A stretch of 58,973 nt of DNA from positions 1 through 58,973 of IMG/VR virus record IMGVR_UViG_3300007735_000765. The stretch is one strand, 5' to 3'. The notes beneath the pieces are model-generated. The model made no database searches. It had not been told where the DNA came from and saw nothing but the letters and a program-made list of their open reading frames with translations. Positions 1-58,973 of this stretch are shown piece by piece; position 1 is the stretch's first letter, and the number at the start of each line of letters is the position of its first letter. A program made the position numbers and the translations under genes. Source of the stretch: a virus (Duplodnaviria > Caudoviricetes).

Positions 1-158
1 CCTTCCACGTGCTGTTTAACAAACTTTGCCGCTTCTTTGAGACTACGATCAAAGTTGTCGGGGTTATAAATGTTCTGTACTCTGAGATAACTTTCAGGAT
101 TTTGAACCATCATTTCTAAAAATAATCTTTGTAGATCTGCGCTGTATTCTTTGCTCAT
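1..158 (-). CDS. Replicative DNA helicase (T4 gp41/DnaB-like), N-terminal fragment running off the window
   Basis: Hand translation MSKEYSADLQRLFLEMMVQNPESYLRVQNIYNPDNFDRSLK...; ATGA overlap with the primase stop; primase-helicase order is typical of T4-like phages. Confidence 0.65.
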   Translation of the reverse strand, partial: MSKEYSADLQRLFLEMMVQNPESYLRVQNIYNPDNFDRSLKEAAKFVKQHVE

Positions 159-1207
159 ATTTTCGCTGCCAATAATTTAATTTTCAATGGATTGGATTCT
201 GCTCCAGCCAGTATACTTTTTAACACAAACAGTTTCCCGTAGAGTTCAACTGCCTTGCTGACGTCTTTGCACTCAGTGTGCCACACAGGGAAACTCACTG
301 ACCAACCATAGTCCATGGCCTGCTCTACCGCTGTGTATCCGGGCCATACTTCTCGCCCCTGCTTGTTTGTATGTTTGTCAAAATCGGGTACAAATATAAC
401 TCGCTTGCCCAAGCGTTCAATTAAGTCCGCCTGTTGCATACTTACTTCGTTGGTCTGTGTACTAACGCCGTCTATGGCCATGGCATCAAATGGTCCTTCT
501 ACCACAATAATAAACTTATTCTCGGGACGCTGATTGTCTAAGTTAAAAACAAAGTGGCCGGGATGATCACTGTGATACTTGGGTTTGATGCCGTCGTTGA
601 CTGCTCTTGCTGTATAGCCAACTATTTCTTTGTTGTATTTAAAAGGAACAATGACCCTGTAATTTAATTTGTGTTCAACTTCCGGAGTCCAAAAGAATTC
701 ATAGCGTTGTAGATCAATTTTTCTATTTGCGGCGTAAGTGACTGCGTCTACAAAATTTTTAGGATAATTCTTATCTGCTAATTCGTAAAATTCAGCCAAG
801 CCCAAAAAACTTATGGCTTCTTTAGGCAATGATCTAGGTTGGAATGTAATTTCTTCTTCTGGTTCAACGTCTCGAATCTGTTCGGGGTTGACCAGATCTT
901 TGAGTCTTAGTGATTCGATGACCAGTCGTTGTATTTCTGTAGCATCTGCGCCTAGCCATTTTAAAAATCTTCGATATTTAAAACTCAGTGCTCTCCCAGG
1001 AGTGTATCCAGTTTTAAATCCGCAGTTAAAACAATGATAACTAACTCCTCCATCGCCGTTGGTTTTAACGCCGCCGCGGCCGCGTGTGTCCACATTGTGA
1101 CCATTGTGTTGACAGCACACAGCATTAAAACTCAGCCAACCACTTTGACTAGTTTTTCTTTTAGGTGGTAAGATGCTTAGGGTATAGTCCTGTACAGAAT
1201 TGAACAT
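155..1207 (-). CDS. DNA primase (T4 gp61-like)
   Basis: N-terminal Zn-binding region (CC...HCFNC) and TOPRIM motifs VVEGPFDA and PDFD. Confidence 0.9.
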   Translation of the reverse strand: MFNSVQDYTLSILPPKRKTSQSGWLSFNAVCCQHNGHNVDTRGRGGVKTNGDGGVSYHCFNCGFKTGYTPGRALSFKYRRFLKWLGADATEIQRLVIESLRLKDLVNPEQIRDVEPEEEITFQPRSLPKEAISFLGLAEFYELADKNYPKNFVDAVTYAANRKIDLQRYEFFWTPEVEHKLNYRVIVPFKYNKEIVGYTARAVNDGIKPKYHSDHPGHFVFNLDNQRPENKFIIVVEGPFDAMAIDGVSTQTNEVSMQQADLIERLGKRVIFVPDFDKHTNKQGREVWPGYTAVEQAMDYGWSVSFPVWHTECKDVSKAVELYGKLFVLKSILAGAESNPLKIKLLAAKI

Positions 1208-1244
1208 AGTTTGTTAGTATACACTAACGTTTGGTTGAAATCAA
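1205..1244 (-). promoter_or_regulatory. Sigma70-type promoter of the primase-helicase operon with an overlapping palindrome
   Basis: TTGATT-17-TATACT; GTTAGT-atac-ACTAAC inverted repeat at 1213-1228, repeated at 9929-9944. Confidence 0.55.
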
Positions 1245-1264
1245 ATAGTTTGATTAAAATGATA

Positions 1265-1534
1265 TTATTCAGATTCTATTAGATAATATCCACAGCCCGG
1301 ATGTGTAGGATAAGAAATTAATGACCTAACTTCGGGATATCTGCGACATCCTTCGGGCCTGGTTTCGTAAATTTGACAACTAAGTTGTTGGTCAAAGTGC
1401 TCGCACCAGGTTTCGGAAATTAATTTGCCAGCACTATAATTTTTAAACTTACAACATGCACCGCCACATATATTAGGAGTGCATGATCCGCCGACTACTG
1501 GATTTATCCAGATAGTTTCCACGTTTATACCCAA
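1265..1534 (-). CDS. YkgJ-like Cys-cluster (Zn/Fe-S chelating) protein
   Basis: CxxxxCGGACC ... C ... CQIYETRPEGCRRYP motif. Confidence 0.7.
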   Translation of the reverse strand: MGINVETIWINPVVGGSCTPNICGGACCKFKNYSAGKLISETWCEHFDQQLSCQIYETRPEGCRRYPEVRSLISYPTHPGCGYYLIESE

Positions 1535-2736
1535 GCAAAGTATTGAATATCATTGTTACCTAAATTAACACCTCCACCAGTGGAGTTTTGAAATTCTATG
1601 CTCAAGGTATCTGCGGCACTGGCCCAGGCTGCAGAAATAACAACGCCAAATGTCAACGCAGTACCAGATGTTATTATAATCTTGTGACTAGTTGTTAGGC
1701 CTGTGAGGGTGAATGTTTGTATGCTGTCTGAATTTTTGTTAATGTTGGCCGGATCAATTGTTAGTTTGCCTGCTAATATACTAGTAGCGGCTGTAAGGCT
1801 GGTAGCTGTTGATGCAGTACCAGTTACATTACCAGTTACTGCCGCGTTAACATTTCCGGCGGTAATATTTCCATTTACAGTTAATCCTGTGCCAGTTACC
1901 CATGCTATGTCTCTGAGAGTTGTTGTTCCAGCTGGTACTGCAGATAATACTAAATTGCCACCAAATGCCGATGTGGTAAAATTTTCCGAAGCTTTGAATG
2001 TGATTCTAGTACTAGCTGTACCGGGTATGGTGTTGCCGTTATGCCCGGTCGCAGAAATACGGATTATATCTTGTCCTGACAGGACAGGAGTGGGACTGGC
2101 AATATTACCATTTAATCGTCTGCCAACAAATGATGCAAACTCGTTTATGCCATCGTTATAAAATCTAGAAGGAACAGTTTGTTGTCCAGTAATATGAAGC
2201 ATTACTCCTGAATTGATCGGGGAGAAAATATTACCAGTAGTAGATCCAACAACTTGCATTGCACCGGCTGTAGCATCTACTGTAGGAACATAAAATGTAC
2301 TTTGTCCGTCTTTGTTAAATCTCGCAAACAAATTAGCAACATTGGGTGGATAAACATCTGGTTTATAAAATCCAACGTTACCAGTTAACTGAATTTCTGC
2401 TGTCCCGTTAGTGGACAGTATCATATTTTCGTTAGCGTTGGTTATACTTAATGTATTATTATTGGCTGTGAAATTGCCAAAACTCAGTGCTAAGTTAGCA
2501 GTGTCTATACGCAACACACCCGTGTTGTCAATAACGATACCGGGACCTGCTTTAATACCACCGACTGTAACATTTGATGCAATAGTATAAGGCACAGGAA
2601 CTCCACCTGGAGTTATTCCATCAGACAATCTGATTACGCCATTGGCAAAATTATAGAATAGAATTCCTTCTTCGCCTACGTATGTTGTGGCGTTTACAGT
2701 ATTAACCCGACTGGCTTTAATTTTACCTATTGCCAT
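1525..2736 (-). CDS. Virion structural / tail-fibre-like protein
   Basis: N-terminal GEEGILFY...IRLSDGITPGG motif; Gly/Thr/Asn-rich beta composition. Confidence 0.55.
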   Translation of the reverse strand: MAIGKIKASRVNTVNATTYVGEEGILFYNFANGVIRLSDGITPGGVPVPYTIASNVTVGGIKAGPGIVIDNTGVLRIDTANLALSFGNFTANNNTLSITNANENMILSTNGTAEIQLTGNVGFYKPDVYPPNVANLFARFNKDGQSTFYVPTVDATAGAMQVVGSTTGNIFSPINSGVMLHITGQQTVPSRFYNDGINEFASFVGRRLNGNIASPTPVLSGQDIIRISATGHNGNTIPGTASTRITFKASENFTTSAFGGNLVLSAVPAGTTTLRDIAWVTGTGLTVNGNITAGNVNAAVTGNVTGTASTATSLTAATSILAGKLTIDPANINKNSDSIQTFTLTGLTTSHKIIITSGTALTFGVVISAAWASAADTLSIEFQNSTGGGVNLGNNDIQYFAWV

Positions 2737-2740
2737 TTAA

Positions 2741-3082
2741 TTAAGCATCCAGTACATCGTTGTCGTCACCTGCATTGTGCATGACGCCTGCCAGTCTTTT
2801 AATTTCTTCTAATTCTTCACTGGTCTTGTCGCCTTCATTAGGCCCCGGATCATACCCTGGATTGTTCTCATCAAAATAGCTGTTGACGTCAACTGCTTTT
2901 TTTAATAGTTCAAGTTTTTGTTGTAAAGGTGCTACCATTGTTTTGGTATCAGTATGATCATCTAAATCTGCATCGACTGGATGTAGTTTACCTGACACTG
3001 TAATGTCTACTGGTGCTTGTTCTTTATTGCCAAATGCGGACAAAATATCGGCTGCGGCTTGAATAAATTCGTGTGATTTCAT
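2741..3082 (-). CDS. Hypothetical phage protein
   Basis: 113-aa ORF tightly packed between neighbours; IKRLAG motif. Confidence 0.6.
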   Translation of the reverse strand: MKSHEFIQAAADILSAFGNKEQAPVDITVSGKLHPVDADLDDHTDTKTMVAPLQQKLELLKKAVDVNSYFDENNPGYDPGPNEGDKTSEELEEIKRLAGVMHNAGDDNDVLDA

Positions 3083-3084
3083 AA

Positions 3085-3399
3085 TTATGTCTTCAAGTAA
3101 GTTGTACTATTTTGATTTAATGCGCTTTGGTAAACTGTACCGCATTCTGTGACTGTGATTGCTGTGCTGCCGCCTGCTACTGGTAATACGCTAATTCTGT
3201 TGCCGATACCGCCCATATTGATGTATGTGGGGAAATTCGCAGGGATCATTGCCCCCACGTTAGCTGTTAGTGTTGCTGGTGCGTTGATAGCATACACGCA
3301 GGCAGCGTTGGCCACTACCTTGACCTTTGTGCTGGCAATAGTGTTGCCGTTGCCTGCTATGTTGGCTGCGGTTGTTGTTACGACTGTATATGATGCCAT
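3085..3399 (-). CDS. Hypothetical, probably virion protein
   Basis: 104-aa Ala/Thr/Asn-rich ORF downstream of a TAAATA motif. Confidence 0.5.
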   Translation of the reverse strand: MASYTVVTTTAANIAGNGNTIASTKVKVVANAACVYAINAPATLTANVGAMIPANFPTYINMGGIGNRISVLPVAGGSTAITVTECGTVYQSALNQNSTTYLKT

Positions 3400-3425
3400 A
3401 TCTTAAAATCCTGTATATTTGTTAT

Positions 3426-3881
3426 TTAGCTGTTATTGGGATAAGCTGTGCTGACTACAAACATCTGTCCTTGCGCACCCCAATTGTCATCCACATAGGC
3501 TGCATACTTTACGTTACCGCTGGTATAGTAAATGCTGTAAATGTACTGATCACGTTCAAAAGCATTTATGTTAGCTGTGGGGATAGTAACTGTCCCTATG
3601 CCTGTAGTAGCATTAGAAATAGTCACATTAGACTGAAATACGACGTTGGCATTGCTAGTTACGTAATCGTCTATTAGACTAAACACCAAGGGCTGTACGT
3701 TAGATAACGTATAGGGTTTTTGATCCTGATTTTGTACTCGGACTTTGATTACGTTGTCCACGCCCTTATAGCAGGTAATTGTTCTGGTATACACGACTCT
3801 GTTCCTTTGTTGTATATCTGGGTCCGTGGTTATTTGAACCAGAACCGTGTTATCATAGATATATGTATTAATCTGTTGCAT
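3426..3881 (-). CDS. Putative baseplate/BppU-like Ig-fold structural protein
   Basis: YKGVDNVIKVRVQNQDQKP pattern; TAAATA 5 nt before ATG. Confidence 0.5.
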   Translation of the reverse strand: MQQINTYIYDNTVLVQITTDPDIQQRNRVVYTRTITCYKGVDNVIKVRVQNQDQKPYTLSNVQPLVFSLIDDYVTSNANVVFQSNVTISNATTGIGTVTIPTANINAFERDQYIYSIYYTSGNVKYAAYVDDNWGAQGQMFVVSTAYPNNS

Positions 3882-3942
3882 TTACATATTTAGCGCATAT
3901 CCAAATCCAAAACTAGGATATTTTTGAATCGCTAAATATTCA

Positions 3943-4311
3943 GTGATGGACTACCAAAAACTATTAGATCAGTACCCTTTTCTCAGCTATCTTACCTACG
4001 GCGGCAACGAATACATTGGAATTATTCAGAATATTGACGATGTAATTACCAGTATCTATGATTTTGCTGTTCTCAGAACAGAACAACAAAAAGTTTTATA
4101 TTTAGAGCTTGGAGAAACGTGGTGGTGGGAAAGCAATAGGATGGTGCCCATCAATATCTTCCTCAAACAAGATTGGTTTCAGTTCAGGCCCACACTGAAA
4201 ACATTTAACAGCAAAGACGTGGAATTAAAATATGGGCCAGCGTTAAGCCTCAAAGAAAACGCACAGAAGCGCAGTAAGCGCCGTAGTATTACCCTAGTTA
4301 GAAAAGTCTAA
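3943..4311 (+). CDS. Conserved hypothetical phage protein
   Basis: 122-aa ORF with GETWWWESNRMVPINIFL; preceded by CTAAATA. Confidence 0.7.
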   Translation: MMDYQKLLDQYPFLSYLTYGGNEYIGIIQNIDDVITSIYDFAVLRTEQQKVLYLELGETWWWESNRMVPINIFLKQDWFQFRPTLKTFNSKDVELKYGPALSLKENAQKRSKRRSITLVRKV

Positions 4312-4872
4312 CAAATTCATATGCACCGCAACGAGGTGCGCATAAGCCACAGCGTGGCTTTTCTTAAAGTAGTAACTGTCATCCTGAGGCTTTTCCCAAA
4401 CAGATTCTGCAACTTCCTGCCAAGTTCGCCCGATTAAATGTCGTTTAGCAGGACGTATTACTGCCAAAAACATGGCTAGCCTCGGAATACTGTTCACAGG
4501 TTCGGGCATACTAATCATAGTGTCGTAGTGATTACCTATGTGAATTAACTGCGTACAGAATGATCTTTCCCTGAGTTTCGGCCAATCAGGCTCTGTGTTC
4601 ATCAATTGGTCCAGATGCTGTTCGCTGGCAACTTGATTATACAAATTTACATTCAAAAAGTCTAACTTAACATAGCCCCGAAGTTCAGCTTCGCTGTGAT
4701 CCAAACTGCACTGGCCTGTAAAAGGATCTCTGGGTACTTCTGTAAAGTAAACACCTGTGTTATGTTTTACTAGTTTACCATCTCTCATTATACTGGCAGG
4801 TGCGTGTGCTAACAAAGATAAAATCTTTTCCCTGTTGGCAAAGTCTATGTCGATGTCGCTCTTAAAAGTCAT
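4294..4872 (-). CDS. Miniature DNA polymerase III alpha (DnaE)-like protein, palm/finger motifs only
   Basis: SDIDIDF, KHNTGVY, KLDFLNV and YYFKKSHAVAYA match the DnaE motifs PDxDxDF, HxxG, KxDFLG and YxFNKSHxxAY. Confidence 0.8.
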   Translation of the reverse strand: MTFKSDIDIDFANREKILSLLAHAPASIMRDGKLVKHNTGVYFTEVPRDPFTGQCSLDHSEAELRGYVKLDFLNVNLYNQVASEQHLDQLMNTEPDWPKLRERSFCTQLIHIGNHYDTMISMPEPVNSIPRLAMFLAVIRPAKRHLIGRTWQEVAESVWEKPQDDSYYFKKSHAVAYAHLVAVHMNLLDFSN

Positions 4873-5090
4873 TGTTCGTACCTCAAACTGAACCAGCTGG
4901 CCAGCTCGTCCCTGTAAAATGTAAACACAGTACGGCGATTGTACACTGCATCACCACTGAAATTATCCCAGTGAGCGGGTCTATAAGCAAAATCAAAGTC
5001 CTGTCCTTGTACAAAACCCTGTGCTCTTAGTTCCCTAACCAGTTCCATAATATAAGAAGGGTCCTTGTCTAAGATAGTAATTTCCGTCAC
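4869..5090 (-). CDS. Hypothetical protein
   Basis: Probable GTG start at 5090 overlapping the upstream stop (GTGA); the track gives a longer version to 5162. Confidence 0.55.
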   Translation of the reverse strand: MTEITILDKDPSYIMELVRELRAQGFVQGQDFDFAYRPAHWDNFSGDAVYNRRTVFTFYRDELASWFSLRYEQ

Positions 5091-5767
5091 AGGCCGGCCT
5101 TTGCCAAGATGTCTTTGACCCATTCTGTGTCTGCTACGTAGTCTTTGAATCTTCGTTGCCAAAAGTCTGGGTCAATCCACGGCATTACTAACTCTATTTG
5201 TTCTTCGTTGAGTGTTCCCAACCAATCAATTCCGCTATCGCAATTATACACAATCCAAGGGCTAATACGCCCATTTTGAATATGATGTACGATACGATTG
5301 CCAGCACCAAGCCTAAAATAATTGTTAAAATTTGCCTGTAATTTTTTGTCATTGTCTGCGCAGTCCTGCATTTCTTTTAGTGCTCGTTCCAATGCATCCT
5401 GTACAGCTTCTTTACGTAGATACTCTGACAACCACTGCAAATAGAATTCTTCTTTGCACCAATGATCTAACTTTTTATTATTTTTTAGTAGCCAATCAGT
5501 GAAGCTAGTGAAGTTTACACAGCGAACAGCATGAGCGTGCCTTCCGTATTTTACAAAAGCAAGATAATAAGGACTGGCTGCAAAATCGTCGTAGCTTTTT
5601 AGTTTGGCACTACCTTGTGTTAGTTCATAGAATCTAATATATGCTTTAAATCCTAACTGCACAGGAAATTCATTCTGACTTTGATGTCTGCGTTTAGGCT
5701 CGCACATGTGTGCGGTCAATGTGCTTTCTTTACTATAAGATTTGTTACAGTATTTGCAGATATACAT
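5087..5767 (-). CDS. Zn-finger (C2HC-type) hypothetical protein
   Basis: N-terminal CKYC...HMC. Confidence 0.7.
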   Translation of the reverse strand: MYICKYCNKSYSKESTLTAHMCEPKRRHQSQNEFPVQLGFKAYIRFYELTQGSAKLKSYDDFAASPYYLAFVKYGRHAHAVRCVNFTSFTDWLLKNNKKLDHWCKEEFYLQWLSEYLRKEAVQDALERALKEMQDCADNDKKLQANFNNYFRLGAGNRIVHHIQNGRISPWIVYNCDSGIDWLGTLNEEQIELVMPWIDPDFWQRRFKDYVADTEWVKDILAKAGL

Positions 5768-6534
5768 CAGATTATTTTATTATCTTTAAGGTAATTAATC
5801 AAATATTCATTGAGCTTTTGGTGATGTCCTGGCAGTCTATGTTTCATTTCATCAGGGGTGTTCCCGTATTTTCTCACGACATTATTTGGCACGGTGCTGG
5901 GCACTCCCTGACTGTGTTGCCATTGTACAGCAGTCCAAGATAAACTATGAACAAAATTTTTAACTTCTTTTAAAAATTTAAGTTTTGGTGCTTCTAATAA
6001 AATTTGATTATTTGAAATAGGTTCTGTAGTCGATTGATCTGCTTGATTAAAAATTATGCAGTTATGATTTCTACTGCGAAGATCTGCTATCAACGATAAA
6101 AACCTATACATCAAATCTTCAGTTCTGTCTAATAGACTGTACAATTCGGCTTTATGCATTAGATCGACATAAGCGTCTGTGTCTTTTACAGTCCAATGAT
6201 CTTCCCAGAGTTTTTCGAAAAATTGATTCTGTGGGTTAGTCCACCGTCCTTCAAAGGACATATCGTCGATATAATTTTCAACGTCTGTGGGTTTTAAAAT
6301 AGGTATTTCATTTCTTGAAATAAATGTCATACCCAACACATACAAAGTAGGCTCAGTGGTAGTATAACTATCTTTGACCGTAGTTCGTATGATTCTACTG
6401 TTTGCACTGCCGCCCAGGGCCAGACTATGACTGCGTTCTATGCCTAAACGTTGGGCCAAGTCTATATGACCTTTGCCCAGTGCATACATTTCCATATAAC
6501 TACAACCGTTGACTACCAGCCTAGTATACTTCAA
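5767..6534 (-). CDS. SGNH-like hypothetical protein
   Basis: VNGCSY, LALGGSANSRI and C-terminal His; paralogous to 7829-8626. Confidence 0.55.
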   Translation of the reverse strand: MKYTRLVVNGCSYMEMYALGKGHIDLAQRLGIERSHSLALGGSANSRIIRTTVKDSYTTTEPTLYVLGMTFISRNEIPILKPTDVENYIDDMSFEGRWTNPQNQFFEKLWEDHWTVKDTDAYVDLMHKAELYSLLDRTEDLMYRFLSLIADLRSRNHNCIIFNQADQSTTEPISNNQILLEAPKLKFLKEVKNFVHSLSWTAVQWQHSQGVPSTVPNNVVRKYGNTPDEMKHRLPGHHQKLNEYLINYLKDNKII

Positions 6535-6998
6535 CCCAGTTCCTTTTTGATATCTTGATCGCTCATTCCCAAGTCTTTGGCCATCGTTTTTAGATCTGCT
6601 GTGGTGTTAATGTCGGATAACAACTCAATCTCATCCTGCTTCATGTGTGGATAAAGTTTGATTAGAAATTTAATATTCTTGCTGTTGCTGGCGCCTTCAC
6701 GTTTTTTACTGGCTTGCCAATAATGACGTTGACGGCCCATGCCTGGACTTACACTGGTGCAGAGTAACCACTGAAGTTTGGGGTGTTTGTTTAAGTCAAA
6801 GAAATTCTGATTCACTTTGTCATTGGTGGCTCTAAGATACCACTCTTGTAAATCATCGCTGCCTTCTACGCTGGCTGCGTATCTCAGCATCAAATAAGTT
6901 GTGAATTTTTTCTTTTCGTCGTCGGTGAGCTCATCGTAAAATGCTCGATTTTTTATGTCGAGCTGAGCCATTTCATTGTTGATTGAAAGTTTATCCAT
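6531..6998 (-). CDS. Clamp-loader small subunit (T4 gp62-like)
   Basis: Size, FTTYLMLRY...N...HPKLQWLL pattern and replication context. Confidence 0.6.
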   Translation of the reverse strand: MDKLSINNEMAQLDIKNRAFYDELTDDEKKKFTTYLMLRYAASVEGSDDLQEWYLRATNDKVNQNFFDLNKHPKLQWLLCTSVSPGMGRQRHYWQASKKREGASNSKNIKFLIKLYPHMKQDEIELLSDINTTADLKTMAKDLGMSDQDIKKELG

Positions 6999-7306
6999 TA
7001 TACGTGATGATATTCTAGACCGGTGTTTTTATCTTCTTTGATAAGATGATACAGCATTATAACACGTTCTAGCTCGGCTTGTAAAGTGGGATTGGTTCTC
7101 GCTAGCCTACGAATTTGTCCCCAAAGCTGATCTTCCATCATATGGTCATGTAAGGGCCTGCCATCATCAGTTCTGGGATCATAATCTTTACCGTGTTCAT
7201 AACCTACCACAAATCTTGTGCTAGGGTCTGAGCCAAATTCTCTGGCATAAACTATGCCGTCATTGCGTTCATAAATGTACTTGATTCCAGGTTTTAGTTG
7301 TCCCAT
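6998..7306 (-). CDS. Hypothetical protein
   Basis: 102-aa ORF abutting neighbours. Confidence 0.6.
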   Translation of the reverse strand: MGQLKPGIKYIYERNDGIVYAREFGSDPSTRFVVGYEHGKDYDPRTDDGRPLHDHMMEDQLWGQIRRLARTNPTLQAELERVIMLYHLIKEDKNTGLEYHHV

Positions 7307-7841
7307 CGATTACCTCCATTACTGAATCTGCGACCGTGTATCTTCCTTGATTAATATTTTCGAAACTTTCGATTACTTCTTTGTGCAAAGGCAAAGCTGT
7401 TAGATCTATGTCTGTGCGCACAGTGCAAGTCATATTAGCCTGTTCATGTTTGGCAAAATACACAGTAGGTTTACCCGAGGCTGTAACGCACTGACTGACG
7501 AATTGGTGATGTATATGTCCGTAGTCTCCGTCTGCGTTGTGTGTAAGTATCAAACTGTAGTCCTTGCAGATGTTAACAATTTCCCTGGCTGCTTGTTCTT
7601 GGTTAAAGCTGAGACTATTGTTTTCCATGTCTTTATAAGTATCAGTGTAACCCAGATGTATTGTTGTTATTCCCTGGGGTCTCCAATAATTAGCTATTTC
7701 ACGGCCACGCGGTTCAAAATCACAGTAAGTGAGATACAATATTCTCCAGTCGAATTTATTATAAATCTCCATAAACGGCCTGGCAAAAATAATGCAGTCG
7801 TCGGGATGTGCTACCACGCACAGTGCTTTTAATCTTGCCAT
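7269..7841 (-). CDS. PIG-L/LmbE family deacetylase
   Basis: AHPDD and THNADGDYGHIHH motifs. Confidence 0.8.
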   Translation of the reverse strand: MARLKALCVVAHPDDCIIFARPFMEIYNKFDWRILYLTYCDFEPRGREIANYWRPQGITTIHLGYTDTYKDMENNSLSFNQEQAAREIVNICKDYSLILTHNADGDYGHIHHQFVSQCVTASGKPTVYFAKHEQANMTCTVRTDIDLTALPLHKEVIESFENINQGRYTVADSVMEVIDGTTKTWNQVHL

Positions 7842-8626
7842 TCTGTGATAATCTTGTAATAAATGTCTGCAAGATATTCTTGGCTTTCGGGTGCGCCATG
7901 GTATCCAGGATCTTCTCCTTTAAAAGGATACTTCCATGTGGCATGCTGTGGCAATAGATTGTTGTCGGTGATTAGATATCGATCAGGTACAATTTTGGGA
8001 ATGATACTTCTAACCGTACTGGCATTCCATAAGTTATCAGGCAAAACAATAAACTTGATGCCAGCCAAATAAGTCTGCACAATACCATCTCTCATGATCC
8101 AAGTATCCATTTGCAGTTTCCAATTACTGTCATACAAATGATTGATGTATTGTTTAACTGCGTTCTGTGTATTCTTATCAATTTTAGCCGCACGATAAGG
8201 ATGCACATAATTCTCCGCCAAACTAAAGATTGTTTCGCAGATCATTGTGTATGGACGGTTATTATAGTTTACATTATTGATACCTAGTTCGGGCACATAT
8301 CCATTTTTGATGTCGATGTTCTGTAAGTGCATTTGCAGATCACTGCCCGGACCTTTGTAGTCTCGGTCTGAAAATTGATAAGGGGCGGCAGTGGCTGGGA
8401 TTTCCATTCTGTCATGAAATGTTGGCGCAATGATCGCAAAGTCTGGACGCTGACGAATTACTTCTTCAATTTGAAGTCTTATTCCACCGTTGCTACAGCC
8501 TTGTCTAGCCAAATGTACTAAATCCCAATCTAATTTTCTTGCTAATACTTCTGCATAACTTGTGCCTGGCAGTGTTTCGCTGGGGCCGCTAAAACTACAG
8601 CCGCATACTATAAGTTTCTTTTTCAT
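7829..8626 (-). CDS. SGNH-like hypothetical protein
   Basis: VCGCSFS, LARQGCSN and DPGYH. Confidence 0.55.
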   Translation of the reverse strand: MKKKLIVCGCSFSGPSETLPGTSYAEVLARKLDWDLVHLARQGCSNGGIRLQIEEVIRQRPDFAIIAPTFHDRMEIPATAAPYQFSDRDYKGPGSDLQMHLQNIDIKNGYVPELGINNVNYNNRPYTMICETIFSLAENYVHPYRAAKIDKNTQNAVKQYINHLYDSNWKLQMDTWIMRDGIVQTYLAGIKFIVLPDNLWNASTVRSIIPKIVPDRYLITDNNLLPQHATWKYPFKGEDPGYHGAPESQEYLADIYYKIITEWQD

Positions 8627-9231
8627 AACTTTATCTTTTCAATAATATTAACTAATTGATCCCTGTGCCATAATTTTAAACTTCGATCAGTTTGTTCATG
8701 ATCCGCAATACTATCTAATGCATCAGGGAAATACCACGGGGCGGCAGACCAGTTGACGTGAGCAAACGGACACAGATCTCGATAATCGGGACTTAAACTA
8801 TCTTTGCCCATGTTTCCGCTATCTGTTGTTAATAGAAATCGTATGTCACTGGATATGAAATTTTTTAAAAATCTTAATTTATCTTCATTGGACAAATGAA
8901 TCATAACGTCACTGGATAAAACTAAATCTACATGTGGGATAGGATCAGATGTGCAGTCATGGTGAAGCACAGTAATATCTGGAAAAAGAACGCTGGCTCT
9001 ACCAACATGAAATAACGATATATCTCCGCCTATATAGTTTATGTTATTACCTGCAAAATCTATGTGCCGGGTCCAGTGCCTATCTTTACAGCCACTATCG
9101 AATACACTGTTTACGTTGTATTTTCTAAATAAATCCAACAAGTCTGATAATCGTTCTAGATAACCAGACTCCAAACTAGTCGAGGGCGTTTTATTATAAG
9201 ATTCGACTTTGATTCTTAATACTTCATTCAT
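8623..9231 (-). CDS. Class I SAM-dependent methyltransferase
   Basis: VFDSGC, YIGGDIS and DVMIHL motifs. Confidence 0.7.
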   Translation of the reverse strand: MNEVLRIKVESYNKTPSTSLESGYLERLSDLLDLFRKYNVNSVFDSGCKDRHWTRHIDFAGNNINYIGGDISLFHVGRASVLFPDITVLHHDCTSDPIPHVDLVLSSDVMIHLSNEDKLRFLKNFISSDIRFLLTTDSGNMGKDSLSPDYRDLCPFAHVNWSAAPWYFPDALDSIADHEQTDRSLKLWHRDQLVNIIEKIKL

Positions 9232-9410
9232 TCGTGATTTTTATTTGTTAGCTCAGGCTTGCTGTAAAAGTATCCATACTCTTTGTGTAACCATTCTACA
9301 AATTTGTAAACTTCATTGGCTTGAAAGTCTCTGTGGGCACGTTGTTCGTTATATAACTTACTGGCGTTGTGTAAATTATGCAACCAGTCTTTTTCTGACA
9401 TCTGTGACAT
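9228..9410 (-). CDS. Small hypothetical protein
   Basis: 60-aa ORF with AGGAAA RBS and ATGA overlap. Confidence 0.55.
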   Translation of the reverse strand: MSQMSEKDWLHNLHNASKLYNEQRAHRDFQANEVYKFVEWLHKEYGYFYSKPELTNKNHE

Positions 9411-9419
9411 TTTATTTCC

Positions 9420-9923
9420 TTACCACACTTTAGTATAATTCACTACCTCACTTTGTCTAGTAATATCTTTAACAAAGTAAACACAGAGAGGTTTTTCTGT
9501 GCCAGTCTCTAGTGGAATGGCCAACATCTGCCCGGGCTTGAGTTTAGGAAAGTACCATTTGACATCTTGATAGATGTCAATGACTTCCACAGGAAAAAAC
9601 TCAGGCCTAAAACTACTCAAGGGATTAAATGCAAAAACACTGAATCCCCTATCGTTGATGCTGGTCAATGGCACTACTTCAAGGTCGCCTAAATCAGGTT
9701 CTCCTATTAGCATCTGCCAGTCCATGGGCATTTTAATAATGTGTCCGCCTATGTTTAGTACTAGTGCAGGACTGTTAAATGATTCTAAGAAAATTAAAGG
9801 TATCCAAAAATAATCAGGATCTTTTGGATCACTGTTGTCTAAGACACAAAATCTTATGTCGTTGACTTCTTCGGGAATATCATTTAATTCGTAGCTGGTA
9901 TTTTCTAATGTTAATAATCTCAT
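9420..9923 (-). CDS. Conserved hypothetical phage protein
   Basis: 167-aa ORF heading the operon that includes the gp62-like gene and mini-DnaE. Confidence 0.7.
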   Translation of the reverse strand: MRLLTLENTSYELNDIPEEVNDIRFCVLDNSDPKDPDYFWIPLIFLESFNSPALVLNIGGHIIKMPMDWQMLIGEPDLGDLEVVPLTSINDRGFSVFAFNPLSSFRPEFFPVEVIDIYQDVKWYFPKLKPGQMLAIPLETGTEKPLCVYFVKDITRQSEVVNYTKVW

Positions 9924-9955
9924 AGTATGTTAGTATACACTAACTTAGATCAAAG

Positions 9956-11446
9956 TCAAGTCTTCCAGTCAACTTTTTCCAAGCTAAATGGATAATTTGC
10001 TTCCTTGTAAAATTGTTTGCGTTTAGTTAAATGTCTTTTTGCGAACTTGCAGGTGCTGGTGATGTCCCAAATTTCCACATGATCTTTGTCTTGAGCTTTT
10101 CTGATGCCCCTACCAATACTTTGGATGACTCGCACAAAGCTCTTGCCAGGCTCAAACAGCACCAAGTTAAAGATCCGAGGAATATTAATTCCAACCGCTG
10201 CCACACCGTAAGTTGCGATGATGACTTTATTTGTTGCGCTGGCGACTTCGTCATACTCTTCTTTTCTATCTTTGCTTTTTGTGTTGCCCGAAATGAAAGT
10301 AACATCGGGTTTATCTGACAGTAAACTGAATAAAGTACTTAGTTCAGTCTGCAGAATTTTACCTGTTTCAATACGATCTACTAGGATTAATGTATTGCCG
10401 CTGTCCTTGATCTTATCCACCAAACGTGCAATATGTGATACACGTTCTGTGTTAGTAGTAAGATATTTTAGTTCTGCTTGATATTCTTTGTACTCGACTA
10501 AGTCAATATACTGTAAAATGTTAACATGGCAGTTAGCTAAATGCCCGGCTTCCTGTAGTTCGCTGGCACTGAGCTTGCCTACCACTGGTCCTATGCAACA
10601 ATGCAGAGCTTGGAAAGCATAGTCCTCTTTGGGCACTGTGCCAGTTAGTCCCCAACGAATAGGTATTCTGGCAAACACCGAACTCAGCAGAGTCTTGAGT
10701 GCATCTGCTTTGGCACTGTGTGCTTCGTCAACCATAACACAGACCACATTCTCGATGAAGTCCATTATATGTACATCTGTTTCAAAGTTTTTACTGTTCT
10801 TGAGTAGTGTATTTAGACTTTGCCAAGTACAGATAGTGTGTGTTCGAGTATATTCTTTTCTGTCCCCGAACAGTACACCTACATCCAAACCCATGTTGAT
10901 ATAGTCTGCTTCTGTTTGACGCACTAGGTCTTTACTGGGCACAATTACAATACTACGACCATAATTCTGCACACTTGCAGATAATGCCGCTGTGATCAGC
11001 GTTTTACCAGCACCTGTGGCCACTTCTTGTATGCACTGTGGATTTTCTAAGAATCTATTAATGATCTCAACTTGATAATCCCGTAGCAGTATAGGTGTAC
11101 CCTCCATGGGATGACCTTTGGGCCAATTGACATGGGCGAAGCTAGTTTCGTGGACCTGTCCGAATTCGAATACTGTGCTGTATTCCCTAACGTCGTCTAC
11201 TTCAACATCATAGCCACGTTCTTCTAGATATGGTAGTATGTCTGGCAATAAGTTGATGTAAGTAGTGCCGCCCAGGTTGAAAAAAGGAATCTTTCCGTCC
11301 CACCGACCTAAACGAACCGCGGGCAAATATCTTGCCCCGGGTATCTCATACTTAAATTTGTCTACTAGACGTTTTTTATCTGTTAACTCAAGACCATCGA
11401 TCTTTACGTTTACTTCATCTTTAATTAATAGTTTAGCGATGGCCAT
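9956..11446 (-). CDS. uvsW: UvsW-like SF2 DNA helicase
   Basis: LRDYQ, ATGAGKT, DEAH, TGT and QSIGRGIR motifs; WDGKI N-terminal motif. Confidence 0.9.
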   Translation of the reverse strand: MAIAKLLIKDEVNVKIDGLELTDKKRLVDKFKYEIPGARYLPAVRLGRWDGKIPFFNLGGTTYINLLPDILPYLEERGYDVEVDDVREYSTVFEFGQVHETSFAHVNWPKGHPMEGTPILLRDYQVEIINRFLENPQCIQEVATGAGKTLITAALSASVQNYGRSIVIVPSKDLVRQTEADYINMGLDVGVLFGDRKEYTRTHTICTWQSLNTLLKNSKNFETDVHIMDFIENVVCVMVDEAHSAKADALKTLLSSVFARIPIRWGLTGTVPKEDYAFQALHCCIGPVVGKLSASELQEAGHLANCHVNILQYIDLVEYKEYQAELKYLTTNTERVSHIARLVDKIKDSGNTLILVDRIETGKILQTELSTLFSLLSDKPDVTFISGNTKSKDRKEEYDEVASATNKVIIATYGVAAVGINIPRIFNLVLFEPGKSFVRVIQSIGRGIRKAQDKDHVEIWDITSTCKFAKRHLTKRKQFYKEANYPFSLEKVDWKT

Positions 11447-12498
11447 TATCTTAGGTATATAATTTTTTCGGCATTGATTTGCCAGCTTTCTTTTTTACTA
11501 CCGATCATAGTCTCGGTATAACTGACCATTAACTTAGCAAACACATTATAACTTCTGCCCTTGTTTAGATGTTTTATTTCGTCAGTATCGTCTTTGGGCA
11601 AGCCTGTGGTATAAACATACACAGGCAATCTATTTACTAGTCTAGCATATTCAACTATAGAATCCAAGCTGATATCATCTCGATTAACAGTGCTGGCTCT
11701 TTTATTTACAATACTGCACAGTGTACGATTGTCGCCCAGTATAGCACAGACTTCTTCTTTGATATTATCTGCTACTTCATAGCCCAGCGTTTCGGCATTG
11801 TCTACTAGTCTTAGAATATTATCTTGATTTAATTCTCCAATGTTTTGTTGAACGTATTCAAGCAAGGCCTTGGGTGCGTTGGTAATAGTATATCCGGAGT
11901 CAGATTTTTGTAAGCAGATTTTATGATCCTGTTGTTCCACTGCTAACATTTGATTATAAAGCTGTTCTATTTCTGCAGAGACTTGAATGCCGTGTACGTC
12001 CTTCATGGCCATGACCCAGTTAAGATTACTTTCAGTCATTGACATATACCATATCTTTCGATCATGATCAAAATGTGAATGTCCCCGGCCGTCCTTGGCC
12101 TGCTTTTTAACTGCATCAATTAATTTTACATCATAGGGAAATCGAACTTCAAACATACCATCGACGATGTCCACCCGTTTAGATCTATCTATAACTCGTA
12201 GTGGTGTTCTAAATTGATCCACTACGTCAGGAACAATAACAGGCGGGGTGAGTTTACTTAATTGTCGGCGATACTTGTCTACAATTTTTTTAGCAAGTTC
12301 GCCTTGTTTGTCTGTGTAACCTTTGTTATTGATAGCAGTCTGTTCGGCCAAACTACTGACAATGGCAACATCATATCTGGCCAAACTCAGTGGACTAGGT
12401 TGATTGTCGAAAATGCCCAAGAGTTTTCCCTGGGCGTTTCGCCAGCCACCGATAAATTCTATATAGTCTTCGACGTAGGTAAACTGAAACATACTCAT
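11446..12498 (-). CDS. Hypothetical protein
   Basis: 350-aa ORF coupled to uvsW; VRFPYD...W segment. Confidence 0.65.
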   Translation of the reverse strand: MSMFQFTYVEDYIEFIGGWRNAQGKLLGIFDNQPSPLSLARYDVAIVSSLAEQTAINNKGYTDKQGELAKKIVDKYRRQLSKLTPPVIVPDVVDQFRTPLRVIDRSKRVDIVDGMFEVRFPYDVKLIDAVKKQAKDGRGHSHFDHDRKIWYMSMTESNLNWVMAMKDVHGIQVSAEIEQLYNQMLAVEQQDHKICLQKSDSGYTITNAPKALLEYVQQNIGELNQDNILRLVDNAETLGYEVADNIKEEVCAILGDNRTLCSIVNKRASTVNRDDISLDSIVEYARLVNRLPVYVYTTGLPKDDTDEIKHLNKGRSYNVFAKLMVSYTETMIGSKKESWQINAEKIIYLR

Positions 12499-12531
12499 AC
12501 TTATATTTTACTAGATACAAAGAACAAAGTC

Positions 12532-12558
12532 AAAAAAATCCCTGCCGAAGCAGGGATT
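12532..12558 (-). terminator. Intrinsic terminator
   Basis: AATCCCTGC-TTCG-GCAGGGATT followed by a T-run on the minus strand. Confidence 0.85.
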
Positions 12559-12607
12559 AAAATGGATCACCACAGGAGCTAACTGTGTTTTTGGTGATCC
12601 CAAACTT

Positions 12608-13423
12608 TTACTTGCCCACAGGTAAATTAGGTACAACACCTGCACCTAAGACCAATGTGCCACCTTTGAAGTTGCGAATACCTTCGGCAAGAATGATCTG
12701 TGCTTCCGCCTGCTTCATACGAGTCTGCGCATCCATGTATTGGATAGCACCAGCATTGCTGTTCAGTGCGGCAATACGTCGAGCTTCAGCCTGTGCGGTG
12801 GCCACTTCAACTTCTTTTTGCTTGAGTTCGTTCTTGGCTTTGACCAACTCATTGGCACTGGCCACAATAGCGTCAGCGGGCACAATGTTACGAATTAGCA
12901 CCTGGCTCACATTGATCATACCATCCAGCTTTTCGTCTGCTAGTGTGCGGACTACAATTTCACGAATATCTGCTTCCATGGCCTGCCGATTATCAGCCAT
13001 GTCCAAAGCTTCATACTTACGTGCGCTCTTGTAAATAGCGTTACGAGTAGCGTTGAAAATGTAGTTATACATCAAGTAAACGTCGCCATTGTGTGTAGCA
13101 TGAAAGCTCTTGTTTTTAGTATTATACAAATCGCTGACGTTGGCTTGATTGATGTTATAAACAACCAAAGCATCAAAGTCCTTCATTGTACTGTTGTCTC
13201 GGGCCAAAGGGGTCATGTCTTCGACTTTCACACTTACGTCTTTAATGGGGAAAGTCAGCACTTCACCTACAATAGTTTGATTGAACGACCCAGGCAATAG
13301 TTCAGTGCCGCTGACCTGTTTGTCAAAACCGCGGCGCAGACCAACCTCACCGGTTTCAATACGAGTACAGCCTGCGGCCAGCAGTGAAGCCGCAACAATA
13401 CCAAGAATAGCAAAACGTTTCAT
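12608..13423 (-). CDS. SPFH/Band-7 (prohibitin/HflC-like) lipoprotein
   Basis: Lipobox LAAGC, RIETGEVG and C-terminal coiled coil AQAEA. Confidence 0.85.
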   Translation of the reverse strand: MKRFAILGIVAASLLAAGCTRIETGEVGLRRGFDKQVSGTELLPGSFNQTIVGEVLTFPIKDVSVKVEDMTPLARDNSTMKDFDALVVYNINQANVSDLYNTKNKSFHATHNGDVYLMYNYIFNATRNAIYKSARKYEALDMADNRQAMEADIREIVVRTLADEKLDGMINVSQVLIRNIVPADAIVASANELVKAKNELKQKEVEVATAQAEARRIAALNSNAGAIQYMDAQTRMKQAEAQIILAEGIRNFKGGTLVLGAGVVPNLPVGK

Positions 13424-13433
13424 TTTTAGTTCC

Positions 13434-13610
13434 TTAAAAGAGAATTACGAGAGTGATTAAAATTGCAAAAGTAAGTATAGCACAGACTGCACTGTAGGTC
13501 AAGAGTCGGGCTAATGCCCATTGCTCTTTGCCAGTCATTGACCTTACGGCATTGATGCCGAAAAAGAAAAGACCGAATATAATAATAAAAGCTAGTACGA
13601 CTCTAATCAT
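13434..13610 (-). CDS. Small membrane protein (58 aa, not in ORF track)
   Basis: Hand translation MIRVVLAFIIIFGLFFFG...; two hydrophobic segments. Confidence 0.55.
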   Translation of the reverse strand: MIRVVLAFIIIFGLFFFGINAVRSMTGKEQWALARLLTYSAVCAILTFAILITLVILF

Positions 13611-13765
13611 TTTAGATCACACGCAGTTTTGATTTTGTCAGCATCTATGCCTGCACGAATTGCTTCAATGCGACAGTTGCTTTTGCCGTACTCCATGATA
13701 GCCAACGGAGCAAACATTGCTACAGCAATACCAACACAGAGAATCGCTATCCATTTAGTATCCAT
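13607..13765 (-). CDS. Small membrane protein (52 aa, not in ORF track)
   Basis: Hand translation MDTKWIAILCVGIAVAMFAPLAIMEY...; overlaps both neighbours. Confidence 0.55.
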   Translation of the reverse strand: MDTKWIAILCVGIAVAMFAPLAIMEYGKSNCRIEAIRAGIDADKIKTACDLK

Positions 13766-14157
13766 TACATGATCCTTTCTACATCAGTTTCTTTTTTGTT
13801 TGCAAGAATTGCATACATTTTCTTTTTTTCTTCGCGTTCTTTGGCCAGACGCTGACGCTCAACTTCTTTGGCTTCGTATTTCTTGCGTTTCTTGTCGTCG
13901 CTTAGACGCAGTAACATGTCGTATTGTTGAGCACGGGCCCAACCAGCCATGAAGATTTCAATTTCACGAAATGTTCCAGAATAGATATCAGCGTCCCGGC
14001 TAAACACAGGTAGAGCATCACCATCGGGGTAAAGTGTTACCATGTCCGTGGCATCTTCTCGGCCCCAGCCATGCTTGGGGCTACCTAATCGAAAGCCCAG
14101 AAGTTTGGCCTGTGCTTCAATGCGTTGCCAGCGAGTGTAGGTTGTGTATCCGCTCAT
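13765..14157 (-). CDS. Hypothetical protein
   Basis: 130-aa ORF in the early gene run. Confidence 0.6.
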   Translation of the reverse strand: MSGYTTYTRWQRIEAQAKLLGFRLGSPKHGWGREDATDMVTLYPDGDALPVFSRDADIYSGTFREIEIFMAGWARAQQYDMLLRLSDDKKRKKYEAKEVERQRLAKEREEKKKMYAILANKKETDVERIM

Positions 14158-14468
14158 CGCTTTTTCAATCCCAATAAAATCTGTTCTTCGTTAGTAAGTT
14201 TAGACATTGCCTGCGCTCTAGCTTCTTGTTTTGCCTTTTTGCGAGCCAGTGCTTCTTGCGCTTGACGATCTGCTTCTTTATGAACTAGCCACCAATCGCG
14301 AACTTCGTCGTCTTTGAGTAGCAGGAAATCTTCTTTTTCAAGTTCTTCTAGTGCTTGCATGGCTTTACAGGCAATGCGAGCCAATCGATCATTTTGTTTT
14401 TTCAGTGCTTGAACTTCGCTGTTGGATCGATCGTAACTGCGGTCATCTTCATAGTCTCTGCAAGGCAT
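14154..14468 (-). CDS. Hypothetical protein
   Basis: MPCRDY start with GGAGG RBS. Confidence 0.65.
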   Translation of the reverse strand: MPCRDYEDDRSYDRSNSEVQALKKQNDRLARIACKAMQALEELEKEDFLLLKDDEVRDWWLVHKEADRQAQEALARKKAKQEARAQAMSKLTNEEQILLGLKKR

Positions 14469-14707
14469 GTTAGACCTCCTATGTTGATTTATGCTCCGTA
14501 ATACTCTGTAGACTTTACAGTAAATCCAGATTCACGAGCTTCGTTTGCTTCTTCTATTGTATCTACACTGTACAAAAACAAGTCACCATCCCACACTTGA
14601 TACATAATTAACTTCCAAAAATTGAAAATAAAAATATTAGAAATGCCCAACCGGGATGCCCTGTCATTGCTACAAACAAGGCTAGTATAGTTCCAAAAAA
14701 TACTTTG

Positions 14708-14956
14708 TCAGAATTGTCCATTTTGGCACCTTACACCTTTGCCAAATTCATCAAGGATCTGTCGAGCATTACCTTTTTGATCCATGACGAATTTGTAGCC
14801 TTCGATGCAACGACTTTCGGTAACACCATTGATGCCGATACTGACGTTGCTGTTACCGGATGTTCCAAATAGCAAGGGCATGGCAATTAAAATAACAGTA
14901 GCACCAATGACTACCAGTACCATGATCTCAATCAATGTCATACCCTGCTGTTTCAT
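14708..14956 (-). CDS. Small protein with a type IV prepilin-type N-terminal cleavage/methylation motif
   Basis: MKQQG|MTLIE followed by a hydrophobic helix; C-terminal Cys pair. Confidence 0.75.
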   Translation of the reverse strand: MKQQGMTLIEIMVLVVIGATVILIAMPLLFGTSGNSNVSIGINGVTESRCIEGYKFVMDQKGNARQILDEFGKGVRCQNGQF

Positions 14957-14957
14957 A

Positions 14958-15986
14958 TTAAACTCCTTGGGGCTTCATGCAAGTAGTTGCCGCCATGGCC
15001 TTCCAACGCATAGGAAAGCTCTTGCGCAGATCTGCAATCTTCAGTGCCATACGCAACGACATTTCACGAAGCTTGTTCTTGTTATCGTTCATAAAGTCGA
15101 TAATCTCGTCTTGAGCACACTGCTCAAAATCGTAGTCCTTAAACAATTCGCCGTCTGCGGCAATCTGCTTAATACGCAGGATCTTGTCACGCATAGTGTC
15201 CAAGGTCAAATCCAAATAGTGGCAACGACTCTGCAGAGCTTCCAAGTGGTCACGAAGCTTTTGACTCTTCATGCCGTCAAACTTAAGGTTAGTGATAAAA
15301 ATCACACTTCCGTTAAAGTTAAACTGATCTGGGATGCCTTCACGGCGCAGAGTGCTGGACTCTGACAACCAACTAATCTTACGCTTCTTACCTGAGTCCA
15401 ACGCACCTTTGAGCAAGTTCAAAGAAACGTCATCAAGCAAGATGCTGTCACAGTCGTCAAACACCACAACACAGTTGGGGTCAGAATACTTGTAAAGAGT
15501 TTGATACAAGCCGATAGGGGTAGCACTACCTTTAACAACTTCTGCACGAAGCTTCTTACCGGCAATCTGTTCAAACAGAGTAGCCTTTTCAATCTCTTGT
15601 TCAACACCAAAACTCTTACCAACACCAGGGGGACCTGACACAATCATAGCACGAATGTCGCCATTGGTAGCGGCCTTGGTCATGTCATGCAAAATGTCAA
15701 AACGCTCACGAATACGCTCCATAGCCTGCTCGTCAGTTTCGGTGACTTGAGCTTCTTGGATTTGAGCAGTGACCTGCACATCGCCGGTGACAAATTCGTA
15801 TGCGGCCACACCGTCCACTTTGATGCGGATAGTTTCAGGGCAGTCAGGGAAAGTGTTGTTATTACGAACAGTGACGTGGCCGCCGTTTGCGGTACGCTTA
15901 TACTGCTCAACCAGTTCAAAACACAGACCGTTCACAGTCTTGTTACGATAAGAACCGCTACGAATACGAATAGTTGCTTGCGACAT
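14958..15986 (-). CDS. AAA+ ATPase
   Basis: Walker A GPPGVGKS, Walker B VVVFDDCD, ITN and SRC. Confidence 0.85.
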   Translation of the reverse strand: MSQATIRIRSGSYRNKTVNGLCFELVEQYKRTANGGHVTVRNNNTFPDCPETIRIKVDGVAAYEFVTGDVQVTAQIQEAQVTETDEQAMERIRERFDILHDMTKAATNGDIRAMIVSGPPGVGKSFGVEQEIEKATLFEQIAGKKLRAEVVKGSATPIGLYQTLYKYSDPNCVVVFDDCDSILLDDVSLNLLKGALDSGKKRKISWLSESSTLRREGIPDQFNFNGSVIFITNLKFDGMKSQKLRDHLEALQSRCHYLDLTLDTMRDKILRIKQIAADGELFKDYDFEQCAQDEIIDFMNDNKNKLREMSLRMALKIADLRKSFPMRWKAMAATTCMKPQGV

Positions 15987-16084
15987 CTGTTAGCTCCTTT
16001 GTTGCAATACAGTTATTATAACAAAATACCCATTTTTGGTCAATACCCAAGTAAACTGTAAGGTTAATACTTAGGTATTACTTT

Positions 16085-16309
16085 TTAATTTGTTGGGTTG
16101 CTTTTATATTCTGCGTCAAACTTTGCTTGGGCAAGTTTGGAATCATAGATCATTTTGGTAGCAAAGCATAGGGCTACAATGCTAACAATGCCGCCTAGTA
16201 CTTCCAAAGGAAGCAGGAAAATTGCGGCAGGGACTAGGGTTGCAACGACTGTGAGTCCTGCAATGGTTTTGACTGTTTCTTTGAGTGCTGTTTTTTGGAT
16301 CTGGTCCAT
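16085..16309 (-). CDS. Small membrane protein
   Basis: Two hydrophobic segments; AAGGA RBS; promoter TTGACA-17-TATAAT at 16339-16367. Confidence 0.6.
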   Translation of the reverse strand: MDQIQKTALKETVKTIAGLTVVATLVPAAIFLLPLEVLGGIVSIVALCFATKMIYDSKLAQAKFDAEYKSNPTN

Positions 16310-16413
16310 CTTTGTTCCTTTCTACTTACTATGCCATAATTATAGCAGAAAGGCGAATTATTGTCAAAGACCCGACAATCTACCAGGGTATTACAAAAAG
16401 TAATACTCTAGTA

Positions 16414-16575
16414 TTAGTCATGATCTGCGGCTGTAATTTTCTCGCCCAAATAGGACTTAATGGTGCGCATAAGTTTGCGCTCTGTGTCGTAGACATACTC
16501 TTTGTCTTCGTCTTCAGTATGTACTACAAGAATAAAGCCATTTGCGGCTCGTCGAATTTCAATTGATTCAAACAT
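16414..16575 (-). CDS. Small hypothetical protein (53 aa, not in ORF track)
   Basis: Hand translation MFESIEIRRAANGFILVVHTEDEDKEYVY...; GAGGTG RBS. Confidence 0.6.
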   Translation of the reverse strand: MFESIEIRRAANGFILVVHTEDEDKEYVYDTERKLMRTIKSYLGEKITAADHD

Positions 16576-16630
16576 TAAAAACACCTCAGGGTTAATTGAA
16601 GTGTTATAATAGCATATAATTGTTTAACCG

Positions 16631-17002
16631 TCAACCTATTCGACTAAAAACTTTGTGTAGTACGCGACTAGCCTGTTCGAAATTATGCTCCATTATTTCG
16701 ATATTGGCTAACCCGTAGGCTATTTTACCCATTTCAACATAGTAAGTGTCTGATGGCCAACGACGTCGTTTTAAGGGATAGCTGTTTATCAGTAAGCACT
16801 CGTCTGCTACAGGTTGGTAGTTTGTGGTGCTGAGTATTTGAATAGCGATAGGTTGTTCGCCGATATCAAGGCGTCTAAAGTTTTTGGCAAACAAGTGTAC
16901 AATGTAAGTTTCCACTTCACTGTCTAAATATACCGCACTTTGGCCTTCACTTTCCAATATGAGGTCATAGGCGGCACGAACGTATTCCTGCCAATGATTC
17001 AT
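16631..17002 (-). CDS. Hypothetical protein
   Basis: 123-aa ORF with TAAATA 4 nt upstream. Confidence 0.6.
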   Translation of the reverse strand: MNHWQEYVRAAYDLILESEGQSAVYLDSEVETYIVHLFAKNFRRLDIGEQPIAIQILSTTNYQPVADECLLINSYPLKRRRWPSDTYYVEMGKIAYGLANIEIMEHNFEQASRVLHKVFSRIG

Positions 17003-17012
17003 ATCGTATTTA

Positions 17013-17753
17013 CTAAATTTTTGCGATCATTTCCCGGGCTAGTTCTTCGTCTGATAAAAATGGTGCCATATCGTGTAGTCCTGCCTGTTTGCCATTTTTT
17101 AATGCTTGGCTAGGCTGTATCTCTTGATCCGCTGTACACTTGCAATCAATTATTGCGGGACCTTTGCCGTCAAAGATATTTTGAAAGTTTATTAAATCAG
17201 TTTGCAATCGTGCATCAAAATAGTTCATCCCAAATGTCATGGCCACACCCTTAAAATTTGGGAACCAAAGCCCCGTTTCACTGCTAGTACCATAAACACG
17301 ACCATCAAAATATTTCTGTTGGGTATTCTTAATACTTAGGTAGCCGTTGTTATTTAAAATAATAAATTTAATGTCTAAGTTGTGCTGTCGAACCACTGCC
17401 AACTCTTGTAAGTTAGTCATAAAACTACCATCGCCCACGATACTAATAACAGGTTGACCACTGGCAATAGCTACACCAATGGCCGCTGGTACCGCCCAAC
17501 CCATGTCGGCCTGTGCAGGGCTGAATATAAAACGCTGTGTGGATTTGGCATTTAGTGCTACAGGACCTGCATAACTGATACTACCTGCATCACCCATGAG
17601 AATGTGCTCAGGCGAACTGTGTTTATTCACTGCATCTAATACTGCATAAAGATTTAAAACATAGTCATCGTTGTTTGCGGCAAATTCGGGTTGCATCACT
17701 GGCCATTGTTGTTTCCAGTGATTACATTTTTGAATCCATTCCTGTCTCGTCAT
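17013..17753 (-). CDS. TPP-dependent enzyme, C-terminal TPP-binding half (acetolactate-synthase/YerE family)
   Basis: MGWAVPAAIG and GDGSF...NN TPP motif. Confidence 0.85.
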   Translation of the reverse strand: MTRQEWIQKCNHWKQQWPVMQPEFAANNDDYVLNLYAVLDAVNKHSSPEHILMGDAGSISYAGPVALNAKSTQRFIFSPAQADMGWAVPAAIGVAIASGQPVISIVGDGSFMTNLQELAVVRQHNLDIKFIILNNNGYLSIKNTQQKYFDGRVYGTSSETGLWFPNFKGVAMTFGMNYFDARLQTDLINFQNIFDGKGPAIIDCKCTADQEIQPSQALKNGKQAGLHDMAPFLSDEELAREMIAKI

Positions 17754-18757
17754 AGCATTGCCTCAAAAAAGTTTTCAAGATAGTCGTTGAACTTGTAGTC
17801 AACAACAACAATATCTTTGTTTAGTTCATTCCAGTCGATGTCCACAAGGACTTTTGTGCTTGCCGGACTAAATTGTTTAGGATCATAGCCCACAACACTG
17901 GCATTCAAACTACTGCCTAAAATTAATAATAAGTCTGCGTTTTGCATAGCAAAGTTGCCTGCGCGACTACCGCGTTGACCCACTGCGCCAATGCTTAGTG
18001 CGTGACTGTCTGCTGTATAGTCTCTGGCACCATATGTGCTTACATAAGGAATTTCATACCTCTCGACGAATTTAACAAAGTCGTCAACTACGTTTGCTTG
18101 CCTAATACCATAACCTGCTAGTACTACCGGACGCTCAGCCTTGCTCAATAATTCTTTGACTACTGTATAGTCCTGTGTCTTTACTGTGCTTGCAGGAGGA
18201 TGGAACTGTGCGGGATTCTCGGGCATCTGCGCCAACTGTATGTCGCCTGGGATGTCAATCCATACTGGACCAGGACGACCCATTGTGGCTCTCCATACAG
18301 CTTCTTGTAACGTATACGCAACTTCATCAACGTTGGTAATAAAGTGGGCCATTTTGGTCATTGATTTATAAGTGTCAACAACATGATGCTCTTGAATACC
18401 ATACTTGCGAATGTTAACGCCTTTGGTTTGATTAATATAACCACTGCAAGTATTCAATCGAACATTGCCTGAGATGAATAACACAGGTACACTGTCCTGC
18501 CAAGCATCTAGTACACTGGTTGCACAGTTAGTACCTGCACATCCTGTTGTAGGATTAACCACAGCCAACTTACCAGTGTACTTGCTTTCACCAATAGCCG
18601 CATGGCCTGCGCCTTGCTCATGATGATAGCAAATATATGGCATACCTTGTTTGATAAAGCCGTCGTTAAGGCCAGCGGCGCCGCCGCCCATTAGGCCGTG
18701 TACTCGTTGTACACCAATTGATTTTAAGTAATCAGCGATCCAATCACACACTCTCAT
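17750..18757 (-). CDS. TPP-dependent enzyme, N-terminal and central domains
   Basis: HHEQGAGHAA, GRPGPVWIDIP and NADLLLILG. Confidence 0.85.
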   Translation of the reverse strand: MRVCDWIADYLKSIGVQRVHGLMGGGAAGLNDGFIKQGMPYICYHHEQGAGHAAIGESKYTGKLAVVNPTTGCAGTNCATSVLDAWQDSVPVLFISGNVRLNTCSGYINQTKGVNIRKYGIQEHHVVDTYKSMTKMAHFITNVDEVAYTLQEAVWRATMGRPGPVWIDIPGDIQLAQMPENPAQFHPPASTVKTQDYTVVKELLSKAERPVVLAGYGIRQANVVDDFVKFVERYEIPYVSTYGARDYTADSHALSIGAVGQRGSRAGNFAMQNADLLLILGSSLNASVVGYDPKQFSPASTKVLVDIDWNELNKDIVVVDYKFNDYLENFFEAML

Positions 18758-19923
18758 AGTTTATCTGCCCATTGTTTAATTCTTTTGACTGCCGAAATTA
18801 TACTATCTCGGTCTGTGGCGTAACAAAGCCTGATATGACCAGCACCATGTTCTCCGAAACAACTACCAGGAACAGTGACTACGCCTGCTTGATCCATTAA
18901 CTGTTCACAAACTTCTACATCCGTTAGACCTGTGCCTGTGATATTTGGAAATACATAAAATGCGCCTCCAGGAGTTTGACAGTTGAAGCCCGATATTTCG
19001 TTTAGTCCAGCAACAAGAATATCTCTACGCTGTTTATATTCGTTCATCATATGGTAAACCGAATCCTGTGGACCACGTATGGCTTCAATGCCTGCACTTT
19101 GAATAAAACTACTGACACAACTGCTGGTAGTCTGTAACAATGCACTCATACGATCCATAACTTCGGAAGGTCCAATTAGTGCGCCCAAGCGCCAACCTGT
19201 CATTGCAAATGCTTTACTAAATCCGTTGCTGAGAATAACGTGTGACCGACATTGGTCATACTGTGCAGGACTACTAAAATCGTAGTCATCATAAATCATG
19301 CGACTATAAATTTCGTCACTGTACAAGTAGATGTCTTTTTCTACGCATAAGTCGTAGATGGCTTTAAGTTCTTCCCTGGTCATTACTGCGCCAGTTGGAT
19401 TATTGGGACTGTTGAGGATCAGTAAACGAGTACGATCTGTTATCAGCTCACGTACATCGCTGGCCTGCATCTTAAATCCATGCTGTTCTTTTAGTGGCAC
19501 ACGTACTGCATTGACTCCGCACATTTTGATACTACTATAATATGTGGCAAAACCTGGATCAGGTACTAGTACTTCTTCTCCGGGATCACATAAACAGAAT
19601 ACAGAATAGTAAATGCCCACGTTGGCACCGGGTACTACCAAGACTTGATTCAAATCAGGCAGGAAGCCGCGACTTCTGTAAGTAGCACTACGAATTTCTT
19701 CTCTGAATTCTAAATCACCCCAACTGCTGGTATAGTGAGTTTTACCTTCAGTCAAGGCCCGCACTGCGGCCATAGTAATATTAGCAGGTGTACCAAAGTC
19801 TGGGTCACCAATCTCCATATGGATCATTGAACGACCTTGTGCTTCCAGGCGACGTGCCCTGTCCAAATACTTGAACATAGGTTGTCCGTCAATGTTCTGC
19901 GCCGCTGTGCTTAATTTTTTCAT
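18754..19923 (-). CDS. PLP-dependent class I/II aminotransferase
   Basis: NSPNNPTG, SDEIY and SKAFAMTGWRLG. Confidence 0.9.
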   Translation of the reverse strand: MKKLSTAAQNIDGQPMFKYLDRARRLEAQGRSMIHMEIGDPDFGTPANITMAAVRALTEGKTHYTSSWGDLEFREEIRSATYRSRGFLPDLNQVLVVPGANVGIYYSVFCLCDPGEEVLVPDPGFATYYSSIKMCGVNAVRVPLKEQHGFKMQASDVRELITDRTRLLILNSPNNPTGAVMTREELKAIYDLCVEKDIYLYSDEIYSRMIYDDYDFSSPAQYDQCRSHVILSNGFSKAFAMTGWRLGALIGPSEVMDRMSALLQTTSSCVSSFIQSAGIEAIRGPQDSVYHMMNEYKQRRDILVAGLNEISGFNCQTPGGAFYVFPNITGTGLTDVEVCEQLMDQAGVVTVPGSCFGEHGAGHIRLCYATDRDSIISAVKRIKQWADKL

Positions 19924-21239
19924 TTGAACAAGCTCATGAAACCGTTGACTTTTTCTCCGATATAAGCAATCTGTTCCGGAGTGATCACAGGACTTGTTCC
20001 GTGGAAATAAGTATGTGTCATTGCGTGTGTGGCATTGGGGTGTAGATCTTTTGCCGATTGTGGATCCATCAAGTGACTATAGGCAGGCTGTAGCATAATG
20101 TTACCAGCAAAATAAGGGCGAGTCTGAATTAAATTTTCTTCCAGATAGTCCACAATATCCGTACGACTAAAGGGTGCATCTTTGCGTATGGTGAGAGGGA
20201 AAGCAAACCAACTAGGGGCAGACTTTGCTGTGGCTCGCGGTAAGTGGAAGAATTCTTCGTACTGTTCATAGATGTTGAATAGTAAATTGTAGTTGCGTCG
20301 ACGCAGTGCGTGAATCTCAGGTAACTTTTTAAGTTGTTCTAAGCCCATAGCGCATTGTAGTTCGATGGGTTTTAAATTGTATCCGATTTCGTCGTATACA
20401 TATTTGTGATCAAATACTTCATCGGGTAGTGTGGGAATCCAATTATTAAAACGTTTACCACAGGTACCACATTTTAGTTTGTTAGCTTCTGGTCCCACAC
20501 AATAACATCCACGACCCCATTCGCGGAAGCTACGGAGAATAACATCTGTTGTGGCATCGTCGGTGGCCACGTATCCGCCTTCACCCATGGTCATATGATG
20601 CGCAGGATAAAAACTACAGGATGACATTAGTCCATAACTGCCTAAAGGTCGACCATCATAGGTACTGCCCAAGGCGTCGCAACAATCTTCTAATAGTATT
20701 AGATTATGACGTCTAACAAGATCCATTAATCGATCCATATTGGGCGGATTGCCTAGAACATGCGCAAATGTAATAACACGAATGTCTGGATGTTCTGCTA
20801 GTGCTTGTTCAACTTGATCTAAGTCTAAGTTCAGTGAATCTAATTCAATGTCAACAAACACAGGATCAAATCCAACTTGTAATGTAGGATTCAGTGTTGT
20901 AGGAAAGCCTGCAATGGGCATTAATACTTTTGTACCACGAGGTAAATTGTAACCACGTTTACTGGTCAAGGCACTCATCATTAGTAGATTACTAGAGCTA
21001 CCACTGTTAGTTACAATGCCTTTTGTTTTGCCAAACTGCCGGGGGAACTCGCGTTCAAAACGCAGACCTGCATCCCCCATGGCCAACCAACCTTTGAGTA
21101 GACTTTCTACTCCAGCCACGTATTCCGATTCATCGTAGTGTGCGCCGGCATAATTCACAAAGTCCCGGCCAGCTACCCATGTTTTGTTTTGTTGTTTTTC
21201 TTGAATGTATTCACGTACTTGTTGAAGAATATGTTCCAT
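19920..21239 (-). CDS. rfbH: CDP-4-keto-6-deoxyglucose 3-dehydratase (RfbH/DdhC, DegT family)
   Basis: SFYPAHHMTMGEGG (His in place of Lys), EDCCDALG, WGRGCYC and DHKY. Confidence 0.85.
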   Translation of the reverse strand: MEHILQQVREYIQEKQQNKTWVAGRDFVNYAGAHYDESEYVAGVESLLKGWLAMGDAGLRFEREFPRQFGKTKGIVTNSGSSSNLLMMSALTSKRGYNLPRGTKVLMPIAGFPTTLNPTLQVGFDPVFVDIELDSLNLDLDQVEQALAEHPDIRVITFAHVLGNPPNMDRLMDLVRRHNLILLEDCCDALGSTYDGRPLGSYGLMSSCSFYPAHHMTMGEGGYVATDDATTDVILRSFREWGRGCYCVGPEANKLKCGTCGKRFNNWIPTLPDEVFDHKYVYDEIGYNLKPIELQCAMGLEQLKKLPEIHALRRRNYNLLFNIYEQYEEFFHLPRATAKSAPSWFAFPLTIRKDAPFSRTDIVDYLEENLIQTRPYFAGNIMLQPAYSHLMDPQSAKDLHPNATHAMTHTYFHGTSPVITPEQIAYIGEKVNGFMSLFK

Positions 21240-21242
21240 ATG

Positions 21243-22190
21243 TTACCAAATAAAATTTTCCTTGTAGTATTGTACTATACTTTCAAGCTCTTTGTCAAAT
21301 TCTGCCTGGGGTTGCCAGCCTAAATTTCTAAGTTTGGTATCGTCAATACTGTACCTAACGTCTTGGCCAATTCTAACCATGTGCTCAATGTAGTTTTCTA
21401 TAGGATCATTTAATCCCATCAATTTTACTACTTTGTTCACTACGTTAATATTTTCCGTTTCGTAGTTGCCGCTGATATTATAGATTTCGTTGACTACTCC
21501 AGATTCGATGATCTTTATCACAGCCTTTGCAGTATCTCCAGCATGTAACCATGTACGCACCGGAGTTCCATTATTATGTAGATCTACTCGTCGACCAACG
21601 CTTAAAAATTTCACAGTCTTGGGTATTAATTTTTCTACGTATTGGCCGATGCCGTAATTGTTTGTGGGTCTGACAATCACGTAGTCCAGACCATATGTTC
21701 TGCCCCAGCTGGTTACCAAATGATCCGCGGCTGCTTTGGTAGCACTGTAGGGATTGCTGGGCTTGAGCAAGTCTGTTTCAACATGACTGCCTTGCTCAAT
21801 ATCACCATAGACTTCGTCTGTGCTGAAATGTAAAAACACAGGTTTACGATATTTTTTCTTGTTGATCATTTTAAGTAAATGATGCACACCGTCTATGTTA
21901 CTGTGTACAAAAGCGTCACTGTCTTCGATACTGTTATCAACGTGAGTTTCTGCGGCTAGATTAATAATATAATCGCAGTCATAGATTCTATCTAAGTCAT
22001 TGATGTCCGTTTTAAGAAAATTAAAATGATCTCCGTAGCGCATACTCCAACTATCGATCCAACCTTCATTACTAGCGTAGGTACACTTATCTACACCTAT
22101 CACGTACCATCCTTTTTCCAAACAGGCTTCAGTGACATGACTACCAATAAAACCCAAACAGCCTGTCACATATACAATCTTTTTACTCAT
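21243..22190 (-). CDS. rfbB: dTDP/NDP-glucose 4,6-dehydratase
   Basis: TGCLGFIG, AAETHVDNS, STDEVYG and PYSATK. Confidence 0.85.
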   Translation of the reverse strand: MSKKIVYVTGCLGFIGSHVTEACLEKGWYVIGVDKCTYASNEGWIDSWSMRYGDHFNFLKTDINDLDRIYDCDYIINLAAETHVDNSIEDSDAFVHSNIDGVHHLLKMINKKKYRKPVFLHFSTDEVYGDIEQGSHVETDLLKPSNPYSATKAAADHLVTSWGRTYGLDYVIVRPTNNYGIGQYVEKLIPKTVKFLSVGRRVDLHNNGTPVRTWLHAGDTAKAVIKIIESGVVNEIYNISGNYETENINVVNKVVKLMGLNDPIENYIEHMVRIGQDVRYSIDDTKLRNLGWQPQAEFDKELESIVQYYKENFIW

Positions 22191-22977
22191 AATTTTTAAA
22201 TCCTTGTTCTAATCCTTGCAACGGCAATTTTAATCTCGCGAGATTGTTTCCATCGCCCGTGTAGTTTGGTCCGGGTTCCAACTTTACGTCAATTACGCCG
22301 TTGGGCACTTGATATTTGGCAAACAATTTTAACTGTTCGCTTAACATTAATTTTTCTGGGTACACACAGTTTAAGTCTTTGTATAAATCAGTGGACGTAC
22401 AATAGTGTTCTGCAATAGTTGCAAAGTCTTTCGCACTGATATAGTCAAAGTATTTGTCAGTGACAGTGATTTTACCGTCACGTTTAAATTTTTTAAACAA
22501 CCTGATGTTGGGTTCGCTTGAATCAAAACATCCAAACAAACGTAATGTATAGAAACTTTGACGTTTAAGTATCATCCTGGCGATCATGTTCTTTGTAAAC
22601 CCGTAGGACTCCAGGGGCTTGGCTGTCAATATATCGCGTTCGCTGGCGTTAGAAATACTAGTGCGCTTGTCAAACTCTGCGCCCGATCCTATGTTAATGT
22701 ATCGTCTAACACCAGGATTATTGTAAAAATTTAAAAAGATGGTCAAGTCACGCTGTACATCGCTGTAGTTTATATCATCTACGTTGCGGCCGCCACCGGA
22801 GATAGCACAATTAATAATCACATCAGGTTGAGTGACGCTCAACCATTGGTCCACTGCTTGGTAGTCTGTTAAGTCCAAAGTATTTCTAACCACCGGTATA
22901 ACATAGTGATTATGAATCAGATGTTCAAGTAAGTAACCACCCAAGTAGCCGTTTGCACCAAGTATTGCTATTCTCAT
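22183..22977 (-). CDS. NAD-dependent epimerase/dehydratase (SDR)
   Basis: GANGYLG, GSGAE and YGFTK. Confidence 0.8.
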   Translation of the reverse strand: MRIAILGANGYLGGYLLEHLIHNHYVIPVVRNTLDLTDYQAVDQWLSVTQPDVIINCAISGGGRNVDDINYSDVQRDLTIFLNFYNNPGVRRYINIGSGAEFDKRTSISNASERDILTAKPLESYGFTKNMIARMILKRQSFYTLRLFGCFDSSEPNIRLFKKFKRDGKITVTDKYFDYISAKDFATIAEHYCTSTDLYKDLNCVYPEKLMLSEQLKLFAKYQVPNGVIDVKLEPGPNYTGDGNNLARLKLPLQGLEQGFKNYE

Positions 22978-23744
22978 TTCAACTCTGTTACTGGAGGAAC
23001 GCCCAATGCTTCGTTAACTTGTCGCATACACTCAAGTTTAGTTGGACTGTGTCTGCTACTGTGCCAATGAATTACATGCGCATCTTCATATTTGCACTTG
23101 TTCCATTCGTCCTGTGTTTCAACGGGATGCCAGGGTAACCATTGTGCTTGATAAAATAGTTCTGGTCTGTGTGCTGTTTCCCATGACAGAGACTGACTCC
23201 AGAACATAGTGTTATGAATAATCTGCTGATTGTTGTAACTGCTCATGCCGTCACTGCGATCCCATTCGGCTCGCATGCCTCGCTCCAGCGTCCACAAATC
23301 GCGGTTCATGTCATGTGGATAGTATTGCAGGTCGTTGTTAAACAAGTTGTCAAAGCTCTTGTTATACTGATTGGGCTCGTGCCAGCTCTTGGGGTCTGTC
23401 CAGTTAAATAACCGAAATTCGTTGAACTCACCAAAAATCTTTGTGGGTTTCACAAACTGTACATCGGGCCCTACCCATAGTATATTGCAGGGTTCCTTGT
23501 GCCATAGTTCGTGAACTCTGTCATTATTCAAAGGCATAGCATCGTTGATGCTGTCGATTTCTTCGTCAAATAAAATATATTCCCACGTGCCTTCTAAAAA
23601 ATGTCTCGCACTGGCTAAACTATGCAAACACATCTGCTTATAGGTTTCGTAGATATCACCTTCGTCTCGAGTGTCTTTCCAAACCCATTTTGTGCTCTTA
23701 ATTCTGCGGTGAGCACAGACCACATAATTTTTTACATCGGTCAT
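22974..23744 (-). CDS. Hypothetical, possible GT-A fold glycosyltransferase
   Basis: SARHFL, ILWVGPDV (DxD-like position) and VIHWHSSR; first gene of the sugar cluster. Confidence 0.45.
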   Translation of the reverse strand: MTDVKNYVVCAHRRIKSTKWVWKDTRDEGDIYETYKQMCLHSLASARHFLEGTWEYILFDEEIDSINDAMPLNNDRVHELWHKEPCNILWVGPDVQFVKPTKIFGEFNEFRLFNWTDPKSWHEPNQYNKSFDNLFNNDLQYYPHDMNRDLWTLERGMRAEWDRSDGMSSYNNQQIIHNTMFWSQSLSWETAHRPELFYQAQWLPWHPVETQDEWNKCKYEDAHVIHWHSSRHSPTKLECMRQVNEALGVPPVTELK

Positions 23745-23756
23745 TGAAATTTTCAG

Positions 23757-24203
23757 TTATAGTTGTATATATTCGTAGTTAACAGTGTCTGTGTTAACTC
23801 TGAATACAGTTGCTCCATTACGTAAATGGAATTTTTTTGCCATATCCGTGGGAGGACTTAGTGTAACAAATCTTTTGACATTGGGCAAGTCTGATTGTGC
23901 CTTTTTCAACGCTTCAATGATTAAACGTTTTCCTGCGCCAGGTTTGTAACTCCAAATAGTATAAAATACCGCAGTATCTGGTTCTGGGTCTTGAGTCGAT
24001 ACTAACAGTTCATCTTCACTGCTGGGCACACCCTTGCAGAACTTAGCACAGACCATGGCTTCGATATGATTTTGGTCGTCTGTGAGTGCAAACACATGAC
24101 TGTTACTACCAAAACGTAGTTCATGCGGGATGTGAGGACGAATAGGATCGTCTTTTAAATAAGCGGCTAGTGGATCAGATAAATTTTTAACGGTGTAAAT
24201 CAT
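23757..24203 (-). CDS. GNAT-like hypothetical protein
   Basis: FYTIWSYKPGAGKRLI and FHLRNGA. Confidence 0.5.
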   Translation of the reverse strand: MIYTVKNLSDPLAAYLKDDPIRPHIPHELRFGSNSHVFALTDDQNHIEAMVCAKFCKGVPSSEDELLVSTQDPEPDTAVFYTIWSYKPGAGKRLIIEALKKAQSDLPNVKRFVTLSPPTDMAKKFHLRNGATVFRVNTDTVNYEYIQL

Positions 24204-24240
24204 GGCAGATGACAGGGTGTATCACCTGTATTTATTCGAT

Positions 24241-25206
24241 TCACTTATTCCATAGTGTTGCGTCGGTACGTGCAAGACCCGGATACCGATTACGTTGTTG
24301 TGGGTGTAACAAGTTGTAAGGATTCTGTCGTTTAAAACTACTGTTTTTAATTCTATCCAATATTCGATTTACTGTAGGAAGATCTGAATCTGGCACAGAC
24401 ATCTCTAATAGAACTTGATCCCGTGACACCGACTCGTCCAAGGCGCAGAGATTCATTAAAACAATATCGAACTGTAGATAGCTAAATCCAAACTGTGCTT
24501 CATCTCCGTCACTGATACCCAACCCGTCAGTGGGTTTGGCAAATACCGTGCTGTCAGGTACGCCGTAGAGTTCTGCTAGTTTAGGTACTTCCCAACTTTT
24601 TAGTAAACTTTGGATAGGAGCTAAATCGCCTACATCACCGTGTAAGGTCCAAAATCCTGCGGCTAGTTCACTGAAGTTATCTGTACTGCCTACTAAGCCT
24701 CGCTCCATGCTGGCAATATTGTAAACAGTCATCATTCTAGTACGAACACGTAGATTACCTCTGCGTATTGCGCTGTCCGGGGCATCAATGGTAGCATCAT
24801 ATTCTCGTACATTTTTTAACAGTTGATCGTACTGTTTAGTTAAATCTACGTGTACGTGATTTAATCCCAATGCTTGGCAGGCTTCTACACCTCTCTCAGT
24901 TTCATTGGGATTTTGATGTATGGGCATAGTTACACCAATTACACGCCAGCCTGCCTGTTTGAACAATGCGGCTGTAAGTGCGCTGTCAACCCCGCCGCTC
25001 ATGCCCAAAGCTACAGTATGTATATTGTATTTTTTACCGTAGCCAATAAGTTCACTTACTAATTTGCGACCTGTGTCTTCCAGCGTATTAAGATCGCTGT
25101 AAGTGCCGTTATCAATTAATTGTTCTAACTGTGATTCAAACCATGGTGATAAATTGGCCATGGTTTCTTGTCGACTGTATTTCAAAATTTCTTGTTTGAG
25201 ACTCAT
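24241..25206 (-). CDS. nadE: NH3-dependent NAD+ synthetase
   Basis: GMSGGVDS, GNLRVRTRM, GFWTLHGD and PTDGL...DE. Confidence 0.85.
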   Translation of the reverse strand: MSLKQEILKYSRQETMANLSPWFESQLEQLIDNGTYSDLNTLEDTGRKLVSELIGYGKKYNIHTVALGMSGGVDSALTAALFKQAGWRVIGVTMPIHQNPNETERGVEACQALGLNHVHVDLTKQYDQLLKNVREYDATIDAPDSAIRRGNLRVRTRMMTVYNIASMERGLVGSTDNFSELAAGFWTLHGDVGDLAPIQSLLKSWEVPKLAELYGVPDSTVFAKPTDGLGISDGDEAQFGFSYLQFDIVLMNLCALDESVSRDQVLLEMSVPDSDLPTVNRILDRIKNSSFKRQNPYNLLHPQQRNRYPGLARTDATLWNK

Positions 25207-25214
25207 AGCTGTAT

Positions 25215-25979
25215 TTAAACTGTCAGCGATTCCACTAAACTTTCTTGGTCCAAACTCACTAAGTTAGCTAGTTCATCTTGACCATGAACATCAATGATCA
25301 AGTGTACTCTATCCAAATCGCTGTCGTTGATTACCCAATGTTTAATACCGGTGTTAAAGAAATATACTCGACCATCTGCGGGTAAGTGTCGTGCATACTT
25401 TTGCCCACCGCGATCCATGTACATAGTAACTCCAGGATTGGTAATTACAGGAATATGATAACGCACAATATAGCTAGGATCATAGTCAATGTGCGGTTTC
25501 AAATCATGATTGCCGGCTATATAAGCCAAACGTACACGAGTAATCTTGCTAGTAAACATATCTAAGATTTTCTCAATTTCGCCGGTGACTAGCTCTGTTC
25601 TTACTCCGTAATTCAGTTCATCAGCTTCGGGCATGTAATTTGGATTGTTGGGGTCTAATCTACGTTGACGTTCATATGCACTAGTAAATTTAAACTCGAC
25701 GCCCTCCCTGCGCTTAGATTCGTCAAATTTAGTCAGCATCAAGTGTCTGAACTTGTCACTGTTCATTACTTCGTGTTCATCTTCTTTGAAAAAACTACTG
25801 TGGCAGTATTCGTTGGCTACCACAAAGTCACGCATAGTGCTTTGACTCTTTAGGTTAATATCGTTGTACCTGTCGTAGTCCAACAGTCCATTAGTTTCTA
25901 AATGCTGTAACAGTGCAGGCATGTCTACGGTCATGTTGTCTAGATAACCAAAGCAGGGTAGTTGTCTTCTTGTTTTCAT
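25215..25979 (-). CDS. Asp/Asn beta-hydroxylase-like 2OG-Fe(II) dioxygenase
   Basis: PHID, RYHIP and HWVIN...RVHLIID. Confidence 0.75.
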   Translation of the reverse strand: MKTRRQLPCFGYLDNMTVDMPALLQHLETNGLLDYDRYNDINLKSQSTMRDFVVANEYCHSSFFKEDEHEVMNSDKFRHLMLTKFDESKRREGVEFKFTSAYERQRRLDPNNPNYMPEADELNYGVRTELVTGEIEKILDMFTSKITRVRLAYIAGNHDLKPHIDYDPSYIVRYHIPVITNPGVTMYMDRGGQKYARHLPADGRVYFFNTGIKHWVINDSDLDRVHLIIDVHGQDELANLVSLDQESLVESLTV

Positions 25980-26701
25980 TTTTTAACTCCTTTAATTATT
26001 AATGCGCCCAGGTCCAGTTGCCACCAACGTTCACTGAAGTTCCAGGCCGCGGGGTTAGCGTGGTGATTGTTATGCCAACCTTCGCCAAATACCAAATAAC
26101 CCAATATTGGATTATTTCTACTAGTGTCTTTGCCAGTGTGATCCTGCCATCCCCAAGTGTGTCCCCAGTTGTTAATCAATCCACCTGCATGAAAAATTAA
26201 AAAGCTGGGCACAAGGTATGCATAGATCACTGCAAAAGGATCAATCATGTACAATAACACCGCGTATACTGCATGAACTGCATAATACCAGCTATGCATG
26301 AACACGTGAAATCGACTACGCAGTAAATCTGGAACCAATCTTACACTGGGTTTATTAAACATAATTAAAAACTGCACACGAAACCAACCTTTATGATAAG
26401 GACTGTGAGGATCTTGATCTGTGTCTACATGTCTATGATGCGCCCTATGAATCGCTGTCCATACTATGCTAGATCCGTAGCCGCCTAATGTACCGCAGAC
26501 TGTGCCAAAATATTCAAACCACTTGGGTGCTACAAAACTTTTGTGTGTAAGTAGTCTATGATAGATTACCGTAGCTCCCATGGCCATAAATGAATACACC
26601 ACTGCTGTCCATAACCAATCGGTCCATGTACTGTACATGAACATAGGAATCAGTGCCAGGGCACAAACTATTTGAAATAAAAATAACCAATTGATTTTCA
26701 T
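25976..26701 (-). CDS. Delta-9-type fatty acid desaturase
   Basis: His boxes HRLLTH, HRAHH and GEGWHNNHH. Confidence 0.9.
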   Translation of the reverse strand: MKINWLFLFQIVCALALIPMFMYSTWTDWLWTAVVYSFMAMGATVIYHRLLTHKSFVAPKWFEYFGTVCGTLGGYGSSIVWTAIHRAHHRHVDTDQDPHSPYHKGWFRVQFLIMFNKPSVRLVPDLLRSRFHVFMHSWYYAVHAVYAVLLYMIDPFAVIYAYLVPSFLIFHAGGLINNWGHTWGWQDHTGKDTSRNNPILGYLVFGEGWHNNHHANPAAWNFSERWWQLDLGALIIKGVKK

Positions 26702-27378
26702 GTTCTTACTACCTCACCATAAATTCTTCTACGATTGTCTCCGGCTAAGCTGACGATTTCATTTTCATCTACATCTCTTAACACCATGATTCTAGGATGC
26801 ACTACTGCATTAGCACCTACTCTAGGTCCTTCGGCTTTGACCAACGCGGCTCCGAATCCGATGTGAACGTTTTCCTCTATAATTGTACGACCAATTACGT
26901 GCGCATCTCTTTCAATGACACTGTTTTTACCTAACACACAGTCATGCGGTAAAGCCGCACTGCCATGAAGTTGACTGTGTGGCATCATTACTGCATTGGC
27001 ACCCACACAGGCAGTATATCCAATGAATGCACCGGGATGTATTACTGCGCTTTTACTGATAAAAGTATTCGTACTTTTTAGTGTTGCCAATGGTAAATTG
27101 TGTTTTTCCACGAGTGCGATCATTTTCAGTCGCTTGGCTCGGTCTAGGGTATTGATCGGTATGACACTAGGGCTAACAAAGAACAGGTAGTCGTTGCGCA
27201 GTTGTTCGAAATTCGTAGTTTCTTCACTGCCCACAAAAGGAACACCGTTAACAGAGTCTGTGTTACCATAGTAGTTGTCATCGATGATGCCATGCACAGT
27301 CATGCCCATTTCTTCAGCAGTGTCTACAAATAAGCCGATGTTGGAATTAGATCCAAGAAAGATTAAAGGTTTGTACAT
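26698..27378 (-). CDS. PglD/NeuD-like sugar acetyltransferase
   Basis: GIIDD N-terminal domain plus hexapeptide repeats. Confidence 0.75.
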   Translation of the reverse strand: MYKPLIFLGSNSNIGLFVDTAEEMGMTVHGIIDDNYYGNTDSVNGVPFVGSEETTNFEQLRNDYLFFVSPSVIPINTLDRAKRLKMIALVEKHNLPLATLKSTNTFISKSAVIHPGAFIGYTACVGANAVMMPHSQLHGSAALPHDCVLGKNSVIERDAHVIGRTIIEENVHIGFGAALVKAEGPRVGANAVVHPRIMVLRDVDENEIVSLAGDNRRRIYGEVVRT

Positions 27379-27540
27379 ATAATTAAAAAACTACTATTAT
27401 AGAGAATAGCTTATAGAAATGTCAACAATTCTATGTACGGGCGGCGTTCTAAGCATAGTTATGTTAGTAAAAGAGTCACTACTCTAGGCGTCACTGACAG
27501 TCCGACGTCGATTGCTCGGCGTTGCTAAGAATATTTAGTC

Positions 27541-27567
27541 AAAAAAATAGGACCCGAAGGTCCTATT
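27541..27567 (-). terminator. Intrinsic terminator closing the DUF2828 operon
   Basis: AATAGGACC-TTCG-GGTCCTATT followed by a T-run. Confidence 0.85.
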
Positions 27568-27580
27568 GGTAGTTTTTTGT

Positions 27581-27676
27581 GTCAGGATTACCAAACCCCG
27601 GATACACAGCCCATCCCCTATTTCGTGTATCACGGACGCAGTATTTCATTCCTTGCGGATATCAGGGGCCTGCGAA
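27581..27676 (-). ncRNA. Candidate structured 3'-UTR RNA with loop-loop pairing
   Basis: Stems CGCAG/CTGCG and GATACAC/GTGTATC; loops carry complementary CCCCT and AGGGG. Confidence 0.4.
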
Positions 27677-27678
27677 TC

Positions 27679-29100
27679 TTAGACCGCGTAGCGATCGACC
27701 ATTACAGTCTTTAACATGATTGCTTCTGGTGTGAAGTCATCCATGTCGTTGCTTAAAATGCCTTTGGCCACAGCTGGGCTGAAACCAGACACTAAAGCAG
27801 TGCCGCGCTTGTCGAACTTGACGGGGGTGTTGCCGTAAGCGGCGTTCAAGTTCCAGAATACAACCTTTGGAAGTTCATATCCTGCGGCTTGGTACTTACG
27901 TTCAATCATTTCGATTGCACTGTCATCGTGTTCAACACAAGTGTCAAACTGCATGTCGCTGAAGATAACCAATGTTTCAGGCATTTCTTCTTGCGGTACC
28001 TTGTTTTCCAAGGCAGTCTTAAGTACCAAATCAAATGCCTTGTGCAAATTGGTGTTAGCCACTTCGCCAGTACACATTTGATCAATCTTTTGATTGATAT
28101 TGCCCTTAAGGTTCACTAACTTAGGAGTGTTGCTAAAAGTCAAGAAAGTATCCTTGAATTTACCCTTGTTCTTGTCTGCAAAGTACAGGCCCAAAGACAC
28201 TGCAACTTCCAAACAAGTCAAGCCACTCTTGCTGTTGTAACCACCTGCGGCACAGGTCATTGACCCAGAGCTGTCAACCATTGGCAACACGCTGGCGTCA
28301 CCAATAAAGTTGGGCAATGCATCCCATTGTGCTTGGATAGCATCAAGCTCGGTGTTAGTCCAAGATTGACGGCCCCATGCACCAATACGACCCTTAAGGA
28401 CATCGTATGGGAACACTGCACCAGCGTTAATCTTAACGCCAGCTTCGCCCTTGACCAATTTAGTCACATATTCAGCGTAGGTTGTGCCATGACGACCAAA
28501 CGCTTTCTTGTAACGTGCATGGGCCACACTGGGCACATGGCTATAGTTGATGCTATCCCAGTTGTTGGCACACATCTGTGTTTCAACAACATTGGTCATA
28601 CCAACCAAGGTCTTGCGATATTGCTTTGGGGTCATACCAAAGAATTCACGGATTTCACGTGCAAGATTACCCTTGCGCGGAGTCCACTTTGCGGCAAGAC
28701 CGTTGCCTTCACGAAGATGGTTACCCAACAGGTTGAAGGCTTCCCACTTTAGCTTGGCGTCGGTAAAGACAAACAAGTCGTCAAAACGGCCTAGCTCAGG
28801 GATTTTATGGATCAGCAAAGCCGCATCAGCGGGGTTTGCCTTTTCCATGTATGCCAGGATGTCACGGAAAACTTGACGTTCACCGCTACCACCGCGGGCA
28901 TCTCGAGCCCACAATGCAATACGCAATGCCAAATCTCGATTTTCTACATAGGCCGCAGTAAATGCGGGCACAATGTCTTTACCACGGCTTGCGCCGATGT
29001 TGTAAAACAAGTCAACACAGGCACTGGCCGAGCCGACTCGAGCTTTCATACCGTTAGCGGTACGAGCTGATTGATTCTTAACTGCTTCTGCGAATTGCAT
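27679..29100 (-). CDS. DUF2828-family protein (helical domain plus vWA/MIDAS; Ro60/TROVE-like architecture inferred)
   Basis: RDARGGSGER, AKWTPR, VPSVA, MIDAS VDSSGSM, SDMQFD, VFWNL and VSGFS; AAGGAG RBS. Confidence 0.85.
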   Translation of the reverse strand: MQFAEAVKNQSARTANGMKARVGSASACVDLFYNIGASRGKDIVPAFTAAYVENRDLALRIALWARDARGGSGERQVFRDILAYMEKANPADAALLIHKIPELGRFDDLFVFTDAKLKWEAFNLLGNHLREGNGLAAKWTPRKGNLAREIREFFGMTPKQYRKTLVGMTNVVETQMCANNWDSINYSHVPSVAHARYKKAFGRHGTTYAEYVTKLVKGEAGVKINAGAVFPYDVLKGRIGAWGRQSWTNTELDAIQAQWDALPNFIGDASVLPMVDSSGSMTCAAGGYNSKSGLTCLEVAVSLGLYFADKNKGKFKDTFLTFSNTPKLVNLKGNINQKIDQMCTGEVANTNLHKAFDLVLKTALENKVPQEEMPETLVIFSDMQFDTCVEHDDSAIEMIERKYQAAGYELPKVVFWNLNAAYGNTPVKFDKRGTALVSGFSPAVAKGILSNDMDDFTPEAIMLKTVMVDRYAV

Positions 29101-29126
29101 AGGTGCTCCTTTCTAATTGATTATGC

Positions 29127-29183
29127 AACAGGATGCGCTTTTTTACTATTTGGAAAAGTAGTTAAAGTTGCTGAATGCATCCT
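29127..29183 (-). ncRNA. CAGCA-stem (Y-like) RNA copy 1, carrying a Trp(CCA)-type anticodon hairpin
   Basis: AGGATGC-ATTCAGCAA...GCATCCT-GTT; inner TACTT-TTCCAAA-TAGTA. Confidence 0.65.
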
Positions 29184-29196
29184 AAAAAATTTTACT

Positions 29197-29429
29197 AACT
29201 GGATGATCGAAACGGTGATTTATTTTCTGCTCTGCCCCATCCCCAGTATATCGGTTCAGTTCCCAGAGCCTAACCTAACTTGTGTCTGCGTTAGATAACA
29301 TATATGTCTTTCCATAAGTCGTCAGTTCTTTCGGAGCATTTCTGCTGAGTAGCGAACTACTCACCTTTCCACGGGTCCTTCTACTGCTGTAGAGGCTTTA
29401 GTATTGTTTTAAATTGCTGAACTCATCCA
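29197..29429 (-). ncRNA. CAGCA-stem (Y-like) RNA copy 2, long multi-hairpin cargo
   Basis: TGGATGA-GTTCAGCAA...TCATCCA-GTT; inner TGAGTAG-TTCG-CTACTCA and GAAA hairpins. Confidence 0.65.
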
Positions 29430-29437
29430 AAAAATAC

Positions 29438-29587
29438 AACAGGCTAGTTTCCTACTTTTTGATTTAAAAGAGAAATCGAAACTCTTCTCGTCCAGACTGT
29501 CGAAATACACCTTCAAAGGTTGCCCTCCAGCGCATAACGCAGTATACCCAGACACGACAAGTTTTGTTGATTTGCTGTAACTAACCT
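29438..29587 (-). ncRNA. CAGCA-stem (Y-like) RNA copy 3
   Basis: AGGTTAG-TTACAGCAA...CTAGCCT-GTT; inner GATTT-CTCTTTT-AAATC. Confidence 0.6.
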
Positions 29588-29607
29588 TTTAACTTTACAA
29601 TGTATCT

Positions 29608-29636
29608 ATTATAATACACTTTCTCGATGTTGTCTA
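29608..29636 (-). promoter_or_regulatory. Sigma70 promoter for the Y-like RNAs and DUF2828 operon
   Basis: TAGACA-17-TATAAT. Confidence 0.7.
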
Positions 29637-29665
29637 CTATTTTTTATAGTAGGTTTACCAAATTC

Positions 29666-29741
29666 TGGTGCGCGATGACAGATTCGAACTGCCGACATCC
29701 AACGAGTCAAATTGGCACTCTACCAACTGAGTTAATCGCGC
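29666..29741 (-). tRNA. tRNA-Val(GAC), with U at position 37
   Basis: Cloverleaf; loop TT-GAC-TC; CCA encoded. Confidence 0.85.
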
Positions 29742-29745
29742 ATTG

Positions 29746-29820
29746 TGGTCCGGCCACCAGGAATCGAACCTGGATTTACTGCTTAGAAGGCAGATGTTCT
29801 ATCCATTGAACTATGGCCAG
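29746..29820 (-). tRNA. tRNA-Arg(UCU)
   Basis: Loop CT-TCT-AA; CCA encoded. Confidence 0.9.
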
Positions 29821-29824
29821 AAAT

Positions 29825-30199
29825 TTATCTAACTACTCTAGCCCTTGCGGTAACCATTTCGTCTATGTTTCCTTTAATTATAACATTTGTGTAAGTATCT
29901 GTCAAGCCAGAAGCGTGATCCACTACCCTATTGTCGGGCTCGTGATATGTTCTAATACGCTCAGTGCCTGCTTGGAAACGTTCGGTGTCTTTATGAAAAT
30001 GCGCCATTACCCTTGCTAAACATACTGCATGGGCACTTCGCTTATTGTCTTCGCGACTGCGACTGCCTGTGCCATTGGCTTGAATGCCAGTGGGCTCATG
30101 TATGCATCGGCAACAGTTTTGATGCTTGTTACGGTGTTGGCCTCCTTTACCGGTGCCACTGTACCATTCATATTTAAATTGTTCGTCCGTAATTTTCAT
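29825..30199 (-). CDS. Stand-alone RF-1 (GGQ) domain peptidyl-tRNA hydrolase, ArfB/PrfH-like
   Basis: GTGKGGQHRNK, IHEPTG and ERIRTY; lacks codon-recognition domains. Confidence 0.85.
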   Translation of the reverse strand: MKITDEQFKYEWYSGTGKGGQHRNKHQNCCRCIHEPTGIQANGTGSRSREDNKRSAHAVCLARVMAHFHKDTERFQAGTERIRTYHEPDNRVVDHASGLTDTYTNVIIKGNIDEMVTARARVVR

Positions 30200-30209
30200 A
30201 TAAACTCCT

Positions 30210-30286
30210 TGGTGCCCTGGGTGGGACTCGAACCCACAAAACCTACGACCTCAACATAGTGCGTATGCCAATTCCGCCACCGGGGC
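30210..30286 (-). tRNA. tRNA-Leu(GAG), short variable loop
   Basis: Loop TT-GAG-GT; 77 nt. Confidence 0.85.
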
Positions 30287-30361
30287 TGGTCTCGCCAGTA
30301 GGAATCGAACCTACATTTATTCTTTAGGAGAGAATCGTTCTATCCATTGAACTATAGCGAG
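30287..30361 (-). tRNA. tRNA-Arg(CCU)
   Basis: Loop CT-CCT-AA. Confidence 0.9.
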
Positions 30362-30657
30362 TTATCGTTTAAAGTTTGTTGAACACGCTTAACAGTATTT
30401 AAACACACATGGTCAAAGCCATGACCCTCTTCTGTGTCAACAATAACACCTTCTAGTTCATAGAACTGGTCTCGGTTTACCTTTTTCAAACGTTGAATTT
30501 CATCTGCGGCTTCTTCCAATAAATCTGCAATACGATCAGGTGCGCCTTCTTCAACACTTTTGCGTCCGGGAATTTGCCTACGAATCTCTGCTCGCTTGCG
30601 CAAACGAAAAACTAGGCTCTGTTCACTGACAGGTAAATTGCTTTCATCTTTCATCAT
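30352..30657 (-). CDS. Hypothetical protein
   Basis: LVFRLRKRAEIRRQI...LLEEAADEI; stop codon lies inside the tRNA 5' end. Confidence 0.6.
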   Translation of the reverse strand: MMKDESNLPVSEQSLVFRLRKRAEIRRQIPGRKSVEEGAPDRIADLLEEAADEIQRLKKVNRDQFYELEGVIVDTEEGHGFDHVCLNTVKRVQQTLNDNSL

Positions 30658-30745
30658 ACTTTCCTATTAAGCACGAAGCCTTTAAAATAAATGAAGAAGG
30701 CTTTTGTGACCCTCTTCATTTCTCGCCAATAGAATTGACGGTATG

Positions 30746-31246
30746 TCACCCGATGTTCTTTCGAGCTATTGTCATTAACATTGGATCGCCTTTGGTCATA
30801 ACTTCTAACAACAATCTCTTTTCTTCTAAGTAAGTCTTGGCAAACTTTTCATCGTGTGCCATAATACTTTTAGTATTAGAGATCAAATCCGCCAACTTGA
30901 CTGTTTGGGCCGGGGCAGGTGCCATTGCAGTGTGCGCTCTGTCGATTGCTTTACGTGTGGCACGATTACCTTGTTCTGGACGACTGACGTCTGTAAGCCA
31001 TCCCACCAACTCCGCGACCGTCTCGCCAAATTCTTCTCGAATAACTTCAATTGTAACTCCCGTGTCTTCTACAACATCATGCAACCATGCCGCGGCCAAC
31101 ATTTCATCAGTGTGTGCCACAGTGCTAACAATGCTAACAACTTCGGCGGGATGGACAATGTAAGGCTCGTTGGTATACTTACGAAGTTGAGCCACTGCCG
31201 CATGTGCCGCAGTAGCAAATACTCTGGCTTTTTCTACTATTGTCAT
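30746..31246 (-). CDS. HD-domain (p)ppGpp hydrolase-like protein (SAH/Mesh1 type)
   Basis: AH..Q.RK..EPYIVHP, LHDVVED and VKLAD. Confidence 0.85.
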   Translation of the reverse strand: MTIVEKARVFATAAHAAVAQLRKYTNEPYIVHPAEVVSIVSTVAHTDEMLAAAWLHDVVEDTGVTIEVIREEFGETVAELVGWLTDVSRPEQGNRATRKAIDRAHTAMAPAPAQTVKLADLISNTKSIMAHDEKFAKTYLEEKRLLLEVMTKGDPMLMTIARKNIG

Positions 31247-31327
31247 AGTCCACTCCTTCTTATATGTATATTATACAGTAATAATGAATTTTGGGCAAAC
31301 AAAAAAATAGTACCTTAGTACTACTTG

Positions 31328-31792
31328 TTAAACATAGATAATTTCTATGAATCCTTCGTCTGTAGTTGGTTCTTCCCAGCCAGCAATCATACTGGCAATA
31401 ACTTGCTCAGGTATTTCTTTGCCCGGACGACTCCACAATCGACGCATAAGTTCTTTATGCTCCGGAGTCTTAAACACCACAGCAATGTGCTCGTAGTCGG
31501 GTAACATATTAAACTTACGAGCACGACTGTTAACGGTTGTGCTAGTTTGATCCCAAATAATATCTACACCATCGTTGCGACATTTAATCACGTGATCTGC
31601 CATTAGTTTAACCGCAATGGGCATGTATTCTGTAAAAACTTCGCTATAAGTTTTACCTGTACGGCTAGCGTAGTCTTCAACCCACGCATCAGTAGATACA
31701 ACATTAGTACCCAAAGCCCATACTTGATTTTTTATCCAAGTACTTTTGCCCGAACCGGGCACTCCGATCAATTGATAACACTTAGGCATCAT
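31328..31792 (-). CDS. P-loop kinase, polynucleotide-kinase (AAA_33)-like
   Basis: GVPGSGKSTW, STD and WDQT. Confidence 0.8.
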   Translation of the reverse strand: MMPKCYQLIGVPGSGKSTWIKNQVWALGTNVVSTDAWVEDYASRTGKTYSEVFTEYMPIAVKLMADHVIKCRNDGVDIIWDQTSTTVNSRARKFNMLPDYEHIAVVFKTPEHKELMRRLWSRPGKEIPEQVIASMIAGWEEPTTDEGFIEIIYV

Positions 31793-31798
31793 CGCTCC

Positions 31799-32341
31799 TT
31801 AGTGATGACTGCGAATTTGGCTATTTAAGGCTTCGGCAATCATACGATCTAAATTACTAACTACTCGACCTGTGGCATCGAATGCCACATCACGAGCACG
31901 ATAAGGCTCCAGGCCTGTTCTGCCACCATGTACATGTCCATAGAAATGAACAGCGCCGCGGTGCATTTGATCCCATTCGTGAATAGGATAGTGGAACATG
32001 ATTACCAGCTGACCGTTATGGTTATAACGCAAATACTGATGTACTTCCTTGAAGCAACTGCGGAACACAGGATCGTTCAACAGTTTACGGTCGTGGTTGC
32101 CTTCGACTAAAATCTTTGCACCGTTCAGACGATGCAAAATTTGTACTGCTTTGTCTGCGGGCAAGAACGCAAAGTCTCCCAAGATAAATGTTTCATCTTC
32201 GGGCTGTACGCTGGCGTTCCAGTCAGCAATCATTTGTTCACGCATGTCATCTGTGTCCTTGAACCGTGCTCTAGTCACAGGGCAGAACTTCAAAATGTTA
32301 GCATGACCAAAATGTAAATCACTGGTAATCCACTTAGTCAT
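31799..32341 (-). CDS. Calcineurin-like metallophosphoesterase
   Basis: SDLHFGH, LGD, GNHD and GHVH; probable start MTKW at 32341. Confidence 0.85.
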   Translation of the reverse strand: MTKWITSDLHFGHANILKFCPVTRARFKDTDDMREQMIADWNASVQPEDETFILGDFAFLPADKAVQILHRLNGAKILVEGNHDRKLLNDPVFRSCFKEVHQYLRYNHNGQLVIMFHYPIHEWDQMHRGAVHFYGHVHGGRTGLEPYRARDVAFDATGRVVSNLDRMIAEALNSQIRSHH

Positions 32342-32829
32342 TAAATATCTCCTTCGCGGGACTTTGGAATTACAAAGCCCCAATCTGTTACTTCACCGTT
32401 GATCGTATGCTTTTCGTTTTCGTCATACGTCCAACCCAATACTTTCATCATTTTATGCTTGACCAGCAAGTTGGGACTACGAAAAGATTCGCTGTCGTCA
32501 AACCCCAACATGATGCCAACTTCTGCCACTGCACCACTACGACACACACCAGCATGACAATGAACTACGACATTCATGCGTTGCTCCAGTGCATGTTGCA
32601 ACAGTCGAACCAGCTCTTGGGCTTGCTCGTCTGTACACTTGCACTCGTCAGGAAAGTTGTCTGTCTTTTCTGCATCCAGAAATTCAAATTGATGAACTTC
32701 ACGAAACTGGTACTTGGGTGTAGGAAACTCGTATGCAGGATCCACAATTTGAATCAGCATAGAATTAATACCCGGATTGATATGAAACCCTTGCCGAATG
32801 TCGCTCATGCTTACGTTTTGAATCCACAT
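32341..32829 (-). CDS. Cys-based (PTP/DSP-fold) phosphatase
   Basis: HCHAGVCRS (CX5R) and upstream FLD. Confidence 0.8.
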   Translation of the reverse strand: MWIQNVSMSDIRQGFHINPGINSMLIQIVDPAYEFPTPKYQFREVHQFEFLDAEKTDNFPDECKCTDEQAQELVRLLQHALEQRMNVVVHCHAGVCRSGAVAEVGIMLGFDDSESFRSPNLLVKHKMMKVLGWTYDENEKHTINGEVTDWGFVIPKSREGDI

Positions 32830-32850
32830 AAAAATTTCCTTTAATGCTGT

Positions 32851-32879
32851 ATTATAGCACTAAACGGCTATTTTGTCAA
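32851..32879 (-). promoter_or_regulatory. Sigma70 promoter
   Basis: TTGACA-17-TATAAT. Confidence 0.75.
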
Positions 32880-32881
32880 TT

Positions 32882-32955
32882 TGGTGCTCCTAGCTGGTAA
32901 CGCTCCAGCGTTTCTACATTACCAATGTAGTGTAATACTTTTATACTATAAGAGC
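32882..32955 (-). tRNA. tRNA-Thr(GGU), non-canonical D/T loops
   Basis: Loop TT-GGT-AA; T-loop AGCGTTA; D-loop lacks GG. Confidence 0.75.
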
Positions 32956-33135
32956 TTAACGGGTTTTCACGGGCTGTAAACTATCCTTGCGCATCATAAC
33001 CATACGACGACTGTCTGGTCGATGCACTGTGAGATAAGTTACCCCGTCAATGGTTTTAGTTTTTTTTGGATCATCACAGATCCAAACTTCATGATTTACA
33101 TAATTTTTAAATGTAACAGGTTTTGTAGTCTGCAT
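32956..33135 (-). CDS. Small hypothetical protein (59 aa, not in ORF track)
   Basis: AGGAG RBS; MQTTKPVTFKNYVNHEVWICDD... Confidence 0.6.
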   Translation of the reverse strand: MQTTKPVTFKNYVNHEVWICDDPKKTKTIDGVTYLTVHRPDSRRMVMMRKDSLQPVKTR

Positions 33136-33149
33136 TGCGATCTCCTAAC

Positions 33150-33224
33150 TGGTGCGCCTGGAAGGAATCGAACCTCCATCCCCTCGTTCGTAGCGAAGTA
33201 TCCTATCCATTGAACGACAGGCGC
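33150..33224 (-). tRNA. tRNA-Arg(ACG)
   Basis: Loop CT-ACG-AA. Confidence 0.9.
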
Positions 33225-33230
33225 ATAACT

Positions 33231-33306
33231 TGGTGCCGTAAGCTGGACTCGAACCAGCAACACATGAATTTTCAGTCCACTGCTCTACCATTGGAGCTAC
33301 TACGGC
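33231..33306 (-). tRNA. tRNA-Phe(GAA)
   Basis: Loop CT-GAA-AA. Confidence 0.9.
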
Positions 33307-33317
33307 ATAAACTGCTT

Positions 33318-33391
33318 AGGGGTGACCATCGGGGCTCGAACCCGAACTACCAGAGTCACAGTCTAGGTTGCTACCATTACAACATGGTCAC
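33318..33391 (-). tRNA. tRNA-His(GUG), no encoded G-1 and ending CCU
   Basis: Loop CT-GTG-AC; C73. Confidence 0.8.
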
Positions 33392-33450
33392 AGCTAAGCG
33401 GTCTATAAATATGATTATAACATCAAATCGAATATTTGTAAAGCGAAAAT

Positions 33451-33528
33451 TGGTACCCCTGGTCAGATTCGAACTGACAGAACTACTCCTTTTGAGAGAG
33501 CCGACTTTACCAATTTGTCCACAGGGGC
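33451..33528 (-). tRNA. tRNA-Leu(CAA), short variable loop
   Basis: Loop CT-CAA-AA; 78 nt. Confidence 0.85.
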
Positions 33529-33534
33529 ACATGA

Positions 33535-34848
33535 ATGCAACAAAAAATATTTCCTATAAAAACTGCAACTGCTTGCCAACTTAAATGGAGCCACAGCACA
33601 GTATTTTTGCCTAGCCTCAAAACTGCTAGCTGTCACAGAGTAGAACAAAATTACTTTGATATCAACACATTTGATTTTCATAATACCAAAGAAAAACTAC
33701 AAGCCAGAACAGAAATGTTAGCAGGGCGTTGGCCAGGACATGGCTGTGAGCATTGTAAAAATATCGAGGATTCTGGGGGCGTCAGTGACAGAATTGTACA
33801 CTTAGATTTTCCTGGATTTAGGGCGCCACCGGAACTGGATCACGATTTACAGGCAGTGAATGTTACTCCGCGTGTATTAGAAATCTATTTTAGTAACACC
33901 TGCAACCTTAAATGCGTTTATTGTGTTCCGCAGTTCAGTAGCCAAATTAACCAAGAAAATAAAAAATTTGGTGTATTTCACAACAACGGTGTATTCATTA
34001 AAAGTGTGAACATACCCGACGAATTCAGCGCGGCCACAGAAAAAATGTTTACATGGCTGGATCAAAATTTACAAAATTTAGATAAACTTATTGTATTAGG
34101 CGGGGAACCTTTTATTCAAAAAGAAACAGCCCGCTTACTCTCGCTGATTAATACAAAAAAACTGCCCAACTTATCGCTAACTGTTTTTAGTAATTTAACT
34201 ATTGATCACAATAAATTTAAAAAATATGTAAAAACTCTCAAAGACGTCAAGCACCAAGCTAATCTAAATCAAATTAACATTGTTGCTAGTCTAGATTGCT
34301 GGGGCGATGCCGCGGAGTATGTAAGACAAGGGCTGGACTTAAAATTATTTGAACAAAACTTTTTATATTTGCTCAACGAAACAGATTTCGTCTTAAACAT
34401 AAACTCTGCACTTAGTCCTCTTACTGCGGCAGATCTCCCGGCACTGATTGAAAAGATCAATCATTGGAGTACATCAAGAACAGTATACTGGACCACGATG
34501 AAGACTGCGGGCAGGCCCTATCTTCATCCTACTATTTTTGGCAGTGAGCTATTAGATGCGGGTTTAAATCAAGCCTACGAAACATTTAACAGTCATGGAG
34601 ATCCTGAAAAAATAAAATACAAAGAATATTTTGCAGGAATCATCAGCGAAATAAAACTTAGCAAACCTAATCCCATACATCAACTTCAATTACGAACATA
34701 TTTAGAAGAATTAGATAGGCGTAGAAGCACCAAATACACTACAACATTTCCATGGATTTACCAAAGACTAAAAGTAGTGGTCGATCCTGAGGGATTCGAA
34801 CCCCCAACCGCCGATTTCGAAGACCGGAACTCTATCCAGTTGAGCTAA
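33535..34848 (+). CDS. Radical SAM protein
   Basis: CNLKCVYC and LGGEP; additional N-terminal Cys residues. Confidence 0.85.
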   Translation: MQQKIFPIKTATACQLKWSHSTVFLPSLKTASCHRVEQNYFDINTFDFHNTKEKLQARTEMLAGRWPGHGCEHCKNIEDSGGVSDRIVHLDFPGFRAPPELDHDLQAVNVTPRVLEIYFSNTCNLKCVYCVPQFSSQINQENKKFGVFHNNGVFIKSVNIPDEFSAATEKMFTWLDQNLQNLDKLIVLGGEPFIQKETARLLSLINTKKLPNLSLTVFSNLTIDHNKFKKYVKTLKDVKHQANLNQINIVASLDCWGDAAEYVRQGLDLKLFEQNFLYLLNETDFVLNINSALSPLTAADLPALIEKINHWSTSRTVYWTTMKTAGRPYLHPTIFGSELLDAGLNQAYETFNSHGDPEKIKYKEYFAGIISEIKLSKPNPIHQLQLRTYLEELDRRRSTKYTTTFPWIYQRLKVVVDPEGFEPPTADFEDRNSIQLS

Positions 34849-34854
34849 GGACCG
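34778..34854 (-). tRNA. tRNA-Arg(UCG)
   Basis: Loop CT-TCG-AA. Confidence 0.9.
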
Positions 34855-34859
34855 TTAAA

Positions 34860-35948
34860 ATGTTTCACTGTGCCGCTATACAAAAAAATATCAGAGTAGA
34901 AGGATCTGCTGTCACAGGACTGAAAATTTTGCCTTGCTGTGTTTATCAAGCAGATCAAAATTATCGCACACTCGCAGAGTACTACAGTAGCACAGAATAT
35001 CAAGAATTACAATCTACTAGCACATGGCCACGGGGATGTGGTGCATGTCGCCAGCAAGAAAATCAAAATCAAACCAGTTACAGACAGTTAGTCAATCAGT
35101 CACTGGATAATATACAGGGACGACGATTTGAAATATTCCCTAGCAATATCTGTAATCTAAAATGTGTTATGTGCAACCCTGCTAATAGCAGTGCATTTGC
35201 ACAAGAACAACAAACTATCGGAATAATCAATAACCAATACGCAAAAGAATTTGATCTCAGCAAAGAAGCGTTGGACTTAATTGACAGCAACGACGACATT
35301 GAAAGTATTAGCTTGATAGGAGGAGAATTCTTTTTATCCAAGGGTAACTTAGAAATATTAGATCTCGCTATTCAACGACAAATACCAATACGTGTTGTCA
35401 CCAATGCCACGGTAATTTTACCCGACCACTTAGCTAAATTAAAACAGTTACAGGATCTTGAATTACAGATCAGCTGTGACGGTGTTCACGAACACTATGA
35501 GTTTATGCGATATCCTGCTCGCTGGGATCGTTTCATTGCAAACAGCGAAACGTTGATACAAGAACTACCACAAGCAAAAATTAACTTTCATTTTGTTGTA
35601 CAGCCACTGAACGCAGAAAATCTTGTTCCCAGTTTAGCATTTTTAAACACACTAAAACGTCCTACACGATTTACTAATCTTGTAACACCAGAATATCTCA
35701 ATTGGTCCATACTCACTGACAGCGAGCGCCTGCGCATCGCAGACACTATGACTAAGCAACTTGCAGAGTTTAGATTAACTGAACGTCAAAAACTTCAAGT
35801 ACAAAGTCTAATAGAAACTATCAGTGGTTCCGCATATTCTGCAGAGAATCGCCAAACATTCAATCGCATAGTAGGCAAGACTATGCAACATCGCGGTGTT
35901 GATTTGGTAGTAGCGGTGGGACTCGAACCCACGATAAACACCGTATGA
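34860..35948 (+). CDS. Radical SAM protein
   Basis: CNLKCVMC, IGGE, TNAT and N-terminal PCC...CGAC. Confidence 0.85.
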   Translation: MFHCAAIQKNIRVEGSAVTGLKILPCCVYQADQNYRTLAEYYSSTEYQELQSTSTWPRGCGACRQQENQNQTSYRQLVNQSLDNIQGRRFEIFPSNICNLKCVMCNPANSSAFAQEQQTIGIINNQYAKEFDLSKEALDLIDSNDDIESISLIGGEFFLSKGNLEILDLAIQRQIPIRVVTNATVILPDHLAKLKQLQDLELQISCDGVHEHYEFMRYPARWDRFIANSETLIQELPQAKINFHFVVQPLNAENLVPSLAFLNTLKRPTRFTNLVTPEYLNWSILTDSERLRIADTMTKQLAEFRLTERQKLQVQSLIETISGSAYSAENRQTFNRIVGKTMQHRGVDLVVAVGLEPTINTV

Positions 35949-35980
35949 AGGTGGTGCATTAGCCGCTATGCTACGCTACC
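35905..35980 (-). tRNA. tRNA-Met(CAU), probably elongator
   Basis: Loop TT-CAT-AC. Confidence 0.8.
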
Positions 35981-36108
35981 ATATAGAAACACACTGTGGC
36001 GCTTGAATCCGCGATAGCCCTTCTCTTCACGGCTGGTCCTTGCTCTGTCTAGAATTGGCAAGTATTTCAGTTGTTCCGCTGTAGCTATTCAATGTGTTTT
36101 TATATGGT
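35978..36108 (-). ncRNA. Inter-tRNA spacer RNA closed by a long ATAT..AAACAC stem (copy A)
   Basis: ACCATATAGAAACACA (35978-35993) is an inverted repeat of TGTGTTTTTATATGGT (36093-36108). Confidence 0.5.
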
Positions 36109-36191
36109 GAGTCAGGTGGGAATCGAACCCACAAGGGCAATTTGCCGCCAGATTAAAAGTCTGGTACCGCAACCTATTCGGTGTCTGACCC
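36105..36191 (-). tRNA. tRNA-Lys(UUU) with a long variable arm
   Basis: CCAGA-CTTTTAA-TCTGG; extra GGC-AAATT-GCC arm; 87 nt. Confidence 0.8.
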
Positions 36192-36194
36192 AAT

Positions 36195-36269
36195 TGGTCC
36201 TTGCTCAGAGAATCGAACTCTGTTTTTCCGGGTAAGAGCCGGATACTTCGCCAGCAAAGTTTAGCAAGG
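36195..36269 (-). tRNA. tRNA-Lys(CUU)
   Basis: Loop CT-CTT-AC; A8. Confidence 0.8.
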
Positions 36270-36345
36270 GGATGGCGTATCTAAATTTGATTTAGAGTGC
36301 CATCCCAGACTTGATACAGAAGCCTAGAATGACACTTAACGTTTA

Positions 36346-36501
36346 CTACGTTTCATGTCGTTCACCTTTAAAATAAAATTTTTGATTCTCTTGTCTACGT
36401 AGAGCTTTGTTGCTTTTACGATGACTTCCCGCTTTTCGGAACAATGCCAGAGCCACAAACTGGTTGCGCTCACGCGGCAGTTCCTGTTTCTGCTTTTGCA
36501 T
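36346..36501 (-). CDS. Small basic protein (51 aa, not in ORF track)
   Basis: AGGAG RBS; MQKQKQELPRERNQFVALALFRKAGSHRKSNKALRRQ... Confidence 0.6.
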   Translation of the reverse strand: MQKQKQELPRERNQFVALALFRKAGSHRKSNKALRRQENQKFYFKGERHET

Positions 36502-36521
36502 TTTACTGCTCCTAAAAATGT

Positions 36522-36550
36522 ATTATAACAAATATTGGAATATTTGTCAA
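36522..36550 (-). promoter_or_regulatory. Sigma70 promoter (consensus)
   Basis: TTGACA-17-TATAAT. Confidence 0.8.
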
Positions 36551-36573
36551 TGACCAACTAAAACAGTTGGGTA

Positions 36574-37767
36574 CTACTCTTTAAGTAGCCCAAGTTCTAC
36601 AGTTTTTTCGATAACCTTACTCGATTCACAAAAGTGAACTACATTATTACTATCGATCCACAAAGGTATGGTAGTATTGTTTACGTTCCGTATTTTGTTT
36701 ACCGCCGTTGCCATACTTAAACTTTTAACTTTATTTTTAAAATTAAAGTAAAATTCATTGCCATCCACTTCGTATATTACACGTTTGTGTTGTAAATGAC
36801 TTTTTCCTGTGCTATAATCAGCAAATTTACTTGACTGATACTCTTGAAGAGCCCATTGTTGATATTCTTTAGTTTGAAACCACCCGAATGAGCCGTTAGT
36901 TAATTCTGTAATGTTTTTATATGGTGTGCAATATCGCACCGACTCATATGAATCAAAAGTCCAAAAATTAAAATCCCACCACCAGAAAAAATCCCCAACA
37001 GTGGCAATCTCTAATTTATATTCTTGTGCTGTGGATAATACCGCATTATAAATTAGTTCGCCGGCTCTAGTGTTTGTGTCGTCATTGGCCATCGACATAA
37101 ACTCCAGTATCTTGTCTTTATTATTAGCAAACGCAATATCTTTAGTACCGTACATCAGTAACCAACGCATACCAATTTCGCTGGCAGAGACTCTATCGCC
37201 ATTTTGGCCAGTTACTCTAAGCATATCATTATTGGGTTCGAATATTCGTTTCAATGCATGGTCAGTTGAGTTATAACGATTGGGAAAGTATTTTACAATT
37301 ATGTCCCTAGCAAAGTATGGATTTTCATCCACGCTATATTCGTTATAATAAATTTTAGTGTTGTTCCAAATATCTTTGTTACCATACTTAATCAAAATCG
37401 CAACAATAAAGGTACTGTCTAACCCCCCGGACCATTCGACTAGCAAACCGTTATGCGTTTGCAATCGATCCATCATTTGTGTATATCTATCATATGTTAC
37501 ATCGTCCCAGTCTAATGCTACCAAGGACTTTTGGGGTACGATATACTTGTCTAATAATCTGACAGGATGGAAAAATTCCGAACTAGTAGAAATCCTACTT
37601 TGGTGCATCCTATTGTCTAAATATGTTATTGTGTCTGATAAAAATGTTCTTCTTGAACGTTTGTATAATTGCAACCATTCATTTAGTTTTGAGTAATGCT
37701 GATATTGTTCGGGTGACATACTCATCACCACGGTAAGAGCATCAAACCAACTGATATTTTTTGTCAT
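36574..37767 (-). CDS. PP-loop (asparagine-synthetase-C-like) protein
   Basis: WSGGLDS and VTGQNGD; paralogous to 47257-48432. Confidence 0.65.
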   Translation of the reverse strand: MTKNISWFDALTVVMSMSPEQYQHYSKLNEWLQLYKRSRRTFLSDTITYLDNRMHQSRISTSSEFFHPVRLLDKYIVPQKSLVALDWDDVTYDRYTQMMDRLQTHNGLLVEWSGGLDSTFIVAILIKYGNKDIWNNTKIYYNEYSVDENPYFARDIIVKYFPNRYNSTDHALKRIFEPNNDMLRVTGQNGDRVSASEIGMRWLLMYGTKDIAFANNKDKILEFMSMANDDTNTRAGELIYNAVLSTAQEYKLEIATVGDFFWWWDFNFWTFDSYESVRYCTPYKNITELTNGSFGWFQTKEYQQWALQEYQSSKFADYSTGKSHLQHKRVIYEVDGNEFYFNFKNKVKSLSMATAVNKIRNVNNTTIPLWIDSNNVVHFCESSKVIEKTVELGLLKE

Positions 37768-38305
37768 TTATATCTCTAATAAAGTTACTTTGCAACTGCC
37801 CGACAAACTTATTTTCAAAAAGTTTATCTTTAAAAGACATAATACACGTATCTGCTTCTATAGGAGTTTTCTCCCAGTAAAGAATTTCGTGTATTTGTTT
37901 ACTAAATTCTTGCACTGCCGTATTCATTTCAGAAAAGTACTCATCAAATATACCATCGCCTTGTGGGCATAATTCCAAAATTGGTTCAGTGTACGCAGGC
38001 TCAATTTGATCGATTAACCATTGGATTTGGTATTCAGTTTTGTTTAATATCCACAAGCAATAATCTGCATAATTTTTAATATCAACTAAGTAGCCAGGAT
38101 CGCATTCATATTGTGCTAATTCTGTGCGTTTAGCTATATTTGTAAAACCATATCGATTACCATCCCTGGTGTAAATGTCTTCTGGTATTTCTACTATGTC
38201 CGTGAGAATTTTACTTTTTAGGATTAATCTAAGTTGCTTGATTAATTTTTCAGATTTGTCTGCAACTATTATAGAATTGTAATTTATATTATATAGAGCA
38301 TACAT
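37742..38305 (-). CDS. Hypothetical protein
   Basis: 187-aa AT-rich ORF overlapping the PP-loop gene. Confidence 0.6.
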   Translation of the reverse strand: MYALYNINYNSIIVADKSEKLIKQLRLILKSKILTDIVEIPEDIYTRDGNRYGFTNIAKRTELAQYECDPGYLVDIKNYADYCLWILNKTEYQIQWLIDQIEPAYTEPILELCPQGDGIFDEYFSEMNTAVQEFSKQIHEILYWEKTPIEADTCIMSFKDKLFENKFVGQLQSNFIRDINDKKYQLV

Positions 38306-38371
38306 CTTAATTTTGATTCACAGTATACACTATTTAATAACAAATAGTACACTATCTACAAATACTTGACT

Positions 38372-38470
38372 TGGTGCCGCCAGCAGGACTCGAACCTGCA
38401 CACTCAGGCTTATCTGGCCTGTGCTTTGGCGAGGTATAAGCTCGCTTCTTTACCATTAAGCTATGGCGGC
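38372..38470 (-). tRNA. tRNA-Ile(UAU), 99 nt, with a second anticodon-like hairpin in the variable arm
   Basis: GCGAG-CTTATAC-CTCGC; variable arm CAGGC-CAGATAA-GCCTG; normal T arm and CCA. Confidence 0.8.
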
Positions 38471-38476
38471 AAAAAT

Positions 38477-38590
38477 AACAGGATACCTTCGTTTGACGAA
38501 TGCTCTACCTAATGAGCTAATCTTCCATGCGGAAAATGTTGGAATCGAACCAACTACCTATCGTTTGATAGAATTTGCTGTATGTATCCT
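38477..38590 (-). ncRNA. CAGCA-stem RNA copy 4: YrlA-type circularly permuted tRNA mimic
   Basis: AGGATAC/GTATCCT stem enclosing T arm GTTGG-TTCGATT-CCAAC, closed acceptor ATTTTCC-GCAT-GGAAGAT, then D arm GCTC-ATTAGGTA-GAGC. Confidence 0.8.
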
Positions 38591-40187
38591 AAAACTTGAC
38601 TATCGGCACTATGCGCTTAATAGGCTGTGTTCTGTGCCGATAAAATTCTGTGTAATCGTATGTGAGCTTTTTAATTTTATACTCATTGATTCTTTGATCT
38701 GAGCGAGATTTCATCTCAGTCAGTGGTGGCACAGATTTACCTGAAATCCACGTTTTAATATCATTTAAACTATAACCCAAACTCACATAGTCAAACTGAG
38801 TCCATGCGCTGACTCGTTGGTCTGTAACGGATTGATTTAGTTCACAGCTTGTTTTAAGCGCCGTGAAATAATTTTCGCCGTTGTTTAAATCTTTCCAGTA
38901 GCCTACTTTGCTTCTAAAGTTTTCGTCGATAAAAGGTCTGTAAGTATACTGATGCTGGCGATTCTTATACAAATATTCTAACCGCCAAAGTTTACGCACT
39001 TCTGCATTAACTTCTGAGTCAGACATTATACTCAATCCATATCTATCAAACTCTTTGCTGAATTCGCTGGTATGAATTGTTTTTTCTTGTTTGGTAATGT
39101 ACAAAGGTTGCCAATACCAATATTCAACACCACTGGTCTGTAACCATTGGTTTTCACTGTGATAATCACTGTCATCTCCAGGTAATCCAACAATCATTGA
39201 ACAGTTTGTAGTAACATTGGGCATCTGTTCTTTCCACCACAGAATAGCATCTTTAGCACGTTGTCCAGTAAATCCTTTGCCTACTAAACGACCAGCTTCT
39301 TTGCTAAAAGTTTCTATTCCAAAGTGAATACCTTGCAGTCCCATGTTTCGTAATAATTCTGCACTGTGCGGCCGGGCCGCAATTAAATCAAGTCTGCCAT
39401 AGGCAGTAAAATTAATTTTAAATGGTAAGCTAGTAATAGCTCGCTCCAGTGTCTCTAATTTTTCAATGCTGTCATTGAATGTATCTTCATTGATAAGGTA
39501 ATTTGTTATGCCCCACTGATCGTAGTTTGTTTTTAATTCTGTGACAATAGTGTTGGGGTCACGTATGTAATCCAATTTACTTTTACCAATCAATGGGTAT
39601 GTGCAAAATTTACACTTAAAAATACAACCCCTGGCAGTTTCCATACCAAGAGTTTGCTCTGGGCGAAGAAAATCTGTGCTAAGATATTCTATGGTCAAGT
39701 CATTGGTATCCACAGGACCGTAATCGGTCAATGCGTCTATTAGATTGTCTGCCAATGGACTCCAGTGAATATCATTGCGATCAATTTTACCACGAAGATA
39801 ATCCAGTAAATGCAGTATAGCATTTTCTGCGTAACCTTCTACATAGTAGTCCACGCAAGGAATACTACGTGTTAATGTTTGATTGCCGCCTAATACTATA
39901 GGAAGATTGGGATAGCGTTGCTTAATTAGTCGTATGGTGTCGTCAAACCGCGACCTATCTAAAAATAGATTGCTACCTATACCTAAAAACAATGTTGAAT
40001 TAGATATTAACTTTGACAATAACTCAAGAAGCTCTGATTCAGACCAACTCAGGCAATAGTCAATGACTTCTATGTTATATCCGTGTTGTCTAAGGTGTGT
40101 GGCAATTTTGTGTGCGCCTGCACCTCTGTGACAAGTTATATCTAAATTGTTAAAGGTGTTGTCTGTGAGTATTACACCATGTATCAT
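38589..40187 (-). CDS. B12-binding radical SAM enzyme
   Basis: IVLGG, EGYAE, ARGCIFKCKFC, EDTF, GIET and IVGLP. Confidence 0.85.
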   Translation of the reverse strand: MIHGVILTDNTFNNLDITCHRGAGAHKIATHLRQHGYNIEVIDYCLSWSESELLELLSKLISNSTLFLGIGSNLFLDRSRFDDTIRLIKQRYPNLPIVLGGNQTLTRSIPCVDYYVEGYAENAILHLLDYLRGKIDRNDIHWSPLADNLIDALTDYGPVDTNDLTIEYLSTDFLRPEQTLGMETARGCIFKCKFCTYPLIGKSKLDYIRDPNTIVTELKTNYDQWGITNYLINEDTFNDSIEKLETLERAITSLPFKINFTAYGRLDLIAARPHSAELLRNMGLQGIHFGIETFSKEAGRLVGKGFTGQRAKDAILWWKEQMPNVTTNCSMIVGLPGDDSDYHSENQWLQTSGVEYWYWQPLYITKQEKTIHTSEFSKEFDRYGLSIMSDSEVNAEVRKLWRLEYLYKNRQHQYTYRPFIDENFRSKVGYWKDLNNGENYFTALKTSCELNQSVTDQRVSAWTQFDYVSLGYSLNDIKTWISGKSVPPLTEMKSRSDQRINEYKIKKLTYDYTEFYRHRTQPIKRIVPIVKF

Positions 40188-40816
40188 TTAGTAAAATAAG
40201 GCTCGAAAATTTCCAGTGCTCGTTCCCACGTGGGCACTTGCTCTACGGGAAATCTTACACTTATGCCTATTCTGTGTTTGTAGTCTGTAGTATATTCTAC
40301 GCTGTGCGGCCGATCGGCTCGCACCAAATACGGAGTCATAAACTCCATTTTTAATTGTTCAACTAACGTACAGCCTTCAGCGGAATTGTTTTCCCTGTGG
40401 CCATAGTGTATGCCTTGTTGACCAAACTCAAACCCATCCGTCTGACACCACTCGGTGTTTGTAGTAGACTCTGGATAGCATTCTGCTAGTGTACCAGTGT
40501 CCCACCAACTAAAATAAGTTTCGCTGGGTATCAGTTCCCAGTTTATACCAAAAGGCAGTTTAATCCAACGATTGTCTTGCCATAGTATATCACTGTGAAT
40601 CCATATGCCGGACTGTTGTTTATATTGTTCACCGAACAATGTACAAAAGCTAGGAGTTAACCCTAGCTGTTTAAAAAAATCTAACAATCGTGTATTCAAT
40701 ACAGTTTCATAGTCACGTACCATTTGCACATAACTTTGTTTTTCGCCAATGCGAATGTTTACTGCATTGCCCACAACAGGCTTTGGTAGTCCTGTTAATT
40801 GCCTATAATAGATCAT
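40184..40816 (-). CDS. Hypothetical protein, possible cupin/2OG fold
   Basis: IHSD...PHSV; probable start MIYY, 5 nt after TAAATA. Confidence 0.55.
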   Translation of the reverse strand: MIYYRQLTGLPKPVVGNAVNIRIGEKQSYVQMVRDYETVLNTRLLDFFKQLGLTPSFCTLFGEQYKQQSGIWIHSDILWQDNRWIKLPFGINWELIPSETYFSWWDTGTLAECYPESTTNTEWCQTDGFEFGQQGIHYGHRENNSAEGCTLVEQLKMEFMTPYLVRADRPHSVEYTTDYKHRIGISVRFPVEQVPTWERALEIFEPYFTK

Positions 40817-40837
40817 AAAGATATTTATAGGGCTGTT

Positions 40838-40912
40838 TGGCGTACCCTGCGGGATTCGAACCCCCACCAGCGGTTTTGGAGACCGTCATGCTGCCGTTGA
40901 CACCAAGGATAC
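40838..40912 (-). tRNA. tRNA-Trp(CCA)
   Basis: Loop CT-CCA-AA. Confidence 0.9.
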
Positions 40913-40919
40913 ATTGAAT

Positions 40920-41004
40920 AACAGGATGGGCGGTCATGGGCGGGACTCGAACCCGTCTAGCCACCTTGAAAGGGTAGTGACCTAACCCAGAAGTCCAACG
41001 CGAT
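40920..41004 (-). pseudogene. Chimeric pseudo-tRNA-Glu(UUC) fused to an orphan Y-like 3' end
   Basis: D, anticodon (CT-TTC-AA) and T arms present; acceptor strands ATCGCGT and CCATGAC do not pair; ends CATCCTGTT. Confidence 0.6.
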
Positions 41005-41010
41005 GTTTAT

Positions 41011-41102
41011 TGGTGGAAGTGGTGAGATTCGAACTCACGGACCCATTTCTGAGCCGTCGGTTTTCAAGACCGGTGCGATAAGCCAGGCTCTGCCACACTT
41101 CC
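41011..41102 (-). tRNA. tRNA-Ser(UGA)
   Basis: Loop CT-TGA-AA; long variable arm. Confidence 0.9.
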
Positions 41103-41161
41103 GAAAAAGAGAACCACAGCGTAGAATATTGCTATTCCAGTGGCTGTGGCCGTGTTTATAT

Positions 41162-41237
41162 TGGAGCGGGTGATCGGGTTCGAACCGACGACATTCACGT
41201 TGGCAACGTGATGCTCTACCAACTGAGCTACACCCGC
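41162..41237 (-). tRNA. tRNA-Gly(GCC)
   Basis: Loop TT-GCC-AA. Confidence 0.9.
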
Positions 41238-41244
41238 ATTAAAA

Positions 41245-41319
41245 TGGTGCTGGTTGTCGGATTCGAACTGACGACCTACTGCTTACAAGGCAGTTGCACT
41301 ACCACTGTGCTAAACCAGC
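41245..41319 (-). tRNA. tRNA-Thr(UGU)
   Basis: Loop CT-TGT-AA. Confidence 0.9.
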
Positions 41320-41347
41320 ATAAAATTACTTATCTATAAATATTTGT

Positions 41348-41548
41348 ATGATCAACAATATGAACGAAAGAGACCAAGAAGCCTTACAACTTCTATACAA
41401 TTTGGGCGGAGGCCGCGCTTATCGTAGTCTTCCTAGTTACACTTGCATCAAAGAATTCATACCATTGTTTGTGAGAGACAGTCAGCCCAAATTTATTGCT
41501 GACGGACTACCTCCGCAAATTGGCACCGGTGCTAGGGATCGAACCTAG
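41348..41548 (+). CDS. Small hypothetical protein
   Basis: TATAAATA 5 nt before ATG; 3' end runs antisense into tRNA-Gln. Confidence 0.45.
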   Translation: MINNMNERDQEALQLLYNLGGGRAYRSLPSYTCIKEFIPLFVRDSQPKFIADGLPPQIGTGARDRT

Positions 41549-41595
41549 AACGACAGAGTCAAAGTCTGTTGTGTTGCCAGTTACACCACACCGGA
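41521..41595 (-). tRNA. tRNA-Gln(UUG)
   Basis: Loop CT-TTG-AC. Confidence 0.9.
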
Positions 41596-41603
41596 TCAAA
41601 AAT

Positions 41604-41667
41604 AACAGGATCGTTTTTTACGGTTTAGATTAAAAGTCTAATGTATTTGATTTGCTGAACCGATCCT
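41604..41667 (-). ncRNA. CAGCA-stem RNA copy 5, carrying a Lys(UUU) anticodon hairpin
   Basis: AGGATCG-GTTCAGCAA...CGATCCT-GTT; inner TTAGA-CTTTTAA-TCTAA. Confidence 0.7.
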
Positions 41668-41674
41668 AAAAATT

Positions 41675-41758
41675 GCCATATAAAAACACACTAGAACGAC
41701 CATAGCATACAAAAAGACCTGGTAGTCAAAATGCTATGCTAGTGTGTTTTTATATGGC
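41675..41758 (-). ncRNA. Long-stem spacer RNA (copy B)
   Basis: Perfect 20-bp inverted repeat GCCATATAAAAACACACTAG plus inner CATAGCAT/ATGCTATG. Confidence 0.55.
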
Positions 41759-41833
41759 TCCGCGTGTGAGGATCGAACTCACCTAACCACTGATTAACAG
41801 TCAGGTCCCTGCACCTTGCTTGGATTTCGCGGA
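41755..41833 (-). tRNA. tRNA-Asn(GUU), atypical D arm
   Basis: Loop CT-GTT-AA. Confidence 0.75.
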
Positions 41834-41929
41834 ATAGAATTTGTCCCGTACTACGACTTTTACGCACCTGGGTCTGTGTATGCCCCGGACAGGAGTAGGG
41901 CAAAGGTGTCGTCTTCTTGCGCTAGAATT

Positions 41930-42020
41930 TGGTGGAAGACGTGGGAATCGAACCCACTGACCTGCTCATCACAAGTCTACACCTTAGCAGGGTGCTGCAT
42001 TACCGGCCTGCCCGCCTTCC
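41930..42020 (-). tRNA. tRNA-Ser(GCU)
   Basis: Loop CT-GCT-AA; long variable arm. Confidence 0.85.
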
Positions 42021-42022
42021 AA

Positions 42023-42241
42023 TTATGATCGAATAATTTCTGTGGGATTCCAAGGGGAGATCAATGCTACATATTCATCTGCGCCTGCGGCGTCATTGAA
42101 GGTATAGACAGGACTTCCATCCTCTTCAAATTCCATTTTTCTTAATTTTCCTTGATTTTGGGCCCGGGCGCAAAAATCAACAAGTGCTTGACTTTGCTCG
42201 GCAGTGTGATCTTCTGCCCAAATTACTTTAACTGTTACCAT
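42023..42241 (-). CDS. Small hypothetical protein
   Basis: 72 aa; AAGGA RBS. Confidence 0.55.
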   Translation of the reverse strand: MVTVKVIWAEDHTAEQSQALVDFCARAQNQGKLRKMEFEEDGSPVYTFNDAAGADEYVALISPWNPTEIIRS

Positions 42242-42274
42242 ATAAATTTCCTTAAAGGTTATATAGTATATTTA

Positions 42275-42348
42275 TGGTACCCCCGGGAGGTAACGCTCCT
42301 CCGACTGCCGGTTATCAGCCGACTGTTATACTTTTTAACTAAAGGGGC
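42275..42348 (-). tRNA. tRNA-Ile(GAU), non-canonical D/T loops
   Basis: Loop CT-GAT-AA; T-loop AGCGTTA; D-loop lacks GG. Confidence 0.75.
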
Positions 42349-42422
42349 AATAAAGGAAGCCACGGTTGCAGGACCTAGTGGCTGTTGCCAGCGAAGTATC
42401 CAAGCGATGTGGCTTCAAAATT

Positions 42423-42501
42423 TGGCGACCCGTACCGGATTCGAACCGGTGTCCTCCGCCGTGACAGGGCGGCGCAATAGGCCAGACTATGCTAACGAGC
42501 C
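42423..42501 (-). tRNA. tRNA-Asp(GUC)
   Basis: Loop CT-GTC-AC. Confidence 0.9.
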
Positions 42502-42505
42502 AAAT

Positions 42506-42592
42506 TGGTGGGTGTTGATGGTAACGCTCCACGTGCCTTGACTTCACTACCTTCAGGAACGGATTTACAGTCCGCCGTAGTGGGCAACACCC
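42506..42592 (-). tRNA. tRNA-Tyr(GUA)-like, lacking a D arm
   Basis: Acceptor GGGTGTT/AACACCC-ACCA; GCGGA-CTGTAAA-TCCGT; T-loop AGCGTTA. Confidence 0.65.
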
Positions 42593-42598
42593 TTAAAT

Positions 42599-42673
42599 TG
42601 GAGGCCAGGGTAGGAGTTAAACCTACCTATACCGGGTTTGCAATCCAGCGCATAATCGCTCTGCCACCTGGCC
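42599..42673 (-). tRNA. tRNA-Cys(GCA)
   Basis: Loop TT-GCA-AA; U73; T-loop TTTAACT. Confidence 0.8.
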
Positions 42674-42680
42674 AAATATT

Positions 42681-42756
42681 TGGTACTCCGTGGGGGAATC
42701 GAACCCCTCCTTACCGACGTGAAAGGCCGGTGTCCTAACCGATAGACGAACGGAGC
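42681..42756 (-). tRNA. tRNA-Glu(UUC)
   Basis: Loop CT-TTC-AC. Confidence 0.9.
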
Positions 42757-42818
42757 AGAATAGTGTGATACACAAACGAGGTAGACTAGTACCCCTTGTT
42801 CAAGTCTGTGTATCAATT

Positions 42819-42902
42819 TGGTGCGAGTGGCCGGAGTCGAACCGGCACGCCCTAAGACGGGAGATTTTAAGTCTCCTGTGGCTACCATTACACCACACTC
42901 GC
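42819..42902 (-). tRNA. tRNA-Leu(UAA)
   Basis: Loop CT-TAA-AA. Confidence 0.9.
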
Positions 42903-42907
42903 ATATT

Positions 42908-43140
42908 CTCTATATGTAAACACTTTACGGGAACTCCAACACGATATAGCAAGTCTGCTATCCCCCAGTACCGTCTACTGGTTCGGTGTTTTCATCATTA
43001 CTGCCTAACTGCCCGTCACGCTCAGTCACTTACGTACTCATGCGCTTCTTGTACTACTAGTAGAGCCAACCCGTCGGTTGGTGATCCTCTCTAGTAGATA
43101 CCTAACGGATCAGGTAACCCTAATGTGTTTACATATAGAG
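42908..43140 (-). ncRNA. Long-stem spacer RNA (copy C, about 230 nt)
   Basis: Perfect 16-bp inverted repeat CTCTATATGTAAACAC; GC-richer interior with several hairpins. Confidence 0.55.
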
Positions 43141-43175
43141 CCTGTAACTTGTACAGGTCTACATGACAAATTAAA

Positions 43176-43252
43176 TTTTTAAAGAACTTGTTCATCAGTT
43201 AGTTTCCTAACTGTCTAAGTTGTATTGTAGCAGAAGTCCAATTTATTGTCTA
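43176..43252 (-). promoter_or_regulatory. Sigma70 promoter followed by a boxB-like hairpin and boxA-like sequence
   Basis: TAGACA-17-TACAAT; CAGTTAG-GAAA-CTAACTG; GTTCTTTAAAAA. Confidence 0.6.
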
Positions 43253-43318
43253 TACCCCGCCAATTTGAACGGATATCTAATACTTAGGTTTGCAAAACGG
43301 GCACCAATAAATATCTGC

Positions 43319-44290
43319 ATGCAATTAGAACTACTTGACTATCAATACCTTCCAAACTGGAATTTAGGCGAATTAACTACGGCGTTCAAACAACGCCACG
43401 ACATCAATCCTAAATGGCCTTTGGTCTGCACCACACTTAGCAGTTTCAGCAGTGAAGCTATTCACTCAGTTTGGGCAGACTTTACACATGGTAAACGTCG
43501 TGGTCGGCCACGTGAAATACGTAGCAGTACCATTGATAGTGCATTCACTTATATTGCCGAACAACTAGGTCTCACAGGCTTTGTGCAAAACGTGCAAGGT
43601 GCCTGTGCTGGCAGTTTATATGCATTTTACAATGCCGCATTGATCAGTCAAGCCACCCAACAACCAGTGGTTGTATGGTGCGATGACAATTACATTCATC
43701 CGTACGGTGCATGGCACTTCAACAGCTTCGGCGCACTGGACCAGGATACAGGCTTGCCTTTTGATAGTACATCTAAAGGATTCAAATTGGGCGATGGTGC
43801 CGCGCTGTACTTGGTCAAGCATCCTAGTGTAAAGTACACCTCAGATGTTCGCGCATTCATTCAAAACTTTCATTTCTACACCAATCCCGAATTAGTAACT
43901 AATCCTGGCTCAGCAGAAGATATCATTCGAAACCTTAGTTCTATTGATTTTAAAAGTGTTGAACTATGGAATGCACATGCCACAGGAACCCCTGTGGGCG
44001 ATCCTGTAGAATACGAATTCTTTAGCAAAACTATTAAACAAGACTGTCCAATCATTGGCTACAAGGGCTATGTTGGACATACACTCAGTGCCTGCGGTGC
44101 TGTAGAAATAGCATTGGCTCTACAAGACAAAGCACGTAACGAACTTCGTCCTAATGTATTAGCAGGCCCCGCTATCGCCAACGACGACAGGATTATCACC
44201 GAGCCCACTGCATTTCCATACACTCGTATGTTAAAAGCCAGCATGGGCTTTGGCGGTAAAATTGCTGTAGTTGAAATAGACTTGTATTAA
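43319..44290 (+). CDS. Beta-ketoacyl synthase (FabB/FabF-like), divergent
   Basis: GACAGS, NAHATGTP.GD and KGYVGHTL (Cys-His-His triad) plus GFGG; start 5 nt after TAAATA. Confidence 0.8.
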   Translation: MQLELLDYQYLPNWNLGELTTAFKQRHDINPKWPLVCTTLSSFSSEAIHSVWADFTHGKRRGRPREIRSSTIDSAFTYIAEQLGLTGFVQNVQGACAGSLYAFYNAALISQATQQPVVVWCDDNYIHPYGAWHFNSFGALDQDTGLPFDSTSKGFKLGDGAALYLVKHPSVKYTSDVRAFIQNFHFYTNPELVTNPGSAEDIIRNLSSIDFKSVELWNAHATGTPVGDPVEYEFFSKTIKQDCPIIGYKGYVGHTLSACGAVEIALALQDKARNELRPNVLAGPAIANDDRIITEPTAFPYTRMLKASMGFGGKIAVVEIDLY

Positions 44291-44291
44291 C

Positions 44292-44369
44292 TGGAGCACC
44301 GAGTAGGATTCGAACCTACGGTTTTACGGATTTGCAATCCGTTGCATTGGGCCACTCTGCCACCGGTGC
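44292..44369 (-). tRNA. tRNA-Cys(GCA), second copy
   Basis: Loop TT-GCA-AA; U73. Confidence 0.9.
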
Positions 44370-44373
44370 ATAT

Positions 44374-44427
44374 AACAGGATACGCTTTTTCTTTATACCA
44401 AAAAGATTTAAGTGCTGAAAGTATCCT
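44374..44427 (-). ncRNA. CAGCA-stem RNA copy 6, carrying a Thr(GGU) anticodon hairpin
   Basis: AGGATAC-TTTCAGCAC...GTATCCT-GTT; inner TCTTT-TTGGTAT-AAAGA. Confidence 0.7.
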
Positions 44428-44433
44428 AAAACT

Positions 44434-44509
44434 TGGTGGAACCAGTCGGACTCGAACCGACCGCCTCCTGCTTGCAAAACAGGCGCTCTCCCAGATGAGC
44501 TATGGCCCC
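44434..44509 (-). tRNA. tRNA-Ala(UGC)
   Basis: Loop TT-TGC-AA; G3.U70. Confidence 0.9.
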
Positions 44510-44517
44510 ATTAAAAT

Positions 44518-44596
44518 TGGTCCGGGAAGTGGGATTCGAACTCACGATCTCCTGCTCCCAAAGCAGGCGCTTTAAGCCAGACTAAGCTACACCCGG
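44518..44596 (-). tRNA. tRNA-Pro(UGG)
   Basis: Loop TT-TGG-GA. Confidence 0.9.
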
Positions 44597-44601
44597 AAAA
44601 C

Positions 44602-44677
44602 TGGTACCTGGGACTGGACTCGAACCAGTATCGCTCTCCGTGTAAAGGAGACGTATCACCTCTCTACGCACCCAGGC
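44602..44677 (-). tRNA. tRNA-Val(UAC)
   Basis: Loop TT-TAC-AC. Confidence 0.85.
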
Positions 44678-44682
44678 AAATT

Positions 44683-44758
44683 TGGTTGCAGAGGAGGGAA
44701 TCGAACCCCCGACCTCCAGGTTATGAGCCTGGCCAGATACCGCTTCTAACACTCTGCG
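44683..44758 (-). tRNA. Initiator tRNA-fMet(CAU)
   Basis: Loop CT-CAT-AA; C1:A72 mismatch. Confidence 0.85.
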
Positions 44759-44770
44759 TCAATATTTAGT

Positions 44771-44799
44771 ATTGTAGCACAGGTCTACAATAATGTCAA
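44771..44799 (-). promoter_or_regulatory. Sigma70 promoter
   Basis: TTGACA-17-TACAAT. Confidence 0.7.
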
Positions 44800-44803
44800 C
44801 TCT

Positions 44804-44879
44804 TGGAGCGGGAGGCGAGGTTCGAACTCGTCTATTTCAGTTTGGAAGACTGACGTGTAACCGTAAACACTTCACCCGC
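44804..44879 (-). tRNA. tRNA-Gly(UCC)
   Basis: Loop CT-TCC-AA. Confidence 0.85.
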
Positions 44880-44884
44880 AAATT

Positions 44885-45630
44885 TTATCTAGGCCTTACA
44901 ATTTCGACTTGGCCAAAATACTCTAATATCTTTATCAAGGGCCACGCTGGATCAAATTCAAACCAGCGTCGGCTAAATTTAGCATCCCAAGGATAGTCAT
45001 GATGGTTAGCGCCGAATTCCTCACCGCCCCATAATGCACCTATAGGAAAAATATTTACACTATGATCGCCTACCATCTTAGCAGGTTCACAGCGATAACC
45101 ATAGTTATGTGAAAGAATGTTATGTAATCTTCCACTGATTCTAGTAAAAGTCATCCATATGACTTCAACAATCAATCCCTGCCAACCAAATAAGATCAAA
45201 GCAGGTATTAACCAAACTAGTCTACCATAATGCCTGTACTGCATTAAAAATGCATCTAGTCGATCGTCCATTAAAGGAACATCCCCGGCCAGCTGATCTC
45301 TAAGTTCGGCGGTCATGTATATGCTTTGCCTGGCGTACTGAATGTCTTGGGAAATAGTAGCTCACTAAAACTATAGACCCAAGGACTGTGTGGATCTTCT
45401 GCTGTGTCGGGATTGTTATGATGTTTTCTGTGTACTGCACTCCACGTTCTTGCAAACGCAGGCCAATAAATTCCCACAGACCAAAGCAACACTCTGCCAA
45501 CATTATCCACAAGAGGTGTACCATTCAACTGTCTGTGTGCATGGACTCTATGCAAAAACACAGAGCCCCAAGTAACAACAAACACATGAATTATAAAACC
45601 ATATAGTATGGCCCAGTACCAATCAAACAT
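44885..45630 (-). pseudogene. Fatty acid desaturase split into two frames (45313-45630 and 44885-45316)
   Basis: His boxes HRVHAH and HRKHH in the first ORF and ANHH in the second; frame change at about 45315. Confidence 0.7.
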
Positions 45631-45658
45631 AATTCAGCAAACTAGCTCCATTTTATTC

Positions 45659-45741
45659 TGGTGCGGACGGTGAGACTCGAACTCACACGCACGAGGCACT
45701 GGCTTCTAAGACCAGCGTGGCTACCATTACACCACGTCCGC
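45659..45741 (-). tRNA. tRNA-Leu(UAG)
   Basis: Loop CT-TAG-AA. Confidence 0.9.
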
Positions 45742-45747
45742 ATTATT

Positions 45748-45824
45748 TGGCTCCCCGAGCTGGGCTCGAACCAGCGACACCTTGATTAACAGTCAAGTGC
45801 TTCTACCAACTGAGCTATCAGGGA
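45748..45824 (-). tRNA. tRNA-Asn(GUU), second copy
   Basis: Loop CT-GTT-AA. Confidence 0.9.
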
Positions 45825-45842
45825 ATATTTTTTACTTTATCT

Positions 45843-45871
45843 ATTATATATGCCTAAACATACACTGTCAA
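45843..45871 (-). promoter_or_regulatory. Sigma70 promoter
   Basis: TTGACA-17-TATAAT. Confidence 0.75.
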
Positions 45872-45874
45872 CAC

Positions 45875-46180
45875 CTTTAGGTTGTTGGCGTCGAAGCCAA
45901 CCCGGGCCCGTCAGGAGGAACACCGTATCTTCATCCATTGGGTAGTCTAAAATGTATTAGTTTCGGGAGATGCACCGTCCTGTCCAAACGACCCGATCAA
46001 GGGGCCCGGAAATTTTCATCTGATACATTTTAGAATACCCAGCATTACTGCTGGATATGACAGGGTCGATACCCTGACCAGGAGTCTTACTAGTGCGTTA
46101 TCTCCACACGTTCATGTATCCTGTCCGCCCATTTCACACATTTATACGCTGTGTTGCGGCTCTCGTTGCCTATTCACGTT
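45875..46180 (-). ncRNA. Candidate structured ncRNA block
   Basis: No ORF in track, GC-richer; about 21-bp imperfect stem 45940-45960/46020-46040; hairpins CAGGGT-ATCG-ACCCTG and CCAGCA-GTAA-TGCTGG. Confidence 0.5.
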
Positions 46181-46184
46181 GAAA

Positions 46185-46349
46185 TTATTTTCTAGAACTT
46201 TGAGCTAACTGTTTGAGCAGTTCAGATTGCTTACTAGCACGTTCAAACTTACTTAAAATCATCTTTCGATAATCCGTTTCGGTCATAGTGTACTCGGTAG
46301 TCCACTTAACTTCTCGCATTTTTCTAGCTATATCAACTTTCTTTTTCAT
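46185..46349 (-). CDS. Small basic protein (54 aa, not in ORF track), first gene after the attenuator
   Basis: AAGGA RBS; MKKKVDIARKMREVKWTTEYTMTETDYRK... Confidence 0.55.
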   Translation of the reverse strand: MKKKVDIARKMREVKWTTEYTMTETDYRKMILSKFERASKQSELLKQLAQSSRK

Positions 46350-46361
46350 AATTCCTTTTAA

Positions 46362-46397
46362 TAAACAAAAACCCCAGGGTTTTTAATCCTGGGGTCC
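46362..46397 (-). terminator. Intrinsic terminator, conditional (attenuator)
   Basis: GGACCCCAGG-ATTAAAAAC-CCTGGGGTT-TTTGTTTA. Confidence 0.8.
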
Positions 46398-46422
46398 TTA
46401 GAGTTTGTAGAGTTAGTTTAAG

Positions 46423-46566
46423 TTAACTGTACAGGCCTCCTGGACCCCGGGTACCCTCTGGTGTGCGATCATTACTAATCAATGTGATCGCAGACCAATA
46501 GGTGGGCATAAAGCCTCCCTGTTGGGCTATGCATTTCACTGATGATAAATGTTTCGCGTTTTTCAT
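46423..46566 (-). CDS. Candidate attenuator leader peptide (47 aa, all 20 amino acids)
   Basis: MKNAKHLSSVKCIAQQGGFMPTYWSAITLISNDRTPEGTRGPGGLYS*; its 3' end contains GGGGTCC, complementary to the terminator 5' arm. Confidence 0.65.
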   Translation of the reverse strand: MKNAKHLSSVKCIAQQGGFMPTYWSAITLISNDRTPEGTRGPGGLYS

Positions 46567-46576
46567 ATAAGTGTCT

Positions 46577-46605
46577 ATTGTAATTTATTTAGTCTTTGTT
46601 GTCAA
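46577..46605 (-). promoter_or_regulatory. Sigma70 promoter of the leader ORF, with an embedded CTAAATA
   Basis: TTGACA-17-TACAAT, 10 nt before the ATG. Confidence 0.75.
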
Positions 46606-46650
46606 AGACTTTTGGCTATCTTGAAAATATTTATACTTTCGTTTTAAACA

Positions 46651-46923
46651 TTAGTAATTTCTGGTCAGAGCCATGTGGCTCATCCATTGCAAAAACGCAT
46701 TATACACAGTTTCTGCTTCCTTGTCATCCTGTGGGACTTTGACTCCCCGTACCCAAAAACCATCCTTGCTGACTCTCAGCATTTCGGTGCTGTTGTCTGG
46801 GCCAGTGTACATCGAAATGGAGTTGGGTTCTTCATGCTCCCTAATCTTAAATACTGTGCCTGCGTTCACGGGCGGTAGCGCACCGTACAAACTGTGCAAT
46901 GGATTTGGTGTTATTACATTCAT
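46651..46923 (-). CDS. Hypothetical protein
   Basis: EMLRVSKDGFWVRGVKV; probable start MNVITP. Confidence 0.6.
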   Translation of the reverse strand: MNVITPNPLHSLYGALPPVNAGTVFKIREHEEPNSISMYTGPDNSTEMLRVSKDGFWVRGVKVPQDDKEAETVYNAFLQWMSHMALTRNY

Positions 46924-46978
46924 AAAGTCAGTATAACTTAAAAATAAATAGTTGTCAAGCGGGTCTATAAATATTATT

Positions 46979-47260
46979 ATGAATTCAATTGATTTTGCAA
47001 AAACCAAACTAGTCGTTGATGTCTGTAATTACATTGCAGATAAAAGACAACATCTACTCGAGGATCTGGTAGCATACACCGAAGATCCAGTTCGTTATAA
47101 ACGTAGGCTAAGACTACTGCGACAGCTAGCACAATACGAAAGTTCTATAATACAGAAAATCGAAGAATTTAATGCCGACGGTAACAGTGACGTCTATTCT
47201 TTTGATACCATGGGCAATTTCAAAGACGAAATCGACTTAGTTGCATCAACAAACACATGA
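46979..47260 (+). CDS. Hypothetical protein
   Basis: TATAAATA 5 nt before ATG; ATGA-coupled to the PP-loop gene. Confidence 0.6.
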   Translation: MNSIDFAKTKLVVDVCNYIADKRQHLLEDLVAYTEDPVRYKRRLRLLRQLAQYESSIIQKIEEFNADGNSDVYSFDTMGNFKDEIDLVASTNT

Positions 47261-48432
47261 ACGACCGCCCACTATTAACACTGACTAATCCTCAGTATTT
47301 TAGAAAATTGATTAAGTATCATGGCTTTCATATTATAAATGATCGTCCGGGTCAGCATCAGTTTTTTATAGAATATTTTCAAGACCACAACTTTCTAGTA
47401 GATTTAAATCATTTCTTTTCTGAGAATCCACTAGGAGATCTAATGGATCGATCAGACACTTTGGTATTGCCTTTCTCTTATCAAAAGACCAAACCCTGGG
47501 TAGTTCCAGATTTAAACAAGGAAATTTTACTAGAAGATATCGTTGCTCGGCGTATAAAACAGTTAACCGATTTAGCCAACGGGCAAAAAATTAATCTGTT
47601 TTGGAGCGGGGGTATAGACAGCACTTTGGTTATCACAGCATTTTTAAAATACAGTGATGATCTAAGTCAATTACGTATAGTTTATAGTCCCATGTCAATG
47701 AAGGAAAACCCTAACTTTTTCCTACTAATGACCACTATCAAAAATCTGGAACTCTACGATTACAGTGGTGAAAATTATTTTCACGACGTAGAAGGTTTTT
47801 CAGTGACCGGCGATGTTTCAGATGAAATAACGGCTAGTTTTGACGAAACATTCTATGCAAAGCACTCCACAGAGTTACAGGATTCCTGGGAATCAGTATT
47901 TTCAAAACATGGGTTAACCGACGATCTAATAGAGTTTTCAAAACAATGGTTTGCACACAGTGGCATGGAAATCAAAACATTGGTTGAAGCAAGATGGTGG
48001 TTTTATATTTGTGCAAAATATCATTTATTTCAAGCCAAAGCGAATATTGCCGCAGACAGTGTTGCATTCTTTGATATGACAGAAATGGAACATTTTATTG
48101 CTGGCAATTTGAATAGACTTGTAACAGATCAAGGCTACAATACTTACAAACAATTTTTTAAAGATTTTATTTTTGAATACGATAAAAACAAAAACTATAA
48201 TCTTTATAAAACTAAAACAAATAGCCGACAAATTGTAGATTATAGACAAAAACGATTATATCTTCAGGACAATAGATACATTGCTATTCTCAGCGATGGT
48301 ACTCGCGTCGCGACACCCAATATGCCTTTGTTAAGCGAGTCTGAATATCGTGACAAATATGGAAACAGTCTGGACTATTTGTTTAACAAACGTGCTGTTG
48401 CCAAACAGCTATTCCAGAAAAAACGCCAATAA
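47257..48432 (+). CDS. PP-loop (asparagine-synthetase-C-like) protein
   Basis: FWSGGIDST and VTGDVSD. Confidence 0.65.
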   Translation: MNDRPLLTLTNPQYFRKLIKYHGFHIINDRPGQHQFFIEYFQDHNFLVDLNHFFSENPLGDLMDRSDTLVLPFSYQKTKPWVVPDLNKEILLEDIVARRIKQLTDLANGQKINLFWSGGIDSTLVITAFLKYSDDLSQLRIVYSPMSMKENPNFFLLMTTIKNLELYDYSGENYFHDVEGFSVTGDVSDEITASFDETFYAKHSTELQDSWESVFSKHGLTDDLIEFSKQWFAHSGMEIKTLVEARWWFYICAKYHLFQAKANIAADSVAFFDMTEMEHFIAGNLNRLVTDQGYNTYKQFFKDFIFEYDKNKNYNLYKTKTNSRQIVDYRQKRLYLQDNRYIAILSDGTRVATPNMPLLSESEYRDKYGNSLDYLFNKRAVAKQLFQKKRQ

Positions 48433-48440
48433 ATAATTTT

Positions 48441-49235
48441 ATGGGTACAGACTACAGTTTAATAAAATCAAAATTTCTTTGGTTCGTTGGCATGGGCGCA
48501 CTAGTTGCCAGTCTTGTATGGACTGTGTATACACAGGAATGGCTATACTGGTTTGTTAGCTATCTTTATTTCAGATGCATCAGTGTTATATCCAATAACA
48601 TTAGCCTACATCGATACTTTGCACATAAGAGCTTTAAAACTGGTCCAAAGAGACACCAACTATTAGCGTGGATCACACTGCTATCCGGAGTTGGTAGCCC
48701 TTTTATCTATGCCATACATCACAGACACCATCACAAGTACAGCGATCAACCACAAGACCTGCACAGTCCCCGGGAAAGTTTTTGGCGTAGCTTTTTAGGA
48801 ACGTGGGTTCTCAAAGACACAAAGTGGTGGATAGAAGAAAAGAAAGTTACACTGTTTCCTAGAGACTTAATTAGAGACCCTAGTGTAAAATTTATTACAG
48901 AACACTATCACAAGATGTGGCTAGCCCTGGTCTTAATGGCTTGGCTTGTTGGAGGTTTTAAATTCTGCTTGTTCTATATGCTAGCACCAGTAGGATGGAA
49001 TCTATTTCAAGGTGCAATGGTCAACTGCATAGACCATTTGAAATTGCCGGGAAGTTATAGAAACTACGATACCAACGACTATAGTTATAACAACAAAGTT
49101 CTAAATTGGTTCTTACTGGGCGAAGGCCTGCATAACAATCATCACTATGATCAAGCCAATTATAGACAAGCACATAAACCCGACGAATATGATCCTGCAG
49201 GTTGGATTATAGAAAAATTCTTTAAAGTTAATTGA
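48441..49235 (+). CDS. Delta-9-type fatty acid desaturase
   Basis: HRYFAH, HRHHH and GEGLHNNHH. Confidence 0.9.
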   Translation: MGTDYSLIKSKFLWFVGMGALVASLVWTVYTQEWLYWFVSYLYFRCISVISNNISLHRYFAHKSFKTGPKRHQLLAWITLLSGVGSPFIYAIHHRHHHKYSDQPQDLHSPRESFWRSFLGTWVLKDTKWWIEEKKVTLFPRDLIRDPSVKFITEHYHKMWLALVLMAWLVGGFKFCLFYMLAPVGWNLFQGAMVNCIDHLKLPGSYRNYDTNDYSYNNKVLNWFLLGEGLHNNHHYDQANYRQAHKPDEYDPAGWIIEKFFKVN

Positions 49236-49428
49236 AAAGACTGCCGAGATTTTCTACCGCAGATTTGTCTAATATAATTTGAAATTTTATTTGCTCTGCG
49301 TCGGGATCTTTGGCATTGTCATAGACTGTACTAAATTTCAATACATATTCGCGATTAGCCAATGCTTCAATAGGTTTTAGTTCGGCGAATAACTGATAAC
49401 CGCCAGTATTTTGAATTAATTTTTTCAT
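49228..49428 (-). CDS. Small hypothetical protein
   Basis: Probable start MKKLIQ directly after the tRNA. Confidence 0.5.
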   Translation of the reverse strand: MKKLIQNTGGYQLFAELKPIEALANREYVLKFSTVYDNAKDPDAEQIKFQIILDKSAVENLGSLFN

Positions 49429-49436
49429 ATTATATT

Positions 49437-49513
49437 TGGTGCGCCGAACAGGACTCGAACCTGTGACCAATCGATTATGAGTCGACTGCTCTAACCAACT
49501 GAGCTATCAGCGC
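49437..49513 (-). tRNA. tRNA-Ile2(CAU)-like (lysidine type); elongator Met not excluded
   Basis: GTCGA-CTCATAA-TCGAT-TGGTC resembles bacterial Ile2; own promoter TTGACA-17-TATAAT at 49523-49551. Confidence 0.8.
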
Positions 49514-49554
49514 AATAGAGTTATTATATAGTGTCAGTGATTTGTTGTCAACTG

Positions 49555-50769
49555 TTATCTGCGACTTCTTGGTGCGCTGGGCTCTTTGGCTACTTTTGCA
49601 GATGCTTTTGGTTTTAGTCCTTTGACTGCGTGGGTGTCAGTGGACACAGTATCGGGTTCTTTGACTTTCTTACCGGTTTTCTTTGGCGCAACAAGGCCAG
49701 CGGCTGATGCGGCGCTCTTCATAGCAGTTCCAGAGATAGTAACTTTCATAGCGTTACTCTGTGTGTCTGTCCAACTTGGAAAACTAACCCCCAACTGATT
49801 TGCTACTGCCGCAAGGTCGTCACTGCTGTTTACATAGAGAAAAGAAGTAACGCCTGCGTCCATAATTATAATGCCATCAAATTCTTTTGCGCCTTGATAG
49901 ACTTCATAACTGGCTTTTAGCATTTGTTTTTTAAGTTCCTGCCCGTTGATTTCGCCGTTGGCGCCGACTACTGCATTGACCATCGTTGCAGTGTCAACAG
50001 TGGGGTAATGCATTTTTAACATGATTTGCAGAGCTTTTTTTACTTTAGCTTTATCATTATCAAAAAACTCAGTGAATGCAGACATGTTTAGTTTGGGGTT
50101 AAAAATATCAGCTATTTGACTTTGATCAGTAGGAATTTCTCGATCCGGTACTAGCTTTTGAATTAAAGGTGCGTATTCCCTTGCAAATCTACCTACTAGA
50201 GCTTGACTGCCAGCTGGTCCTAAACGCCCGTTCTGACCTGCTTTTAATTCGATTTTTGTTCCATCAATATCTAAGTCACCAGGTGCGCCCCTGCGCTGTA
50301 CGTTGGGACTAATAATATCCAACATATACTCGCCCTTGCCAACGTCGCCCTTTTCTCCAATTTTTCCAGAAATCTTTGAAAACAAGTCCCCTTTAATTGC
50401 ATCAAAAGTCTTTTGGAAATCTTTGTCTATTAGTTCTGCATAGCTGTGCAATTTTCTTGGCGTTAAAAGTTTTGAAGCATTAAGAATTCCGTCAGTGCTC
50501 AGCTTTTTAAGAAACTTTTTAACTTCTGCGGGTGGTAAAGAAGCGTCAGCCAGCGCCTGCAGGAAAATATTACTAACCAGACCTTTATAAGATCTAAGTT
50601 CGGCAAATTTTTCTACGTCTTTTTTAATGCCGTATCGATTAGTAAATTTAAGAATATCTACTAGATCATCTTCGGCGGGAATTTTTTCCACTCGTTTAGT
50701 AATTTCAGCCCGTACATCTTCCGGAGCCTCATCCACTATGCTTAGAAATTTACGAATATCATTGGTCAT
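49555..50769 (-). CDS. Hypothetical protein with a PD-(D/E)xK-like motif
   Basis: GKGE...GDLDIDGTKIELK; basic low-complexity tail. Confidence 0.55.
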   Translation of the reverse strand: MTNDIRKFLSIVDEAPEDVRAEITKRVEKIPAEDDLVDILKFTNRYGIKKDVEKFAELRSYKGLVSNIFLQALADASLPPAEVKKFLKKLSTDGILNASKLLTPRKLHSYAELIDKDFQKTFDAIKGDLFSKISGKIGEKGDVGKGEYMLDIISPNVQRRGAPGDLDIDGTKIELKAGQNGRLGPAGSQALVGRFAREYAPLIQKLVPDREIPTDQSQIADIFNPKLNMSAFTEFFDNDKAKVKKALQIMLKMHYPTVDTATMVNAVVGANGEINGQELKKQMLKASYEVYQGAKEFDGIIIMDAGVTSFLYVNSSDDLAAVANQLGVSFPSWTDTQSNAMKVTISGTAMKSAASAAGLVAPKKTGKKVKEPDTVSTDTHAVKGLKPKASAKVAKEPSAPRSRR

Positions 50770-50779
50770 AAAGTATTTA

Positions 50780-51547
50780 TTACTTTCGCTCAATGTCCTC
50801 TTCTACACAATTTTCGCCGTATTGAATTTCAATTAGCTTTAGGGGTCGATCTGTTTCGTTGCAGAGCTGATGCCATTCGTTGAGTTTAATCCAAGTTGCT
50901 TGATGGCGAGCCGGGCTAGCTAGTAGCTCATATTCTGTACTATGCGGATCCACTGTATATACCGTGGCTTCGCCTTCTGCAACAAACCAAAATTCTGCAC
51001 GACTTTCGTGCCGTTGCATACTGAGACAGGTCTTGGGATTTACTGTTAGTTCTTTAAGTTTTACATGATTGCCTACTTCGTGTAGTACACGATAGTAGCC
51101 CCATGCTCGTTCTGTTTTGGGCTTTTTCCAATCTTCAAGTATCCAGCTACTGCTGTTCTTTTTATCTTCGCCGCCCACGCCGAACACAAACTCCACACGC
51201 TCTAGACCTTCCATTTCCATTTCAGGAATATTGTTGCTGGTTCTATCTCCGCCGTTAGCAAATACTATGTTTGCTTCTGGATATGTGTTCAATGCCTTTT
51301 GTATAGCATCACAGGCTGTACCGTCATCATCAGAAAAAGCAAATACAGAGTCTACCATTTTAAGGCTTTTAATAATAGACATACGTTCAGTGATCCGCAT
51401 AAAAGGCCTGCCTTTTTTACGTGCTAACCACAGATCACTGTTAACTCCTACAATCAATCTATCGCCTAATTTTTTTGCGGCTTCGAAATAAGCTAAATGG
51501 CCGCTGTGCATGGGATCAAATCCCCCGGTGACTAATACTATTTTCAT
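50780..51547 (-). CDS. Cytidylyltransferase-like domain fused to a mannose-6-phosphate isomerase-type cupin
   Basis: GGFDPMHSGH and FANGGDR; RAWG, LSMQRH..RAEFW and EIQYG..EEDIER. Confidence 0.85.
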   Translation of the reverse strand: MKIVLVTGGFDPMHSGHLAYFEAAKKLGDRLIVGVNSDLWLARKKGRPFMRITERMSIIKSLKMVDSVFAFSDDDGTACDAIQKALNTYPEANIVFANGGDRTSNNIPEMEMEGLERVEFVFGVGGEDKKNSSSWILEDWKKPKTERAWGYYRVLHEVGNHVKLKELTVNPKTCLSMQRHESRAEFWFVAEGEATVYTVDPHSTEYELLASPARHQATWIKLNEWHQLCNETDRPLKLIEIQYGENCVEEDIERK

Positions 51548-52305
51548 ACTTTACTCCAATCACAGTATTGGCCATTAAGCCAATGTGTTTGTAATTGATC
51601 TTGTTTTATAAATCCATATGTGTTAATCATATCTTGTGCTGTCTGCGGAAGTAAATCTAATGCTTGTAAATTATACAAATTAGTCTTGGCAGGGTTCATA
51701 GGTGCGTGTGGGCTTTTATAAGCCACACAATGAATCCACGGATCATTGGCTTCTTTGTAAAAATGACCGCCACGACAATCAAAACCATTGACTGCTAACA
51801 TGTATAATAGATTACAGATGTTATAACTGAAATAAGAATAACTAAGTCCTGTGACCACTGGACGATTATAAACAATATTAACAGTCTGCGGTACAATCAA
51901 AACCAGCATACCGTCGGGATTTAACATTGAATTCCATCGACGTAGTGTTTGCAAAGGATTAGTACTGAATCTAAAACTGTCATGACTCCAAATTAAGTCG
52001 GCTTTTAGATTTTCATTCAAGTTATCAAAGTCTTCGGTAACCCATCTAATATTTTCACTTTGATATAACGATGGCGCCGATCCTAGATCAAGGTCTACAC
52101 CATAACAGGTATAATTATAAGGCATGGGTATTTGATTATCGGATAGATAAGTTTTTGTGGCCCACCAGTTAATATCTGCGCCCGAACCACAGCCCATGTC
52201 TACAATTACTTTAATGCTATCTAAAAAATCATCGTAGTTGGCAATTAAATTTAGAGTTTGCAGACTATGATTATGACTGTCTTGATCAGATTTAAAAATG
52301 TTCAT
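51544..52305 (-). CDS. Class I SAM-dependent methyltransferase
   Basis: VDMGCGSG, GVD and LNPDG. Confidence 0.75.
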   Translation of the reverse strand: MNIFKSDQDSHNHSLQTLNLIANYDDFLDSIKVIVDMGCGSGADINWWATKTYLSDNQIPMPYNYTCYGVDLDLGSAPSLYQSENIRWVTEDFDNLNENLKADLIWSHDSFRFSTNPLQTLRRWNSMLNPDGMLVLIVPQTVNIVYNRPVVTGLSYSYFSYNICNLLYMLAVNGFDCRGGHFYKEANDPWIHCVAYKSPHAPMNPAKTNLYNLQALDLLPQTAQDMINTYGFIKQDQLQTHWLNGQYCDWSKV

Positions 52306-52754
52306 AGAGTAATGTCTTCCATGCCAGCTGTACGTAAACGAGCAACGTGTCCTAGCATGAAGTTTTTACTTTCGATACCTTTCATTAGACCTAACCATTT
52401 ATTTCGTATCAGTGCTACTTCATTGATAATAGTTTCGAAATCAATGACTTCGTCTTCACCATCCACATACTTTTCCGCGTCCCTGCTGGTCAATGCACGA
52501 TTATAATTTTCTAAATACTTTTGAAAATGCTTTTTACGTATTTTTCTTAGTTGTATATTAAGAAAGTTAAGCACAGCTTCGATCTCTTGAAGCTGATTAA
52601 ATCTGTGTTCAGTAATACCAGGTAAAGAGGCAATATTTTTTTCCAAATGGCCTTTAACACCGCAGTCCGATTTTGCGACTATTAGCTCGTGTTCATAGTA
52701 ATCGATGAACGCGGGTATATTACCTAGATCCTGTACTACTCTGTTATACCACAC
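52302..52754 (-). CDS. uvsY: UvsY recombination mediator
   Basis: YLENYNRALTSRDAEKYVDGE; near uvsX. Confidence 0.8.
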   Translation of the reverse strand: MWYNRVVQDLGNIPAFIDYYEHELIVAKSDCGVKGHLEKNIASLPGITEHRFNQLQEIEAVLNFLNIQLRKIRKKHFQKYLENYNRALTSRDAEKYVDGEDEVIDFETIINEVALIRNKWLGLMKGIESKNFMLGHVARLRTAGMEDITL

Positions 52755-52762
52755 AGTTGGCC

Positions 52763-52978
52763 TTACTCGTCATATTCATCGTCATCATATTCTTCCACGT
52801 CGCCTGCATATTCGTTATAGCTACGCTGAGTATATAAGTCCGATGATGCAAATTCTTTTAACTCGTCGTCATTCATCATATCCACTAATATCGACATCAG
52901 TGTGTCAGACGCTTCCTGTCTATCTTTTGCAGGAATATAATTTTTAAGAGTTTGATAAACTTCAATTACTAGATCCAT
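52763..52978 (-). CDS. Small acidic hypothetical protein
   Basis: 71 aa with Asp/Glu tail. Confidence 0.6.
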   Translation of the reverse strand: MDLVIEVYQTLKNYIPAKDRQEASDTLMSILVDMMNDDELKEFASSDLYTQRSYNEYAGDVEEYDDDEYDE

Positions 52979-52979
52979 A

Positions 52980-53294
52980 TCATTCCTTGTTTATTTGTTG
53001 TTTAAATGTTAATAAGTCGTCAGTGTTTGGAAAACATGTATCGCGTTTGCAGATAGTCGTTGTATTAGGTATGTCCCAACCTGTCCGCATAGTACCCAAA
53101 TAATCATGTTCACATACTGCACTGTATACTTCTTCGTTTGCTGTAACGTAGAGACGATTTATACCTGCGTTACATTCCCAGCCCTTCCAATTGAATAGTT
53201 TTTCATTACTTAGCCACTGCGAGTATACATTAAATGATTCTCCAGAATCAAGAGTTATTTTGCAGTTGTAATTTGGGTGATTTTGATAAGTCAA
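52980..53294 (-). CDS. Twitch/SPASM-like Cys-rich partner of the adjacent radical SAM protein
   Basis: WKGWECNAG...C...LG...C....C; TTG start overlapping the upstream gene. Confidence 0.55.
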   Translation of the reverse strand: MTYQNHPNYNCKITLDSGESFNVYSQWLSNEKLFNWKGWECNAGINRLYVTANEEVYSAVCEHDYLGTMRTGWDIPNTTTICKRDTCFPNTDDLLTFKQQINKE

Positions 53295-53913
53295 AGTTTA
53301 AGTCTCCTCTAAAGATAGGAATTAACTTTCTGTCCTCGGGATAAAGAATAGTATTTACGGTATAATAGATATCGAATTCTTTTAACACTTGCTCGTAGTA
53401 GGCTATGCGTACCTGATTCCAAGGTTCGTTCATAATATTAACGTGTAAAAATTTATCCCGGGGCAATCTATTTTTAAGATCGATTAATTTACTAAAGAAC
53501 TTTTTCTCGTCGATGTACTCTGAATGTACACTAATAGACAGGTTATCTATTAGCGCCAATGCCTTTATGTAATAGTTGGCGCTAGCCGTGCCATTTGAAG
53601 TTAACACTAATTTAGCTATTTGATCTTTATACTCTGTTCTTAACCATTCTAAGAAAGGTAGAAAATTCTTTTGTGTAGTAGCTTCGCCGCCAGAAAAACA
53701 AATTTTATACCTAAGCCCAAGATGTTTGGTTTTTGTGTATATGTCTACCCAAAAATTTTGCAGTTCTTCTAATGCGTATATTTTACCAGTGGGGGAATGT
53801 AACTTGGGATGACAATAGGCGCAACTTTGATTGCACCTATTACCTAATTCCCAGGTTATCACGAACCAGTTATCAATTGGTTCTACACGAATTATTTTTT
53901 TATCATTCGACAT
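53248..53913 (-). CDS. Radical SAM protein (core only)
   Basis: CNQSCAYC, FSGGE, TSNG and SVHSE. Confidence 0.85.
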   Translation of the reverse strand: MSNDKKIIRVEPIDNWFVITWELGNRCNQSCAYCHPKLHSPTGKIYALEELQNFWVDIYTKTKHLGLRYKICFSGGEATTQKNFLPFLEWLRTEYKDQIAKLVLTSNGTASANYYIKALALIDNLSISVHSEYIDEKKFFSKLIDLKNRLPRDKFLHVNIMNEPWNQVRIAYYEQVLKEFDIYYTVNTILYPEDRKLIPIFRGDLNFDLSKSPKLQLQNNS

Positions 53914-54982
53914 CTTGGTCGACTGCTGTGTCCAAGTCAATTTTTTTATCTAGTTTATGCGGATATTTAGTAATATCTGCCATGACTGTGTCCAAACAAC
54001 CATCGTCGTTACGTTCCCAACCTTTGCGGAACTTCTTAATAATTTCGCCTTCGGCTGTAGTGTATACCAGGCTGTTGCCTTCTTTCTTCAGCATTTCTTT
54101 GCCTTCGATCAAATCAACTAAACCACTGTAAGGATTCATACCTGTTTCGTAAGGAATCTTAACTTGCACACTTTCAAAAGGCTTGGCATAACGTGTTTTC
54201 ATAATCTTACAGGCAGCACGGATACCTTTGACTTCAGAGATCTTGTTGCCGTCTTCGTCTTCTTTCAACTTCAACTTACGCATAGCAACAACAATAGAGC
54301 TTGCGTAGATAAAGCCTTGACCGCCACTAATTTTATCGTCAGGATCAAACATGTCCTGACTAGCGTATGTATGATTGGTACAGACTAGGCCGAGATTCAA
54401 GTCACCGAACATGTTAACGCAATTACGCACCAACGCAGTCAGGGCCTTGGGCTTACGTCCCATATCCCCTTTTAAGTCACCAGCTTCAAACTGGTTAACG
54501 TCCGTTGGCGTTAAAAGCATACCCAGCGAGTCTAGTACGAACAAGACCTTAGGACGCTGATCTTCTGGCAGTGTTTTGTATTCTTTTACAAATTCCGAAA
54601 TCATTTTAGCTACGTCATCAATCATAGCCATGTTAAGTTTAAGTAGCTTGTCCTCAGACGTATCAACTCCGAGGGCGTGTAGCCATGCTTCATCAAGAGC
54701 GTTTTCAGTGTCGATAAGAATAACATAAATGCCTTGTTCTTGAGCATTTTTAACAAGGTTGCCCGAGCAGATAAAGGATTTGCCTGCACCAGATTCCCCA
54801 GCAAACACCGTAACCTTACCCATCGGTATACCGCGGTTAAAATCGCCACTAATAAGATAGTTAAGAGCGTAGTTGTTTGTGGAGATCCAGTCTGTGGGGT
54901 CGTTAAATCCAACGGAAATACCGTCGATGCTTTTAGTAATTGTTTTGCGAAATTTGCTTACGTCGAATGGTTTTGTTGCCAT
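53903..54982 (-). CDS. uvsX: UvsX/RecA recombinase
   Basis: GESGAGKS, IDTENA, VLDS and NHTY...SGG. Confidence 0.9.
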   Translation of the reverse strand: MATKPFDVSKFRKTITKSIDGISVGFNDPTDWISTNNYALNYLISGDFNRGIPMGKVTVFAGESGAGKSFICSGNLVKNAQEQGIYVILIDTENALDEAWLHALGVDTSEDKLLKLNMAMIDDVAKMISEFVKEYKTLPEDQRPKVLFVLDSLGMLLTPTDVNQFEAGDLKGDMGRKPKALTALVRNCVNMFGDLNLGLVCTNHTYASQDMFDPDDKISGGQGFIYASSIVVAMRKLKLKEDEDGNKISEVKGIRAACKIMKTRYAKPFESVQVKIPYETGMNPYSGLVDLIEGKEMLKKEGNSLVYTTAEGEIIKKFRKGWERNDDGCLDTVMADITKYPHKLDKKIDLDTAVDQDVE

Positions 54983-54994
54983 GATTATTGTCCT

Positions 54995-55762
54995 TTAATG
55001 TAATTCAATGAAATTAGATTCTAATCTAAAATTTTTGTAAACTAATTGTCTGTAGTTTAGCAGATTGTCCTCGAGCCTGTCAAAATTTGCCAATCCAATT
55101 CTGTCGCCTTGCAATCGCTGTTGTCCAAATTCTTTGGGTACACCATAAACTCTGGGTCTAGCTAAACTCATTGTTAGTTCTGTATATATCTCTTTAAAAT
55201 TGTTTGTGTCACTGTCAGTGATCGCTGTATCAAAATTTATCCACTTGTTAAATGTACTGCGGCCAAGATTATTATAGTTTATAGACAGACCTGCTACACC
55301 TTGCATAGTAAGATCTTTGTCGAAAATGTTTTCAAAGCTCGCTATATCGTTGATTAATGTAAAAGAATCAAACTGCTGTTCAGCAGAATGAATCAATTTG
55401 TTTAACTGATAAAAATGAAATGAAGAGCCAGATTCTATAGATTCGCAGATTGTAGAAATTTGTGGATGCGTTTGATACAAAGTTACCCATTCCCTGTGTA
55501 GTTGATTTAACAATCGTTGATCATGCCAATTCGGATCAGGGATATCAAAGCAAAAAATTTTAAATTTTTCTTTGAGTAATCGATTAACTACAGACAAACT
55601 TTCGTTGAGCTGTGCAAATAAGTCAGTATGATCTATGTGCATAGAAATATATCTATTTCGATCAAACAAATTTAATTGCTCAACAAAATACTGATATAAA
55701 TCAATGTTGCAGGGAATAAGAGATATCTCGTCCCCAGTAGAAGACCATACTAACTTATGCAT
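54995..55762 (-). CDS. Hypothetical protein
   Basis: 255-aa ORF; LNQLHREW...LNKLIH. Confidence 0.6.
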   Translation of the reverse strand: MHKLVWSSTGDEISLIPCNIDLYQYFVEQLNLFDRNRYISMHIDHTDLFAQLNESLSVVNRLLKEKFKIFCFDIPDPNWHDQRLLNQLHREWVTLYQTHPQISTICESIESGSSFHFYQLNKLIHSAEQQFDSFTLINDIASFENIFDKDLTMQGVAGLSINYNNLGRSTFNKWINFDTAITDSDTNNFKEIYTELTMSLARPRVYGVPKEFGQQRLQGDRIGLANFDRLEDNLLNYRQLVYKNFRLESNFIELH

Positions 55763-55787
55763 AGAAATAAGGGCCCTAAGGCCCTTT
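55763..55787 (-). terminator. Probable intrinsic terminator after the SSB gene
   Basis: AAGGGCC-TTAG-GGCCCTT-ATTTCT. Confidence 0.6.
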
Positions 55788-55789
55788 GA

Positions 55790-56797
55790 TTACTTGCTTT
55801 GACGGCTACGAATCATTGCCAGAATGTCTTCTGCACGTTGGCTACTGGGTTTAGCAGCCTCCACAGGTGCAGTCACTGGTGTGTCGTCAGTGTCAAATGG
55901 AGCGTCATCGTCTTGTGCCACCGGAGTAGGTGCTGCCTTGGCCACTGGCGCAGGAGTAGGTGCTGCCTTAGGAACAGATGCGGAAGATCCGCTGTCGTCG
56001 TTGCCTGCATTATAACCGGCAGGTTTGTAGAATTGACCCCAACGTTCTGGATCATAAGGTTCGCCGTCCACAGACGCTTCGAACATTTCTTTGATAATAG
56101 CAAGTTCTTGCTCAGTGGGTTTCTTTGGCAAGAAGTCTGCTAGGTTATACAGACCGAACTGCTCCACTGCGGCAAGTTCGTCTGAGGTCAATGCGCTGGG
56201 TTTACGTGCCCATGTGCTGGTGCTATAGTCAGCATAACCGCCTTTGCTGGTTTTCTTAACGCTGAAATCCACACCATTTTCATAGTCTGTGGGCATGTTA
56301 TCGAACTCTGGATCCATCAGTGCGTTCTTGATCAAGTTAAAGATCTGGGGACTGATGATGAAACGACGGATTGGATTTTCTGGAGTCTTGTCGTCGCTTA
56401 ATGGGTTGTCTCGAACAAAACCTTGGAACAGATATGATTTCTTTTTCCAATACTTGTTTGCTGTTTCTTTAAGACTTTCGTCTTTGTACCAAGGACGAAC
56501 TTCTGCTAGCACAGGGCAAGCTTCGCCATACATTTCCATGCAAGGAACTTGTACGATAACAGGCTTGCTGTCTACTTGGCCTTTGATGCCTGCAAAAGGA
56601 AGTTTGATGATTAAACGCTCAACCCAAAAGTAAGTGTTTTTAGTGTTTGCGTCGGGGAGGAATCGGATACGGCTTGTGGAGCCTTCTGCAATGTTCCAGT
56701 GTGGATAGATAGCGTTGTCGCCACCAGTTGAGTTACCGCCTTGACGGTTTTCTTGTGCTTTAAGTTTTGCACGAATTTCTGCTAAAGATGTTGCCAT
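55790..56797 (-). CDS. Single-stranded DNA-binding protein (T4 gp32-like)
   Basis: IRFLP, C...CPV, GYADYSTS and acidic/Pro-Ala tail. Confidence 0.85.
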   Translation of the reverse strand: MATSLAEIRAKLKAQENRQGGNSTGGDNAIYPHWNIAEGSTSRIRFLPDANTKNTYFWVERLIIKLPFAGIKGQVDSKPVIVQVPCMEMYGEACPVLAEVRPWYKDESLKETANKYWKKKSYLFQGFVRDNPLSDDKTPENPIRRFIISPQIFNLIKNALMDPEFDNMPTDYENGVDFSVKKTSKGGYADYSTSTWARKPSALTSDELAAVEQFGLYNLADFLPKKPTEQELAIIKEMFEASVDGEPYDPERWGQFYKPAGYNAGNDDSGSSASVPKAAPTPAPVAKAAPTPVAQDDDAPFDTDDTPVTAPVEAAKPSSQRAEDILAMIRSRQSK

Positions 56798-56956
56798 GAT
56801 GTATTTCCTTTATAAATTAAGATGGTCTTTGTTGTGCCTAGATATACTACACACCCTTGCATAGTATAACATTAGTATTTAGTCTGTCAAGACAAAAAGT
56901 GAAAATTTTGTTTAGCACAGTTGATTAGTGTAACTGTGTTTTTGACTTAAATCAAA

Positions 56957-58354
56957 TTATTTGGTGATACCCGCCAACTGTTTGATAAAGCTGATATCTT
57001 CGTGAACACCGTGATTGGTCAGTTCTCTATCAAATGTTGTGCTACCATAAGTGCCATGACCATAGTCAAATACCCTGAACTCAGGAAACTCCATGTCGGG
57101 ATCTGCGGCGGCAATGATGTCTTTGGCTCGCTCGATTTCTTCTTTGCTTTCCAAATAATATTTGCCATTGTCGAATCGATACTCGAATCCGTTTTCATCC
57201 AATAGCTTAGATATACGTTGATCGCTGTCTCCGTCGTCTAAGATGTCCCCGGCGTCGTTGGTAGGAATATTGTTAGCAAAAGGACTAAACTCGCCTATGT
57301 CGTCATCTTCTTCAATATACTCTGCTACAACACCGTTGGCCCAAGATTCAAATTCTTCTGCTGTTTTAGTTTTTCTTTCGGTATAGGCACGCTGTACTAT
57401 TGGCAACGCATCGGCAATACGTTCATCGAATACTCTGCGAGTGAAACGTTCTTTGATTTCATTTATATCAATGTCTGTTTCATCTAGTAGTTCGGGTTGC
57501 CAAAGTGACTTATATTGTTGATAACCGCGCTGGCTTCTTAGTGTAAACAAGTCTCTGTGCAGTCGGCCGTAATGGTCGATAGCACTTTCAATCATGGCAG
57601 ATGTTTCTGCATCTTCAAATGTTTTACCTCTAACATTACGCACAAAATTTTTCAATGAGTTCATCTCGCTGATAATTTTTGTAATATGCCGTCCAAAATC
57701 GTCGTGCAGTGCGCCGCCATTTTTAACATGCCTTGCATAGACTCTTGCCCCATTAAAAGTAGTGCCGTCTGGACAGCGTACACGCTCTCCTAAGGAATTC
57801 TCGATGTAGAATGCATGGACATTTCTGCTTCTTGCACCAGGGATAGTTTCGTCTACTATGGGCTTACTGTGTCTAGCAATAATTCTTACGTCTTCTAATT
57901 TTTGATAGCTACTACGTCGAGTACCATAGAGTTTAGATTCTGTGACCGAACCTTCTACATCGTTTTTACTAATGTTGTTAGTATTATTTGTAGCTGTACG
58001 TAGATCTTTGAGTTCAAGGCCGCTTTTAGCAATATCTCTGACGTCAAAGTTTAACATATTACGCTTGGCAAACAATCTGATATTCTTTAAAAAATCATAC
58101 CAGGTATGACGTTCACTGTCATCCATGTCACTGTCTATTTCTTTGTCGAAATAAACTTTTAGACTATCATTGTCTGCCAAACTAATAGTAATGTTGCCGT
58201 AGTTTTTATCTGCTACTGTAAAGTCAAAATTGAAAAATCTTGCCTGCTCAGGGTCTACGGTTGCTTTAGCGTTTTCATCTCCGATACTAACACTGGAAAA
58301 TCTACTACGGATTTTGTCAAAAAGATTTTCAGCGGTTTTTTCAATATTGATCAT
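56957..58354 (-). CDS. Conserved hypothetical phage protein
   Basis: 465-aa ORF with TAAATA upstream and C-terminal IKQLAGI. Confidence 0.65.
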   Translation of the reverse strand: MINIEKTAENLFDKIRSRFSSVSIGDENAKATVDPEQARFFNFDFTVADKNYGNITISLADNDSLKVYFDKEIDSDMDDSERHTWYDFLKNIRLFAKRNMLNFDVRDIAKSGLELKDLRTATNNTNNISKNDVEGSVTESKLYGTRRSSYQKLEDVRIIARHSKPIVDETIPGARSRNVHAFYIENSLGERVRCPDGTTFNGARVYARHVKNGGALHDDFGRHITKIISEMNSLKNFVRNVRGKTFEDAETSAMIESAIDHYGRLHRDLFTLRSQRGYQQYKSLWQPELLDETDIDINEIKERFTRRVFDERIADALPIVQRAYTERKTKTAEEFESWANGVVAEYIEEDDDIGEFSPFANNIPTNDAGDILDDGDSDQRISKLLDENGFEYRFDNGKYYLESKEEIERAKDIIAAADPDMEFPEFRVFDYGHGTYGSTTFDRELTNHGVHEDISFIKQLAGITK

Positions 58355-58364
58355 AATAATATAT

Positions 58365-58889
58365 TTATACTTTAGGGTAAAACCAGGTGTAGCTACAAAG
58401 TCTGTACTGATTAGCGGGAACGCTGGCTGTCATTCCATGAAATTGCTGGCTGTTATTGATCATGAAATACCCCGTGTTCTTTTTATATTGGAATTCTTTT
58501 CTAATTTTGTCTTGACTATAGAATGCAGTGCCTGGTAACTGTTGATTATCCCAGAGATAAATCTGCATGCTAGCAGTTACTCTATCATTGTCTAAATGCT
58601 TGTTCACAGTAAAACCGGGCTCATCTAACCAAAAACCGGTATCGCAGGATACGCTAGCATATCCAGTGGCTTGTTCAAACTCGTCCAACAATGTTTTTGT
58701 ATAGCTGTCAAATTCTCTAGTAATATCGTTGTCTGACAGTCTTCTACGTAACCAATCTGACTGTTGATCTTCTCTACTCCATTTTGCAGACAACGCATAA
58801 TCCACAGACATTTTATTCAATAAGTGTTCGGGATATATATCCTCAACTAAAAATAAATCGGGTATCGTATCTACTACTGTAATTTTCAT
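58365..58889 (-). CDS. 2OG-Fe(II) oxygenase
   Basis: HLD...QIYL...FHG...R. Confidence 0.75.
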   Translation of the reverse strand: MKITVVDTIPDLFLVEDIYPEHLLNKMSVDYALSAKWSREDQQSDWLRRRLSDNDITREFDSYTKTLLDEFEQATGYASVSCDTGFWLDEPGFTVNKHLDNDRVTASMQIYLWDNQQLPGTAFYSQDKIRKEFQYKKNTGYFMINNSQQFHGMTASVPANQYRLCSYTWFYPKV

Positions 58890-58973
58890 ATCATTATAAA
58901 AGGCATAGGCATTAAAACTTCCTCGTTAGAGTCTTTGAGTTTTTCATCTAAGTTAGGATCAAATTCTCTGAGC
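58886..58973 (-). CDS. C-terminal fragment of an ORF entering from the right edge
   Basis: ...FDPNLDEKLKDSNEEVLMPMPFIMI*; ATGA overlap with the next gene. Confidence 0.5.
   Translation of the reverse strand, partial: LREFDPNLDEKLKDSNEEVLMPMPFIMI

What the first reader, a model, noticed from the sequence alone, without database searches (positions are those of the whole stretch)
29144..44406. The short Y-like RNAs each display a different tRNA anticodon stem-loop: candidate decoys for anticodon nucleases
Seen: each short element has a 5+7+5 hairpin at an equivalent position, shortly before an A-tract and the 3' stem. They are TTAGA-CTTTTAA-TCTAA (41625-41641, the exact Lys-UUU loop), TCTTT-TTGGTAT-AAAGA (44390-44406, Thr-GGU) and TACTT-TTCCAAA-TAGTA (29144-29160, Trp-CCA, U.U closing pair). 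A weaker case is GATTT-CTCTTTT-AAATC (29461-29477, Lys-CUU but with U37). All have pyrimidine-32 and U33, and the three best have A37. Established: anti-phage anticodon nucleases such as PrrC and PARIS AriB cut tRNA-Lys(UUU). Inference: these are protein-stabilised anticodon baits that titrate tRNases, or alternatively modification enzymes or synthetases. AT-rich hairpins can arise by chance, so cross-genome support is needed.
Basis: partly seen in the sequence, partly recalled or inferred. Interest (0 to 1): 0.88.

Follow-up and report, generated by a model that had tools for sequence, protein, structure and literature searches.

The report
Phage RNAs displaying tRNA anticodon arms
A giant freshwater phage encodes small RNAs that carry tRNA parts, one of them a near-copy of the lysine-tRNA anticodon hairpin, on a shared handle beside a Ro60-like protein gene; they may be baits in the phage-host fight over tRNAs, but that role is untested.

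Summary
All four hairpins exist on the minus strand at the stated coordinates. The window holds exactly three short "handle" RNAs (S1, S2, S3).

- **S2 (Lys-UUU):** strongly supported. Twenty homologues keep a covarying 5-bp stem and a 7-nt loop that is fixed except at position 35 (U, C or G).
- **S3 (GGU):** ambiguous. It belongs to a UGG-loop group whose loop size varies and which looks D-loop-like.
- **S1 (CCA):** weak. Only 8 of 31 distinct short RNAs at its position have a canonical anticodon-type loop; loops there run 6-11 nt.
- **Fourth case:** rejected. It overlaps a conserved T-arm-like hairpin.

Of 91 distinct short homologues, 47 carry a 5-bp or longer stem with a YU-NNN-R-N loop, against about 1 in shuffles. 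Larger relatives are whole tRNA-like bodies without a free acceptor end.

The neighbouring DUF2828 protein is predicted to fold like Ro60. The same handle flanks this gene in four of the seven distant cultured phages examined. Anticodon-arm mimicry is therefore real for a major subclass. The nuclease-decoy role is plausible but untested.

This scan has already noted the same system on other DNA: 320 notes in at least 261 genomes. I found no published description.

The parts
41604..41670 (-). S2: short handle RNA carrying a tRNA-Lys(UUU)-type anticodon arm. The hairpin is at 41625-41641, with an extra 3-bp helix UAC/GUA around it.
   Evidence: R1 hit at 63.4 bits. In the 20-sequence alignment A2 all three helices covary and 98.6% of cells are paired. 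The inner 13 of 17 hairpin bases equal the phage's own tRNA-Lys(UUU) arm, CCAGA-CUUUUAA-UCUGG.
44374..44430 (-). S3: short handle RNA lying between tRNA-Ala and tRNA-Cys. Hairpin UCUUU-UUGGUAU-AAAGA at 44390-44406. It can be read as anticodon-like (GGU) or as D-loop-like (UUGGUA).
   Evidence: R1 hit at 58.8 bits. The orthologue in G001 keeps UUGGUAU on a different stem. Relatives sharing its handle have UGG loops of 5-8 nt.
29127..29186 (-). S1: short handle RNA, core ending 30 nt upstream of the DUF2828 start codon. Hairpin UACU(U)-UUCCAAA-(U)AGUA at 29144-29160.
   Evidence: R1 hit at 65.7 bits. Of the distinct short RNAs at the same position in protein-anchored loci, 8 of 31 are canonical and loops run 6-11 nt.
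29442..29586 (-). L2: 145-nt handle RNA.
   Evidence: Element finder and orthologue sequences; sequence read.
29201..29428 (-). L1: 228-nt handle RNA with a complex cargo that does not resemble tRNA.
38477..38590 (-). M1: YrlA-like permuted tRNA mimic with a T arm, a closed acceptor stem and a D arm. A tetraloop-capped hairpin (loop AAAC) sits where relatives carry an anticodon arm.
   Evidence: Sequence parse. Rfam YrlA RF02553 scores 34.8 bits over the full model, below the gathering score of 69.
27679..29100 (-). Gene for a Ro60-like protein carrying Pfam DUF2828 and DUF7788.
   Evidence: Pfam. AlphaFold2 model with pLDDT 90.3 and pTM 0.90. The best PDB matches are Deinococcus Rsr (2nvo) and Xenopus Ro (1yvr); these are the only two with E<=0.001.
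29608..29636 (-). Promoter-like site (UAGACA-17-UAUAAU, 11 of 12 positions) upstream of L2-L1-S1-DUF2828.
   Evidence: The number of such sites is not above shuffles; only the position is suggestive.
27546..27567 (-). Terminator-like hairpin downstream of the DUF2828 gene.

Best explanation
**Shown here.** S1, S2 and S3 belong to a family of phage RNAs with one terminal "handle": UUUUA-GGNNNN-N3-CAGCAA ... A-tract-NNNNCC-UGUU. The handle travels with a Ro60-like DUF2828 protein. Its variable cargo is made of tRNA parts: anticodon arms, UGG-loop (D-arm-like) hairpins, T arms, or whole tRNA bodies whose acceptor end is closed or replaced by the handle.

**Inferred.**
- These RNAs have no free acceptor end to charge. 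I take them to be co-transcribed with the tRNA array and released by tRNA-processing enzymes. I take the Ro60-like protein to bind them through the handle.
- The cargo competes with real tRNAs for proteins that read the anticodon arm.
- The most likely targets are host tRNA-cutting defence nucleases that prefer U-rich or NNU/NNA anticodons. The bait would bind them, be cut in place of tRNA, or tether them to the particle. Single changes at position 35 would retarget a bait.

**My odds.**
- Partner RNAs of the DUF2828 protein: about 0.8.
- S2-type hairpins are selected anticodon-arm mimics: about 0.85.
- Bait for defence nucleases: about 0.4.
For: **Handle linked to the gene.** An element lies within 700 nt upstream of DUF2828 in 62 of 72 protein-anchored loci. 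The same CAGCAA handle flanks the gene in Felix O1, Aeromonas LAh_8, Listeria A511 and Campylobacter NCTC12673.

**Ro60-like fold.**

**Anticodon-arm form.**
- 47 of 91 distinct short RNAs against 1.0 in shuffles.
- In A2 the stem covaries at 3 of 5 pairs. Five of the 7 loop columns are invariant. Position 34 is U in 19 of 20, and position 35 is U 9, C 7, G 4.
- A34 occurs in 1 of 24 distinct loops.

**tRNA context.** The same hairpins sit at the anticodon-arm position of acceptor-less (89-98 nt) and permuted (109-116 nt) tRNA-like elements. M1 matches Rfam YrlA below threshold.

**Different triplets per genome.** 18 of 20 loci. LAh_8 carries UUU, CAU, GAU-like and GCU loops.

**Theme of the neighbourhood.**
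- An RF-1 domain, an HD_4 hydrolase, an AAA_33 kinase and a DSP phosphatase lie next to the locus.
- RNA ligases lie near DUF2828 in GAP32, LAh_8 and A511.

**Published plausibility.**
- PrrC reads mainly the anticodon stem-loop (PMC1484252, one passage).
- Cas13a cuts tRNAs with U-rich anticodons and also small loops that mimic an anticodon stem-loop (PMC11042736, passages).
- AriB targets Lys-UUU and Thr-UGU and needs U36-A-A-U (PMC12409363, abstract and sections 22-23). UUU and UGU are among the three commonest bait triplets, UGU tied with UCU, and S2 carries U36-A-A-U-C.
- A Ro60-like protein of phage Bas63 counters a defence system (PMC11482910, passage).
Against: - There is no experiment, no known host and no identified nuclease.
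- AriB also needs base-specific D-loop contacts. A tRNA given only the cleavage site was not cut, so a bare anticodon arm may not bind it.
- Catalytic nucleases are hard to titrate with stoichiometric baits.
- 44 of 91 distinct short RNAs are not anticodon-like. S1 and S3 are ambiguous.
- None of Felix O1's four elements has a canonical anticodon-type loop. The defence countered by Bas63 gp130 (Ppl) is proposed to degrade DNA.
- Position 36 is only U or A: 0 of 24 baits have G or C, against 347 of 803 true tRNAs. That fits the t6A and i6A modification classes (recalled knowledge) as well as it fits nuclease targets.
- No handle elements were found beside DUF2828 in Ci1, nt-1 or GAP32.
Confidence: 0.4

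Rival explanations
1. Adaptor or tether. As the Deinococcus Y RNA tethers Ro60 to PNPase, the tRNA-part cargo recruits host tRNA-binding enzymes to the DUF2828 particle. Candidates are enzymes that modify A37 or position 34, synthetases, RNase P, the CCA-adding enzyme, or repair ligases. The aim would be to hijack, regulate or sequester them, not to block immunity.
For: - Position 36 is restricted to U or A and is followed by A37-A38. This matches the contexts of t6A and i6A modification (recalled knowledge).
- The Thermus phage Ro60 and its Y-like RNAs bind host PNPase (PMC12135203, abstract passage).
- RNA ligase genes lie near DUF2828.
Against: - It does not explain why many triplets are displayed within one genome.
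- It does not explain why position 35 alone varies in S2-type RNAs.
- No modification enzyme is known to need sequestering by a phage.
Confidence: 0.25
2. Structure only. The hairpins are inherited remnants of a tRNA-derived ancestor, kept as a stable U-turn loop that the DUF2828 protein or RNA folding needs. The triplet would have no meaning.
For: - Loop size and sequence are irregular in S1-type and UGG-type short RNAs.
- Felix O1 elements lack anticodon-like loops.
- The valid-anticodon test has no power.
- The stems are 22% G+C against 60% in real tRNAs.
Against: - Strict conservation of positions 32, 33, 36, 37 and 38, with free variation at 35, across 20 diverged S2-type RNAs.
- A34 is avoided in an AT-rich setting.
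- Whole tRNA-like relatives keep full anticodon arms.
- The Lys-type arms differ from true tRNA-Lys arms at only 2 of 10 stem positions.
Confidence: 0.2
3. Translation modulators. Free anticodon arms would enter the ribosomal decoding site, or pair with mRNA or tRNA loops, to alter the decoding of particular codons.
For: Only the anticodon-like form itself. That isolated anticodon stem-loops bind 30S subunits in vitro is recalled knowledge.
Against: - There is no delivery factor and no acceptor end.
- The phages already encode 39-45 tRNAs in the same stretch, including the same anticodons.
Confidence: 0.05
4. Chance AT-rich hairpins with no selected structure.
For: Weak thermodynamics. The region is AT-rich.
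Against: Enrichment of 47 against 1.0. Compensatory changes in the stem. The S2-type arm is conserved in an Aeromonas phage whose DUF2828 protein is only 41% identical.
Confidence: 0.02

Closest known systems
Bacterial and phage Y RNAs of the YrlA type with Ro60/Rsr (Chen et al. 2014, PMC4201824; Rfam RF02553)
   Same: - They are encoded beside a Ro60-fold protein.
- The 5' and 3' ends pair into a terminal helix.
- The cargo mimics tRNA. M1 matches RF02553 over the full model, though below threshold.
- RNA-repair genes lie nearby.
   Different: - The protein belongs to DUF2828, not Pfam TROVE. It has no sequence match in the PDB.
- The handle carries a CAGCAA motif.
- The short members carry only an anticodon arm. 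YrlA lacks that part: it mimics the D arm, T arm and acceptor stem (passages).
- There are many copies with different triplets, dispersed through a tRNA array.
Deinococcus radiodurans Yrn1
   Same: It can be drawn with an "anticodon arm" on a 5-bp stem (PMC4201824, passage).
   Different: Its loop has 6 nt, not 7, and there is a single RNA. Here the loops are canonical 7-nt C-U-N-N-N-A-A and come in several identities.
Phage-encoded tRNA variants that defeat tRNA-cutting defences (T5 tRNAs against PARIS, PMC12409363; T5 tRNA-Tyr against a retron, bioRxiv 10.1101/2023.03.15.532788, search listing only)
   Same: These are phage RNAs in tRNA arrays that answer attack on the anticodon arm. The identities overlap (Lys-UUU, Thr-UGU).
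   Different: Those are complete, chargeable tRNAs that replace the cut host tRNA. The RNAs here have no acceptor end and could act only by binding or competition.
Dictyostelium Class I RNAs (Rfam RF01414; PMC7919456)
   Same: - They are 42-65 nt long.
- A short stem joins the ends.
- A conserved motif ending in ACAGCAA follows the 5' strand, and the interior is variable.
- S1 and five LAh_8 elements give RF01414 as their best non-tRNA Rfam match, at 21-29.6 bits.
   Different: - All scores are below the gathering score of 41.5.
- The paper reports the class as unique to dictyostelids and bound by an RRM protein (passages and section 15).
- No link to DUF2828 was tested here.

Membership tests
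Y RNA (Ro60 partner RNA) | Encoded next to a Ro60-fold protein gene | tested here: met
   The DUF2828 model matches Rsr (2nvo) and Ro (1yvr) over its full length. Elements lie within 700 nt upstream of the gene in 62 of 72 loci, and beside it in four cultured phages.
Y RNA (Ro60 partner RNA) | The 5' and 3' ends form a conserved helix | tested here: met
   A terminal 7-bp helix. Three pairs show changes on both sides and 100% of cells are paired.
Y RNA (Ro60 partner RNA) | Physically bound by the Ro60-like protein | not testable with these tools
   Needs immunoprecipitation or a binding assay.
YrlA (Rfam RF02553) | Reaches the Rfam gathering score | tested here: not met
   M1 scores 34.8 bits against a gathering score of 69. 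There was no RF02553 hit in 29000-29700, where S1 lies. S2 and S3 gave none at the gathering threshold.
YrlA (Rfam RF02553) | tRNA-like domain with T arm, D arm and closed acceptor stem | tested here: not met
   S1-S3 carry a single hairpin only. M1 does have these arms.
tRNA anticodon stem-loop (form) | 5-bp stem, 7-nt loop, Y32, U33, R37, kept in homologues | tested here: met
   S2: 20 of 20 homologues. As a class: 47 of 91.
tRNA anticodon stem-loop (form) | The same features for S3 | tested here: inconclusive
   S3 itself and its G001 orthologue fit. Relatives sharing its handle have UGG loops of 5-8 nt.
tRNA anticodon stem-loop (form) | The same features for S1 | tested here: not met
   S1 has four pairs plus U.U. 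Among RNAs at its position, 8 of 31 are canonical and loops run 6-11 nt.
Dictyostelium Class I RNA (RF01414) | Reaches the Rfam gathering score | tested here: not met
   21-29.6 bits against 41.5.
Anti-defence decoy for anticodon nucleases | Binds, is cut by, or protects against a tRNA-cutting defence nuclease | not testable with these tools
   Only circumstantial: the triplet spectrum and the published specificities.

The most novel reading that the evidence does not exclude
A Ro60-like phage particle carries an exchangeable library of tRNA parts on one RNA handle. The parts are anticodon arms of Lys, Thr, Arg, Ile, Ser, Tyr, Cys and Phe types, D-arm-like and T-arm hairpins, and whole tRNAs without a free acceptor end. 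The particle uses them as retargetable baits that neutralise tRNA-cutting immune nucleases, and a single change at position 35 switches the bait's identity. The same handle motif in Dictyostelium Class I RNAs would then point to an old partnership between DUF2828-type proteins and this RNA handle, reaching from phages to eukaryotes.
Probability: 0.25. Interest if true: 0.9.

Novelty: new variant of a known kind. Interest (0 to 1): 0.72.

Why it matters
Phages are known to answer tRNA-cutting defences with spare tRNAs and with repair enzymes. A third answer would be non-chargeable tRNA-part baits on a Ro60-like particle.

That would give the widespread DUF2828 phage proteins and their RNAs a function. 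The family is large: 702 phage records match in one collection, and 6060 cluster representatives in another.

It would also give bacterial Y RNAs a concrete role model, and supply natural, compact inhibitors or reporters for anticodon nucleases.

The idea is directly testable in cultured phages that carry the same elements: Aeromonas LAh_8, Listeria A511 and Felix O1-like phages.

Tried and rejected
- **DNA search of cultured phages.** The 651-nt RNA cluster found nothing in the phage collection.
- **Sequence search of the PDB.** The DUF2828 protein gave no hit. Only the fold comparison linked it to Ro60.
- **Single-sequence folding.** It gave no significant stability, so the case rests on comparison between genomes.
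- **Valid-anticodon test.** Dropped. With positions 34 and 36 as observed, 14 of 16 triplets are valid anyway. Observed: 22 of 24.
Rejected in favour of a T-arm-like hairpin.
- **Distant phages without the handle.** My pattern finder and model R1 found no handle elements in the stretches around DUF2828 of Citrobacter Ci1, Vibrio nt-1 and Cronobacter GAP32. They may lie elsewhere or have diverged.
- **Expression.** One freshwater metatranscriptome run (X1) held 7% of the sampled words.
  - Its contigs cover the DUF2828 gene, 29068-29247 (with S1; 0 differences) and 29299-29612.
  - Contigs cannot show transcription, RNA ends or level, and DNA may be present in the library, so I draw no conclusion.
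  - Parts without cover mean nothing.
- **Dictyostelium lead.** The paper that lists the four Class I RNA-binding proteins is not in the library. I did not test whether dictyostelids have DUF2828.
- **Protein-complex prediction.** Not used, because no partner protein is known.
- **Supplements.** They are closed. Chen et al. 2014, Supplemental Table S2 (phage YrlA list), could show whether any of these phage RNAs were already catalogued.
- **Literature searches.**
  - Searches for a prior description. None described handle RNAs with anticodon arms.
  - Searches on the Dictyostelium lead.

Full report
**Setting.** The window is a fragment of a jumbo phage; CheckV puts it at 17% of a genome. Its relatives are 338-364 kb.

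All tRNA genes lie on the minus strand: ARAGORN finds 31 and Rfam 34.

The gene at 27679-29100 (minus) carries Pfam DUF2828 and DUF7788. I predicted its structure with AlphaFold2 from a 67-sequence alignment. The model has pLDDT 90.3 and pTM 0.90. Its best matches among solved structures are Deinococcus Rsr (2nvo, E = 8.7e-8) and Xenopus Ro60 (1yvr, E = 2.2e-7). Both align over about 510-520 columns at TM about 0.45, and they are the only two of 276 matches with E<=0.001. All other matches cover the vWA domain alone. A sequence search of the PDB found nothing.

**The RNA family.** Six minus-strand elements in the window share one terminal handle: UUUUA-GGNNNN-N3-CAGCA(A) ... A-tract-NNNNCC-UGUU.

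| Element | Core coordinates | Length |
|---|---|---|
| S1 | 29131-29182 | 52 nt |
| L1 | 29201-29428 | 228 nt |
| L2 | 29442-29586 | 145 nt |
| M1 | 38481-38589 | 109 nt |
| S2 | 41608-41666 | 59 nt |
| S3 | 44378-44426 | 49 nt |

- I built a covariance model of the handle from 34 diverse short elements. It finds exactly S1, S2 and S3 in the window, at 58.8-65.7 bits. The next hit, at 17.4 bits, is the 5' part of M1.
- A promoter-like site at 29636-29608 and a terminator-like hairpin at 27567-27546 bracket L2-L1-S1-DUF2828.
- S3 lies within 8 nt of a tRNA on each side, and S2 ends about 8 nt before tRNA-Gln. That suggests co-transcription with the tRNA array; this is an inference.

**Cross-genome samples.** I used two samples from IMG/VR.
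In 131 loci plus the window, my finder gave 232 elements, 214 of them distinct, in 85 sources.
- The second was anchored on the protein alone: 80 loci at 65-85% identity. Of the 72 loci with at least 700 nt upstream, 62 have an element within 700 nt upstream of the gene.

The handle also flanks DUF2828 genes in distant cultured phages:
- Felix O1: four elements in the tRNA array.
- Aeromonas LAh_8: nine model hits.
- Listeria A511: three elements.
- Campylobacter NCTC12673: two elements.

It was not found in the stretches examined from Ci1, nt-1 and GAP32.

**Are the hairpins anticodon-like?** Among the 91 distinct short elements (66 nt or less), the lowest-energy hairpin has a 7-nt loop in 49. 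A hairpin with at least 5 bp and a 7-nt YU-NNN-R-N loop is present in 47. In 300 dinucleotide shuffles the mean was 1.0 and the maximum 5. The sequences are related, so this shows enrichment, not a probability.

- The commonest loops are CUUUUAA (16), CUUGUAA (6), CUUCUAA (6) and CUUGAAA (4).
- Among 24 distinct bait arms the composition is as follows.
  - Position 32 is C 20, U 4, and position 33 is always U.
  - Position 34 is U 13, G 9, C 1, A 1; position 35 is any base.
  - Position 36 is only U (16) or A (8); position 37 is always A; position 38 is A in 19.
- In the 803 distinct anticodon arms of the 1263 true tRNAs in the same loci, position 36 is G or C in 347.
- Bait stems are 22% G+C, against 60% in the true tRNAs.

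**S2.** Twenty S2-type elements align cleanly. Three helices are supported, with 98.6% of cells paired against 24-42% in the slid controls. Seven of 15 pairs show changes on both sides, three of them in the 5-bp hairpin stem. One lies in an outer 3-bp helix, where A-U occurs 16 times and G-C 4 times.

The loop is invariant except at two positions. Position 35 is U 9, C 7, G 4. Position 34 is G in one sequence.

S2's inner 13 of 17 bases equal the phage's own tRNA-Lys(UUU) arm, with the two outer pairs changed on both sides. Lys-type baits elsewhere differ from true tRNA-Lys arms at only 2 of 10 stem positions. An S2-type arm with the same flanks occurs in Aeromonas phage LAh_8, whose DUF2828 protein is 41% identical.

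**S3.** The closest complete relative (G001) keeps UUGGUAU on a shifted stem. But elements with the same handle type carry UUGGAAU, CUGGAAA, AUGGA, UGGUAU and UUUUGGCU. In my classification of the 91 short RNAs, S3 is one of 5 "anticodon-form with UGG". A further 12 have UGG loops of other sizes.

The D-arm position of the acceptor-less tRNA-like elements carries loops such as AUGGU and AUUGGUU. From recalled knowledge of the tRNA D-loop, UUGGUA is its usual core. S3 may therefore be a D-arm mimic rather than a Thr-GGU arm.

**S1.** Among the 31 distinct short elements that lie 21-43 nt upstream of DUF2828, loops range from 6 to 11 nt. Cores such as CAUAA and CCAAA recur, and only 8 are canonical. 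The CCA reading in the window is not secure.

**The weak case.** It overlaps a hairpin with a UUUCGA loop whose stem covaries among orthologues, so I reject it.

**Larger relatives.** Two architectures recur among mid-size elements.
- Acceptor-less form, 89-98 nt: handle, D-arm-like hairpin, anticodon arm, T arm.
- Permuted form, 109-116 nt: handle, anticodon arm, variable region, T arm, closed acceptor stem, D arm.

Orthologous permuted elements differ at position 35: CUGAAAA, CUGCAAA, CUGUAAA. An anticodon-form hairpin is present in 27 of 79 mid-size elements.

M1 in the window is the permuted form with a tetraloop in place of the anticodon loop. It matches Rfam YrlA over the full model at 34.8 bits, below the gathering score of 69. 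These relatives tie the short hairpins to tRNA anticodon arms and tie the family to Y RNAs.

**Within genomes.** In 18 of 20 loci with two or more anticodon-form elements, all triplets differ. The fetched tRNA regions of three complete relatives hold 6, 8 and 6 elements beside 39, 45 and 40 tRNAs. Bait triplets are often also present in true tRNAs of the same locus.

**Function.** Nothing here tests function.

The context is tRNA damage and repair.
- An RF-1 domain protein, an HD_4 hydrolase, an AAA_33 kinase and a DSP-type phosphatase lie next to the locus.
- RNA ligases sit near DUF2828 in GAP32, LAh_8 and A511.

Published work makes a bait role plausible.
- PrrC reads mainly the anticodon stem-loop (PMC1484252, one passage).
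- Cas13a prefers U-rich anticodons and also cuts small loops that mimic an anticodon stem-loop (PMC11042736, passages).
- AriB targets Lys-UUU and Thr-UGU around U36-A-A-U (PMC12409363, abstract and sections 22-23).
- The Ro60-like gp130 of Bas63 counters a defence system (PMC11482910, passage).

Several points weigh against it.
- AriB also needs D-loop contacts.
- Baits must compete with abundant tRNA for a catalytic enzyme.
- Half of the short RNAs are not anticodon-like.
- The U/A restriction at position 36 fits modification-enzyme contexts equally well (recalled knowledge).

I put the bait-for-nuclease mechanism at about 0.4, an enzyme-adaptor role at 0.25, and structure-only at 0.2.

**Known or new.** Y RNAs that mimic tRNA are known (PMC4201824, abstract and passages). 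A phage Ro60 with Y-like RNAs has been characterised (PMC12135203, abstract passage).

I found no paper on DUF2828-linked handle RNAs or on free anticodon arms displayed on them. The searches were made; supplements were closed.

This scan has met the same system repeatedly on other DNA, and its follow-up notes are broadly similar to my reading: 320 notes in at least 261 genomes. One note on a mycobacteriophage preferred "partner RNAs, not decoys".

I class the finding as a new variant of a known kind.

Noticed in passing
window 29127-29186 (S1); L140 3472-4928: The handle RNAs give Dictyostelium Class I RNA (RF01414) as their best non-tRNA Rfam match, at 21-29.6 bits against a gathering score of 41.5. 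Shared features are a short terminal stem, a motif ending in ACAGCAA, an A-rich 3' part, and CUG after the stem. The paper on Class I RNAs calls them unique to dictyostelids. DUF2828 occurs in eukaryotes according to the papers listed.
   Followed up: partly
window 38375-38470 (minus): A 96-nt tRNA is found by Rfam (59.5 bits) but not by ARAGORN. It has an anticodon arm with loop CUUAUAC (UAU) and a second hairpin with loop CAGAUAA. Rfam takes the second hairpin as the anticodon arm and skips the first as a 25-nt insertion.
   Followed up: partly
91 distinct short elements; e.g. L084 5934-5985, L042 10362-10407: Seventeen short handle RNAs carry UGG loops of 5-8 nt on A/U stems. These resemble the D-arm-like hairpins of the acceptor-less tRNA-like elements. 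Isolated T-arm cargo also occurs (72-76 nt elements, e.g. L005 2207-2282). The family seems to display single tRNA arms of all three kinds.
   Followed up: partly
window 29825-32829: An RF-1 domain protein, an HD_4 hydrolase, an AAA_33 P-loop kinase and a DSP-type phosphatase are interleaved with tRNAs next to the Ro60-like locus. RNA ligase genes lie near DUF2828 in GAP32, LAh_8 and A511.
   Followed up: partly
L140 (Aeromonas phage LAh_8) 4872-4988: The annotated DUF2828 coding sequence starts at 4896 and overlaps two handle RNAs (4872-4928, 4937-4988). The protein match begins at 5001, so the annotated start is probably too far upstream.
   Followed up: no
L137 (Citrobacter phage Ci1) 7870-8101: Downstream of its DUF2828 gene lies a tRNA-like gene with an insertion containing CUACAGCAA in the anticodon region. 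It is followed by an annotated 114-nt "tRNA-OTHER" pseudogene. This may be a different arrangement of the same motif.
   Followed up: no
window 33535-35948 (+) and 38589-40187 (minus): Three radical-SAM proteins, one with a B12-binding domain, are embedded in the tRNA region. A ketoacyl-synthase-like gene lies at 43220-44290.
   Followed up: no
window 36105-36191 (minus): The phage's own tRNA-Lys(UUU) is 87 nt long, unusually long for this tRNA. I did not examine the extra region.
   Followed up: no

What the first reader, a model, noticed from the sequence alone, without database searches (positions are those of the whole stretch)
38372..38470. tRNA-Ile(UAU) with a second, GAU-bearing anticodon arm
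Seen: a 99-nt tRNA with normal acceptor, D and T arms and CCA. The anticodon arm is GCGAG-CTTATAC-CTCGC (UAU). The roughly 28-nt variable region holds a perfect 5+7+5 hairpin, CAGGC-CAGATAA-GCCTG (38405-38421), whose central triplet is GAU. That loop differs by one base from the Ile(GAU) loop CUGAUAA. Established: most bacteria read AUA with lysidine-modified CAU, and IleRS reads the anticodon (GAU or LAU); UAU tRNAs are rare. Inference: one arm may decode AUA independently of TilS while the other provides IleRS identity, with A33 disfavouring decoding, or acts as a decoy. The window also encodes Ile(GAU) and an Ile2(CAU)-like tRNA.
Basis: partly seen in the sequence, partly recalled or inferred. 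Interest (0 to 1): 0.82.

Follow-up and report, generated by a model that had tools for sequence, protein, structure and literature searches.

The report
Two-headed phage isoleucine tRNA family
This phage tRNA reads the rare isoleucine codon AUA with one hairpin and carries a second, strictly conserved hairpin that copies the anticodon loop of the ordinary isoleucine tRNA, a design shared by well over a hundred phage tRNAs that I found described in no paper.

Summary
Window 38372-38470 (- strand) is a 99-nt tRNA with anticodon arm GCGAG-CUUAUAC-CUCGC (UAU). A second perfect hairpin, CAGGC-CAGAUAA-GCCUG (38405-38421), is followed by a 5-nt stretch of normal variable-loop length.

- **Family size.** A scan that did not constrain the second hairpin gave 96 distinct long tRNA(UAU) sequences in viral contigs. 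GAU sits at positions 3-5 of a 7-nt loop in 95; one has GAC.
- **Covariation.** In a structural alignment of 95 distinct members the loop is Y-A-G-A-U-N-R (G 95/95, A 95/95, U 93/95), while the stem covaries.
- **Reverse scan.** With the loop fixed and the anticodon free, all 112 real tRNAs had UAU.
- **Independent sample.** In loci chosen by a protein, 10 of 10 tRNA-Ile(UAU) had the hairpin.
- **Other carriers.** Members occur in cultured Vibrio and Acinetobacter phages and in tRNA arrays of bacterial genomes that keep TilS.
- **Codon meaning.** ATA codons align like Ile codons, not Leu.

Best reading (inferred, untested): hairpin 1 decodes AUA without TilS, and hairpin 2 supplies the GAU identity signal that bacterial IleRS needs. 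I found no description of this design in print. Interest is high.

The parts
38372..38470 (-). whole tRNA gene, 99 nt including the encoded CCA (38372-38374) and discriminator A (38375)
   Evidence: Sequence. Rfam tRNA 59.5 bits. Family model R1 80.8 bits.
38464..38470 (-). acceptor stem 5' strand, GCCGCCA
   Evidence: Pairs with 38376-38382. Helix 1 covaries in the family, 7 of 7 pairs.
38447..38461 (-). D arm: GCUU, loop AAUGGUA, AAGA. Three standard pairs plus G.A in the UAU reading.
   Evidence: An alternative 4-bp pairing of GCUU with AAGC in the linker gives fold B at -35.2 kcal/mol, against -34.6 to -35.1 for fold A.
38429..38445 (-). hairpin 1, the decoding anticodon arm GCGAG-CUUAUAC-CUCGC. 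The UAU anticodon lies at 38436-38438.
   Evidence: U33 and A37 are present. Helix 3 covaries, 5 of 5 pairs.
38422..38428 (-). 7-nt linker CAAAGCA between the two hairpins. It contains a second copy of the D-stem 3' strand (AAGC).
   Evidence: This second copy is present in 17 of 17 members of the 96-nt class and in 21 of 142 members overall.
38405..38421 (-). hairpin 2, a mimic of the tRNA-Ile(GAU) anticodon arm: CAGGC-CAGAUAA-GCCUG. GAU lies at 38412-38414.
   Evidence: Family loop consensus Y-A-G-A-U-N-R with G 95/95, A 95/95 and U 93/95. The stem covaries.
38400..38404 (-). 5-nt tail AGUGU, with the length and make-up of a class I variable loop and ending in U48
   Evidence: The tail is 4 nt in 69 and 5 nt in 26 of 95 members. 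Its pattern is N-G-N-(N)-U, and the final U is 95/95.
38383..38399 (-). T arm GCAGG-UUCGAGU-CCUGC
   Evidence: Helix 5 is 100% paired in the family.
38376..38382 (-). acceptor stem 3' strand, UGGCGGC

Best explanation
This is a functional, phage-borne tRNA-Ile that decodes AUA with an unmodified-C-free UAU anticodon, so it does not depend on the host's TilS. It belongs to a large family carried on mobile elements. In that family a second hairpin sits between the anticodon stem and a variable loop of normal length. The second hairpin has the size of an anticodon arm: 3-5 standard pairs, about five stacked positions once a usually non-standard closing pair is counted, plus a 7-nt loop. It displays G-A-U at the anticodon positions.

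Shown here:
- the anatomy
- family-wide conservation of the GAU loop with a covarying stem
- exclusive coupling of the hairpin to a UAU anticodon
- ATA codons behaving as Ile codons

Inferred: bacterial IleRS reads position 34 and accepts U34 poorly, so the identity triplet has been moved to hairpin 2. IleRS would dock on hairpin 2 and charge the tRNA with Ile. The ribosome would use hairpin 1. A (rarely C) in place of U33 keeps hairpin 2 out of decoding.

Each hairpin has one canonical junction. Hairpin 1 follows the D stem after one nucleotide. Hairpin 2 runs straight into the variable loop. Either one could therefore stack under the D stem, and the two enzymes may capture different conformers.
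For: **1. The hairpin is conserved.**
- My hairpin parser gave a loop with GAU at positions 3-5 for 89 of them. Six that it mis-registered also carry AGAU in the hairpin when read by eye. One has GAC.
- In the structural alignment of 95 distinct members the loop positions are: C70/U25; A89; G95; A95; U93/C2; U45/A35/G12/C3; A79/G13/U3.

**2. The stem covaries.**
- The three inner pairs show CG72 AU16 GC6; GC56 UG14 UA13 AU11; and CG77 GC17.
- For all 26 pairs of the cloverleaf together, 95.3% of cells are paired against 66.0% in shuffles, with 0 of 500 shuffles as high. Slid controls give 40-49%.
- For the hairpin-2 helix alone (5 pairs) 81.9% of cells are paired. No separate control was run for this helix.

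**3. The hairpin goes only with UAU.** With the loop CAGAUWA fixed and the anticodon left free, 112 of 112 real tRNAs have UAU.

**4. Independent sample.** In 78 loci fetched through a radical-SAM protein, ARAGORN found 363 tRNAs. All 10 tRNA-Ile(UAU) carry the hairpin, including 3 with a different D arm.

**5. The plain form is rarer.** Class I UAU tRNAs with the same D loop gave only 12 stretches.

**6. ATA means Ile.** ATA codons pair with ATT/ATC 21%, Leu codons 15% and Val 16%. ATT/ATC give 28/16/14 and Leu codons give 8/46/5.5. Log-likelihood favours the Ile profile over Leu (-3848 against -4548).

**7. The need is real.**
- E. coli IleRS kcat/Km is 360-fold lower for UAU than for LAU, and position 34 is read by the Zn-binding C-terminal domain (PMC3575796, passages and Table 1; PMC13752280, passages).
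- Genomes that carry members in tRNA arrays keep TilS: 4 of 5 over the cut-off and the fifth partial. The tRNA is therefore a portable add-on, not a host replacement.

**8. The tail after hairpin 2** is 4 or 5 nt in 95 of 95 members, the length of a class I variable loop. Canonical class II tRNAs of the same window leave 1-2 nt there by my reading of the sequences.

**9. Other Ile features in the family:** A73 94/95, U12-A23 93/95, C4-G69 56/95. The Ile identity set is taken from PMC9976931 (passages).
Against: - No charging, binding or structural data exist.
- Class I synthetases such as IleRS are usually described as approaching tRNA from the D-arm side, with the variable region facing solvent (recalled textbook knowledge). 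Contact with hairpin 2 would need a swapped or bent conformer.
- The alternative D-stem pairing that would favour such a swap is possible in only 21 of 142 members.
- Position 6 of the loop, equivalent to 37 and bearing the identity element t6A37 in E. coli tRNA-Ile, is U or G in 57 of 95 members. The mimicry is therefore limited to Y-A-G-A-U and mostly A at position 7.
- The contiguous stem varies from 3 to 9 pairs. That fits poorly with rigid docking.
- A at the position equivalent to 33 is conserved as strongly as GAU.
- Nine or so class I UAU tRNAs exist on large viral contigs, so the hairpin is not indispensable everywhere.
Confidence: 0.5

Rival explanations
1. Hairpin 2 is a handle or shield for a factor other than IleRS. 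Candidates are an enzyme that modifies U34 or must be kept away from it so that AUG is not misread, a ribonuclease, or a host anticodon nuclease for which the loop acts as bait or protection.
For: A at loop position 2 is conserved as strongly as GAU (89/95). Position 6 is free. The motif is therefore AGAU rather than a full Ile anticodon loop. Phage tRNAs that counter tRNA-cutting defences are known (recalled, not read here).
Against: The triplet at the anticodon positions is exactly the Ile anticodon, in a 7-nt loop on a stem about as long as an anticodon stem. It occurs only together with UAU (112 of 112). The family sits in very different phages and in bacterial tRNA arrays, so the partner must be nearly universal. 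No nuclease specific for tRNA-Ile(GAU) in phage defence came up in my searches.
Confidence: 0.2
2. Hairpin 2 has a structural or kinetic role only, such as folding, stability or fit on the ribosome to limit AUG misreading. No sequence-specific reader is involved.
For: Long variable arms are tolerated by the translation machinery. The window also has a tRNA-Lys(UUU) with a long arm that resembles no anticodon.
Against: A purely structural arm would not keep G-A invariant and U at 98% while every stem pair changes.
Confidence: 0.1
3. The tRNA is charged by a synthetase that ignores the anticodon, so AUA is recoded or made ambiguous. LeuRS would do this as in nematode nev-tRNA(UAU), or SerRS as in allo-tRNA(UAU). 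In the rare GAC-loop variants ValRS could be the enzyme.
For: tRNAs with a long arm and a UAU anticodon are charged with Leu in nematodes (PMC3333845 and PMC4300185, abstracts seen). UAU is a predominant anticodon of allo-tRNAs (PMC5389517, section 14). A73, A15 and U48 fit E. coli Leu identity (PMC9976931 passages; family counts). Three members carry GAC, the Val anticodon, in the loop.
Against: ATA codons in the window and its relatives align like Ile codons and unlike Leu codons. Leu or Ser charging would not explain a conserved GAU loop. The fold is 7/5 with A73, not 8/4 with G73 or U73.
Confidence: 0.04
4. Hairpin 2 is an insert that is removed during maturation.
For: Nothing positive.
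Against: Contigs from four metatranscriptome libraries of four studies hold the whole tRNA with the hairpin, with 0-2 differences and no gaps or joints. DNA carry-over or precursors cannot be excluded. No bacterial system that excises about 20 nt at this place is known to me (recalled). Removal would not explain loop conservation.
Confidence: 0.03
5. It is a pseudogene or a chance duplication with no function.
For: ARAGORN with default settings does not call it.
Against: The 99-nt sequence is identical in contigs with different flanks. All five helices covary. The family holds at least 142 distinct sequences.
Confidence: 0.01

Closest known systems
TilS-independent tRNA-Ile(UAU) of Mycoplasma mobile (PMC3575796)
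   Same: The AUA codon is read by an unmodified-C-free UAU anticodon, so no lysidine is needed.
   Different: There the synthetase changed: Arg865 in the Zn-binding domain accepts U34 (abstract and passages seen). Those passages mention no extra arm on that tRNA; its full sequence is in a supplementary figure that I could not open. Here the tRNA itself carries an extra GAU hairpin and lives on mobile elements whose hosts keep TilS.
Nematode nev-tRNA-Ile(UAU) (PMC3333845, PMC4300185)
   Same: UAU anticodon combined with a long extra arm.
   Different: nev-tRNAs are eukaryotic and are charged with Leu in vitro. The abstracts report no anticodon-like loop. Here ATA behaves as Ile and the loop is GAU.
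Bacterial allo-tRNA(UAU) (PMC5389517)
   Same: A long extra arm; UAU is a predominant anticodon; found in Acidobacteria among other bacteria and in phages.
   Different: allo-tRNAs have an 8/4 or 9/3 acceptor/T geometry, a D arm like that of tRNA-Sec, and mostly G73 or U73 (Ser identity). This family is 7/5 with a 4-bp D stem, a 7-nt D loop and A73.
Canonical class II tRNAs (Leu, Ser, Tyr)
   Same: An extra helix between the anticodon and T arms.
   Different: In the window's own Ser and Leu tRNAs the arm has a 3-6-nt loop and leaves 1-2 nt before the T stem, by my reading. Here the loop is always 7 nt with a fixed GAU, and a full 4-5-nt variable loop follows.
Bacillus subtilis tilS-bypass suppressor tRNA-Ile with UAU (PMC3919564, abstract seen)
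   Same: AUA is decoded without TilS.
   Different: That tRNA arose in a laboratory strain in which tilS had been deleted. The abstract mentions no added arm.

Membership tests
tRNA (Rfam RF00005) | Cloverleaf that scores above the curated gathering score | tested here: met
   59.5 bits against a gathering score of 29, full length 1-71. The model takes hairpin 2 as the anticodon arm.
Two-hairpin tRNA-Ile(UAU) family defined here | UAU anticodon in a 7-nt loop with U33 and A37 | tested here: met
   CUUAUAC at 38432-38438. All 112 real tRNAs in the reverse scan have UAU.
Two-hairpin tRNA-Ile(UAU) family defined here | Second hairpin with a 7-nt loop Y-A-G-A-U-N-R | tested here: met
   CAGAUAA.
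Two-hairpin tRNA-Ile(UAU) family defined here | A 4-5-nt tail ending in U48 after hairpin 2; A73 | tested here: met
   Tail AGUGU and discriminator A. Family: tail 4 or 5 nt in 95/95, A73 in 94/95. R1 score 80.8 bits.
Bacterial tRNA-Ile2 (lysidine type) | CAU anticodon converted by TilS | tested here: not met
   The anticodon is UAU. No TilS was found in the window.
Class II tRNA (Leu/Ser/Tyr type) | Extra arm followed by 1-2 nt before the T stem; anticodon of Leu, Ser or Tyr | tested here: not met
   The tail is 5 nt and the anticodon is UAU.
allo-tRNA | 8/4 or 9/3 acceptor/T-stem geometry; G73 or U73 | tested here: not met
   7-bp acceptor stem, 5-bp T stem and A73.
nev-tRNA-like recoding tRNA | AUA decoded as Leu | tested here: not met
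   The codon alignment profile of ATA matches Ile. Charging itself was not measured.
IleRS substrate (E. coli identity set, PMC9976931) | A73; anticodon G34/L34-A35-U36; t6A37; C4-G69, U12-A23, C29-G41 | tested here: inconclusive
   In the window copy A73 and U12-A23 are present. 4-69 is G-C and 29-41 is G-C, so both differ from E. coli. G34 is absent from hairpin 1 but present in hairpin 2. Family: C4-G69 56/95, U12-A23 93/95, C29-G41 25/95.

The most novel reading that the evidence does not exclude
This is a natural tRNA in which the identity anticodon and the decoding anticodon are physically separate. IleRS reads a GAU loop on one hairpin and the ribosome reads UAU on the other, perhaps through two interchangeable stackings of the two hairpins under the D stem. 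The design would be a portable, TilS-independent AUA decoder that works with any bacterial IleRS, which would explain its spread on phages and tRNA-array islands. The rare GAC-loop variants would then be natural identity switches towards Val.
Probability: 0.4. Interest if true: 0.92.

Novelty: new variant of a known kind. Interest (0 to 1): 0.8.

Why it matters
**The open problem.** AUA decoding is a classic difficulty of the genetic code, because U34 reads both A and G and IleRS checks position 34. Known solutions change the base (lysidine, agmatidine, inosine or pseudouridine) or change the synthetase and ribosome, as in M. mobile. This family suggests a further solution written into the architecture of the tRNA itself.

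**What it would show if the inference holds.** A synthetase's anticodon requirement could be met from outside the decoding arm. That bears on tRNA identity rules and on the evolution of class II arms. It would also give a ready-made scaffold for engineering tRNAs whose charging and decoding are uncoupled.

**Annotation.** Default tRNA finders miss or mislabel these genes. The window copy is missed by ARAGORN, and one Vibrio phage record labels its copy tRNA-Arg.

**Testability.** Cultured carriers exist, namely the Vibrio Thalassavirus phages and an Acinetobacter phage, so the idea can be tested directly.

Tried and rejected
- **blastn against named phages.** A 2-kb stretch around the tRNA gave nothing. 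The window tRNA gave only two partial hits. The L003-type tRNA gave nothing. blastn is weak for diverged tRNAs, so the list of cultured carriers is a lower bound.
- **blastn-short of the tRNA against the first 81 loci** found only the window itself. Pattern scans and ARAGORN were needed.
- **Codon mimic.** I considered that the loop offers an AUN codon to pair with the UAU anticodon. I rejected it because C occurs at loop position 6 (CAGAUCA in three bacterial members), the preceding A-G would stay unexplained, and a 2-nt linker cannot span an intramolecular kissing complex.
- **Fold B for the whole family.** In fold B the D stem pairs with a second AAGC. It is about isoenergetic with fold A in the window copy but possible in only 21 of 142 members.
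- **TilS replacement in the bacteria that carry the tRNA.** Rejected: TilS is present in 4 of 5 genomes over the cut-off and in a partial form in the fifth.
- **Are the hairpin-less class I UAU tRNAs from giant eukaryotic viruses?** No NCLDV capsid match in 4 records, but the control genomes also gave none and one record was not held. Inconclusive.
- **Neighbouring genes as partners.** The 532-aa protein upstream is a radical SAM enzyme with a sub-threshold B12-binding match. The 397-aa protein with an SGGLDS motif gives only a weak QueC-like PHROG hit. Carriers such as the 54.7-kb Acinetobacter phage have other neighbours. No link is claimed.
- **Promoter and terminator scan** of 38200-38750 was no better than shuffles.
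- **RNA libraries.** They show that the full-length sequence is present, not that it is transcribed or mature.
- **Literature.** Searches found no paper on a phage tRNA-Ile with an extra GAU hairpin. Subscription journals and supplementary files were not searchable.

Full report
**What is there**

On the - strand at 38372-38470 lies a 99-nt tRNA gene. Its parts, in order:
- a 7-bp acceptor stem, then U8-A9
- a D arm with loop AAUGGUA
- hairpin 1, GCGAG-CUUAUAC-CUCGC (anticodon UAU, with U33 and A37)
- a 7-nt linker, CAAAGCA
- hairpin 2, CAGGC-CAGAUAA-GCCUG (38405-38421)
- a 5-nt tail, AGUGU
- a normal T arm
- discriminator A and an encoded CCA

The window is a fragment of an IMG/VR virus record, 58,973 bases and 17% complete by CheckV. 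It carries more than 30 tRNA genes, all on the - strand.

ARAGORN with default settings misses this gene, and relaxed settings give wrong calls. The Rfam tRNA model scores 59.5 bits but takes hairpin 2 as the anticodon arm, with a 25-nt insert in the D loop. That ambiguity is real. The cloverleaf with hairpin 1 as the anticodon arm (fold A) evaluates to -34.6 to -35.1 kcal/mol. The alternative, in which the D stem pairs with the AAGC of the linker (fold B), evaluates to -35.2 kcal/mol.

**It is a family, not an oddity**

At the syntenic place after the homologous radical-SAM gene, three related viral contigs carry a 95-nt tRNA-Ile(UAU). Its second hairpin is GCGC-CAGAUUA-GCGC.

A scan of viral contigs used a pattern that fixed only the D loop, the UAU loop and the T loop and asked for a long variable region. 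These, with the window and earlier loci, are 96 distinct sequences. My simple hairpin parser reported a 7-nt loop with GAU at positions 3-5 for 89 of them:

| Loop | Count |
|---|---|
| CAGAUUA | 36 |
| CAGAUAA | 31 |
| UAGAUGA | 6 |
| UAGAUAA | 5 |
| UAGAUUG | 4 |
| UAGAUGG | 3 |
| UAGAUGU | 2 |
| UAGAUAG | 1 |
| UUGAUAG | 1 |

Six more were mis-registered by the parser but contain the same AGAU hairpin when read by eye. One has CGGACGG.

I built a covariance model from 24 members and aligned 97 hits, 95 of them distinct, from 100 sources.

- Over all 26 pairs of the cloverleaf, 95.3% of cells are paired against 66.0% in shuffles. None of 500 shuffles is as high. Slid controls give 40-49%.
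- For the hairpin-2 helix alone, 81.9% of cells are paired. No separate control was run for it.
- Its three inner pairs show CG72 AU16 GC6; GC56 UG14 UA13 AU11; and CG77 GC17.
- The fourth pair has 17 unpaired cells.
- The fifth is mostly a non-standard pair: G.A 26, A.C 14, A.G 10, A.A 9, G.G 8.
- The loop columns are C70/U25; A89/U2/G2/C2; G95; A95; U93/C2; U45/A35/G12/C3; A79/G13/U3.

**Coupling to UAU**

A reverse scan fixed the loop as CAGAUWA and left the anticodon free. It gave 113 distinct sequences. One is a chance match. All 112 real tRNAs have UAU as anticodon, within loops CUUAUAC 64, UUUAUAU 30, UUUAUAC 8, CUUAUAA 5 and four rarer forms.

An independent sample came from the 78 loci fetched through the radical-SAM protein. 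ARAGORN found 363 tRNAs in 21 of them. All 10 tRNA-Ile(UAU) are 91-95 nt long and carry the hairpin, three of them with a quite different D arm. In that sample Ile(UAU) is the only recurrent long tRNA apart from Ser, Leu and Tyr.

With the same D-loop pattern but a short variable region, only 12 stretches were found.

**Where else it occurs**

*Named phages.* Members are present in Acinetobacter phage vB_AbaS_qsb1 and in 43 Vibrio phage records. Thalassavirus achelous is one example, where the gene sits beside a tRNA-Ile(GAU); henriette 12B8 is another. All but two of the 40 Vibrio records listed are annotated simply as tRNA-Ile. One is annotated tRNA-Arg and one is not annotated.

*Bacterial genomes.* One genome per species gave 31 pattern matches. 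By my reading 17 are real tRNAs. ARAGORN confirmed the 16 that I tested. The remaining 14 lack a cloverleaf by my reading and were not run through ARAGORN.
- The 17 lie in Acidobacteriota, Sphingopyxis, Flavonifractor, Streptomyces, Verrucomicrobiae and other lineages.
- Eleven of the 16 tested sit among 5 to 33 tRNA genes within 8 kb.
- Their loops include CAGAUCA, CCGAUGA, CCGAUUA and CUGAUUA. GAU is therefore the constant element, and the preceding base is mostly A.
- TilS is present in the five Acidobacteriota genomes checked: 4 over the cut-off and 1 partial. One of these genomes, G005, is unpublished.

*RNA libraries.* Contigs from four metatranscriptome libraries hold exactly the window tRNA. 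They show 0-2 differences, no gaps and different flanks. The sequence therefore occurs unchanged in other genomic contexts. These contigs do not prove transcription.

**What it decodes**

I paired codons through tblastn alignments between window ORFs and the related loci at 25-90% identity.

| Codon class | aligned with ATT/ATC | aligned with Leu codons | aligned with Val codons |
|---|---|---|---|
| ATA | 21% | 15% | 16% |
| ATT/ATC | 28% | 16% | 14% |
| Leu codons | 8% | 46% | 5.5% |

The log-likelihood of the ATA profile is best under Ile in both directions. ATA makes up 262 of 1,027 Ile codons in window ORFs of 120 aa or more. AUA therefore means Ile, or something indistinguishable from Ile. 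Leu recoding as in nematode nev-tRNAs is unlikely.

**How it probably works**

- E. coli IleRS has a 360-fold lower kcat/Km for UAU than for LAU. The wobble base is read by the C-terminal Zn-binding domain (PMC3575796, abstract, passages and Table 1; PMC13752280, passages).
- A mobile tRNA that avoids TilS by using UAU therefore faces a charging problem in ordinary hosts.
- Hairpin 2 has the dimensions of an anticodon arm and displays G-A-U at the anticodon positions, mostly with A at position 7. Hairpin 1 has U34, and C or U at position 38 in 104 of 112 members.
- Hairpin 2 is followed by 4 nt (69 members) or 5 nt (26 members) of the form N-G-N-(N)-U. That is a class I variable loop, unlike the 1-2 nt left by the window's own Ser and Leu tRNAs.
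- Hairpin 1 thus has the canonical junction to the D stem, and hairpin 2 has the canonical junction to the variable loop. Either could stack under the D stem.

My best reading, at confidence 0.5, is that IleRS uses hairpin 2 as its anticodon and the ribosome uses hairpin 1. A in place of U33 would keep hairpin 2 out of decoding.

The points against this reading are:
- no biochemical data exist
- IleRS is expected to approach from the D-arm side (recalled)
- loop position 6 is free
- stem length varies from 3 to 9 pairs
- fold B is possible in only 21 of 142 members

**Comparison with known systems**

The family is not a lysidine-type tRNA-Ile2 (no C34). It is not an allo-tRNA (7/5 geometry with A73). 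It is not a canonical class II tRNA (7-nt loop and a full variable loop after the arm). By the codon test it is not a nev-like Leu tRNA.

It works like the M. mobile UAU system in bypassing TilS. The proposed adaptation, however, is in the tRNA rather than in the synthetase.

Nine full-text searches found no description of this design. I also read passages of reviews on tRNA identity and on non-canonical tRNAs (PMC9976931, PMC7609411). Subscription journals and supplements were out of reach.

**Verdict**

I rate it a new variant of a known kind, of high interest, and directly testable in cultured phage-host pairs and with E. coli IleRS in vitro.

Noticed in passing
window 38477-38590 (-): Immediately upstream of the tRNA is a 114-nt element that matches the Rfam Y RNA-like family YrlA at 34.8 bits, below the gathering score of 69. 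It has a T-arm-like and a D-arm-like hairpin in permuted order. No Ro/TROVE protein was found in the window. The element is absent at the syntenic place in L003-L005.
   Followed up: partly
window 42278-42348 (-) and 32885-32955 (-): Two tRNAs are found only by Rfam and missed by ARAGORN: Ile(GAU) and Thr(GGU). Both have an unusual T loop (AGCGUUA) in place of UUCGA.
   Followed up: partly
window 36105-36191 (-): tRNA-Lys(UUU) is 87 nt long with a long extra arm (GGCA-AAU-UGCC), which is unusual for Lys. The loop resembles no anticodon.
   Followed up: partly
L151:524-612 (+), L325 (match at 3597-3641, -), L214:6371-6462 (+): A rare variant of the family has CGGAC(N)G in the second loop. GAC is the Val anticodon. 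If the loop is a synthetase handle, these could be charged with Val.
   Followed up: partly
L203, L222, L231 (bacterial tRNA arrays, Acidobacteriota): The arrays that hold family members also hold other over-long tRNAs: Trp(CCA) of 88 nt and Arg(GCG) of 93 nt. L231 lies in a genome flagged as unpublished.
   Followed up: no
L326:1119-1194: The tRNA-Ile(GAU) next to the two-hairpin tRNA in Vibrio phage Achelous has anticodon loop CCGAUAA, with C instead of the near-universal U at position 33.
   Followed up: no
window 36574-37767 (-) and 38589-40187 (-): The tRNA lies between two genes. One encodes a 397-aa protein with a PP-loop-like SGGLDS motif and only a weak QueC-like PHROG hit. The other encodes a 532-aa radical SAM protein with a sub-threshold B12-binding match. 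More than 300 stretches in viral contigs encode relatives of the 532-aa protein.
   Followed up: partly
L208, L209, L211, L217, L220, L224, L228 (Gallionella and Nitrosomonadales genomes): A nearly identical stretch of about 95 nt matched the tRNA pattern by chance in seven genomes. It is not a tRNA. It appears to be a conserved element of unknown nature.
   Followed up: no

What the first reader, a model, noticed from the sequence alone, without database searches (positions are those of the whole stretch)
46362..46605. Leader peptide containing all 20 amino acids coupled to an antiterminator/terminator at the head of the tRNA array
Seen: promoter TTGACA-17-TACAAT, then after 10 nt an SD-less 47-codon ORF, MKNAKHLSSVKCIAQQGGFMPTYWSAITLISNDRTPEGTRGPGGLYS*. 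All 20 amino acids occur in the first 37 codons, and 35 different codons are used by hand count, including all three Ile codons. It contains a strong hairpin (TGCGATCA...TGATCGCA, pause-like). Codons 39-42 (CCCGGGGTCC) can pair with GGACCCCAGG, the 5' arm of the U-tailed terminator that starts 25 nt after the stop, so the two structures are mutually exclusive. Established: his/trp-type attenuators use this logic, with leaders enriched for one amino acid. Inference: a ribosome reaching the stop masks the antiterminator and transcription ends. A stall at any codon (tRNA cleavage or starvation) allows read-through into a basic 54-aa gene, an ncRNA block and a tRNA set covering all 20 amino acids, making this a general translation-stress sensor. 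Caveat: internal promoters (45843, 44771, 43224, 36522) mean it may boost rather than gate the array.
Basis: partly seen in the sequence, partly recalled or inferred. Interest (0 to 1): 0.9.

Follow-up and report, generated by a model that had tools for sequence, protein, structure and literature searches.

The report
Twenty-amino-acid leader switch before phage tRNAs
At the head of its tRNA genes this uncultured freshwater giant phage, like well over a hundred relatives, carries a tiny gene that evolution keeps stocked with all 20 amino acids and that ends inside a stop/go RNA switch, so transcription probably runs on whenever ribosomes decode any codon too slowly.

Summary
It comprises a promoter, a 47-codon ORF with all 20 amino acids in its first 37 codons, an antiterminator and a terminator.

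The element is conserved. I found 203 loci in viral and metagenome contigs, giving 145 distinct leader peptides. Of these, 117 hold all 20 amino acids and 21 hold 19. About 2.5% is expected by chance, and the other five reading frames of the same DNA give 0-4 of 144.

Cys, His and Trp usually occur exactly once, and Cys and His sit at shifting positions. The antiterminator and terminator helices covary three ways. The stop codon lies inside the antiterminator. A co-oriented tRNA follows within 1.5 kb in 161 of 165 judged loci.

Best reading: a ribosome-mediated transcription attenuator that reads on when decoding of any amino acid lags. In this window its first cargo is a conserved 54-aa gene. 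A consensus promoter further downstream means it boosts rather than gates the tRNAs here.

Nothing like it turned up in four literature searches. The closest known system is the mycobacterial whiB7 uORF attenuator. This scan had already found the same element in at least seven other genomes.

The parts
46577..46605 (-). Sigma-70-type promoter, TTGACA-17-TACAAT
   Evidence: 11/12 match. It is conserved in the close relatives aligned. A site matching at least 10/12 lies within 120 nt upstream of the ATG in 138 of 147 distinct leaders.
46569..46569 (-). Probable transcript 5' end, 3 nt before the ATG (near-leaderless mRNA)
   Evidence: table 7 and table 8. One contig of RNA library X12 covers 46487-46569 and then continues into 24 letters that I recognise, from recall, as Illumina adapter. 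The position is 7 nt after the -10 hexamer. This is a single contig and a weak hint.
46423..46566 (-). 47-codon leader ORF with all 20 amino acids (stop TAA at 46425-46423)
46455..46502 (-). Hairpin P1 inside the ORF (codons 22-37), specific to some lineages
   Evidence: -20.0 kcal/mol here. The same fold appears in 14 of 23 relatives.
46442..46451 (-). Segment 2, the 5' strand of the antiterminator basal helix (core GGGGUCC at 46448-46442)
46388..46451 (-). Antiterminator: a three-part hairpin. The basal helix is seg2:seg3, the middle helix is GGAG:CUCU, and the apical helix holds the stop codon.
   Evidence: -27.8 kcal/mol here and -19.9 to -32.6 in 23 relatives. Apical helices differ in sequence between lineages.
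46388..46397 (-). Segment 3 (GGACCCCAGG), shared by the antiterminator and the terminator 5' arm
   Evidence: three-way covariation.
46360..46395 (-). Intrinsic terminator: ACCCCAGG, a 9-nt loop, CCUGGGGU, then UUUUUGUUUAUU
   Evidence: All 8 stem positions pair in 112-139 of 139 distinct sequences, with C-G/U-A and A-U/G-C swaps.
46185..46349 (-). First cargo: a conserved basic 54-aa gene with SD AAAGGAA
   Evidence: A homologous ~50-60-aa ORF (..HTLTxEQxxKLIxDKFERAR..) starts within 80 nt of the terminator in 165 of 181 loci. No Pfam, PHROG or Atlas name was found.
45872..46184 (-). ORF-poor structured block between the 54-aa gene and the next promoter
   Evidence: sequence. RNA-library contigs reach into it as far as 46073. 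Not analysed further.
45843..45871 (-). Internal consensus promoter TTGACA-17-TATAAT just before the first tRNA
   Evidence: 12/12. A site matching at least 11/12 in this gap exists in only 36 of 128 distinct relatives.
45659..45824 (-). First tRNAs of the array (Asn-GUU, Leu-UAG). The array continues to 29666.

Best explanation
This is a ribosome-mediated transcription attenuator.

How it works (steps 2-4 are inferred):
1. A sigma-70-type promoter starts a nearly leaderless mRNA whose 47-codon ORF runs into the 5' strand of a long antiterminator hairpin. The stop codon lies near the apex of that hairpin.
2. If a ribosome follows RNA polymerase closely, it unwinds and covers that strand while the shared segment GGACCCC emerges.
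3. That segment then pairs downstream to form the terminator. Transcription ends about 56 nt after the stop codon.
4. If the ribosome is absent or held up anywhere in roughly the first 37-38 codons, the more stable antiterminator forms first. Polymerase then reads on into a conserved ~55-aa gene and towards the tRNA array.

Because selection keeps every amino acid in the leader, usually one copy each of Cys, His and Trp, a shortage of any charged tRNA should open the switch. Starvation, host shut-off or tRNA-cutting defences could cause such a shortage.

Shown here: the anatomy, its conservation, the covariation, a coding constraint on the ORF, selection for a complete amino-acid set, and the link to tRNA arrays.

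Inferred: translation of the ORF, the direction of the switch, and the physiological trigger.
For: Anatomy in the window.

The family:
- A pattern based on the ORF found 30 loci in viral contigs and 72 in metagenome contigs.
- Pooled, 203 of 210 sequences examined (the window plus 209 fetched loci) carry the switch. In 201 of them an ATG-ORF ends inside the antiterminator.

Complete amino-acid set:
- Of 145 distinct peptides (median 47 aa), 117 hold all 20 residues, 21 hold 19, 4 hold 18, 2 hold 17, and 1 is a start-call artefact.
- Among the 84 peptides found only by the ORF-independent pattern, 65 hold 20 and 13 hold 19.
- Controls: 8 of 314 other small ORFs, and 2.8% of 47-aa gene windows. 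The five other frames of the same spans give 0-4 of 144.
- A null that keeps each alignment column's phylogenetic pattern and the window's own peptide gave a mean of 15 +/- 8 of 59 and a maximum of 44 in 1,500 runs. The observed value is 51.
- Exactly one Cys occurs in 118 of 144 peptides, one His in 124 and one Trp in 130. Cys and His sit at many different positions.

Coding constraint: the 9 length classes between two ORF anchors all fall in one residue class mod 3 across 103 loci, although the pattern allowed 31 lengths.

Structure:
- The antiterminator folds at -20 to -33 kcal/mol and the terminator at -11 to -15 in 23 relatives.
- The basal-helix pair x-1:w1 is G-C in 64, A-U in 66, G.U in 8 and mismatched in 1 of 139 distinct sequences. 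The same terminator base also covaries with its 3' partner.
- Permuting segment 2 among sequences reached the observed pairing in 0 of 2,000 runs.

Geometry: the stop codon lies 18-38 nt before segment 3 and 48-63 nt before the end of the U run.

Context:
- A co-oriented tRNA lies within 1.5 kb downstream in 161 of 165 judged loci. In 138 of the 165 there is none within 1.5 kb upstream.
- Only 36 of 128 distinct gaps hold a promoter matching at least 11/12 before the first tRNA.

RNA: contigs from RNA libraries of two studies bridge the terminator, X11 at 46073-46453 and X12 at 46166-46516.

Precedent: in the whiB7 uORF attenuator, removing Trp or His codons from the uORF removed the response to that starvation (PMC10274678, section 7 read).
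Against: - No call shows translation or stalling-dependent read-through.
- The window's ORF has no SD and only about 3 nt of 5' UTR. An SD-like motif precedes only 20 of 147 distinct leaders.
- The set is often completed late. With codons at least 15 nt before segment 2, only 15 of 147 are complete. At 8 nt or more it is 94 of 147. In 12 of 120 the last residue lies inside or after segment 2, where a stall should favour termination.
- Deep lineages are less complete. Of 14 clusters at 40% identity, 5 representatives have 20 residues, 5 have 19, 2 have 18 and 2 have 17.
- A conserved core (W in 142 of 144 peptides, DRTPE in 105 of 144) is not explained by a pure sensor. It hints at a role for the peptide itself.
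- Hairpin P1 is not family-wide, and I found no anti-antiterminator.
- In this window a 12/12 promoter lies before the first tRNA.
- Contigs cannot give termination efficiency.
Confidence: 0.7

Rival explanations
1. The same attenuator anatomy, but it reports only whether ribosomes keep pace at all (ribosome supply, host shut-off, translation inhibitors). It would not report shortage of individual charged tRNAs, and the full amino-acid set would serve some other end.
For: The default fold is the antiterminator, so any loss of translation opens the switch. Many completing codons lie close to segment 2.
Against: It leaves unexplained why 117 of 145 distinct peptides keep all 20 residues, why Cys, His and Trp occur once each, and why those single copies move position.
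Confidence: 0.15
2. A nascent-peptide sensor. The conserved W...DRTPE core would arrest or slow the ribosome in the exit tunnel just before segment 2, as TnaC or SecM do. This might happen in response to a ligand or factor, and that arrest would set the switch.
For: W is present in 142 of 144 peptides and DRTPE in 105 of 144. Within that motif the variable bases fall at third codon positions (CGY, CCN, GAR). The motif ends 9-11 nt before segment 2.
Against: The first two searches required this motif, so part of its conservation is by ascertainment. Among the 84 peptides found without it, 39 lack DRTPE yet most are still complete. The spacing between W and the motif varies over 9 length classes. 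I compared it with no known arrest motif.
Confidence: 0.1
3. An ordinary small protein gene with its own terminator. The long hairpin would only stabilise the 3' end, and the amino-acid completeness would be a by-product.
For: The unit has its own promoter, ORF and terminator, and a partly conserved peptide core.
Against: A hairpin that sequesters the terminator's 5' arm and is more stable than the terminator would defeat that terminator. The tails are read in different frames while the RNA pairing is kept. Single-copy residues relocate. There is no family match.
Confidence: 0.08
4. A non-coding structured RNA (an sRNA or processing signal) in which the ORF is incidental.
For: The fold is strong, z = -5.67. 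There is no SD in the window.
Against: All length changes are in frame. The ATG and the stop position inside the hairpin are conserved in 201 of 203 loci. Completeness is specific to one frame. There is no Rfam match at E <= 1.
Confidence: 0.03

Closest known systems
whiB7 (wblC) uORF transcription attenuator of mycobacteria (PMC10274678; abstract and section 7 read)
   Same: A uORF lies ahead of an antiterminator/terminator pair. Stalling in the uORF gives read-through. The paper reports that lack of many amino acids activates it (18 of 20 in M. smegmatis) and that which amino acids are sensed depends on which are in the uORF. The M. smegmatis uORF has every residue but Cys.
   Different: That uORF is Ala-enriched, varies in content between species, and controls a transcription factor of a bacterium. 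In the phage leaders Ala is 6.0% of residues, the full set is kept across 117 of 145 distinct peptides, the rare residues are single-copy, and the cargo is a small conserved phage gene plus a tRNA array.
Amino-acid biosynthetic attenuators of enterobacteria (trp, his, leu, thr, ilv, pheA leaders; recalled, apart from search listings)
   Same: A leader ORF, a terminator, and an antiterminator that shares a strand with it. Ribosome position decides the outcome. As I recall the trp leader, the stop-to-termination distance is of the same order.
   Different: Those leaders carry runs of one to three cognate amino acids and a 1:2 hairpin that blocks the antiterminator when nothing is translated. This leader has no runs and no anti-antiterminator that I could find, and all 20 residues are present.
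Antibiotic-sensing leader-peptide attenuators (e.g. bmrCD, mef/mel, msrD; search listings only)
   Same: General translation trouble in a short ORF switches a terminator off.
   Different: They respond to drug-bound ribosomes at particular peptide motifs, and no complete amino-acid set is reported for them. I did not read these papers.
T-box riboswitches (recalled)
   Same: An antiterminator/terminator choice that reports tRNA charging.
   Different: T-boxes bind one uncharged tRNA directly and need no ORF. No T-box or any other Rfam family matched the element at E <= 1.

Membership tests
Ribosome-mediated transcription attenuator | Intrinsic terminator between the promoter and the regulated genes | tested here: met
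   An 8-bp GC-rich stem followed by a U run. The stem pairs are kept, with swaps, in 139 distinct sequences.
Ribosome-mediated transcription attenuator | Antiterminator that shares a strand with the terminator, so the two are mutually exclusive | tested here: met
   GGACCCC pairs either with GGGGUCC or with the 3' arm. Three-way covariation: G/C/G in 64, A/U/A in 46, A/U/G in 20 of 139. Permutation reached the observed pairing in 0 of 2,000 runs.
Ribosome-mediated transcription attenuator | Leader ORF placed so that a translating ribosome covers the antiterminator's 5' strand | tested here: met
   The stop codon lies 15-34 nt after the start of segment 2, inside the hairpin, in 201 of 203 loci.
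Ribosome-mediated transcription attenuator | The leader ORF is translated | not testable with these tools
   Only indirect evidence exists: in-frame length classes and frame-specific completeness. There is no SD in the window. An SD-like motif precedes 20 of 147 leaders.
Ribosome-mediated transcription attenuator | Read-through rises when the ribosome stalls in the leader | not testable with these tools
   RNA-library contigs bridge the terminator, but they give no levels or conditions.
trp/his-type amino-acid attenuator | Run of codons for the cognate amino acid(s) | tested here: not met
   Composition is flat. Ser is 12.5% and all other residues are 2.2-7%. No runs appear in the peptides listed.
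trp/his-type amino-acid attenuator | A 1:2 pause / anti-antiterminator hairpin | tested here: inconclusive
   Hairpin P1 forms in 14 of 23 relatives. It does not involve segment 2.
whiB7-type uORF attenuator | Ala-enriched uORF ahead of a WhiB-family regulator | tested here: not met
   Ala is 6.0%. The downstream gene has no Pfam match.
T-box riboswitch | Match to the T-box covariance model (specifier and T-box sequence) | tested here: not met
   No Rfam family matched within 46362-46605 at E <= 1.

The most novel reading that the evidence does not exclude
A universal decoding sensor. Giant freshwater phages would keep one codon for every amino acid in a test ORF so that loss of any single charged tRNA switches on a rescue module made of a small conserved protein and the phage's own tRNAs. 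Host anticodon nucleases, starvation or the phage's own host shut-off could cause that loss. On this reading it is a counter-defence circuit, and the first natural attenuator selected for completeness rather than for one amino acid.
Probability: 0.5. Interest if true: 0.9.

Novelty: new variant of a known kind. Interest (0 to 1): 0.85.

Why it matters
Known attenuators watch one or a few amino acids. In this case the sequence record itself shows selection for a leader that samples all 20, wired to the genes that supply tRNAs.

If the mechanism holds, three things follow:
- It explains how large phages time their tRNA expression.
- It links phage tRNA arrays to tRNA-targeting host defences.
- It offers a compact, natural part of about 200 nt that reports the decoding state of a cell for every amino acid at once.

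The prediction is directly testable with standard reporter or cell-free assays, following the design already used for whiB7.

Tried and rejected
Searches that found nothing:
- Cultured-phage records: no match by megablast or blastn with the window's element, tblastn with the neighbouring 391-aa protein, blastn with a second-lineage element, or tblastn with a downstream small protein. No cultured model is therefore in hand.
- The search for related loci found no relatives with the 54-aa protein or the 391-aa protein.
- Relatives found through the upstream 118-aa gene gave 7 loci. Three of these carry the element. L004 and L006-L008 do not carry it next to that gene.
- Rfam gave nothing in the element.
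- PHROGs and Pfam gave nothing for the leader or the 54-aa protein. The best Atlas score was 0.78, which is uninformative.

Method problems:
- A pattern that relaxed synonymous positions returned the same 30 viral loci. TAT, AAT, GAT and ACA in the core are therefore fixed even at third positions. I did not follow up the idea that NAU codons are chosen on purpose.
- MAFFT mis-registers 7-bp and 8-bp terminators, so RNAalifold on A3 returned only the terminator. A regex split by stem length failed.
- I used anchored counts instead. The first attempt crashed. The second used a wrong anchor and its numbers are void. One search is the valid one.
- I did not build a covariance model or run the count of structure pairs.

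Ideas rejected:
- P1 as a family-wide pause hairpin.
- A match between residues missing from a leader and tRNAs missing from that phage. L012 lacks Cys in its leader and L036 lacks Val, yet both arrays encode those tRNAs.

RNA libraries: the four runs laid gave no cover at 46588-46800 or at 45959-46069. Short high-depth pieces on 46363-46410 come from relatives.

Not attempted: structure prediction, complex prediction and fold search.

Supplementary files of PMC10274678 were not opened. Its uORF table may bear on how complete other whiB7 uORFs are.
Full report
WHAT IS THERE. The window is a 58,973-bp IMG/VR virus record that CheckV rates at 17% complete. It is therefore a fragment of a giant phage, and its relatives reach 338-354 kb. 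The finding lies on the minus strand.

I read the following from the sequence:
- -35 hexamer TTGACA at 46605-46600, a 17-nt spacer, and -10 hexamer TACAAT at 46582-46577;
- ten nt, then ATG at 46566;
- a 47-codon ORF ending with TAA at 46425-46423;
- 25 nt, then GGACCCCAGG at 46397-46388;
- the terminator ACCCCAGG / loop of 9 / CCTGGGGT, followed by a U run to about 46360;
- a 54-aa gene with a good SD at 46349-46185.

The leader RNA folds far better than shuffles, at -72.2 kcal/mol with z = -5.67. No Rfam family matches it at E <= 1.

IS IT MORE THAN CHANCE IN ONE SEQUENCE? Only mildly. A 47-residue stretch with all 20 amino acids occurs in 2.8% of windows of this phage's long ORFs. A 37-residue stretch does so in 0.43% (54 of 12,583). 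Among other small ATG-ORFs in six frames the figure is 8 of 314. 35 or more distinct codons occur in 1.7% of 47-codon windows. The case rests on relatives.

RELATIVES. Cultured-phage records gave nothing. Through the upstream 118-aa gene I reached 7 viral contigs, and 3 of them hold the element at about 76% identity.

I then ran three pattern searches:
- A pattern from two conserved ORF stretches found 30 viral loci and 72 metagenome loci.
- Because that pattern fixes nine residues of the peptide, I also searched with a pattern taken only from the antiterminator and terminator.
- The same pattern found one contig binned with a Polynucleobacter MAG. Its leader also has all 20 residues.

Pooled, 203 of 210 sequences examined (the window plus 209 fetched loci) match a loose regular expression for the switch.

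THE ORF IS UNDER CODING CONSTRAINT.
- In 201 of 203 loci an ATG-ORF ends inside the antiterminator. The other two are cut at the 5' end.
- Between the two ORF anchors the pattern allowed 31 lengths. The 103 loci use 9 lengths, all in the same class mod 3.
- After the conserved core the tails are read in different frames in different lineages, while the nucleotides of segment 2 are kept. That part is therefore constrained as RNA.

THE FULL AMINO-ACID SET IS SELECTED.
- Of 145 distinct peptides (median 47 aa, taking the shorter start where the first ATG gave more than 56 aa), 117 have 20 residues, 21 have 19, 4 have 18 and 2 have 17. One is a start-call artefact.
- Among the 84 peptides found only by the ORF-independent pattern, 65 have 20 and 13 have 19. 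Only 14 of these 84 carry NDRTPE.
- The other two forward frames and the three reverse frames of the same spans, with stops skipped, give 0-4 of 144. Their mean is 16.6-17.6 distinct residues, against 19.76 in the ORF frame.
- I ran a null that keeps the window's peptide and the pattern of identity among sequences in every alignment column, but redraws which residues are involved. It gave 15 +/- 8 complete peptides of 59, with a maximum of 44 in 1,500 runs. The observed value is 51. The same test on the first 23 sequences gave P of 0.0005-0.002.
- The rare residues are close to single-copy. There is exactly one Cys in 118 of 144 peptides, one His in 124 and one Trp in 130.
- Cys and His stand at many different places along the peptides.
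- Composition is flat, with Ser at 12.5% and all other residues at 2.2-7%. Codon diversity is raised: 0.756 distinct codons per codon against 0.620 in genes.

Results against this reading:
- Clustering at 40% identity leaves 14 clusters whose representatives have 20 (5), 19 (5), 18 (2) and 17 (2) residues. The deepest branches are therefore near-complete rather than complete.
- Sequences are related, and my nulls are approximations.

THE SWITCH. In each of 23 relatives the region from the end of the core to the terminator's 5' arm folds as one long hairpin of three helices:
- a basal helix, GGGGUCC:GGACCCC and its variants;
- a middle helix, GGAG:CUCC;
- an apical helix whose sequence differs wholly between lineages and which holds the stop codon.

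This hairpin folds at -19.9 to -32.6 kcal/mol. The terminator folds at -11.2 to -14.6 kcal/mol.

Anchored counts on 139 distinct sequences give the following:
- The base after ACCC in the shared strand is C or U.
- Its partner in segment 2 is G or A to match: G-C 64, A-U 66, G.U 8, A.C 1.
- Its partner in the terminator's 3' arm also matches: C-G 65, U-A 53, U.G 21.
- A second basal pair swaps C-G (129) for U-A (5), with 5 mismatches.
- Permuting segment 2 among sequences reached the observed pairing in 0 of 2,000 runs.

RNAalifold on a MAFFT alignment found only the terminator, because MAFFT mis-registers 7-bp and 8-bp stems. I report the anchored counts instead. A first anchoring was wrong and is void.

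GEOMETRY.
- The ATG lies 99-137 nt before segment 2, and the stop lies 15-34 nt after its start.
- The stop lies 18-38 nt before GGACCC and 48-63 nt before the end of the U run.
- A ribosome at or near the stop therefore sits on the middle and apical helices. That leaves the basal pairing alone to compete with a local terminator hairpin.
- Without a ribosome the full antiterminator is about twice as stable as the terminator. This step is inference from energies, not a measurement.

WHICH CODONS COULD BE SENSED.
- The set is complete using only codons whose first base is at least 8 nt before segment 2 in 94 of 147 distinct coding sequences. At 15 nt or more it is 15 of 147.
- The completing residue is Glu in 74 of 120. 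That Glu lies 9-11 nt before segment 2.
- In 12 of 120 the completing residue lies inside or after segment 2.
- Whether a ribosome stalled with that Glu codon in its A site still leaves segment 2 free depends on a spacing rule that I recall from frameshift signals. I did not test it.

CONTEXT.
- A co-oriented tRNA lies within 1.5 kb after the terminator in 161 of 165 loci that could be judged, at a median of 444 nt. 38 loci were too short to judge. 138 of the 165 have no tRNA within 1.5 kb upstream. 98.7% of 2,286 downstream tRNAs are co-oriented.
- Directly after the terminator, 165 of 181 loci have an ORF of 30 aa or more. Most belong to one ~50-60-aa family (..HTLTxEQxxKLIxDKFERAR..) with an AAGGAG-type SD. 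The window's 54-aa gene is a member. It has no name in Pfam, PHROGs or the Atlas.
- A promoter-like site matching at least 11/12 between the terminator and the first tRNA exists in 36 of 128 distinct gaps. The window has a 12/12 site at 45871-45843. In this phage the switch therefore gates the 54-aa gene and the ORF-poor block behind it, and can only add to tRNA transcription. In most relatives it may gate the first tRNAs as well.

RNA EVIDENCE.
- Twenty listed runs from 13 studies hold parts of the stretch. Six hold at least half of its sampled words, and four are RNA libraries. The run labels are mostly freshwater or other environmental metagenomes.
- In contigs of two RNA libraries from two studies, single contigs run across the terminator: X11 at 46073-46453 and X12 at 46166-46516.
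- One X12 contig ends at 46569 and continues into what I recognise, from recall, as adapter sequence. That would put the 5' end 7 nt after the -10 hexamer and 3 nt before the ATG.
- This agrees with 34 of 147 leaders whose -10 hexamer ends 6-11 nt before the ATG.
- Contigs cannot give strand, level or termination efficiency, and DNA carry-over is not excluded.

WHAT IT IS LIKE. It works like a ribosome-mediated attenuator. Three of the anatomical membership features were tested and met: the terminator, the mutually exclusive antiterminator, and the ORF over the antiterminator's 5' strand. Translation and response could not be tested.

It is not a trp/his-type member, because it has no codon runs and P1 forms in only 14 of 23 relatives. 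It is not a T-box.

The nearest published system I could read is the whiB7 uORF attenuator. There, starvation for many amino acids induces read-through, and deleting the Trp or His codons of the uORF removes the matching response (PMC10274678, abstract and section 7). That uORF is Ala-enriched and varies in content. The phage leader has 6.0% Ala and is kept complete.

Four full-text searches found no paper describing a complete-set leader or an attenuator before phage tRNA arrays. These covered leader peptide, all 20 or all twenty amino acids, attenuation, tRNA array, jumbo phage, antiterminator and ribosome stalling. I saw listings and abstracts only, and subscription journals are not covered.

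EARLIER NOTES OF THIS SCAN. A look-up by sequence showed that follow-up agents had reported the same kind of element in at least seven other genomes, with the same reading and the same whiB7 comparison. I took the paper lead from those notes and checked it myself. All counts here are from my own calls. Notes on this same window describe odd tRNAs and an RNA-repair gene set. I checked only the tRNA calls.

VERDICT.
- The mechanism is inferred, with confidence 0.7.
- It is a new variant of a known kind of regulator.
- It is of high interest because the selection for completeness is visible in the sequences and the prediction is simple to test.

Noticed in passing
46185-46349 (-), and the loci listed: A conserved ~50-60-aa helical-looking protein family (..HTLTxEQxxKLIxDKFERAR..) always sits directly behind the terminator with a strong SD. 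It is the switch's first cargo. It has no name in Pfam, PHROGs or the Atlas.
   Followed up: partly
46431-46440 (-), and the same place in relatives: The 5' strand of the antiterminator's middle helix is an SD-like GGAGG inside the ORF in most lineages. It might slow ribosomes on the antiterminator or serve only as a pairing strand.
   Followed up: no
45872-46184 (-): An ORF-poor block of about 310 nt with GC-rich hairpins lies between the 54-aa gene and the next promoter. Contigs from RNA libraries reach 46073-46166 and stop there.
   Followed up: no
47257-48432 (+) and 36574-37767 (-): Two ~390-aa proteins give weak PHROG hits to QueC-like enzymes (E 0.002 and 0.00015). The first carries an SGGxDS-type PP-loop motif by eye. 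They are possible tRNA-modifying enzymes beside the tRNA array.
   Followed up: no
44885-45630 (-) and 48441-49235 (+): Two adjacent ORFs (105 and 143 aa) match the N- and C-terminal parts of the same PHROG (35201, histidine-box membrane protein). An intact 264-aa copy lies upstream. The copy inside the tRNA array looks split.
   Followed up: no
42506-42592 (-): The only Tyr tRNA candidate (anticodon loop CUGUAAA) lacks a D arm. Neither ARAGORN nor Rfam finds it. The Ile-UAU tRNA at 38372-38470 has a long extra arm.
   Followed up: partly
38477-38590 (-) and 27679-29100 (-): A sub-threshold Rfam match to YrlA (Y RNA-like, 34.8 bits against a gathering score of 69) lies 9 kb from a 473-aa protein that matches PHROG 850 'RNA-binding protein' at E 1.9e-138.
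   Followed up: no
L218:5647-5955 (+): One 6.2-kb contig binned with a Polynucleobacter MAG carries a complete leader (48 aa, all 20 residues) and the switch. This is a weak host lead, and the contig may be phage DNA mis-binned.
   Followed up: partly
L009, L013, L018, L023, L029, L032 (alignment): One lineage has a 5' UTR of about 55 nt with its own conserved hairpin (GUAGCAAUUCCGCUAC) in place of the near-leaderless start.
   Followed up: no
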